In this document: positions 1-31,459 of the stretch, one piece after another
Layout: each line of letters opens with the position of its first letter
Numbering within the stretch: position 1 is the stretch's first letter
Source: a virus
Taxonomy: Duplodnaviria > Caudoviricetes
DNA length: 31,459 bases
Reading direction: 5' to 3' (one strand)
IMG/VR virus record: IMGVR_UViG_3300049722_000032
Location: 1 to 31,459 of that record
Notes under the pieces: model-generated
Database searches by the model: none
The model's input: only the letters and a program-made list of their open reading frames with translations
What the model was told of the DNA's origin: nothing
Made by a program: the position numbers and the translations under genes

Positions 1-909
1 TTTTCGGCCCTTTCGGAACGCCTCACCATGCAAAACGGTGTTCTCCTTATGGGAGCGGCTTCCCTGGCCGTGCTTTTCTATACGCATGGCTCAGTATCGG
101 CCCTCGTTGTTATGTATTCCATCAATGTTTTTCTTACCTTCTCCCTCTCTCAATTCGGCATGGCAAAGTTCTTCTTCCAAAACCGGCATAAGGACAATGC
201 TTGGGCAAGGCACATCGTTATTCATCTCATTGGCTTAATTCTCTGTTTGACTATCCTGATCGTAACGGTTTATGAGAAGTTCGGCGAAGGAGGATGGGTC
301 ACGCTGGCAATAACGTCAGCTCTGATTGGATTGTGCTATCTGATCCGGAGCCATTACCTGAAAGTGCGCAAAGGCGTGCGTCAGCTGGAGGAAATACTGT
401 CGTCGCTTCCTCCAGGGCAAGTTCCTAATGAAGAGCCCCTTAATCCGAATGAACGGACGGCCATTATTCTGGTCAGCGGTTATAATGGATTTGGCCTCCA
501 CTCCTGGCTTTCCATTTTTAAGGAATTTCCCAAGCTCTATCGCAATTTTATCTTCGTATCCGTGGCGGAAATTGATTCCGGTACCTTCAAGGGAGCAGCG
601 GAGATTGAAGCCCTGAAGTCGTCGATCGCGGAGCAACTCGCAAAATACGTCAAATTGGCCAGATCATACGGATATGCCGCTGATTATCGGATGGACGTAG
701 GAACAGATGTCGTAGAGGCGGCAACCAATCTCTGCCAGAGTATTGTTCAGGAATTTCCTAAGTCGTCAGTTTTTACGGGAAAGCTGGTCTTCCGCCAGGA
801 GAATGCCTTCCAGAGAATTCTGCATAATGAGACGGCCTTCGCCATCCAAAGACGCCTGCAGTGGGAGGGCATTACAACAGTTATTCTGCCGGTTCGAGTG
901 AATATCTGA
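1..909 (+). CDS. APC-family amino acid/cation permease, C-terminal part (5' end lies outside the window)
   Basis: Frame is open from the window edge. It shows several TM helices (LVVMYSINVFLTFSLSQFGM, KFGEGGWVTL) followed by a soluble C-terminal domain typical of this APC subfamily. Confidence 0.75.
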   Translation, partial: FSALSERLTMQNGVLLMGAASLAVLFYTHGSVSALVVMYSINVFLTFSLSQFGMAKFFFQNRHKDNAWARHIVIHLIGLILCLTILIVTVYEKFGEGGWVTLAITSALIGLCYLIRSHYLKVRKGVRQLEEILSSLPPGQVPNEEPLNPNERTAIILVSGYNGFGLHSWLSIFKEFPKLYRNFIFVSVAEIDSGTFKGAAEIEALKSSIAEQLAKYVKLARSYGYAADYRMDVGTDVVEAATNLCQSIVQEFPKSSVFTGKLVFRQENAFQRILHNETAFAIQRRLQWEGITTVILPVRVNI

Positions 910-936
910 TATCTCTTAATTTTTTAACGCGTTATA

Positions 937-2382
937 TCAGTATGTTTCCACCCTCATCATGTTCGTCGTTCCCGTGGTCCACAGCGGGTGTCCGAGCGTC
1001 ATGACGACGCGATCACCGGACTCCAACCCCTTCAGCATCTTCAGGAGCGGATGGATGGATGCCAACATTTCCGACAGATGCTTTGCACGGTGGATGAGCA
1101 GACTTTCCACGCCCCGCAAAAGACCCATACGCCGGGCGTTTCCGATGTCCGTGGTGGCGCCGATAACGGGGATATCAGCCGCCAGCCGCGAGACCAGGCG
1201 GGCGCTGCCGCCGCCTTCGGTGAAGACTACAATGAGCTTGGCGCCAATTTCCTCCGCTGTGCGGCAGGCCGCGAAGGCTACGGAGACGTCCGTGCGGCCG
1301 GAGAGATTCTCATCCAGAGTATCCGCAAGGAGGCCTATGCGGGGCTTGTAATGCGCATCCGCGTCAGCGGCAATGCTATCCAGATAGCGAATGGCTTCGA
1401 GGGGATGTTTGCCCACTGCGCTTTCAGCGGAGAGCATCACGGCATCGGTGCCGTCCCAGATGGCGTTGGCGACGTCGCTCGCCTCGGCCCGGGTGGGCTG
1501 TGGATTCTCGATCATGCTCTCCAGCATCTGGGTCGCGGTGATGACGGGCTTCAAAGCCTGGCGCGCCTTCCGGATAATTTGCTTCTGAAGCGCGGGCACC
1601 TTCTCCACACCGAATTCCACACCCAGATCGCCTCGTGCCACCATGACGCCCCAGCTCACGTGCAAAATTTCCTCCAGATTGTCCAGAGCCTGGGGATGTT
1701 CGATCTTGGCGATAATGGTCTGGGGGCCGCCAAGTTCCTTGATATGCAGACTAAGCGCCTCCACGTCGGAAGCACGGCGCACGAAACTTTGAGCGAAGAT
1801 ATCTACGCCTTCCTTCACGCCCCAGCGGACATCTTCCAAATCCTGGGAAGTCAGGGGATCAAAGGCTACGTCCAACCCGATGGGATGGACACCCTTGCGT
1901 GCATTCAGCAAACCGCCCACCAGAACCTTCAGCAGGATTTGCTGATCGCGAATTTCCATAACCTCAAGTTTCAGCGCCCCGTCGTCCAGCACCCATATCT
2001 GGCCAATCTTGGCGCCTGTGAACAATTCCGGATGCGGCAGAGGCGCCGCCCATGGATGACCCTTGGGCGCCGGTGTGTTGGCTGCATAAAGGACGCCGAC
2101 GCTGTCCTTCTCCAGGAGCAATGGCGCTTCCAGTAGACCGATGCGCCACTTGGGCCCCTGAAGATCAAGAAAGACGGGTATTATCCGTCCCAGTTCATCC
2201 GAAATTTTTCTTATGAGTTTCAGGACCGGCATTCGCTCCTCTGGCTTGCTGTGGCTGGCGTTAAGCCGCACTGCATCGGCAAGTTTCAGGGCTTCCCGCA
2301 GGAGTCCTTCATCCAGTAAGGCCGGTCCCATGGTGATTACCAGCTTGGTCTTGCGTTGTTTGACAAGAACTTCCTTTTTCAT
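937..2382 (-). CDS. pyk: Pyruvate kinase
   Basis: Motifs RKTKLVITMGP, RLNASH, DLQGPK, IIAKIE, MVARGDLGVE, TATQMLESM, PTRAEASDVANA, DGTDAVMLSAESAVG. Start placed at ATG 2382; the longer ORF to 2490 runs into the prophage end. Confidence 0.97.
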   Translation of the reverse strand: MKKEVLVKQRKTKLVITMGPALLDEGLLREALKLADAVRLNASHSKPEERMPVLKLIRKISDELGRIIPVFLDLQGPKWRIGLLEAPLLLEKDSVGVLYAANTPAPKGHPWAAPLPHPELFTGAKIGQIWVLDDGALKLEVMEIRDQQILLKVLVGGLLNARKGVHPIGLDVAFDPLTSQDLEDVRWGVKEGVDIFAQSFVRRASDVEALSLHIKELGGPQTIIAKIEHPQALDNLEEILHVSWGVMVARGDLGVEFGVEKVPALQKQIIRKARQALKPVITATQMLESMIENPQPTRAEASDVANAIWDGTDAVMLSAESAVGKHPLEAIRYLDSIAADADAHYKPRIGLLADTLDENLSGRTDVSVAFAACRTAEEIGAKLIVVFTEGGGSARLVSRLAADIPVIGATTDIGNARRMGLLRGVESLLIHRAKHLSEMLASIHPLLKMLKGLESGDRVVMTLGHPLWTTGTTNMMRVETY

Positions 2383-2388
2383 GTGATA

Positions 2389-2417
2389 AATATATAAAGA
2401 AGTATCTTGTATGTCAA
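2389..2417 (-). promoter_or_regulatory. sigma70-type promoter of pyk, probably leaderless
   Basis: TTGACA (2417-2412), a 17-nt spacer, TATATT (2394-2389), then only 6 nt to the ATG with no SD. Confidence 0.65.
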
Positions 2418-2431
2418 TGCAATAATAGCCG

Positions 2432-2516
2432 TGTAGGCGCGCGTGATAGTGGGAGGGTGAAAAGCGCGATAACGGACTTCCCAAAACCATTTGATTGTAT
2501 CAAGTTTCATTTGATT
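2432..2516 (+). repeat. Putative prophage right end (attR) with transposase-binding repeats
   Basis: TGTAGGCGCGCGTGATAG (2432) and TGAAAAGCGCGATAAC (2458), then CATTTGATT twice (2488, 2508). The boxes recur every 20-25 bp, as in Mu R1/R2/R3 organisation. Confidence 0.65.
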
Positions 2517-2572
2517 ATCGTCTGCGACGGTGCCTAAAAACCGGTCATTCACCCCATATCGATCGATGTCAA

Positions 2573-2665
2573 ACAGACAAAAAAATCATAATCAGCGGGT
2601 TATCCCGTCTTGCGGTGGAATCGCATGGTTTAGGGAGCGTCAACTCCCTGAATTACTGTCCGCCT
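2573..2665 (-). ncRNA. Candidate multi-stem structured RNA downstream of the last phage gene
   Basis: Stems AGGGAG-ttgacg-CTCCCT, TGCG..CGCA and CGGG-ataa-CCCG, closed by CGGACAG/TTGTCTG. Confidence 0.3.
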
Positions 2666-2668
2666 TTT

Positions 2669-3169
2669 TTAATCTAACGGAAATACGGGCAGCGCGGCAA
2701 TAAGATCTGCATCCGTGGTGATTGTATTTGTTCCGGATGTTTGTGCTGCTAATAATGCCAGCCCAAATTCCCACACAGCATCCTGCCAATTACGGAAGGC
2801 CTCGCCCTCAGCCCGCCACTTTGTGTTTGTACTGGTTACATAACTCTTAGCGGAGAGGATATTATCATAGCCATATGCCTGGGCTTTTGCATCCATGTGG
2901 GCCTGAATTAGAACTGTAATTCGTGTCCTTTGCATTGCGGCATCAAATACCCATGCCGCTCCGTTCCATATGTAATCCGGGCCGGGACAAACGGCGGAAA
3001 GGATTGGTCTGCCATTATTATCGGCAATAATTATTCTGCCCGCAGATTGTCCCGCCATTAAATCCGCATGTTCTGCGGCCGTGATCTCCACCGCATCGAA
3101 CGGGATATTTGCGCCATGAATTTCGCTATTGTAAAAACCGCCTGTCGATTTTGCATAATAAAGTTTCAT
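2669..3169 (-). CDS. Tail fibre assembly chaperone
   Basis: YYAKSTGGFY..IHG.NIP.DAVEIT..EH..L..GQ..G..I N-terminus and a GYDNILSA.SY C-terminal domain; follows the tail fibre gene. Confidence 0.85.
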   Translation of the reverse strand: MKLYYAKSTGGFYNSEIHGANIPFDAVEITAAEHADLMAGQSAGRIIIADNNGRPILSAVCPGPDYIWNGAAWVFDAAMQRTRITVLIQAHMDAKAQAYGYDNILSAKSYVTSTNTKWRAEGEAFRNWQDAVWEFGLALLAAQTSGTNTITTDADLIAALPVFPLD

Positions 3170-3174
3170 GCTTT

Positions 3175-3912
3175 TTAATACCCCCATACTAAAATGAGTC
3201 CTGTAATCGGAGTGGCGATTACAGGGCCAGCAGTGCCATCTATATTCCGCACCCATGCAACTGATATCGCGGCGTTTGATGCCGTTTTATGAAACCCCCA
3301 TACTGTTGTTTGTGTTGGCGACCACCCGCCGGGGACGGCTTCATTGGCTATCCCGGCGAGAGGCTCGGTCGGGAATGCTATTGGATTTGTCAAGGATAGA
3401 ATTCCGGATGAGTTACAATTTCCCCTCATCCATTGGATAATCAGCGTTTTTTTGACACCCGAATCGATAACCGGAATTTTTATGTATCCGGGAGAATCAA
3501 TAAGTCCGGAAAATAAACTATAATCCACCGCCTGTCCATTATTGATGAGCTGATAATAAGTGCCGTCGTAGACCACCGTGACTATCTGCCCGGCGGCGAT
3601 ATCGCCTGCGGCCAGGGCGGTGCCGACATTCTTTTTGATGGCTATTGCTCCCGAGCCGGGATTAAACGTGCTTGCTCCTGTATTGGCGTGGACGGCCTTA
3701 AATGTGATCGGCAATCCAATTACATGAGCGGCGAGGGCAGGTGTTAAGGTAATAGCATACACATTGGCCGCGCCTGTATCCACGGCATAATCAATCGGGC
3801 AGGAACCATCGGCATCAATACCCGTATGACGATGATTTTGAAGGGCATTTAAAAATAATGCCGTGACGATTGTCCCCAGGGGCGGGGTATCGGAAAAGTT
3901 AGTTTTAGCCAT
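3175..3912 (-). CDS. Tail fibre protein (short) with gp53-like C-terminal domain
   Basis: GTIVTALFLNALQ N-terminus, YAVDTGAANVY..NTGAST domain and IIQW..G..PIAFP C-terminus; lies after gp48. Confidence 0.85.
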   Translation of the reverse strand: MAKTNFSDTPPLGTIVTALFLNALQNHRHTGIDADGSCPIDYAVDTGAANVYAITLTPALAAHVIGLPITFKAVHANTGASTFNPGSGAIAIKKNVGTALAAGDIAAGQIVTVVYDGTYYQLINNGQAVDYSLFSGLIDSPGYIKIPVIDSGVKKTLIIQWMRGNCNSSGILSLTNPIAFPTEPLAGIANEAVPGGWSPTQTTVWGFHKTASNAAISVAWVRNIDGTAGPVIATPITGLILVWGY

Positions 3913-3935
3913 GATTTTTTTCTCCTTTATTTTTT

Positions 3936-4002
3936 ATCCCGCGTCGCTGCGCTCCTGGGATAATTCGCTTTGGGCTTCCTCACGGAAGCCACAGGCTCAT
4001 TA
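3936..4002 (-). repeat. Family E double-hairpin element, stop-type (begins with the gp48 TAA)
   Basis: TAAT-GA-GC..GGCTTCC-gtga-GGAAGCC..GC-GA-ATTA, then TCCC..GA-GC-gca-GC-GA..GGGA. Confidence 0.9.
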
Positions 4003-4524
4003 AACGTAAGCATAAATAACTTGTGTGTGCGCCGGTTTCAAATCGGTAAAAATACCTTCCAGCGCGGTGGCCACCGGGCCGTCAATGAGTCTGTCACCGG
4101 CTCTTGATTGGCCCGCCCGAAAATACACAAGCGGCGTCCCGGTGAATGTTAAGCGCCAGCGGAATATGCCCTCAGAACCGAGGCCGTCCGTATTGGCCAG
4201 TAATTCCTCGATTGTGAACGTATAACCCATAGATGTCGCCAGTGACGCGAAATATGTTAATGATAATTTTCCTTCCTCGCGCAACTTGGTAATAACACGC
4301 AACTGGCGCGTCTGGAGAGTGTCACCATCATCTGGTGCCACACCGCAAACCCACTCCCAGTCTGTTATTGTGTAGTCGCACGTTTGAGGCAGCATTTCCC
4401 TCAGTAACAATTCCGCGCTGACCTGCGCGGTATCCAACGCTGATCCTTCCAGGGCGATATCGTCATCAAATACGCCGGTAAACTCCAGCGGAAATAATAG
4501 TTTTAATGTGTCTGAATGTTGCAT
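4000..4524 (-). CDS. Mu gp48-like baseplate protein (YmfQ/DUF2313)
   Basis: L..L.P, LL.E..P.T....I.DWE...G, FRAG.SRAGDRL, LKPAHT motifs. Confidence 0.9.
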   Translation of the reverse strand: MQHSDTLKLLFPLEFTGVFDDDIALEGSALDTAQVSAELLLREMLPQTCDYTITDWEWVCGVAPDDGDTLQTRQLRVITKLREEGKLSLTYFASLATSMGYTFTIEELLANTDGLGSEGIFRWRLTFTGTPLVYFRAGQSRAGDRLIDGPVATALEGIFTDLKPAHTQVIYAYV

Positions 4525-4540
4525 GTTTTTTCCTGTTTTA

Positions 4541-4577
4541 AGATTGCCACGCCGCCTGAGAGGCGTCTCGCAATGAC
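4541..4577 (-). repeat. Family B palindrome (GTCATTGCGAG..GGCAATCT)
   Basis: Hairpin starting 2 nt after the gp47 stop. Confidence 0.85.
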
Positions 4578-4579
4578 AA

Positions 4580-5779
4580 TCAGCTTACCGTAATTGTGCC
4601 CGGCCTTATCATTTGGTATGTCGTCGCCGTGACATCTGTCGCGGGCGTGGATACTGTCGCGTTGGCTGCGCCTGCATCCATCGCAATCTGCACAAGTTTT
4701 GCTTTATAAAGCGTCTGGCCGGGGATCATCGTCTCCATGTAGGCAGTAATATTAGCCGCGATCGCGGTCCGATCAACGCCGGTACCGGTGACAACCATCG
4801 TGACGGCCTGAGAGAGCGTCGTCGGCGCAAAGATGGTGACTTTTGAGGCGGTTACCGGACGCAGGGGGTCAATATAGGCTTTGACCTTAGCGAGGAGGCC
4901 TTTGACAACGTAGGACTTGCCCGTGGCGAGAAATATATCGTCGACCAGCGTCAATTGAGTCGGGCTATCCAGCGATACCACCGTAGTTTCAATATTATCG
5001 ATTATATTTTCCACGGTGTCGCCCGGCTTAATTGTGTAAGTTGCATCATTGAATGCGCCGGAGCTGTCGATTAGTTTATTCGCGGTGGCGGTGGTGTTCA
5101 CGCCCGTGTGCGAATGGATTATATAAGGATCACCGGCGAAGGGGAAAATATCGGCTACCAGTGTTAATTGAAGCGCGCTATCGACAGTGATGACTGTTGT
5201 TTGTGTTCCGCGCAGCGGATTTTCGACGATATCGCCTGCCGCCACTGCATGGGCGGTCGTGAAATGTGCGGCGGAATCCACCAGTTTTCCCGCTGTGACA
5301 GAAGTATTGACGCCGATCCGGGCCGATGAACTGGGGATCTCGCTTCCGGCGATATCAACATCGGCCAAGACAATCACATCAACCGTACCCAAACCCTGTC
5401 CCAGCGGCACACACCAGGCTTCGGACACACCGGTAATTTCCTTCGCCCACTTGACATAATCGTATTTATTGCCGCCAGCCGGTGGACGACGGATGCGGTC
5501 AAGAACGCGGGCCAGATAATCCGAATCGGTTTCAGATGTAAGGCGCGAGATATCATATATCCAGCCGTGATGCTCGAGATAGGCAGCGTCAGCCGTGTCG
5601 GCAAATATTTGTTTTGAAATCCATTCCTGATATTTATAAAGTCCCCAAAGCGCCGATGCCAGGCAGGCGCTTTTCATATAGATCAGAGAGCCCTTCGACA
5701 GGTCGCCGGTCGGGAACTGATTCTGCCAGTCAACCAGCAGGGCCGCGAATAATGTGTCAAAATCCTTTTGAAATTGCAT
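4580..5779 (-). CDS. Baseplate J/Mu gp47-like protein with an inserted tandem domain
   Basis: QIFADTAD..YLE.H, ETD..Y..RVL.RIRRPPAGGN..DY..WA, GLGTVDV, RPVTA motifs. Confidence 0.92.
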   Translation of the reverse strand: MQFQKDFDTLFAALLVDWQNQFPTGDLSKGSLIYMKSACLASALWGLYKYQEWISKQIFADTADAAYLEHHGWIYDISRLTSETDSDYLARVLDRIRRPPAGGNKYDYVKWAKEITGVSEAWCVPLGQGLGTVDVIVLADVDIAGSEIPSSSARIGVNTSVTAGKLVDSAAHFTTAHAVAAGDIVENPLRGTQTTVITVDSALQLTLVADIFPFAGDPYIIHSHTGVNTTATANKLIDSSGAFNDATYTIKPGDTVENIIDNIETTVVSLDSPTQLTLVDDIFLATGKSYVVKGLLAKVKAYIDPLRPVTASKVTIFAPTTLSQAVTMVVTGTGVDRTAIAANITAYMETMIPGQTLYKAKLVQIAMDAGAANATVSTPATDVTATTYQMIRPGTITVS

Positions 5780-5784
5780 TGTTA

Positions 5785-5820
5785 AAATCCCCCTCTATCC
5801 CCCTTTAAAAAAGGGGGAGG
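5785..5820 (-). repeat. Family A hairpin plus SD element
   Basis: CCTCCCCCTTT..AAAGGGGGA-TAG-AGGGGG-ATTT, just before the gp47 ATG. Confidence 0.9.
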
Positions 5821-5824
5821 ATCA

Positions 5825-6199
5825 TCATATGACTTCAATAAACGTGGTAAACGCTACCGGTTCTGCTCCGGAATATGGCGTCACTTCGACAAGCAGTTTG
5901 AGCCGGTATAAATCCTGTGGCCGGTCGCGTTGGGCATAGACATTCACGGCGGACGCTTTCCCTGTATCGATCATCCATTGCAGAGCTTCCTTGCAGTAAT
6001 CCACGGCCAGGCGCATGGTCGTGTCCGTGTTTTTGGCCCGCTGAAGCAGGTGCAGGCGCGAGCCGAATGAAGTATCCGCAAAAAAAGACCCGCGTTTGAC
6101 CATTAGCGATAAATAGATATTGTTCATTATCGTCGTGGCCTTTTCAAATGTCATTTGACCGAGGCCGGTTTGGTTTTCTATTGTGATTGCGAAGTCCAA
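5825..6199 (-). CDS. Mu gp46-like baseplate wedge protein
   Basis: SL...RGSFFAD..FGSRLHLL.R.K and EALQWMID.G motifs; TTG start. Confidence 0.9.
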   Translation of the reverse strand: MDFAITIENQTGLGQMTFEKATTIMNNIYLSLMVKRGSFFADTSFGSRLHLLQRAKNTDTTMRLAVDYCKEALQWMIDTGKASAVNVYAQRDRPQDLYRLKLLVEVTPYSGAEPVAFTTFIEVI

Positions 6200-6202
6200 T
6201 TT

Positions 6203-6237
6203 AAATCCCCCTCAATCCCCCTTTATAAAGGGGGAGG
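6203..6237 (-). repeat. Family A hairpin plus SD element
   Basis: Same consensus; fills the gp45-gp46 gap. Confidence 0.9.
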
Positions 6238-6240
6238 TAC

Positions 6241-6828
6241 CTATCCCGCTTTCGTGATGGTTGTTTTTACCGCGGATGCTGACAATTTAACGACCGGTTT
6301 GCCGTCGCTGCCATGCGTGTGGTTGTCATAAAGCGTGATTAAACGTTCATCGATCAAGGCGTATATCGTGCCCTGGCTGCCTAAAATGATCGAGGGGCTG
6401 TTCATCTGCACGCTGGTAGCGGCCACAACGGTCACTGCCGGGCTGGTAATTTCACAACTAACGGACGCCGTGACTTTGGCGACTTTGGTCGTGATGTCCA
6501 CTTCGTTTTCCACGGTAGCAATGAGTTTATTGCCGCTGACGATTTCTATTGTTTTATCCCGCTTCAAGTGGATTTTATCGCCCTCATCGGTATAGAGGGC
6601 GACTTCGCCGTTTTCGATGGCCAGCCGGTACCGGCGATCATCCGAGGCCACGGCAATAATGTGATTGCCTTCACGGATGATGATGATCTCTGCACCGGCC
6701 AGGGGCCGGGATGTAAAGCCGTAGTGCTGGAAATACTCGCGCTCATCGAATGATTCGCCAGTCCGTCCGGAAGAGGAAAAGAGCTTGATGAAGCCTTCTG
6801 TTATTGCGGTTACGATGCCTCTGATCAC
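6241..6828 (-). CDS. Mu gp45-like baseplate spike (gpV)
   Basis: EYFQHYGFTSRP..GAE, DDRRYR, GEVALY..EGD and the HTH iron-binding tip motif; GTG start. Confidence 0.93.
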   Translation of the reverse strand: MIRGIVTAITEGFIKLFSSSGRTGESFDEREYFQHYGFTSRPLAGAEIIIIREGNHIIAVASDDRRYRLAIENGEVALYTDEGDKIHLKRDKTIEIVSGNKLIATVENEVDITTKVAKVTASVSCEITSPAVTVVAATSVQMNSPSIILGSQGTIYALIDERLITLYDNHTHGSDGKPVVKLSASAVKTTITKAG

Positions 6829-6832
6829 TTTA

Positions 6833-6868
6833 AAATCCCCCTCTATCCCCCTTTATAAAAGGAGGAGG
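6833..6868 (-). repeat. Family A hairpin plus SD element
   Basis: Variant with a compensated stem (CCTCCTCCTTTT/AAAGGGGGA). Confidence 0.88.
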
Positions 6869-6871
6869 TAA

Positions 6872-7966
6872 CTACGCGACTATGCCGGGCACTCCCAGTT
6901 TTACTTTGGTGATGGGGCCGGTTTGTTTGTCCATCTCAAATGTGCGGCCATAAATCAGATAATCTTTATCAATTCCTTTTTTCCCGTTAAGGCTCTGCGT
7001 TTCGTCTTTAATGTGGCACATCTTATTGATCGCCCAGTTTTGCCCGTTCTGACTGTGCCTGCCCACGGTATAGACAAGATGAGTCCCTTCTCTGCGGCGT
7101 TTTTCCATGATCATTCGGGCGCGCATGGTTGGGCTGACATTATCGTTGTTGTCCGTGGTAACAAACGGCTTATCGAAAGGAAACTCAGGATCAATGCATG
7201 GTTTGCCATTATTGCTGGTATTAATCTGTTTGGCTTCCAAATATCCTTGCGATCCCTGCTGCTGGCCGACAACACTATATTTTTTGTAGCGTTTGGATAT
7301 GTCCTGCTCCACTTCGGATTCGATCACGTTATTGCCGAGGCCGCTTTTCAGCAACGTCAGTTTATATTCCGCCGCGCCTTTGGCGAGCGGGCGACCAAAG
7401 ACCAGCGTGCCGTCCGGCAGGCAATAGAAGAGCATCCCGCGGCTTAATGAATAGTTTTTCAGGACATCGAATATCGTCATGCCCGGTTCGATCTGGCCGA
7501 TCTTCTGTGCGGTATCCAGCGCGGAAAGATAACCGCTGGACGCAGCTTTTTTCTTGCCTTTTAGTTTGCCAACCACATTATCCTGATAGACGATAGTTTT
7601 GCGGGTGATGAAGGGCGTTTTAGCTAAGAGTAAATCGGCCAGCGCTTTGAGTTTCATGCCGGTGACGGTTTTCCAGGGCGGCTCGCAATAGGAATCAAGC
7701 AGGAGGCCCATATAGTCACGGCCTTCAACCGCCAAAGAGACCTCGCCCTTCTTGACTTTGCGGATTACCTTATCGATAATGCCGGTCAGCTCCAGTTTAT
7801 CGTTGATCTTTAATTCGCATAACTTTCCGGCAATAATTTCCGTTTCCGGATTGGCCAATTCCAAATGAAAGGCATCGGCAGGCGTGTACAGATCCGCCGC
7901 GATGGAATATTTTAAAAAGTGCTCAATCTTGACCTTATTGACAAAGAGTTCCACTTTATCGGGCAT
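6872..7966 (-). CDS. Mu gp44/gpP-like baseplate hub protein
   Basis: Y.I..DL.TPADAF.L, GRD..GLLLD, IEPG.T.FDVL, NNV motifs. Start at 7966 (MPDKV) with a GAGG SD. Confidence 0.9.
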   Translation of the reverse strand: MPDKVELFVNKVKIEHFLKYSIAADLYTPADAFHLELANPETEIIAGKLCELKINDKLELTGIIDKVIRKVKKGEVSLAVEGRDYMGLLLDSYCEPPWKTVTGMKLKALADLLLAKTPFITRKTIVYQDNVVGKLKGKKKAASSGYLSALDTAQKIGQIEPGMTIFDVLKNYSLSRGMLFYCLPDGTLVFGRPLAKGAAEYKLTLLKSGLGNNVIESEVEQDISKRYKKYSVVGQQQGSQGYLEAKQINTSNNGKPCIDPEFPFDKPFVTTDNNDNVSPTMRARMIMEKRRREGTHLVYTVGRHSQNGQNWAINKMCHIKDETQSLNGKKGIDKDYLIYGRTFEMDKQTGPITKVKLGVPGIVA

Positions 7967-9245
7967 AGACGCTGACCTCGCCATCCGTAAAGTTAGGTTG
8001 TTTAATATTATTGACTTTAACGAGCCGTTCCGCATCGGTATAGGGCAGGCCATAACGCAGGCAGACCAGATGCAGCGGCATGGGATTGTCCAGAGTGACT
8101 TTGATCATTTTCTCGCGTTGGAGGCGCACGGAGTTGACCTGCGTAAGCAGCGCCGCGGCCATTATTTTTAGACTATCCATATCGCGGGCTATTTCCACTG
8201 CGGCTTCGATCCGCGCGCGGACAATGGCCAGTGTGTCTTCCAGTTCTCTGATATTCATCACCTGAAAATCGGAGTCGCCATCAAGAGATGCTTGCTGATC
8301 GGCTGTGTAGATCGCGGCGGCTTCCAGCGCCAGACGCTGGGCGCAGGTAATCGTTAAATGCTTTTGCATAACCTCCGCCGCGGATTGACCTGCCGCAGCT
8401 TTGCCAAGATTGACATAGGAATTTTGCAGATCGCCAAAGGCGGAGTCCAATTGCGACAAAAACTGGCGAGGAGAGTTCCACAGGGAATCGAATAAACGCG
8501 CTATTTTCTCCACGGCTCCGGATTGGGATCCCAAAATCCTTCCAGGAAGATTTTCGGCATACGTTATTGTGGCCTGAAGAGAGTTGATGGGGCTTAGTTC
8601 CTGGTTGACTCCGGCCTGAGACGTGGAAAGGTAATTCTCGACAGCGCCCACAAAAGACCGCGCCTGCCCGGAAAATTCCTGCAATTGCGCCAGTAACCCG
8701 GTATCGGCATCGAGGATTTTAGTTGCGACTCCGGAATCGGCGGTCGGAAGGGCATCTTTGATGTCGGTTTCCAGCAATTGCTCCTGTTCATCCTGTCCAT
8801 TCTGGTAGGCGTCTTCCGTGGCGGATAGAACGCTGGACTCCGTCGCGTCTTCCAGTGTGCCGCGCATTTGCTCGACAAAGGATATATCAAGAGTCGCTTT
8901 GCGGATGCTGTCATCATGCTGCACGACGATGGATTCGATTTTGCCCTTCAGCAGGCCGTATTTAGGGTGAACAAAATCGATGAGTTCTTTTTCTTCCAGA
9001 CTGTCTATAAGGTCGATGTGGTCGGCGTAGGTTTCCTGCTCCGCGTCATCCCAGAAATAGCATTTGACACGGATAGTATGAGCTTTCTGGCCCATATCTT
9101 CCAGATCAGCGCCGTCCGCATAAGGATAGTCGTAGCGGGCGATCGCCTTTTCAAAGGTATCCTCGATGGTCTCCATTTGAATGGTTACATCGGCTAACTG
9201 CCCGGTATTGAGTTCCAGCATTGATTGATCGAAGTTTGCTGCCAT
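7956..9245 (-). CDS. Mu gp43/gpN-like DNA circularisation protein
   Basis: YDYPYADGADLEDMG, FVHPKYG and the C-terminal PLHLV...YG..N.I..PNF motif. Confidence 0.92.
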   Translation of the reverse strand: MAANFDQSMLELNTGQLADVTIQMETIEDTFEKAIARYDYPYADGADLEDMGQKAHTIRVKCYFWDDAEQETYADHIDLIDSLEEKELIDFVHPKYGLLKGKIESIVVQHDDSIRKATLDISFVEQMRGTLEDATESSVLSATEDAYQNGQDEQEQLLETDIKDALPTADSGVATKILDADTGLLAQLQEFSGQARSFVGAVENYLSTSQAGVNQELSPINSLQATITYAENLPGRILGSQSGAVEKIARLFDSLWNSPRQFLSQLDSAFGDLQNSYVNLGKAAAGQSAAEVMQKHLTITCAQRLALEAAAIYTADQQASLDGDSDFQVMNIRELEDTLAIVRARIEAAVEIARDMDSLKIMAAALLTQVNSVRLQREKMIKVTLDNPMPLHLVCLRYGLPYTDAERLVKVNNIKQPNFTDGEVSVYAR

Positions 9246-9331
9246 AATGAGTCCTAGATTTTTCCTAACTCTGCGACGGAAAAATTGTAGAGCGAATTAT
9301 CCCCGCAGCGTAGCGAAGCGGGATTTGTACC
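9244..9331 (+). repeat. Family E element, start-type (supplies AGGA SD and abuts the gp43 ATG)
   Basis: ATAAT-GA-GT..stem..GC-GA-ATTAT, then CCC..GC-gta-GC-GA..GGGATTTGTACC. Confidence 0.9.
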
Positions 9332-9357
9332 TTTATGTTTACTCATTGTTAACCTGC

Positions 9358-11028
9358 TCAATTAAAGTTGCCGCGTGCTACGTTAATTACAAAATCAGCG
9401 CCATTGTCGCCAATAGCAGTTAATTTCATATCCTTATCGAATCTGAGATTGATTGTGTTTTTTACTTCTGGTTTAATTTCTTGTTTTTCAGGATGACGCC
9501 AATCATAGAGCGCGTCACCCCACCAACCATGATAAACATCCTTTGCACCTTCGCTTATCCAATTTTTACCGTCGCCACCGCGCGCCACATCAAGCAATGA
9601 ATGTAAAGCAGTTCCAACAGTTAATATGGCCGCGCCAATTGCCGTAATTGTTAATACTGCACCGACAGCACCGAGGCCGCCTAACCATTTTACGGCGGTA
9701 ACCATTTTATCCATCGTTCCGGGGCCTCCTGCGCCTAATATTCCACCTGCGGGCATATTGGTGACAAAGACTGGCGTCACGCCGGTGGCGGCTTCAATAG
9801 CTTTGCCTGCGGCGATGCCGACGCCGGTTTTTCCTAATCCGCCAAGTATATTTTTAATGTTGCCATAAACAAGCCCACCGATCACAGCAGCCGATAGACC
9901 TGCTGCTGTCCAACCTGCCGCTTTGGTCGCAGTGGGATGATCAGCCATAAATTTTACCGGCTTTTTAGCCAGGTCATAGATCGTGCTCAGGTCTGTTTTG
10001 ATACCGCCGAGACTTCCTTTGACCCGGTTTAACTGATTTTCCCATGTTTCCGCGCCTGCTTTCGCTCTGCCTGTGGCTATCTCGCTGGAATGACCCATTT
10101 CGTCGATGCCTTTTTGGAAATCCTTCATGTGGGAAAAAACAAAGTCCATAGCCTCTTTGCCGCCCGCGCCAAAGAAACTTTCGGCCTGTTTAAGGTTTTC
10201 CGCCGCGCTGTGTGTTTTGCGCATTTTATTGATGTACTTTTCAAGGTCTGTTAATACCTCAAGTTGGCTGCGCCCTTTCACTTTAATGCCATGCTGCTCT
10301 AAAATAAAGCCCTTGTTATTGATCATATCCAGAACATTATTGAGCGCCACTATACTTCTGGTTTTGTCGATGCCCGCCATTCCCAGGCCGCGTATCATTC
10401 CGAGCGATTCTATATAATCTTTTTTGCCGCCGCCATGAAGAGCTAACCGCTGCATGACGGTATCGAGTTGTTCCATATTAATGCGGGACGTAATCAAAGC
10501 ATCTCCCACGCCCTCGATCTCTTGTCTGGAGAGTTTAAATAATTTAATCATTTCGACGGTGCTGGCGGAGGTAAGACTCAAATCATCGCCGGTTGCCTTG
10601 GAAATTTTATCGGCTGTGGTTAAAATTTGGAGAATGTCAGCCTGATTAAAATTAAGAGATAATTTACTCGCGGTTTGAAAGGACTTCCCTAGATCCTGTC
10701 CTTTTTCTCCAGCGAAGGAGGCGATCTTATTTTTCAGGATGTCCATCTCGGCGCTGTTGGCTTTCAGATTGACGCGCATGCGCAGAAGGGCGTCGTCAAT
10801 CGGCATATAGTCGGTAACGGAAAAGAGTTTTTTGAGCACAAGGCCGGAAGAAAGCGCTGCCGCGGCGTTACCGAGAAAGCCGAATTTCTGAGTGAGGTCG
10901 GAGACGATCTGGCCGGTTCTTTGCGCGAAGCCTTGAAAGCTTTTAAGCGAACGTTCGCCTTGCTGAATTCCCTGCTGGAATTTCTCCGACTTGGCGATCA
11001 GTTCTAAAAATACTTTCATGTCCGGCAT
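9358..11028 (-). CDS. Tail tape measure protein
   Basis: Position between chaperone and gp43; helical Ala/Gly-rich sequence; VTPVFVTNMP motif. Confidence 0.9.
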   Translation of the reverse strand: MPDMKVFLELIAKSEKFQQGIQQGERSLKSFQGFAQRTGQIVSDLTQKFGFLGNAAAALSSGLVLKKLFSVTDYMPIDDALLRMRVNLKANSAEMDILKNKIASFAGEKGQDLGKSFQTASKLSLNFNQADILQILTTADKISKATGDDLSLTSASTVEMIKLFKLSRQEIEGVGDALITSRINMEQLDTVMQRLALHGGGKKDYIESLGMIRGLGMAGIDKTRSIVALNNVLDMINNKGFILEQHGIKVKGRSQLEVLTDLEKYINKMRKTHSAAENLKQAESFFGAGGKEAMDFVFSHMKDFQKGIDEMGHSSEIATGRAKAGAETWENQLNRVKGSLGGIKTDLSTIYDLAKKPVKFMADHPTATKAAGWTAAGLSAAVIGGLVYGNIKNILGGLGKTGVGIAAGKAIEAATGVTPVFVTNMPAGGILGAGGPGTMDKMVTAVKWLGGLGAVGAVLTITAIGAAILTVGTALHSLLDVARGGDGKNWISEGAKDVYHGWWGDALYDWRHPEKQEIKPEVKNTINLRFDKDMKLTAIGDNGADFVINVARGNFN

Positions 11029-11100
11029 AGTGAGTCCTAAATTTCCGCGTTGCGGAAATTGTAGAGCGAACTACCCCTGAGCCGTTAGGCGAATGGGGTT
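11028..11100 (+). repeat. Family E element, start-type (tape measure ATG)
   Basis: TAGT-GA-GT..GC-GA-ACTA (covarying stem), then CCCCT-GA-GCC-gtta-GGC-GA-ATGGGG. Confidence 0.9.
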
Positions 11101-11107
11101 GTTAATC

Positions 11108-11132
11108 GGCGTGCACGGGGTGCCCGCCCTCC
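11108..11132 (-). repeat. REP-like palindrome (GGAG head)
   Basis: GGAG-GGCGGGCAC-ccc-GTGCACGCC. Confidence 0.6.
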
Positions 11133-11134
11133 GT

Positions 11135-11162
11135 CCTGGATTCCCGCCTACGCGGGAATGAC
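11135..11162 (-). repeat. Family C palindrome (dRS3-like GTCATTCCCGC..GCGGGAATCCAG)
   Basis: Starts 2 nt after the stop at 11165. Confidence 0.9.
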
Positions 11163-11164
11163 AA

Positions 11165-11347
11165 TTACTTCCGTTTAACAACATACTTTTTACCCGTGCC
11201 CTTTTCTTTGGGCGTTCTCAGATCCGTGTAGGCTTTCATATATTCCATTGCTTCGCCTTCGGGCATGGCCAGCGCTTCCGAATAGGTGAAGCCGATTTTC
11301 AGCAACATCACGATCAGTTGGCGGCTGTTTTTATTCTTTGCCGCGAA
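11165..11347 (-). CDS. Frameshifted extension of the tail assembly chaperone (gpGT-like)
   Basis: The +1 frame is open from TTT-C at 11348-11345 to TAA 11165: FAAKNKNSRQLIVMLLKIGFTYSEALAMPEGEAMEYMKAY... Confidence 0.65.
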   Translation of the reverse strand, partial: FAAKNKNSRQLIVMLLKIGFTYSEALAMPEGEAMEYMKAYTDLRTPKEKGTGKKYVVKRK

Positions 11348-11651
11348 ATGATTTGCGCTGTGTTGCCAACCTCACTTCGGCCAGTGATATCGCGTTTAAA
11401 TCCTCTTGCAGCATACCCATCAACAAATCCGGCGTGATTTCCTCTTTCGGGATCGTCCCGATACTGAGGAGCATATTGGCTGTGACGCAAAGGTTCGCGA
11501 ACAGTGCGTTTTTTTCGGCCTTTACGGCCTGGGCGGGATTGTCAAAGACGTTAATGGAATCGGCGACAATCTGTTCGCGGATTTCAAAGTCCTTTTGAAT
11601 AACGCCGTTGTACTCGACGCCGATCGGCAGGGTGCCTTTTTCTGTTAACAT
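11331..11651 (-). CDS. Tail assembly chaperone (Mu gp41-like)
   Basis: GTLPIGVEYNG....DFEIR motif; lies between tube and tape measure. Confidence 0.85.
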   Translation of the reverse strand: MLTEKGTLPIGVEYNGVIQKDFEIREQIVADSINVFDNPAQAVKAEKNALFANLCVTANMLLSIGTIPKEEITPDLLMGMLQEDLNAISLAEVRLATQRKSFRGKE

Positions 11652-11656
11652 ATTTC

Positions 11657-11690
11657 AAATCCCCCTCAATCCCCCTTTAGTAAAGGGGGA
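11657..11690 (-). repeat. Family A hairpin plus SD element
   Basis: Consensus match before the chaperone ATG. Confidence 0.9.
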
Positions 11691-11695
11691 TGTTT

Positions 11696-11732
11696 AGATT
11701 GCCACGGCGCGCAAGGCGCGCCTCGCAATGAC
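11696..11732 (-). repeat. Family B palindrome
   Basis: GTCATTGCGAGGCGCGCC..GCGCGCCGTGGCAATCT, 5 nt after the tube stop. Confidence 0.88.
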
Positions 11733-11737
11733 AATTT

Positions 11738-12094
11738 CTACTTTCTTGTCTTGGCTGAGAACTCGATGGTTTGGGTGGTTTCCTTATCGCCATCGTGTTT
11801 GCGCGCGCCGATCTTCAAAACGTAAACACCGCCGAATTTAACGCGGGTGCCGTTCATGTAATCCACGGTGATCGTTCCGCCTTTGACCTGCGTAAAATCG
11901 AATTCCGGCCCGTCAAAGGGAATAACGTATTCCAGAGTCACTCCGTAACGCGGCTGTGCTGTGGTGTGGCCGGTGGTGTTCATAAGATTGACGGTTTTGT
12001 GGAGTTCAAATTCCTTCTCTTCCACCGTCTTAAAATCGGTGATGCTTTTGCCGTTTATTTCCAACAGCACTTGACTGACGAATTCTTCTGCCAT
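11738..12094 (-). CDS. Tail tube protein
   Basis: 118-aa beta-rich protein directly after the sheath gene. Confidence 0.8.
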   Translation of the reverse strand: MAEEFVSQVLLEINGKSITDFKTVEEKEFELHKTVNLMNTTGHTTAQPRYGVTLEYVIPFDGPEFDFTQVKGGTITVDYMNGTRVKFGGVYVLKIGARKHDGDKETTQTIEFSAKTRK

Positions 12095-12098
12095 TTTT

Positions 12099-12132
12099 AA
12101 ATCCCCCTTAATCCCCCTTTAAAAAGGGGGAG
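12099..12132 (-). repeat. Family A hairpin plus SD element
   Basis: Consensus match before the tube ATG. Confidence 0.9.
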
Positions 12133-12142
12133 AGTTTTTGTT

Positions 12143-12181
12143 AGATTGCGGTGGTGCGCATGGAGCGCACCGCGCAATGAT
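12143..12181 (-). repeat. Family B palindrome (variant)
   Basis: ATCATTGCGCGGTGCGC..GCGCACCACCGCAATCT after the sheath stop. Confidence 0.8.
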
Positions 12182-12192
12182 GTTTTTATCCT

Positions 12193-13617
12193 CTAAAGAA
12201 GCAGGTCAATTCTTCCGGCGAAGACGTGCAGGCCGTTGACTACGTCCGTGGGGATCTTCGCATCGAGCCGGTTCGGGTCTTGCATATCGCGCTCGCAGAT
12301 GACGCCTGCAGCATTAGCTTCGACTTCCTCGACAATTTCCAGATCCTGAAGTTGATAGAGCACGTCCAGAATCTGATCGCGCACCGCCTCCGGAGTTTTG
12401 CTGGATAACTTTTCACGCGGGAACCTCAGGGCGATGCGGGTGCGCACTGACTTGCGCACATAATCCAGCGTACGGATGGTGGTGATATCGAGCAGGGATA
12501 TATCGTCAATCCCCTGCGGATCGTGGATATAGGTGCTGATCGCGCGGACGATCTGGACAATTTCACCGGGGCCGACTTCCAGCGGCGTCGCGCCGTTATT
12601 GAGGCAGGATTCCTGCTCTGTCCGGGACAATCGCGAAGCGATGGGCGGAGCGGCGATGCCGGTTAACGCCAGGGTATTTAGCGGCCTGGCCGGGTCTTCT
12701 TCAAAAGCCATGACTGCCGCCATTGCCGAGGCGATTTCGTAGGCCGGGCTTTTGGTGCCGCGCAAATAAGCCAGGAGAATTCGCCCGGAATTAATCGTGC
12801 CGGTCAGTGTGGTTACTGTGCCCAGGGCGTCGTCGTCAGCCATAACGCCCACGCCAGGCCGCTGCTCCATCGGGCCGCTGATATTGTCGAGATGGGTTTT
12901 GAGCGCCGCGTAAGAAGTGGCGTCAATAAAAGGCACGGCGATGATATCGTACTGTTCACCGTAGACTGCGGCCAGCGCGGTGGCGAGTGTCGGATCAACT
13001 GATCCGGGTGTGGTCGCGGTGATGGTACCGGCGACGCCGGTGGCTGTAATTTCCACGGCGAAATCGATCTGGTTGGCCACTGTGCCTTTATTTTTGGCGG
13101 TGAAGACCAGTGTGCCGGTGGTATGTACAACCGTAAAGGGCAGGGCAGGATCGTTATCTAATGCTATTTTTAGAGCGGTGCCGATGACCGTTGCCGTGTC
13201 CGCCGAGGCAATACCGACCTGATAACTGACATTACCAACCCACAGCGTTAAATATCCACTGCCGGTGGCCGGGCCAGTAATCGCCAGGGTTTGCACACGG
13301 GCGATGGGCGAGGTGGCGGAATCATCGAGAGCGCAGACGGTCAAATCCAGATAGGCATTTGCTTTGATGGCCGCTCTGACCATCAGGTGGGCGATGGAGC
13401 CCGCGCCGAAATACGCTGCTGCTTCGGCATCGGAAAAGACCTTTGTCGGGACGATCTGCGCGACGATGCCCGCCGTCAAGCGCTGAGCGATGATCAACAT
13501 GCGCTGAAGGTTTGCGGGCAGAGTTCGCACCGCCAGTTTGGTGTTAAACTCAAAATACTTTCCCGGTTTGCGGATACTCGCGGGAATTGAATCGAATGAA
13601 ATGTTTTTTGAAGCCAT
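12193..13617 (-). CDS. Tail sheath protein (Mu gpL-like)
   Basis: ISFD.IP.SIRKPG.YFEF, DPARPLNTL.L, IVRAISTY, DVVNGLHVFA motifs. Confidence 0.96.
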   Translation of the reverse strand: MASKNISFDSIPASIRKPGKYFEFNTKLAVRTLPANLQRMLIIAQRLTAGIVAQIVPTKVFSDAEAAAYFGAGSIAHLMVRAAIKANAYLDLTVCALDDSATSPIARVQTLAITGPATGSGYLTLWVGNVSYQVGIASADTATVIGTALKIALDNDPALPFTVVHTTGTLVFTAKNKGTVANQIDFAVEITATGVAGTITATTPGSVDPTLATALAAVYGEQYDIIAVPFIDATSYAALKTHLDNISGPMEQRPGVGVMADDDALGTVTTLTGTINSGRILLAYLRGTKSPAYEIASAMAAVMAFEEDPARPLNTLALTGIAAPPIASRLSRTEQESCLNNGATPLEVGPGEIVQIVRAISTYIHDPQGIDDISLLDITTIRTLDYVRKSVRTRIALRFPREKLSSKTPEAVRDQILDVLYQLQDLEIVEEVEANAAGVICERDMQDPNRLDAKIPTDVVNGLHVFAGRIDLLL

Positions 13618-13835
13618 TATTTTTTACCCCCTTTTTCGTTTTCTTTGTTCTGGATTCCGGCCTTCGCCGGAATGACGGCGGGGGCGGCCTCCTTATTCTC
13701 GACAAGCGATCCGTCCGCCTTCAGGCGCAGATAATAAGCGCTATCCGGCACGTCTTCGGGTGTGTTGTCGTTAATATATTCTCGCGGTTTTCCTTCCTTA
13801 GGGCATCTGGTGCCCGGTGCTGCTTGAACTTGCAT
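13617..13835 (-). CDS. Mu gp38-like small protein (DUF2635)
   Basis: V.AAPG..CP.E and VPDSAYY.R...DGSL motifs; contains an in-frame family C element. Confidence 0.85.
   Translation of the reverse strand: MQVQAAPGTRCPKEGKPREYINDNTPEDVPDSAYYLRLKADGSLVENKEAAPAVIPAKAGIQNKENEKGGKK
13650..13676 (-). repeat. Family C palindrome, in frame (encodes VIPAKAGIQ)
   Basis: GTCATTCCGGCGAAGGCCGGAATCCAG, 27 nt. Confidence 0.92.
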
Positions 13836-13839
13836 TTTC

Positions 13840-13873
13840 AAATCCCCCTTTGTCCCCCTTTAGAAAAGGGGGA
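13840..13873 (-). repeat. Family A hairpin plus SD element
   Basis: Fills the gp37-gp38 gap. Confidence 0.88.
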
Positions 13874-13875
13874 AA

Positions 13876-14400
13876 TTATATTTGGTCTAGTGTCACTAAG
13901 TCGCTAGCGTCGGCGATGTTGTCGTCGACCGGATCTTGCAGATAATAATTCAGGCCGATTTTCAGCAGATCGGTGATCTCGTCCTCATTGAGTTTTGTGA
14001 TGTAATATTTCGTGCTGATCTGCAAGGTGAAGACGATCAGTCCGGCCTTCTTCTGCTCTTCCGTGGTTGTATTGATGAAAGATTTAGGCATAATAGGATC
14101 GATTTTCAGGGCGAGTGTTTGTGAGAGCAGGCACTGAATAATTCCTTCCAGTATCGGGAAAATCCCCTTGCGCCTTTGTTCTTCGTTTTGCAGGTTGGAA
14201 AATACAATGTCCACAAAACCAGTGACATCACAACTGAACGTATTGGATGTGACTCTTTGAAATTTTCCTTCTTCCATCGATACATAAACCGCCTGCACGG
14301 GAATACCTCCGATGCCGCGCTGGACTTCAATCCGTCCGGCGGCATCGGCCAGCTTGTCTTTTATTCGAGCGGCAACCGCTTCTTCGAGGGTGTCGAGCAT
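13876..14400 (-). CDS. Mu gp37-like tail terminator/neck protein
   Basis: Synteny between gp36 and gp38; C-terminal L..IGLNYYL.....DA.D.V.L pattern. Confidence 0.75.
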   Translation of the reverse strand: MLDTLEEAVAARIKDKLADAAGRIEVQRGIGGIPVQAVYVSMEEGKFQRVTSNTFSCDVTGFVDIVFSNLQNEEQRRKGIFPILEGIIQCLLSQTLALKIDPIMPKSFINTTTEEQKKAGLIVFTLQISTKYYITKLNEDEITDLLKIGLNYYLQDPVDDNIADASDLVTLDQI

Positions 14401-14832
14401 CTAAAAGTTCCTCATTGTGTCGCGTGTAAAAATGCGTGGAGCGGCGTCGGTCGTGCCCGCGGCCTCGGAAATCTCCGGAGTAGCGGCGGCTCCAGCGCCC
14501 AGTTCCAATTCCCCTTTTTGGATATTGACTAAAAGTTTGAGCGCGTTCTTATAGCGCTCGCTCACGCCCTCAGGCGGTATCAACTTGGCCCGGCGGGCAT
14601 AGAGACGATAAACGGCGATGTCGCACGCGAGCGTGGCGATTAATCCGGGCACCGGTGACAACGGCAGGGAATAACGAGAACGGAGATAGCCGTCGATCAT
14701 TTCACTGGCATCGGATATCGCTTTATCCACGTTGGCGGCGATGATCGTCTCTGCCGGGATCATATCGTCGGTCAGTTCGATCATGTCCTGTTCAGAAACT
14801 ATTTTTGTCAGATCTGTGATGGTGCAATACAT
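14401..14832 (-). CDS. Mu gp36-like head-tail adaptor (DUF1320)
   Basis: MYCT..DL, AI.DAS..IDGYL..RY.LPL, CDIAVYRLY, F.RD motifs. Confidence 0.93.
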   Translation of the reverse strand: MYCTITDLTKIVSEQDMIELTDDMIPAETIIAANVDKAISDASEMIDGYLRSRYSLPLSPVPGLIATLACDIAVYRLYARRAKLIPPEGVSERYKNALKLLVNIQKGELELGAGAAATPEISEAAGTTDAAPRIFTRDTMRNF

Positions 14833-14888
14833 AACGAGTCCTTATATTTTCGAAGCGTAGCGAATGTAAATATTAGAGCGAATTATCC
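14831..14888 (+). repeat. Family E element, start-type (gp36 ATG), first hairpin only
   Basis: ATAAC-GA-GTCC..GAA-GC-gta-GC-GAA..AGA-GC-GA-ATTATCC. Confidence 0.85.
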
Positions 14889-14925
14889 ACCCCCGTCCCT
14901 GTGGGACACCCCCGCCAGCGGGGGA
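14888..14925 (+). repeat. Family D-like double hairpin
   Basis: CACCCCC-GTCCC-tgt-GGGAC-A-CCCCCGC-ca-GCGGGGG. Confidence 0.7.
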
Positions 14926-14930
14926 CATTA

Positions 14931-15431
14931 TTAAATTTTTGTTAAATTCCTCACGGCATAAATATATTCCGCCGTGGCTTGTTTGTTATCCGCGCCATAA
15001 GTAAAACGCGCCGTCAACCGCTTTTTCTCGCGCTCGCGCGTGGAATCCAGAATGGCGTTTTGCGCCTCGGTGATAATTATATCCAGCGCGGCAGTGGACG
15101 GAGTTATCGATGTCCAGGTCAAAATTTCCGCACCAGACGACACATCGTCCAGCCGATATTCCGCCGTGGCAGGAATAATCTCCGCACCGGTGTCATCGGC
15201 AAAGGAAATTGTCAGCGTCAGTGCTGTGTTCTCGTTAATTCTAAGCATTATCCTTCTTGTTATAACCGGCAGGCCCGTATTCGGGTTGAAGATTATAATC
15301 AAATTTTTATATATTTTGTTGGCGAGAGCGGAGAAGGAAAACAATAATCCGCGAGACACAAAACAATTGGCCCGCTCAGCGGCGGTTCTCGCGCCAAATA
15401 CTCCCCAACTTATAAAGGGCAGATAATTCAT
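14931..15431 (-). CDS. Hypothetical virion-associated protein; possible internal start at 15248 (beta-sandwich-like domain)
   Basis: TAATG-coupled to the upstream gene; AGAAGGA precedes the in-frame ATG at 15248. Confidence 0.6.
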   Translation of the reverse strand: MNYLPFISWGVFGARTAAERANCFVSRGLLFSFSALANKIYKNLIIIFNPNTGLPVITRRIMLRINENTALTLTISFADDTGAEIIPATAEYRLDDVSSGAEILTWTSITPSTAALDIIITEAQNAILDSTREREKKRLTARFTYGADNKQATAEYIYAVRNLTKI

Positions 15432-16558
15432 TAAAGTAATCGCTCCCTTGTGGTAATGCCCATAACGTCCGTGAGTGCGGCATGAACATTAAATGCCGGT
15501 GTGACGCCGTCATCTTTGTAAATAACCGTATTGCCATTGGCATCTGTGACGACCATTTTATTGCGCAGTATCCAACCGATGACGCGAAGACGATCTAATA
15601 ATGATCCCGCTTCCAACACTGTCGCATCGGTTACCTCTGCATCAAGTTTATCCGTCACGGCCTTGATGGCCGCAACTTCCGTGTCAATGTAGCCGATAAT
15701 GGTTGCAAGCGTTGCTTCCGTCGCCGGACTTGTGGGGATGGTATCTGTCTTAGCCTTGATACCGTCGATAAGCAGATCCAACCTACCGCCATTTACCAGA
15801 TCGGTTTGCAGTTCGTTCGTATCGGCTACAATCGCCGCAATCTGGGTGCTATTGCTGTCAATTTCCTGCCGAATGGCCACGGCTGTCGGCGGGGCTGTGC
15901 CCAGGCTGTATCCTGTTTTATCATTGTTCGTTGTAACTGTGACCGCGGGAACCGTGGCCGCTTTGATTCCGGTTGTCACCAGCAGAGTATTTAATGCAGT
16001 GAGCCCATAAGTCGCGAGTTCATTGATTGCCGCAACGATGGCCTGAATGAAGGTTGAACTCTTTAGAATCAGGTCTGCGCCTGTCGAAGATAATGCGTAT
16101 CCTGTTTTATCATTGTTCGTTGTAACTGTGACCGCAGGAACCGTGGCCGCTTTGATTCCGGTTGTCACCAACAGCGTATTTAAAGCAGTGAGCCCATAAG
16201 TCGCGAGCTCATTGACTGCCGCAACGATGGCCTGAATGAAGGTTGAACTCTTTAGAATCAGGTCTGCGCCGGTCGCAGATAATGAGAATCCGGTCTTGTC
16301 GTTGAGGCCCATTGTTTCGGTGCTGGAGATTGTGTATCGATCCGCGCCGGACAATGTGTTTCCGCCATCGCAGCGGATGGCGTAATCTTTGGCCGCATCG
16401 TAGGCGGCAAAATTATATTTATAGAATCCGTCGCCCACTTCGGACATGGCCACGCTGTTGATCACCACGGAGTTATCAGAGAGATCTCTGATTTTAATCG
16501 TGGGCGTCAACCCTGTAGCCGGGACGCCCTGGGACGCGAAATAAGTGGTTATATACAT
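15431..16558 (-). CDS. Hypothetical Thr/Ala-rich virion (fibre-like) protein with 63-aa tandem repeats
   Basis: AAGGAG SD; N-terminal TGL.PTI.I..EVG.G.Y.Y.F domain; repeats; IKAKTD helical segments. Confidence 0.75.
   Translation of the reverse strand: MYITTYFASQGVPATGLTPTIKIRDLSDNSVVINSVAMSEVGDGFYKYNFAAYDAAKDYAIRCDGGNTLSGADRYTISSTETMGLNDKTGFSLSATGADLILKSSTFIQAIVAAVNELATYGLTALNTLLVTTGIKAATVPAVTVTTNNDKTGYALSSTGADLILKSSTFIQAIVAAINELATYGLTALNTLLVTTGIKAATVPAVTVTTNNDKTGYSLGTAPPTAVAIRQEIDSNSTQIAAIVADTNELQTDLVNGGRLDLLIDGIKAKTDTIPTSPATEATLATIIGYIDTEVAAIKAVTDKLDAEVTDATVLEAGSLLDRLRVIGWILRNKMVVTDANGNTVIYKDDGVTPAFNVHAALTDVMGITTRERLL
15908..16303. repeat. 189-bp tandem direct repeat (two copies plus a partial)
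   Basis: Units start at 15908 and 16097; differences are mostly synonymous. Confidence 0.93.
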
Positions 16559-16575
16559 GAGTCATATCTCCTTTT

Positions 16576-18273
16576 TTAGTGTGTCCACCGCAGGACATTC
16601 CCTCCTGACGATGTTGCCGAAAAATTAGCGATTACCGTACACGCCGCTATAATAGCATTGGTCGTGTACGTTGTTGTCCCTGACCCGCCGCATGTTCCAG
16701 TCCACGATGAAAATGTATATCCGCTGTTTGCGGAATAAGTAAATTGAGTCGTATTGCCGGACAAAACAGATTGCACAGTGGCAGGGTTGATTGAACCTCC
16801 GGCTGAAGCCGATGGTGTTACGTTGTAGTAAGTGCCTGTGCCTCTCAGCGGATGCGGATAAGTGTAAGGCGTATAATACGATGTCCAAGTATTTGTTGCT
16901 GTGCATTTATATAGAGTACCGGAAATAGGAGTAGATGGATTTGCACCAACCATTCCTGTCATATCTGTGCATGATTGATTTGTAGCCCAGTAACCAACGC
17001 CTGTTGTGCAGGTTGCTGGCATAGAGGCAAGAGTTCCACAGCCTACGCCTGCCGAGCCATTGAAAGAACCTGCGTCTTGGAAAAATTCGGTATTCTCGAC
17101 AACTTCAAGAGGGTTATTAGTTGTAGAGGTATTCTCGTTATAATCATCCATCGATACTATTGCTGTTCGCAAAGATCCGGTTACACTCGCTCGGTTATTA
17201 AGGATATAGGTATCGTGTACTTTCTGACAAATACAAGAGTCGGTACAAGTTTGCCTGCTACTCCCTTGCACATGGTCGGTACAACTGTTTAAAGAACCAC
17301 CACCAGAAAGAGTTACGCCTGCCACTGTATCGTCAAATTCATTATAGATATTGATATTGGCGTTTACTGCTATTACATTGTATAAAAATATTCCCTTGCC
17401 ACCCCGTAGAACAAAGGGATAACCAGCAGATGATATGGTAATATTATTTCCATAGATTTCTGTGATTTGTGGGCCGTAGATTCCAGTTGGCTGCTTTCCA
17501 TGAGTTTCAGCAAAATTGCTTCCACCAGTCATGGTTCCTGTCATAATATTGTATCGGGAAATCCCACCACCGCCCTCGTTGATTTCAGACTGCATGGCAA
17601 CTACATCATCACCGGAAAACGAGAAAGTGTTATCTTCAGTGAACCATCCTTTCTGTCCGCCTAGCGACATTCTGTCGTTGTAGAAAGAGTTAGCAGCATT
17701 TCCTTGGTGCATGGAAGCACTGGAAGAAACAAGAGTGTTACTGTAAAATACTCCGTGGACATACCCCATTGGGTAAACTGCTTTTACCATCTTGACATAT
17801 TTATTGCCGTGAATCTTAACCCTGTCTATGACAGGCGTTGAAGTATTGGAAATCCATGTTGCATAGGTGTAAGGTTGAACAGTAGATGAAGTAAATGTGA
17901 TGCCTGTTACTTCAATGGTTCCTGTGCCTGACAATGTATTTAACCTTGTGCGTGAAGGAGCGTCAGGAGTAAACTTTATAAGAGCCTCGTCGCTGCTGCC
18001 CGACATTCCGTTTGTGATGTAGGTAACATCAATACCGGCACCAACTATTTTAACATCTATTGTAATATCCAGTTGGCTAGTCCACGAACAACTCCCCGCG
18101 GCGCAGGCGGGAATATTAATTGTATCCCCATTAGTTGCTACTGATACGCAAGCGGCTACATCAGTTTCATTCGCACTTGCGGCTGTGAGATTAGGACTTG
18201 ACCCCGTACAGGCGGCATTTACCGTAACACAGAAAGCAAAAAATAAGATGACTGATAAGAGTATTTTTTTCAT
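16576..18273 (-). CDS. Secreted Cys-rich protein, probable beta-helix plus C-terminal InlB-B-repeat-like domain
   Basis: Signal peptide MKKILLSVILFFAFCVTVNA; Asn-ladder repeats; YTPYTYPHPL; ANSGYTFSSWTG.C..V.ANF; 14 Cys in the mature part. Confidence 0.8.
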   Translation of the reverse strand: MKKILLSVILFFAFCVTVNAACTGSSPNLTAASANETDVAACVSVATNGDTINIPACAAGSCSWTSQLDITIDVKIVGAGIDVTYITNGMSGSSDEALIKFTPDAPSRTRLNTLSGTGTIEVTGITFTSSTVQPYTYATWISNTSTPVIDRVKIHGNKYVKMVKAVYPMGYVHGVFYSNTLVSSSASMHQGNAANSFYNDRMSLGGQKGWFTEDNTFSFSGDDVVAMQSEINEGGGGISRYNIMTGTMTGGSNFAETHGKQPTGIYGPQITEIYGNNITISSAGYPFVLRGGKGIFLYNVIAVNANINIYNEFDDTVAGVTLSGGGSLNSCTDHVQGSSRQTCTDSCICQKVHDTYILNNRASVTGSLRTAIVSMDDYNENTSTTNNPLEVVENTEFFQDAGSFNGSAGVGCGTLASMPATCTTGVGYWATNQSCTDMTGMVGANPSTPISGTLYKCTATNTWTSYYTPYTYPHPLRGTGTYYNVTPSASAGGSINPATVQSVLSGNTTQFTYSANSGYTFSSWTGTCGGSGTTTYTTNAIIAACTVIANFSATSSGGNVLRWTH

Positions 18274-18854
18274 TGGCATACCTTTATTTGGAATGATAAA
18301 TCCCCGGCATCGTCATGTCCTGTTAAATTCCACTTGTTAGAATCCGCCGACCAATACCCCGTCCCTCCTACATAAGTGCTGGTTGAACTGAAATACGCTT
18401 CCCCATTGGTATTGTTTGCGGAAATCTCAAAGTAATATGGAGTGCCGGGATTAAACGTATTTGTCGTGTCCTGAATGACAAATTCAACCTCATCGATTTG
18501 AGAACTGACAAATGTATGAGTTATGGTTTTTGTTCCCCAATATGTCGTGAGATTAATGCCGTTCCCGTAACGTATCGTCAAATCTGTTGAGCCGCTTGCT
18601 TGTCCAATCAAGGTCACGGTAATAGAATATAGTTTAGAATTATTACTTGTAACCTGAAAGGATTGACCGATGAAATATGTTCCAGTTACGACCCCTATTG
18701 CGTTTGTGGCGTTACCTTGATCTGCCGTCCCAGATGAGCAGCTAGCCGCCGCACCACCCATTGACATCACGCCGGAGAAAATCCCGCTGCCTGCCTGCGC
18801 CGTGGAGCAGAGTAAAAATAAACAGATTACAATGTTAAATATTTTTTTCATCAT
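18270..18854 (-). CDS. Secreted beta-sandwich protein
   Basis: GGAGG SD; signal peptide MMKKIFNIVICLFLLCSTAQA; GQSF..YYF..Y.GG..DL.F pattern; 2 Cys at the two ends of the mature chain. Confidence 0.78.
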   Translation of the reverse strand: MMKKIFNIVICLFLLCSTAQAGSGIFSGVMSMGGAAASCSSGTADQGNATNAIGVVTGTYFIGQSFQVTSNNSKLYSITVTLIGQASGSTDLTIRYGNGINLTTYWGTKTITHTFVSSQIDEVEFVIQDTTNTFNPGTPYYFEISANNTNGEAYFSSTSTYVGGTGYWSADSNKWNLTGHDDAGDLSFQIKVCQ

Positions 18855-20191
18855 CGTACTACCCTCCAGTTTACTGTTACCGCTCCCGGCGTGATCGCTG
18901 CGACTGTCCAGTTGCAAACATCAAAATTAACATACCCCGCGGTGGGGTAAGCTGTGACGGTCAACCCTCCCGCCGCTGCCGGTGTGTATCCGGTAACCGT
19001 TTTGATCGATCCATTAGGCATAAATGTAATGACATCCGTTGTCGCCACATTGGTTGCTGCTGCCGAGTTGACGCTGCCCTGTGTTACGGTCTGGCAGGCA
19101 TATGATGCGATTTCGGAGGTGGCGAGGGCAAGAGACCCGCTGGCTATGGTAGTCGTCAAACCGCCTGCCGCACTGAGATTATTCCCTGCCGCCGTGATAA
19201 CACCCGTGCCAAAGGTCAGCCATCCCCATACTCCGACATGATTGCTGACTGACACTACATAGGGGATTTGGTTTGCGGTCGGTTCGGTCGGAGTGTCCTG
19301 AAGAATAAACGATGTTGAGGGATTAGTCGCCGGGCCTCTGCGCCCGACGTAGTTTGTTCCTGCACCGCTGCCGGTTCTGAGGTCAATTTCATCCGGTGAA
19401 GTTGTCTGAGGTGTGGAAATCTTTTTATTCGTATTGTCCCACGTTGGCCCGGCACCGGCAAAAGCCGAACTGTTATTCCACTGGATATCACCGCTCGATC
19501 CGCCAGGAGTGCCGACACTTGGAGTGTCGCAAGTGCCATTAAATTTTAGATATCCGGATGTGCAGGCTGTCCATAAAGAGACAATCTGACTATATCCGCA
19601 TCGGACAACATAATAATCGGAATCTTTGCAGGCCACACCCGCGCCGCCGGTGGTATAGTTGTCGGTTGTAAATGCCCCGCCATCGGCTAACGTATCCCCT
19701 GCGCCGATTGCCGCCGCGTGCCCGACAGTCGGAGTTCCGGAAACGGTAACTACCTGAGACGATCCGACTTTCACTTTTCCGGTGCCTTTTGCTTGCAGAA
19801 CCAGATCAAGATTGGCCGGAGCGCTCGCGCCTTCCGAGTTGGCGCTGATAGTAATTTTAGAAGTAGCATCGCCTAATATGCCCAACCACTGGCGATTCTC
19901 TGCCGTTATTATCTGGTAATGGCTGTAAAATCTATAATCAGTGGGCCCCGCCGACTGAAAAACAAATACGCCATTCACAGCATCATATGCTGTTGTAATA
20001 TATGGGTTATCCACCGGCCCCCATAATAGTTCCGGGAGAACCGATGATGATATCGTAACAGTATCAGTCGCTTCTATTGTCGTCGCTTTTACCGGTCGCC
20101 CTTCCATCAGCGGATCACCTTTCTTCGCGAGTACCGGGAGAGTGATAAATAAGAGCAATAATATTGTAATGGAATATTTAATGATTTTCAT
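18851..20191 (-). CDS. Secreted fibre-like protein
   Basis: AGGAGG SD; signal peptide MKIIKYSITILLLLFITLPVLA; phage-fibre-like motifs LVLQAKGTGKV and PGGSSGDIQWN; 6 Cys. Confidence 0.78.
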   Translation of the reverse strand: MKIIKYSITILLLLFITLPVLAKKGDPLMEGRPVKATTIEATDTVTISSSVLPELLWGPVDNPYITTAYDAVNGVFVFQSAGPTDYRFYSHYQIITAENRQWLGILGDATSKITISANSEGASAPANLDLVLQAKGTGKVKVGSSQVVTVSGTPTVGHAAAIGAGDTLADGGAFTTDNYTTGGAGVACKDSDYYVVRCGYSQIVSLWTACTSGYLKFNGTCDTPSVGTPGGSSGDIQWNNSSAFAGAGPTWDNTNKKISTPQTTSPDEIDLRTGSGAGTNYVGRRGPATNPSTSFILQDTPTEPTANQIPYVVSVSNHVGVWGWLTFGTGVITAAGNNLSAAGGLTTTIASGSLALATSEIASYACQTVTQGSVNSAAATNVATTDVITFMPNGSIKTVTGYTPAAAGGLTVTAYPTAGYVNFDVCNWTVAAITPGAVTVNWRVVR

Positions 20192-20202
20192 TGTGTGCCT
20201 CC

Positions 20203-20291
20203 TAATGAGTCCACGCTGAGAGCAAGTTTAACGCCGCTCGAAGCGTAGGACGAATTATCCCGCCACCGCCAGGTGGCTGTGGATTTGTACC
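20203..20291 (+). repeat. Family E element with two stacked tandem G.A motifs
   Basis: TAAT-GA-GTCC-ACGCT-GA-GAGC..GCTC-GA-AGCGT-A-GGAC-GA-ATTA..GGATTTGTACC. Confidence 0.88.
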
Positions 20292-20651
20292 TTACGCGTT
20301 ATTTGCTCTATTTCGTTCTTTCCAAACGCCGGCTGAACTGCATAAAAGTTCTATTGAGTCCGCCACATTATCCAGGGTGAAATCTTCCTGCAGGAGTAAA
20401 CTAGCGCCCGTTTTGCAAACCACGTTGCGAGCGTTATTGGCGCATTGCAGGATAAGTTCGTCACCGACAGCCCCTCCGGAGATACTGGTCAGATCATCCG
20501 TAGACGCGCTACCTTCGGTGTCGACGGTGATAAAATGCTTTCCCGTCCCGGTGATCGTCAATACGCCGCTGGCAATGGTTGCTGCAACGGGTGAGCCGAA
20601 CCCGCTTGATCCGGATCCTACCGCGGATACCGATTTTGCTAATATGTTCAT
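20292..20651 (-). CDS. Hypothetical head-associated protein
   Basis: AGGAG SD; TIASG..T..VDTE..A.TDDL..I.GG beta domain; follows the capsid gene. Confidence 0.75.
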   Translation of the reverse strand: MNILAKSVSAVGSGSSGFGSPVAATIASGVLTITGTGKHFITVDTEGSASTDDLTSISGGAVGDELILQCANNARNVVCKTGASLLLQEDFTLDNVADSIELLCSSAGVWKERNRANNA

Positions 20652-20690
20652 AATGAGTCTCCTAATTTCAGTGACGTTTCATTCCACTAT

Positions 20691-20726
20691 AAAAACCCTC
20701 TCGCCTCTCGCAAGGGAGAGGGTTTT
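20691..20726 (+). repeat. Family D palindrome (CCCTCTC..GGGAGAGGG)
   Basis: AAAACCCTCTC..GAGAGGGTTTT; could double as a terminator or attenuator after the capsid gene. Confidence 0.75.
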
Positions 20727-20742
20727 AAACTGGGATCAAAGT

Positions 20743-20770
20743 CCTGGATTCCGGCCTACGCCGGAATGAC
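20743..20770 (-). repeat. Family C palindrome
   Basis: 6 nt after the capsid stop. Confidence 0.9.
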
Positions 20771-20776
20771 AAGAGG

Positions 20777-21757
20777 TTATGTAGCGAAGGTATCCTTCCA
20801 GAGATAACCCAGGGCGGCGTCTACCAATACGATATCGCTTTCTTCCGCTACTTCGTACACATCCTGATGCTCCGCTGCTTCGCGCCAGGTGGTTGTGCGT
20901 CTGGGCTGGCCGTCTTCATACGCAGTTCGCGCCTGATATCCGGGAGCGGGAACCTTGCGACCGGGAGCCGCCGGGCGGTGGAATAAGAAACCCATTCCTT
21001 TGCCCGCGTTCACTTCCCATATATATTTCGAGCTAAAGGACGTGCCCGCCTTGTTTTCTTTGGCGGTATTGACGATGGCTTTGCCGACCATCACTTCCTC
21101 AAGGTCAAGCAACGCCGCCAACAGATCCGCTGTAAGAACGCCGCGCTGGGTGTACTTGATTTTGTCCAGGACTGCCGCGCATTGTTTCAATGATTCGTAT
21201 GTCGCATAATCAAGAGCAAGACAATTCGCGTCGACACCGGAAACGGATTGAATGGCTTTTCTGCCAAGAGCGACATCATCCAGGAATGTGTTGGTATCGC
21301 CTTTGGGCGACCAGAGACCGGCAGCATCTTCCCCGGCGACATTTCCGTCCGCCCAGGTTCCGCCGGTGATCATAGCGGCTATGCGGACTTCTTTTTTCAG
21401 GTCGATTTTATTGGAAGCAAATTCAATCGCGTCCTGATCAGGCAGAAGAGGCGGAGCCATTTGAGATTTGGCGAAACGTCTGTCTTCGTCGGTGACTTCC
21501 GAGGCGATCGCGTATTCTTTGGTGACGATGTTTGCCCAGTCAATGGGGAATCCGGTGCGGTTGGCCCGACTACCGGGGCCGCGGATACCCGCTTCATCGC
21601 GGAACCATGCGCCTTTGGAATAAATGGCGATCTTCGCTTTGGGATCCACTTTGTCGAGGATGCGGAAAACCCTATCCCCGATGTAATCTTTGTTCTTGTA
21701 AGCCACGGACACGTTTTGCAGCGGCCCTGTGACCATCAATTCTTTTACGTTTGGCAT
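20777..21757 (-). CDS. Major capsid protein
   Basis: AAGGAGG SD; L.NVSVAY.N..YIGD.VF, R.PG..A, VLDKIKYTQ.G, GYL..D motifs; follows scaffold and decoration genes. Confidence 0.9.
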   Translation of the reverse strand: MPNVKELMVTGPLQNVSVAYKNKDYIGDRVFRILDKVDPKAKIAIYSKGAWFRDEAGIRGPGSRANRTGFPIDWANIVTKEYAIASEVTDEDRRFAKSQMAPPLLPDQDAIEFASNKIDLKKEVRIAAMITGGTWADGNVAGEDAAGLWSPKGDTNTFLDDVALGRKAIQSVSGVDANCLALDYATYESLKQCAAVLDKIKYTQRGVLTADLLAALLDLEEVMVGKAIVNTAKENKAGTSFSSKYIWEVNAGKGMGFLFHRPAAPGRKVPAPGYQARTAYEDGQPRRTTTWREAAEHQDVYEVAEESDIVLVDAALGYLWKDTFAT

Positions 21758-21806
21758 TGTTTCCTCCTTCAATGAAGTTTTTTAATTCGTACTGTTTTAT
21801 TCCTCG

Positions 21807-21894
21807 TCCCGTTCGTCCGGCCTGGCCGGACTCAGGGATAATTCGCTCTAGAGATTTCCGCGCGCTTGCGGGCGCGGAAATCTCAGGCTCATTA
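21807..21894 (-). repeat. Family E element, stop-type
   Basis: TAAT-GA-GC..GAGATTTCCGCGC..GCGCGGAAATCTC..GC-GA-ATTA-TCCCT-GA-GTCCGGCC..GGCCGGAC-GA-ACGGGA. Confidence 0.9.
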
Positions 21895-22647
21895 ATGCAC
21901 AACAGTCCCCAAAGAGTAAATGGTGACTGCTTCCGTGCCGCTGCCGATGTTGTCCAGACGGCAGAGGAATCGCTTGCTGTTGTCCTGCGCGATGGTCATG
22001 GTGCCGGAAAGAGTGACGCTCGCGCCCGCTGTCAGCGTAATGGTTTCCGCCGCATCCGACGTGTTGCGGATGGTGAACTCGAAACTGGAGCCGACAATGC
22101 CCCCCGCAAAACCGGCGACGATAAGTGCCGCTGTGGGCGTTACGTCGGAACGTGAGCCGCCCGTGCAGTCGCGTAGAATCAATCCGCCGATCAATTCGGC
22201 TGCCGTATACGTGCGAGCGCCTGCGGTAACATCGGTTGTAACCCTGGTGACAAACCAGCCGGTCTGGGTAATGCCGGGAACCTGGGCGGTTAAAAGCACA
22301 GACGCCAGATCGTCTTCCGCGGAGGATGACTCCAGCACCAGCGCACGGGAATAGGCCAATGCCGCTACTGCTGTTTTTCCTTTGCCCGCATCGGTCGCAG
22401 AAACATATTCCGCTTTGACAAAGGCGTTAACTGCCACGGCGTCGTTCATTTGCAAATTGCTGACGCCGAGTATCCGGACTACAGCCGCTTCGCCGATGCC
22501 GGGGGCGTTCTGCAAAATACCGAGCAGCGCTTCTGTCTCGTTATCCGGACGCCGCACACCGGTGGATGTGAGGACGACGAACTTCCACTTGTCATCAACC
22601 AGACTTTCCAAGGCAACGAAAGAGAGGTCTAAAATTTTGTTTTCCAT
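21892..22647 (-). CDS. Capsid decoration/cement protein (DUF2190-like) fused to a second beta domain
   Basis: GILQNAP..GEAA.V...G motif; lies between scaffold and capsid. Confidence 0.75.
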   Translation of the reverse strand: MENKILDLSFVALESLVDDKWKFVVLTSTGVRRPDNETEALLGILQNAPGIGEAAVVRILGVSNLQMNDAVAVNAFVKAEYVSATDAGKGKTAVAALAYSRALVLESSSAEDDLASVLLTAQVPGITQTGWFVTRVTTDVTAGARTYTAAELIGGLILRDCTGGSRSDVTPTAALIVAGFAGGIVGSSFEFTIRNTSDAAETITLTAGASVTLSGTMTIAQDNSKRFLCRLDNIGSGTEAVTIYSLGTVVH

Positions 22648-22688
22648 GTTGAACTCCTTTTCTAAAGTTTATGTTCATATTTTCACCA

Positions 22689-22717
22689 TCCCCTGGCCCC
22701 TCCCCTCAAGGGAGGGG
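22689..22717 (+). repeat. Family D palindrome
   Basis: TCCCCTGGCCCCTCCCC-tcaa-GGGAGGGG. Confidence 0.7.
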
Positions 22718-22740
22718 AAAAGAGACGAGACAATGGTGTC

Positions 22741-23352
22741 TTAATTACCGCTTAATTCCTGCGTGTATTCCTGCGTTAGTTCGGGATTTTCCTTCTGCAC
22801 CTCAGCAAATGCAGCGTTGTAGGTTAAATCTTTCATCTCTTTCATTTTGGCCCGCGTGAGAGTTTCCAGTTTCGCGCCTGCTGATCCTGCGCCGCCCGCG
22901 TTCTTATCCCGCGTGGCTACTTCTTTGAAAATTACCAATGGTGTCGCAGATTCCAGCAACGCTTTCATGCGGTCGAATGCGGTGAACTTTTCCTTCTTTT
23001 CGCCAAATTCAATTTGATTATCGAGTTGAGCCACAGAGAAAAGTATTTCCGGCAGACCGAAAGCAACGGTCGCGGGAGTTATCTTTCCCGCTTTAATCAA
23101 GGATTCGCAAAATACGGCAATATCGCCCTTGAGAGTGGCCAAATATGTTTGTTTTTGCTGTTCGGAAAATTCCGCTGCGGCTGCATCCCTGCCTTTTTTC
23201 TCGGCGGCATCTGTAATCTTTTTCAGATCGGTCTCTGAAAATGTCGGCAGTTCTGTCCCTTTAGGAGCCTCCTTCGGCAGGGCATCCGCGGGCACCTTGC
23301 TTACGTCGATTCCTAAAAATTCCAAAAATTTAATAAGTTTTTCCTGAAACAT
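22741..23352 (-). CDS. Internally initiated scaffold protein (Mu gpZ-like)
   Basis: Perfect AAGGAGGT SD in an A-rich context 7 nt before the in-frame ATG 23352, as in Mu I/Z. Confidence 0.75.
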   Translation of the reverse strand: MFQEKLIKFLEFLGIDVSKVPADALPKEAPKGTELPTFSETDLKKITDAAEKKGRDAAAAEFSEQQKQTYLATLKGDIAVFCESLIKAGKITPATVAFGLPEILFSVAQLDNQIEFGEKKEKFTAFDRMKALLESATPLVIFKEVATRDKNAGGAGSAGAKLETLTRAKMKEMKDLTYNAAFAEVQKENPELTQEYTQELSGN

Positions 23353-23841
23353 GTTTTGAACCTCCTTCTTTTCATTGTTTATTTTTTTATTGGTTTGCTC
23401 TTTGCTATCCCGCGTCGCTGCGCCCTCATTAAAATCAAAACTGACCGCGTCACCCTCGGCGAAGGCCACGTCGGAGAGTCCTTTAACCGCTGGAGGCATT
23501 GCGCCCAGGAAACCGACATGCCGCAGGGTGCCGTCAGGGTAAAAGGCCGCGCTGCGCTTTTTAAAAAGTCCGTTTTTTATCATGTCGGCGAAATCAGGAT
23601 GAACCTGTTTAAACTTAGCCAGCAATAGATTGCCTTGCTTTTTCAAACCTTCTACCCAGCCATAAGCCGGAGCGTTATCCGCCGGGTGGCCGATGACGAC
23701 TGGCGGCTCATGGGCGGCGGCGTTGAATTTGGCAATCGCCGTCTCAATAAGGGCATCGCCGTCGTGCTCCACGCCGTTACTGTCTATTTGTTTTCCTCCC
23801 TGGAAAATCGGAATGTAATCGTCAAAACCTTTGAAATTCAT
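22741..23841 (-). CDS. Mu gpI-like prohead protease/scaffold
   Basis: IF..G...DSNG, P.VIGHP..NAPAYGWV, FKKRSA.FY, LRHVGFLGA.PPAVKGL motifs. Confidence 0.93.
   Translation of the reverse strand: MNFKGFDDYIPIFQGGKQIDSNGVEHDGDALIETAIAKFNAAAHEPPVVIGHPADNAPAYGWVEGLKKQGNLLLAKFKQVHPDFADMIKNGLFKKRSAAFYPDGTLRHVGFLGAMPPAVKGLSDVAFAEGDAVSFDFNEGAATRDSKEQTNKKINNEKKEVQNMFQEKLIKFLEFLGIDVSKVPADALPKEAPKGTELPTFSETDLKKITDAAEKKGRDAAAAEFSEQQKQTYLATLKGDIAVFCESLIKAGKITPATVAFGLPEILFSVAQLDNQIEFGEKKEKFTAFDRMKALLESATPLVIFKEVATRDKNAGGAGSAGAKLETLTRAKMKEMKDLTYNAAFAEVQKENPELTQEYTQELSGN
23407..23432 (-). repeat. Mini family E element, in frame (NEGAATRD)
   Basis: TAATGAG-GGCGCAGCGACGCGGGAT, an internal deletion form of the 3936/25321 copies. 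Confidence 0.8.
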
Positions 23842-24281
23842 TTTGCTACCTCCAGCCAGTCTGTTAATACTTCCACGATATCTTTTGAGTCTTCTTTGCC
23901 AATGCCCAGGAATGGCCGGGCGGGCATGGTGACTTTATGTCCACGGCCAGTTTTTCCGCCCAGTTGATGGATCGCCCCGTAAACTTTATTTGTTCCGACT
24001 CGCAGAGTATTTCCTCCACTGACCTGATGGCGGATAGAGTCGCGCAGGTGATGACTTTCCGTGAGAATCATCGGATTCTTTTTGTGTTTCAGCGTGGCCG
24101 GTTTTAAGGGTTTCCAGGGTTTGCCGTCTGCATCACGCTGGCGGGTAAACCGCTCATCGGTCTGCCGCAGCATTCTCTCTCCGATAATATTCAGCGCATC
24201 GGTCATGTTGCCGCCCTTGCGGGCGATCCGTTCGAGTACGGCGTTGACTCCGGTGTCGTGTATTTGAATTGATATTTCCAT
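23838..24281 (-). CDS. Mu gpG-like virion morphogenesis protein
   Basis: RF..Q.D.DG.PWKPL, IL....HLR.SI, VGTN..YGAIHQLGG, MPARPFLG motifs. Confidence 0.93.
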   Translation of the reverse strand: MEISIQIHDTGVNAVLERIARKGGNMTDALNIIGERMLRQTDERFTRQRDADGKPWKPLKPATLKHKKNPMILTESHHLRDSIRHQVSGGNTLRVGTNKVYGAIHQLGGKTGRGHKVTMPARPFLGIGKEDSKDIVEVLTDWLEVAK

Positions 24282-24292
24282 TTTTTCTTTTT

Positions 24293-24320
24293 CCTGGATT
24301 CCGGCCTTCGCCGGAATGAC
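24293..24320 (-). repeat. Family C palindrome
   Basis: 4 nt after the portal-gpF stop. Confidence 0.9.
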
Positions 24321-24324
24321 GTTA

Positions 24325-26655
24325 TTATTTCATTGCTGCCTGTCCTACGTTGTAGCCCCAGCCTTTATCGATGCCTACCGGTTCGCCTGTTCGTGGATCT
24401 ATCGGCGATGGCGGCGCTTCCGCTTTTCCATTCCCTGCCGCTTTTTTCTGATCCCGTTTTGTGGATGCCAGCACGGTGCATTTGCAGCCCCAGCCGTTAG
24501 GCGGGTAATGTGTCGTCCACCAGGGATCATCCCTCGGTAGTGTTATCCCGTTCCAGGCCAGATGCTGAGGACGCGGATGAACGCTGTTCCCGTGCCGGTA
24601 TTCGAGGTACGGATAGGCTTCCACTACAGTCGGCTCCTGCAACTGCTCCCAGCGGCCCGCCGCATACGATGTCCGCAGGTTGGTGGAGTAAATAACTTCA
24701 CTGCGCCAGTTCCTTGATCCATTGTAATTCCAACCGTGTTCTTCCACGATGTTGTCAAAATCCTTGCGGAAAGTTTCCAGCGTGGTGCCCTCAATAATGG
24801 CCTTATCCACTACATCGCGGAAATCGGTCAGCAGGTCTTCTTTGTAAGCGCCTGCCACTGAAAAGGCTTTGGCGTGTTGCTCTTTCCAGAGATCCGTCCA
24901 CTTCAACGTGGGGATATTTATTTTTTTGCGAAAGAACTTTTCCTGCTCTTTAAACGGTAGTTTAAAGACCGCCATCAATGATGACGAAATCCCCCTCAAT
25001 CCCCCTTTAGAAAAGGGGGAGGAGGCGAATTCAGGGCTTTTTTTTTCCGTCAATCCCGCTAATGTGCCGGTTTCATCACCCACTTCATATCGTCCGGACA
25101 TCTCGGCCAGCATCAATGCCCGCGCGATGGTATTGCCGAGATCTGACGAATCCATTTCTTTAAAAAGTTTTGCTATGCCGCCGCGAAGATCTTTTAGACT
25201 GCTGGCGGAATTGGTCAGTTTTTTTATTTGGGCGATCATCTTGTCGGTATTGGCCGTCGCCATATCAGCCAGCTGGCCGGTTAGATAATCGGCGACATCC
25301 GTATCATCACCCACAGCCTCATCCCGCGTCGCTGCGCTCCAGGTATAATTCGCTTTGGGCTTCCTGCCGGAAGCCACAGGCTCATTAAATTTGGCGTCGG
25401 ATAATGATGCGGTGGCGGTTTTCAAAGTTATTTTGACTAACTCCTCGCCTTCCTGCGGGGCAGGGATGCCGTAGGTCTCGTAGAAATAATCAGTTGTCAC
25501 CGGCAGGCCGCAATCAACCACGAGCGTTTTATCGATGGCGCTGCGGGCGGTCAAATCGGGTTTGGCGTTGGCATAGGTTTTTATTTTCGGATAGTCCGTG
25601 ATATCCGGGAAGTTCAGATCCACAATCCATTTGATCAGGGAATCATTGAGGCAACCGTCGAGTAGATCGGCGTCGGCTTCGGTGATTTCCTGCCGCACGT
25701 CGGCCTGGTTTTTATCATTGCCGAGTTTACCGGGCGTGCCTTCGGTCGATGCCGTCTGGCCCAGCACGGCTTTGGAAATCTGTTTGTCCATGTATTCGCA
25801 AAGCTGTTCGTGGGTGACGTTCCCGGCGCGCGATGCTTCCAGAAATTCCAAATTCATATTATCCGATATGGAAATGCCGGTATCGGTCTGGATGGCCTCG
25901 ATGGCTTCCAGTAATTGCTTTTGTTTGTCCGGCTGGGTGCCCGGCGGATACTTGCCGACCACGGTGGGCATGCCGAATTTTTCCAGGAAGATCATCCAGA
26001 ATTTGACGCCGTTTTTTTTGAACCAGACCGGCCACCACAGACGCTGGCCCAGCCCCCGGCCGTAAGGATTGTCGGAATCTCCGTAGGTGAGCGTAATGAA
26101 TTTGCGCGGCGGCAGAGGTTCACCGATAGTCATGTTTTGTAAGGTGAGCAGGTTCTGTTCCCGCTCCGGCGTGAAGATAAAACGGCGCGGATGTTTGCCG
26201 ATCAGTTTTTGGATATTGATTTTGTTGCCGGTGACTTTCCATATGATTTCGGAACTATAAAAACCGTATAGGATGGCTTTGAGCAACTCCTGCCGCGCCT
26301 GGTCGAAGTTGCAGTCCATCAGAACCTGGGCAACAAAATCAGCGATAGTCTGTTCCTGGGAAGTGGATGCCGGACGTCCCGTTTTGCGGGCGGACTTGGC
26401 CGGTGTGATTTCCCATTCCTTGCCGACAATGGCCATGATCCGTTGCTGTAATACCGATCCCGCATGAGCATCGCGTTCAACTTCGTCATAAAGTTTGAGG
26501 CCCTTGCCCATCGCTTCGGAGCGCAAAACCGGATCAGGATTTTCCAGTCTCTGGATATAGCCCGAATAGATGTCGAAATCCTTCTGAATGGTGGCGATTT
26601 CATCTAAAATCGGCTTGCCGGATGAAAGTTGTCGTCCAAACTGGTCGAGCAGCAT
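24325..26655 (-). CDS. Portal (Mu gp29/DUF935) fused to gpF/gp30 minor head protein
   Basis: Portal motifs AILYGF, NPYG.GL, FLEKFGMP..VGKY, ISKAVLGQT; gpF motifs IY.TN....Y.AGRW and PPNGWGCKC. Confidence 0.93.
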   Translation of the reverse strand: MLLDQFGRQLSSGKPILDEIATIQKDFDIYSGYIQRLENPDPVLRSEAMGKGLKLYDEVERDAHAGSVLQQRIMAIVGKEWEITPAKSARKTGRPASTSQEQTIADFVAQVLMDCNFDQARQELLKAILYGFYSSEIIWKVTGNKINIQKLIGKHPRRFIFTPEREQNLLTLQNMTIGEPLPPRKFITLTYGDSDNPYGRGLGQRLWWPVWFKKNGVKFWMIFLEKFGMPTVVGKYPPGTQPDKQKQLLEAIEAIQTDTGISISDNMNLEFLEASRAGNVTHEQLCEYMDKQISKAVLGQTASTEGTPGKLGNDKNQADVRQEITEADADLLDGCLNDSLIKWIVDLNFPDITDYPKIKTYANAKPDLTARSAIDKTLVVDCGLPVTTDYFYETYGIPAPQEGEELVKITLKTATASLSDAKFNEPVASGRKPKANYTWSAATRDEAVGDDTDVADYLTGQLADMATANTDKMIAQIKKLTNSASSLKDLRGGIAKLFKEMDSSDLGNTIARALMLAEMSGRYEVGDETGTLAGLTEKKSPEFASSPFSKGGLRGISSSLMAVFKLPFKEQEKFFRKKINIPTLKWTDLWKEQHAKAFSVAGAYKEDLLTDFRDVVDKAIIEGTTLETFRKDFDNIVEEHGWNYNGSRNWRSEVIYSTNLRTSYAAGRWEQLQEPTVVEAYPYLEYRHGNSVHPRPQHLAWNGITLPRDDPWWTTHYPPNGWGCKCTVLASTKRDQKKAAGNGKAEAPPSPIDPRTGEPVGIDKGWGYNVGQAAMK
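24987..25022 (-). repeat. Family A element, in frame (SPFSKGGLRGI) at the portal/gpF junction
   Basis: Consensus match inside the ORF. Confidence 0.9.
25321..25388 (-). repeat. Family E element, in frame within portal (NEPVASGRKPKANYTWSAATRD)
   Basis: Near-identical to the intergenic copy at 3936-4002. Confidence 0.93.
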
Positions 26656-26758
26656 GATTATTTCGCCCCTGTCGCGCGCGAGGTTATGTTTATAAACAGT
26701 GTCAATGAAACTCCCGCCCCTTTGCCGCCGGTTAAGGTTGAAAATCTATTGTGGGGCA

Positions 26759-28303
26759 TTATTGCGCCCCCAAATAATTGCTCATGGATGCCCCGGATGA
26801 CACCCTCCGGATACCTGTTGAGGCAAAGCCGGTTACGCCGCCGCCTCTTTGTAAATCATTTATGGCCATTTCGGAGGCGTCCGGGCCGTCGTCATGGACG
26901 GTCGGGTTCATGATATAGACGAACTGCTCTTCCAATATCTTTTGATCGCTGTGTCGCTTTTCAAACTTCATCTTTTTGTGTTCCCACAAATATTCGCAGG
27001 TGCCGATGATGCGCGAATCGATTTTGCTGGTGGTGTGGTGGATGGGCCGCCAGGGTAAATAGCGTTTAACTTGGATTGCATAATTCTGGATCGCCTCATG
27101 AAGAAAATCCTTGAGCATGTTTTCTTCGACGACGACCGGCCCCGGATAATCATCATGCTGCGCGTAAGCAGCGGCGAAGAATTCTCCAATGGAGCGGCGC
27201 TTTATCCAGGCATGCATACAGAAGAATTCCATCTTCACCCGTTCCAGCCCCCAGGTGACCACACTGCGAAAATCGCTGCTGCTGCCAGCGGTGCTCGCCG
27301 GATCAACGCCGGTGGCGTAAATCAATGGCACGCGGAGAAGTTCGACTCGCTCAAAATAACTGACCGTCTCCTGCGGGAAAGGGCTGTCCTCTTCCGTTGA
27401 TTTGTTGCGGTACTCTCTATTGAATATCCGGGTTGTGACCAGCGACTTGCGGCGCATCAATTTATCCCAGGGCCAGCGGGCGGGCCATAAGGTGATATGA
27501 TTTTCTTCATCAACCACGGAATCATAGACTTTTGAGTTGTATAGTTTCTCGCCGGTCTCTTCGTTTTCGGCGGCGATCAATTGCGATATGGCGCTTTTGG
27601 CATGGAAGACGTTGCCGACCATCGTGGCCGAACAATCTCCCTCGATGCAGCCCAGGACTTCGCCCTGGATGAATTCGACGATGGCCCGGGTGACCGCAGG
27701 GCTTCTGACTGTGGCGTTGTCTTCCAGATCGTCGAGGCCGATATCGTCGGGACGGTAAGGGCCGAACTTCTTGCCGCGCCACTGATCGCCGCGTCCCAGG
27801 GCTTCGACCATCGTGCCGCCTTTGGTGACAAACAGGTCGTCTCCCCATATCTTTGTTTTGCCGATGGCCTCGCCGTAATCGTGGCGCAGGCGGGGGTTGT
27901 CTTCCAGTTCAACCTTGATCGAAACGCTGAACCGTTTGGCCTGATCATGGATATTGGAACCCAGCATAATATAGTGGCGCAGTTTCCGAGCGATCCGGTA
28001 GACGCGCAGGCCGAAGGTAACCACAGTGGTCTTGGCGTGATCGCGCGGCGCGCCGATAAGATTGAGACCGGGCATGTCGGCAATCTCGCACCATTCGGCA
28101 TGGCAGTCGGCGGGCGCGGACGGGAAATAATGCGGCATATAGGTTTGCATGAACGTAAGCGGATCAGCGCAACGGGCGATGCGTTCTTTCTTCTTTGCGG
28201 GCGTATCGTTTTCAAACGGAGAGACGCTCTCGGCAATCTTTTTGCGCAACGAGGCGACAAAGTCGTCAAACTGCGGCTCCGAAAGGTTCTGTCTTTTACG
28301 CAT
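26759..28303 (-). CDS. Terminase large subunit
   Basis: APRDHAKTT, RG....RPD.I.LDDLED, GVDPA, HDDGPDA motifs. Confidence 0.93.
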   Translation of the reverse strand: MRKRQNLSEPQFDDFVASLRKKIAESVSPFENDTPAKKKERIARCADPLTFMQTYMPHYFPSAPADCHAEWCEIADMPGLNLIGAPRDHAKTTVVTFGLRVYRIARKLRHYIMLGSNIHDQAKRFSVSIKVELEDNPRLRHDYGEAIGKTKIWGDDLFVTKGGTMVEALGRGDQWRGKKFGPYRPDDIGLDDLEDNATVRSPAVTRAIVEFIQGEVLGCIEGDCSATMVGNVFHAKSAISQLIAAENEETGEKLYNSKVYDSVVDEENHITLWPARWPWDKLMRRKSLVTTRIFNREYRNKSTEEDSPFPQETVSYFERVELLRVPLIYATGVDPASTAGSSSDFRSVVTWGLERVKMEFFCMHAWIKRRSIGEFFAAAYAQHDDYPGPVVVEENMLKDFLHEAIQNYAIQVKRYLPWRPIHHTTSKIDSRIIGTCEYLWEHKKMKFEKRHSDQKILEEQFVYIMNPTVHDDGPDASEMAINDLQRGGGVTGFASTGIRRVSSGASMSNYLGAQ

Positions 28304-28793
28304 TAATACCGGCATTCATGGTCTCCGTCTTAAACTTCATGGTCATGGCGTCAAAATCATTCGCCAGGGTTTTTAAACCTTCGGGATCGTTGTCCGTGAG
28401 CCAGATAACTATCCATTGTAAATTTTCTAAAAATACTTTTGCTTTGTCGTAGCCCACGCCGCCTTCGGTTGCCCGGAATTTAACGACCAGGGAACCGAGT
28501 TTGGAGAGGTTATCCAGGGAGCCGCCGTCTATCGCGCCTGGCTGTTTTTCTTCCGCGAAGGTCAGTTCGCGCTCCAGGAGGGCTTCCATCCGGATGCCGA
28601 AGTTTGCTTTGCGCGTGCGAGCCTTATCCCATTCGTCAAACTCCTCTCCCGGTTTTTTCGTCTGGCCCTTCCACGCGGCAAGCGTTTGGCGGGAGACATT
28701 CAACACGGCCTCGATCTCGGTCAGGTTCTTACCGTCGACGAACATCTGCCGGGCGACCGGCTCCAGTTGTACGCGTGCGCCTTTTTCAGCCAT
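28296..28793 (-). CDS. Terminase small subunit (HTH, DUF1804-like)
   Basis: EI...LNVSRQTL..WK..W HTH directly upstream of the large terminase. Confidence 0.8.
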   Translation of the reverse strand: MAEKGARVQLEPVARQMFVDGKNLTEIEAVLNVSRQTLAAWKGQTKKPGEEFDEWDKARTRKANFGIRMEALLERELTFAEEKQPGAIDGGSLDNLSKLGSLVVKFRATEGGVGYDKAKVFLENLQWIVIWLTDNDPEGLKTLANDFDAMTMKFKTETMNAGINA

Positions 28794-28876
28794 AGCGAGT
28801 CCTTATGTACCCGAAGCGCAGCGCGCGGGGACATTAGAGCGAGCTATCCCTGAGCGTAAGCGAATGGGATTCATAC
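28792..28876 (+). repeat. Family E element, start-type (small terminase ATG)
   Basis: ATAGC-GA-GT..GC-GA-GCTAT (covarying), then CCCT-GA-GC-gtaa-GC-GA-ATGGGAT. Confidence 0.9.
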
Positions 28877-28902
28877 AGCTACATTTATCCATTATTAACA
28901 TT

Positions 28903-28930
28903 CCTGGATTCCGGCCTCCGCCGGAATGAC
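28903..28930 (-). repeat. Family C palindrome
   Basis: 12 nt after the stop at 28943. Confidence 0.9.
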
Positions 28931-28942
28931 GATGTATATTCA

Positions 28943-29188
28943 TCACTTCAGTTCCTCTTCCAGTCGCTTTATCTCTGCGTGGGCGACGGTGAGGTCGGCC
29001 CATTTGTTTTTTAATTCATCCCACTGGCTGTCCACTTCATTAATAAGCAAGTCTTCAGGCCGCGTGAGACTGCAATCCAGATTGATGCAAATCGTCTGCG
29101 TCAAATTTTCGATTTCCAGCCGGAGACGCTTGACTGTATGTTCTAAATTAGTAATTTTTACGCGTTTCAATGCGTTCTGTAAACTCAT
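28943..29188 (-). CDS. Hypothetical coiled-coil protein
   Basis: GGAGGT SD; in operon; helical. Confidence 0.75.
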   Translation of the reverse strand: MSLQNALKRVKITNLEHTVKRLRLEIENLTQTICINLDCSLTRPEDLLINEVDSQWDELKNKWADLTVAHAEIKRLEEELK

Positions 29189-29192
29189 CCGA

Positions 29193-29570
29193 TCAACCTC
29201 CGGCTATTTCTTCTTCCGTAAAGAGCCGCATTGCTTTTTTCTTGCTGACTCGGGTCACGGGACAAAATTCATTTTGGGCTATGGCGGATTTAACCTCTGT
29301 CATCGACTGGATATTAAGGGTGACAATGTCGCGCAAATCTTTGGTGATCGCGGTGAAATCACGGCATAGGGAATCGTGCTCCTTATACATATCCCGTTGT
29401 TCCGTCATGTCATGCTGGTATCTTTCCAGGATAATTGTTATATCCTTTTTATGCTGGTCGATAACATTCCAGATTCGTTTGTTATCCGACCACCACATGA
29501 AAATCACTAATCCGAGAATACCGAAATCACTCACAATTTTCAGGACGCCAGTAAGATTAATTGCTTCCAT
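29193..29570 (-). CDS. Membrane-anchored coiled-coil protein (lysis-region, holin-like)
   Basis: One N-terminal TM segment (FGILGLVIFMWW) followed by a coiled coil. Confidence 0.7.
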   Translation of the reverse strand: MEAINLTGVLKIVSDFGILGLVIFMWWSDNKRIWNVIDQHKKDITIILERYQHDMTEQRDMYKEHDSLCRDFTAITKDLRDIVTLNIQSMTEVKSAIAQNEFCPVTRVSKKKAMRLFTEEEIAGG

Positions 29571-29572
29571 TT

Positions 29573-29809
29573 TTATTCGTCCATCCTTCCTTTATTTTCT
29601 GCCAGTGTCTGACATGTTACGCAGCGGGTGGCCCGCGGGTTTGCCTTTAATCTTTTGGCTGGTATCGGTTCGCCGCAATCGGCACATTCTTGTTTCTGTC
29701 CATTTTGACGGGTCTGAAGACCCGTCCTACATCTGGCAAAATGTTTATCCAAAGATACCTGCCGGAAAAGTTCATCGTTCTCCTGCGTCTTGTCGATGAT
29801 ATCGCCCAT
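29573..29809 (-). CDS. TraR/DksA C4-type zinc finger protein
   Basis: D..D..Q...E N-terminus and CADCGEPIP..R..A.P....CVTCQ. Confidence 0.93.
   Translation of the reverse strand: MGDIIDKTQENDELFRQVSLDKHFARCRTGLQTRQNGQKQECADCGEPIPAKRLKANPRATRCVTCQTLAENKGRMDE
29707..29730 (-). repeat. GTAG-type REP palindrome, in frame in TraR
   Basis: GTAG-GACGGGTCT-tc-AGACCCGTC, 24 nt. Confidence 0.8.
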
Positions 29810-29824
29810 TAGTCATTTCTCATT

Positions 29825-29846
29825 TCCCACGTCACTGCGCTCATTA
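29825..29846 (-). repeat. Mini family E element, stop-type
   Basis: TAATGA-GC-gca-GT-GA-CGTGGGA. Confidence 0.7.
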
Positions 29847-30095
29847 CGGTTTCGGTTCCGCTTTAAATTCGGAAAGGTTCTGCCCTAATTTCCCCAGACC
29901 AACGATCCCATTGGCCAGGCCGTAAATGATGTAAACACCGGTCGGGACATCCACCATTTCCCCTTTGTAACTAGAAACACCAGCCCACACCAACCAGAAA
30001 ACAATGTTCGAGATGAGTGTTGTGAATAGAAAAGCGAAACGGTTGCTGGAAAATGTCGTCGCGGTATCAAGTAATTTTTTAAAGAAATCTATCAT
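29844..30095 (-). CDS. Putative holin (2 TM)
   Basis: AGGAGGT SD; SSNR motif followed by two hydrophobic helices; lysis-cluster position. Confidence 0.65.
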   Translation of the reverse strand: MIDFFKKLLDTATTFSSNRFAFLFTTLISNIVFWLVWAGVSSYKGEMVDVPTGVYIIYGLANGIVGLGKLGQNLSEFKAEPKP

Positions 30096-30121
30096 AAGAG
30101 ACCTCCTATATTTCACCCTTC

Positions 30122-30186
30122 ACCCCGTTCACTGCGTTCAGGGGTAATTCGCTTTGGGATCCCATCCGGGATCCACAGGCTCATTA
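30122..30186 (-). repeat. Family E element, stop-type
   Basis: TAAT-GA-GC..GGATCCC-ggat-GGGATCC..GC-GA-ATTA-CCCCT-GA-AC-gca-GT-GA-ACGGGG. Confidence 0.9.
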
Positions 30187-30753
30187 AAATCTATATTCCG
30201 CTTGAATCATCGCCTTGCCGTCGCCCAGCGAATTAACTTCACCGTAAAGACCCAGATGAACAGCGCCAACCCGTAAAACGTCCCAGCGGCCATAAATATC
30301 CGCTTCATAATTTATTTTTGATGCTGTGCTGAATCCGTAACGCAAGCCGATCGCCTTTTTATTTTCCAACGCGAAAAAGGAAAGAGGTTCCTGCTTGGCG
30401 CTTATTTCTGTAACTCCGGTGGTTGTATCCATGACTGCCAAAATATCGGTTTTCCCGGTGGTATCGGTCGCGGGAGTTTGAGCCGTGGCGACTATCTGCT
30501 TTTTATCGTCATTGGCAATTTCGTCAGAGAGTTTAAGTTTTTTAGAGACGGCTTTCTTTTCGAGGGCGACAATCTGTTTGACCGGTAAATTAACGGACGA
30601 AAGCTTCGCCGCTGCCGGAATGGGCGTAACTTTGGTGTATTCCGTTTTCGATAATGTCACCGGATGGTGGTACCAACTCCAGACGGTAACAAAAATTATC
30701 AGGATAACAATTGCCACGATTATTGTGATTTTTGTTTTGTCAGCGGGTGTCAT
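30184..30753 (-). CDS. Membrane-anchored lysis-region protein, candidate spanin
   Basis: N-terminal TM; C-terminal amphipathic beta strands ending EYRF. Confidence 0.6.
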   Translation of the reverse strand: MTPADKTKITIIVAIVILIIFVTVWSWYHHPVTLSKTEYTKVTPIPAAAKLSSVNLPVKQIVALEKKAVSKKLKLSDEIANDDKKQIVATAQTPATDTTGKTDILAVMDTTTGVTEISAKQEPLSFFALENKKAIGLRYGFSTASKINYEADIYGRWDVLRVGAVHLGLYGEVNSLGDGKAMIQAEYRF

Positions 30754-30911
30754 TAAAGCCCTCTGCGCTTATTTTTTTTGAAGGTCTTGCTTCTGCCGGT
30801 GTAGCGATGATAGTAACCGGCTTGCGGAGTGCTCGCTGCGGCCATCGCCAGTCGATCAATCCCTTTCCCGGCCATCACCAGGCCTAACATCCCCAGTATT
30901 TTTTTCAGCAT
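30753..30911 (-). CDS. Small 52-aa basic protein (not in the ORF track)
   Basis: GAGGT SD; MLKKILGMLGLVMAGKG...KTFKKNKRRGL; TAATG-coupled to the next gene. Confidence 0.6.
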   Translation of the reverse strand: MLKKILGMLGLVMAGKGIDRLAMAAASTPQAGYYHRYTGRSKTFKKNKRRGL

Positions 30912-30928
30912 TTTTACCTCTTAATTTT

Positions 30929-30956
30929 CCTGGATTCCCGCCTACGCGGGAATGAC
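30929..30956 (-). repeat. Family C palindrome
   Basis: 4 nt after the endolysin stop. Confidence 0.9.
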
Positions 30957-30960
30957 ATTT

Positions 30961-31437
30961 TTATACGTCCTGAAAGTGCGGCATGTCGGGGTTCTTAAAT
31001 CTACCGCCCCAATGCAGCCCCACGGATTCGCCTATTTTGCCCGTTTCCATATAGTCGGGCTGTTGATCTTGATTTACGTCAACCTTGATATCCCAGACCG
31101 GTTGACCGTCACGGGTGATGGCAATATCGAAAGCGCGCGATTTGTCATTATTCGGATTGCCGTCATCGAGATCGACGAGGTGTTCGGAATGAAGCGTCCA
31201 TGTTACCTTGTGCTGGTTTTGCTGAAAACTGATCGGCGGAAGTTCGGCTAGAGCCCGTAACGTGTTGACGTTTTCCAGTGATTCGCGTCCTTGTGCGTAA
31301 AGGGCGCGTTGTTCTTTAATAGTTCGCGCCGTGCAGGTGATGAGAAAGGGAATGCCCGCAGCCTGCATAGCAACGGCGAAGAGTTTTATCTTCGCCTGCA
31401 ATGATGGTGTGCAATCTTCGATTCTGCGTGATGCCAT
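30961..31437 (-). CDS. Endolysin, M15-family L-Ala-D-Glu peptidase
   Basis: R...EQ.ALYAQGR, VTWT..S.H, AFD, GL.WGG.F...D.PHFQ motifs. Confidence 0.92.
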   Translation of the reverse strand: MASRRIEDCTPSLQAKIKLFAVAMQAAGIPFLITCTARTIKEQRALYAQGRESLENVNTLRALAELPPISFQQNQHKVTWTLHSEHLVDLDDGNPNNDKSRAFDIAITRDGQPVWDIKVDVNQDQQPDYMETGKIGESVGLHWGGRFKNPDMPHFQDV

Positions 31438-31459
31438 AGTGAGCCTCAATTTATATACC

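Follow-up and report, generated by a model that had tools for sequence, protein, structure and literature searches.

Hairpins at the gene junctions of a Mu-like prophage are probably gene-less ends of a small GIY-YIG nuclease cassette

The late operon of a Mu-like prophage carries a repeated hairpin at its gene junctions, named here E (Family E), which raises the question of what this hairpin is and how it came to lie against so many stop and start codons. A sequence-only reading of the window (the whole stretch of 31,459 nucleotides that was analysed) had described a double hairpin specific to one strand, and all 13 of the sites it listed are present in the sequence at most 1 nt from where it placed them: nine long and two mini copies plus two ends, all of a hairpin with a conserved fold (Table 1).

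Table 1. Copies of E and their setting in the window.
Feature	Position	Strand	Context
Late (lysis, head, tail) region of Mu-like prophage	2672..31449	-	genomic context
Long copy, sense (left-end type)	3936..4002	-	first three bases are TAA stop of baseplate wedge gene
Hairpin 1 of this copy	3961-4002	-
Hairpin 2 of this copy	3936-3960	-
Long copy, antisense (right-end type)	9245..9324	+	flush with ATG of Mu N-like baseplate hub gene; then GTACC tail
Long copy, antisense, TAGT:ACTA variant	11028..11098	+	flush with tape-measure ATG
Long copy, antisense; hairpin 1 with C-A mismatch in basal stem	14832..14889	+	flush with head-tail adaptor ATG
Long copy, antisense	20203..20294	+	from TAA stop of 119-aa ORF to GGAGG of next gene
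End only (5' arm)	20651..20661	+	flush with ATG of 119-aa ORF; under covariance-model threshold
Long copy, sense	21807..21894	-	begins at TAA stop of scaffold/decoration gene
Mini copy, hairpin 2 joined to the 5' end	23407..23431	-	in frame within head protease ORF
Long copy, sense	25321..25387	-	in frame, linker of fused portal-minor head ORF
Long copy, antisense, TAGC:GCTA variant	28793..28870	+	flush with ATG of gene upstream of terminase large subunit
Mini copy	29825..29846	-	begins at TAA stop of 90-aa ORF
Long copy, sense	30122..30186	-	begins at TAA stop of 189-aa ORF
End only (5' arm)	31437..31444	+	flush with endolysin ATG, close to contig end

The E hairpin measures 42-65 nt and combines a tandem GA core with stems whose sequence is free to vary. 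A descriptor of structure alone (4 bp / GA-GA / 2 bp / inner stem) recovers six of the nine long copies in the window; 30 dinucleotide shuffles average 0.17, and 13 other 2x2 loops give 0-1 each. Scanning the window with a covariance model returned exactly the nine long copies, which formed part of its training set, and no further match. Among 105 copies, 85.4% of the cells are paired compared to 66.8% in shuffles and 32-43% in slid controls, and the covariation score of 0.471 (0.180 when shuffled) is reached by none of 500 shuffles; the outer TA/TA and GA/GA columns were preset by the search and lie outside this test. This strong covariation bears out the earlier claim that structure is conserved over sequence through compensatory changes. 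At 14832 another hairpin, reaching to about 14927, takes the place of hairpin 2. No account of E was found in the literature searched (largely open-access main texts), which agrees with its having been called possibly undescribed; flanking repeats are listed in the supplements of PMC11893778 and PMC6006769, which could affect its novelty.

The position of E relative to codons is not random: 41 of 58 phage copies are flush with a codon against 248 of 2251 control sites. An exact start at a TAA stop, proposed for one orientation, holds for three of the four sense long copies (4002, 21894, 30186) but not for the one at 25387 nor for the mini at 23431, both in frame inside ORFs. For the other orientation, said to end at an ATG with its AGGA as putative ribosome-binding site, four of the five antisense long copies are flush, while at 20203 the copy adjoins a GGAGG already present 6 nt ahead of the ATG; there the TAA of the 119-aa ORF (20292-20294) is reached through the GTACC tail. 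Both in-frame copies encode F-N-E, the mini at 23407..23431 where orthologues have F-S-E, F-A-E or similar, and the long copy at 25321..25387 at an F-A-E motif. In related phages, whose gene order is conserved, the same junctions carry unrelated hairpins or nothing. The junction of the 3936..4002 copy is empty in four relatives (L310, L303, L179, L309); a different subfamily lies at the same base as the 11028..11098 copy in L017; and the 21807..21894 site holds a copy at the same TAA in L199, a reversed copy in L265, and mostly other hairpins. At 29825..29846 the insert has TAATG on both sides, a word present once in the empty site of L050. The suggestion that E delimits genes in the manner of cassettes is not supported, as E occurs host-wide, in both orientations, and the junctions of related phages are occupied so variably.

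One alternative is that E is retained at gene junctions as an RNA signal, acting in translational coupling or in the stability or processing of mRNA. Folded with RNA parameters, 193 of 198 cores close their basal stem on the GA strand and 36 on the complement; copies supply or abut stops, SDs and starts; and many REPs are thought to act as RNA, going by the available text of PMC3733652. We nevertheless regard this explanation as improbable: within one co-directional operon four long copies are sense and five antisense, which puts the GA strand in the mRNA only half the time; phage copies as a whole comprise 19 of the stop type and 22 of the reverse type; relatives have the same junction empty or filled with unrelated hairpins; and Rfam at gathering score gives 0 matches in the window.

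Since Smithella/Syntrophaceae chromosomes hold at least 136-147 copies, E is not specific to phages; it is also found in Omnitrophota and Planctomycetia, and takes the form of high-copy extragenic palindromes in pairs and mosaics. Along one 2.1 Mb contig, whose origin was not located, it has no strand bias (43 of 80 clusters on the plus strand, without blocks; p = 0.71). Several copies stand unchanged in contigs from four public runs, and no joint there skips one, which is non-evidential given that contigs drop rare variants.

The sequence-only reading had likened E to HUH/RAYT substrates and to attC sites, and neither likeness is supported. A foot of the GTAG/GGAG or CGTC type lies within 6 nt of the 5' end in just 4 of 209 copies, and none of 38 Y1 loci (20 genomes) is flanked on both sides, there being one array on one side (L184) and one weak match. 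That E is an attC-like single-stranded recombination site, at which a tyrosine recombinase shuffles gene cassettes, is very improbable: its paired foot, unpaired spacer, bulge and variable tip recall attC anatomy as given in the available part of PMC5027507, and 4 of 13 integron integrase genes have E 79-843 nt upstream, but RYYYAAC or GTTRRRY occurs in 0 of 209 copies at either end on either strand, both orientations coexist within one operon, and relatives keep their gene order. The proximity to integrases is also near what copy density in the host predicts, namely about 2 or more in 42 kb against 5 seen. The four loci may, moreover, be orthologs.

Other candidate partners fared no better. 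Integron integrase, ORF6N, and Ssn-type and other GIY-YIG genes in five hosts gained no support; E was absent from the 18 further GIY-YIG loci and the 3 ORF6N loci scanned. Clustering of the ORFs around the first 151 copies yielded no enzyme family; a Pfam scan of 133 ORFs neighbouring E gave mostly housekeeping functions besides one tyrosine recombinase and one Fic gene; and, judged by eye from translations, housekeeping genes occupy 28 close-pair stretches of Smithella-type genomes as well as 30 loci in low-copy ones. The IS200/IS605 rule relating guide to cleavage site allowed no consistent reading of the E ends.

A partner emerged in other bacteria, where E lies 10-42 nt from a single-domain GIY-YIG gene of 75-85 aa in 18 distinct loci, on both sides in 12 and on one side in 6; GIY-YIG had been among the candidates named beforehand. 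All 30 arms point inward, toward the gene, which forms the loop of the second hairpin (CCC...GGG). The upstream arm begins at a stop codon, with hairpin 1 and then the CCC of the inverted repeat ahead of the gene; after the gene come GGG and a reversed hairpin 1, and the downstream arm ends at an SD or ATG. Among the best 27 loci in Omnitrophota, counted without the three seed loci, 5 are flanked by E against about 0.007 expected (0.07 at tenfold density; the genome total of about 265 Mb is an estimate). All 12 flanked proteins scanned are Pfam GIY-YIG, with the catalytic-type Tyr, Gly, Arg and Glu invariant; their best solved relatives are UPF0213 and SLX1, and Foldseek returned no match at E <= 0.001. 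At the junction upstream of groES (30 genomes), two genomes have the full cassette, two have hairpin 1 plus a gene-less inverted repeat, four have single copies and two have minis, the rest having other hairpins or nothing; this series of forms at one orthologous junction counts in favour of reading E as cassette ends. Gene-less pairs retain the inverted-repeat words of the cassette, and single copies have a CCC...GGG hairpin where the cassette has its inverted repeat.

Taken together, we consider it probable (about 0.6) that the prophage copies are gene-less ends of the GIY-YIG cassette, predicted to be read as folded single-stranded DNA and spread in trans by the nuclease. Because the arms point inward, with a stop-codon start upstream and an SD/ATG end downstream, the two orientations of the prophage copies would be the left and right ends of a cassette that has lost its gene. 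In the window, whose record is fragmentary, no enzyme for E was found, as the earlier reading had said, and no small GIY-YIG gene; nor did such a gene turn up in five phage records that carry E, most of them incomplete. Among the viral contigs scanned, the single match was distant and lacked E. The view of E as non-autonomous is supported.

The CCC-gene-GGG cassette might instead move on its own, with a preference for structured sites, and have landed time and again in existing E pairs, hairpin 1 being spread by another enzyme (Y1/RAYT or a TA-targeting DDE transposase acting in trans). We think this rather unlikely, though much of what speaks for it also counts against the cassette-end reading. 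Most nuclease homologues lack hairpin 1 (E flanks 6 of 80 loci from genomes and 2 of 80 from metagenomes), and an inverted repeat of at least 8 nt surrounds the gene without hairpin 1 in 58 of 115 loci compared to 26 of 500 shuffles. Many homologues lie, by eye, within tRNA, rRNA (16S, 23S) or RNase P RNA genes, and the flanked proteins do not group together in a quick tree of poor resolution, where they occupy several separate branches. In the class of the Smithella-type hosts (Syntrophia class, the probable host class; 301 genomes), 0 of 48 loci examined among 93 matches are flanked, for all the copies of E in such hosts. TA also begins both cassette ends, and some sites fit TA or a short duplication. 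Against an independent cassette, no other enzyme recurs beside E in the neighbouring ORFs, close-pair stretches and Y1 loci described above; single copies keep their hairpin at the position of the cassette's inverted repeat; and the two arms are just 56-69% identical (7 cassettes), unlike transposon terminal repeats. Further points weigh against the cassette-end reading: DNA parameters leave the basal stem open on both strands (closed in 31 vs 32 of 198), the 2.1 Mb contig has no strand bias, and SsnA requires sequence as well as structure (PMC11893778) whereas E stems vary freely. Neither our analysis nor the literature searched shows any GIY-YIG family member mobilising DNA.

If E does consist of cassette ends, the nuclease would act in trans on folded single-stranded DNA, binding the GA-GA strand and nicking near the TA foot or the CCC junction. 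A precedent is SsnA, which cuts one strand only, as single-stranded DNA, beside its hairpin (PMC11893778). Host repair would then paste the element at TA, sometimes with a short duplication. Copies would survive selection only where they restore a stop, an SD/ATG or the reading frame, so that a compact phage operon would keep E at its gene junctions and in linkers. No phage function of E would be required, and hairpins flush with codons would be explained without any phage code. A further gain would be very small candidate nucleases for single-stranded DNA, whose target may be a structure. A larger claim, which we put forward tentatively and would not bet on, is that GIY-YIG enzymes drive a second class of mobile DNA, distinct from Ssn: a nuclease of 80 residues would alone read a fold (tandem GA core and CCC foot) instead of a sequence, carry itself and its empty ends from phylum to phylum and rewrite stops, RBSs and linkers at its landing sites, with temperate phages transporting the empty ends. 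The origin and spread of REP-like repeats without RAYT is an open question on which E bears; CGTC repeats are reported without transposase in the available text of PMC3733652, and the origin of Ssn from mobile elements is a proposal only (PMC11893778). Autonomous, gene-less and single forms at one orthologous site, together with natural compensatory variants, make GIY-YIG mobility directly testable.

E recalls several known systems and differs from each. A MITE of a DDE transposase has terminal inverted repeats that are almost identical and a target duplication of fixed length, whereas the arms of E diverge and its duplications are of several lengths. With attC, E shares the anatomy noted above, an imperfect hairpin, and a place at gene ends, but it has no AAC/GTT core, uniform orientation or visible cassette shuffling (compared with the available part of PMC5027507). 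PATEs of IS200/IS605 (PMC3119063), like E on the cassette-end reading, derive from an autonomous element with subterminal palindromes by loss of its core, only the termini being left; the putative parent of E has no TnpA, its ends are inverted, and short duplications occur at some sites. IS200/IS605 ends and PATEs are biased toward the lagging-strand template, unlike E on the one contig analysed. Some hairpin-2 variants resemble palindromes around one IS200-like gene (L180), where hairpin 1 was not found. REP, REPIN and BIME repeats with RAYT, judging from the available text of PMC3733652 and PMC6006769, are also extragenic palindromes that stand singly, in inverted pairs or in tandem mosaics, with termini that supply stop codons, in-frame copies in genes and repeats flanking the enzyme gene; E differs in its foot and in having a GIY-YIG rather than a Y1 gene as partner. 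The GIY-YIG-encoding insertions in CPR rRNA genes apparently contain the same kind of small nuclease, and E-nuclease homologues also lie in 16S and 23S genes. Within the available text of PMC11270868 they are not introns and do not behave as homing endonucleases, and no terminal inverted repeats, hairpin partner or dispersed repeat family are described for them. Closest is Ssn/NTS (PMC11893778; CDD cd10448), which shares with E a small single-domain GIY-YIG gene, an oriented hairpin repeat on both sides, dispersal of that repeat in hundreds of copies, and mosaic clusters. None of the 209 E copies matches the published degenerate SRM pattern, which as a positive control does find five NTS-type copies in the window. 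E also differs in the size, tandem GA core and free stems of its hairpin and in a gene that forms the loop of a second inverted repeat. Over most of their length the E nucleases, of 75-85 aa, share 32-41% identity with proteins that NTS flanks in the same hosts, and a quick tree separates them from three NTS-flanked GIY-YIGs, which points to a clade other than cd10448.

All 13 sites that the sequence-only reading had assigned to family E, a structure-conserved repeat of two hairpins (hairpin 1 with a GA-GA core, hairpin 2 of CCC...GGG type), are present in the window. A descriptor built on structure alone recovers six of the nine long copies, versus 0.17 in 30 shuffles and 0 to 1 for 13 other 2x2 loops. 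The strict-pattern search returned 54 viral stretches and at least 123 genome stretches (about 350 estimated); 151 of 175 distinct matches fold under the set threshold, and the remaining 24 are partly chance matches, partly weak copies. A detector that requires no pairing at four stem positions finds 172 sites versus 2 in shuffled loci, and the third pair is Watson-Crick in 162 of 163 distinct cores, 13 of them with G:C for A:T. The claimed compensatory changes hold up in a 105-copy alignment, from which the structure itself was drawn and in which kinship among copies inflates the counts and the search patterns preset the TA and GA columns: 85.4% of cells are paired versus 66.8% after shuffling, no shuffle out of 500 reaches the score, and 16 of 18 pairs show double-sided changes. 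Low-copy genomes gave 30 model matches, of which 27 retain both GA as judged by eye; TTGT:ACAA and CAAT:ATTG variants occur among them. Old copies occur at orthologous sites common to several genomes, before an NtrY-like kinase and between Hsp20 genes (L438, L439, L443, L447; L111, L441, L449 among the compared loci); the compensatory pairs kept there suggest that the fold is still under selection after insertion.

With RNA parameters the basal stem closes on the GA strand (the strand reading TARYGAG) in 193 of 198 cores, versus 36 on the complement. With DNA parameters, a set not known to have terms for sheared G-A pairs, the counts are 31 and 32, the GA strand being slightly ahead in energy (-10.2 versus -9.5 kcal/mol). 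Tandem sheared G-A pairs are described by NMR in pyrimidine-GA-purine DNA in the accessible part of PMC10085684, and from this precedent together with the folding parameters we infer that E folds strand-specifically as DNA. The copies showed no strand block structure along one 2.1 Mb host contig.

The window is the entire genome available for its record. Two host-type genes (1-2.4 kb) are followed by a Mu-like prophage late region, minus-strand throughout, which encodes endolysin and terminase, carries the fused portal-minor head ORF and continues with protease, capsid, sheath, tube, tape measure and baseplate genes. Assemblies of Smithella, Syntrophaceae and other Deltaproteobacteria contain related prophages, so the host is probably Smithella-like. 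Family E is a host repeat. With 150 candidates scored per genome, the covariance-model scan that had been proposed gave lower bounds of 146, 147 and 136 copies for three Smithella/Syntrophaceae-type genomes; it found 45 copies in one Planctomycetia and 9 in one Omnitrophota genome. Matches are present in 41 of 121 genomes from the class of the Smithella-type hosts and in 74 of 141 Omnitrophota. Host copies form tandem and inverted mosaics between housekeeping genes. Only 6 of 171 related-phage loci (some overlapping) carry E; at orthologous junctions there is either nothing or an unrelated hairpin, and the scaffold-capsid junction has E forward in the window and in L199, reversed in L265. The portal linker of relatives contains other hairpin families in frame (L255, L198, L014, L287). 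In some relatives the capsid directly adjoins the adaptor, without the intervening ORFs.

Five of the six CGTC/NTS-type hairpins in the window fit the published SRM pattern, and in Smithella-type hosts such hairpins flank Ssn-type GIY-YIG genes (L381, L383, L385, L389). The C-run/G-run and GTCATTGCG-type hairpins occupy nearly all other junctions, one of them in frame within the portal-minor head ORF; none was seen by eye in the host-type genes.

Features of the window and of compared loci
Feature	Position	Locus
GTACC tail after hairpin 2	9325-9345, 20284-20294	window; also L008, L012, L015, L017, L026, L432, L449
Six CGTC/NTS-type hairpins	11134-11163, 13648-13677, 20742-20771, 24292-24321, 28902-28931, 30928-30957	window
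Further hairpin families (C-run/G-run, GTCATTGCG-type)	5782, 6200, 6830, 11654, 12096, 13837, 24984; also 4539, 11694, 12141, 22690	window
Portal fused to a Mu F-like minor head protein in the window, single 776-aa ORF	24325-26655	
Six ORFs of the window between capsid and head-tail adaptor genes, without PHROG match	14934-20651	
189-nt tandem duplication within the capsid-adaptor interval 14934-20651	15908-16285	window
E array on one side of Y1 gene	900-1064	L184
GIY-YIG cassettes in 16S, 23S, RNase P RNA or tRNA		L603, L618, L604, L606, L616, L582, L587, L553-L555, L567, L570, L600, L601, L615, L660-L669

The position relative to codons is non-random, as had been claimed: a stop, an SD or an ATG on the other strand lies flush with 41 of 58 phage copies, versus 248 of 2251 control TA(A/G)T sites; for host copies the figures are 25 of 145 and 367 of 5369. 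Because coding sites are among the controls, these counts establish non-randomness without telling what causes it. Reverse-type copies carry a GTACC-like tail in 12 of 36 cases, stop-type copies in 2 of 30; the tail often terminates with the opposite-strand stop of the upstream gene.

At the loci examined, no support emerged for a Y1, Ssn-type, ORF6N or integrase gene as the partner of E. L185 has a RAYT-like Y1 gene flanked by a palindrome with which the phage relatives L201 and L313 fill junctions. L411 has inward-facing E copies around ssb. Of 13 integron integrase genes, 4 have E on their upstream side at 79-843 nt (L458, L459, L460, L463), near the copy-density prediction.

A gene for a 76-84 aa GIY-YIG protein lies within housekeeping operons in 3 of 12 Omnitrophota stretches taken around close pairs or single copies of E. 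In these three, hairpin 1 comes at the TAA of the upstream gene; a CCCC-type inverted repeat, the nuclease gene and GGGG follow, then hairpin 1 in reverse and finally an SD or ATG. In protein-side searches E flanked 8 of 30 top loci in Omnitrophota (3 of them seeds), 6 of 80 in genomes (one a seed) and 2 of 80 in metagenomes (one a likely duplicate), and 4 more in a further set of 32, giving 18 distinct flanked genes, 12 on both sides. All 30 arms, paired ones not being independent, face inward at 10-42 nt. Upstream of groES, 30 genomes present the full cassette, a gene-less inverted repeat, window-like single copies and minis; one filled groES-groEL site repeats AAGGAGT when compared with empty relatives. 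The flanked proteins belong to Pfam GIY-YIG with Tyr5, Tyr16, Gly18, Arg26 and Glu62 invariant, their closest solved relatives are UPF0213 and SLX1 (model pLDDT 96, best Foldseek E 0.0016), and a quick tree, 60 of whose 114 forks stay open, places them on several branches.

E adjoined no nuclease gene at the 48 loci examined of 93 matches in 301 genomes of the class with Smithella-type hosts; cassettes there have their own CCC...GGG repeat or duplicate a tRNA 5' end. Hairpin 1 is absent around most homologues, chiefly those from Patescibacteria; the inverted repeat is kept in 58 of 115, and a direct repeat of at least 9 nt occurs at 24 of 106 loci. The link of hairpin 2 to the cassette is therefore firm, while hairpin 1 may be either a cassette partner or a preferred site of landing. 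In L384 a degenerate E copy upstream of a UPF0213-like GIY-YIG gene faces away from it. Direct repeats about 9-36 nt long often accompany the small GIY-YIG cassettes within structural RNA genes, identified by eye, and restore the tRNA 5' end.

Hairpin 2 occupies the position of the gene-bearing loop, stop-type copies correspond to the left cassette end and SD/ATG-type copies to the right. SsnA cleaves only one of the strands, in single-stranded form and within a few bases of its own hairpin, according to the available text of PMC11893778. By analogy, the nuclease would bind the folded GA strand and nick at its foot, and host repair would then copy the unit to a TA. Singles and minis could arise by gene loss and microhomology deletions, selection sparing copies that restore a stop, SD, start or frame. 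We give this mechanism a probability of roughly 0.6.

The searchable literature yielded no description of the family E repeat. The suggested kinship with attC sites is not supported, as E fails the attC test (as defined in the part of PMC5027507 at hand). The GIY-YIG insertions known from CPR rRNA are neither introns nor homing elements (PMC11270868, in part), terminal-only derivatives are recorded for PATEs (accessible portion of PMC3119063), and REP ends, too, provide stop codons (PMC3733652, available sections). As far as the text at hand of PMC11893778 and PMC6006769 goes, E acts like Ssn/NTS, yet fails the SRM pattern test, and like a REPtron, yet fails the GTAG/CGTC foot test.
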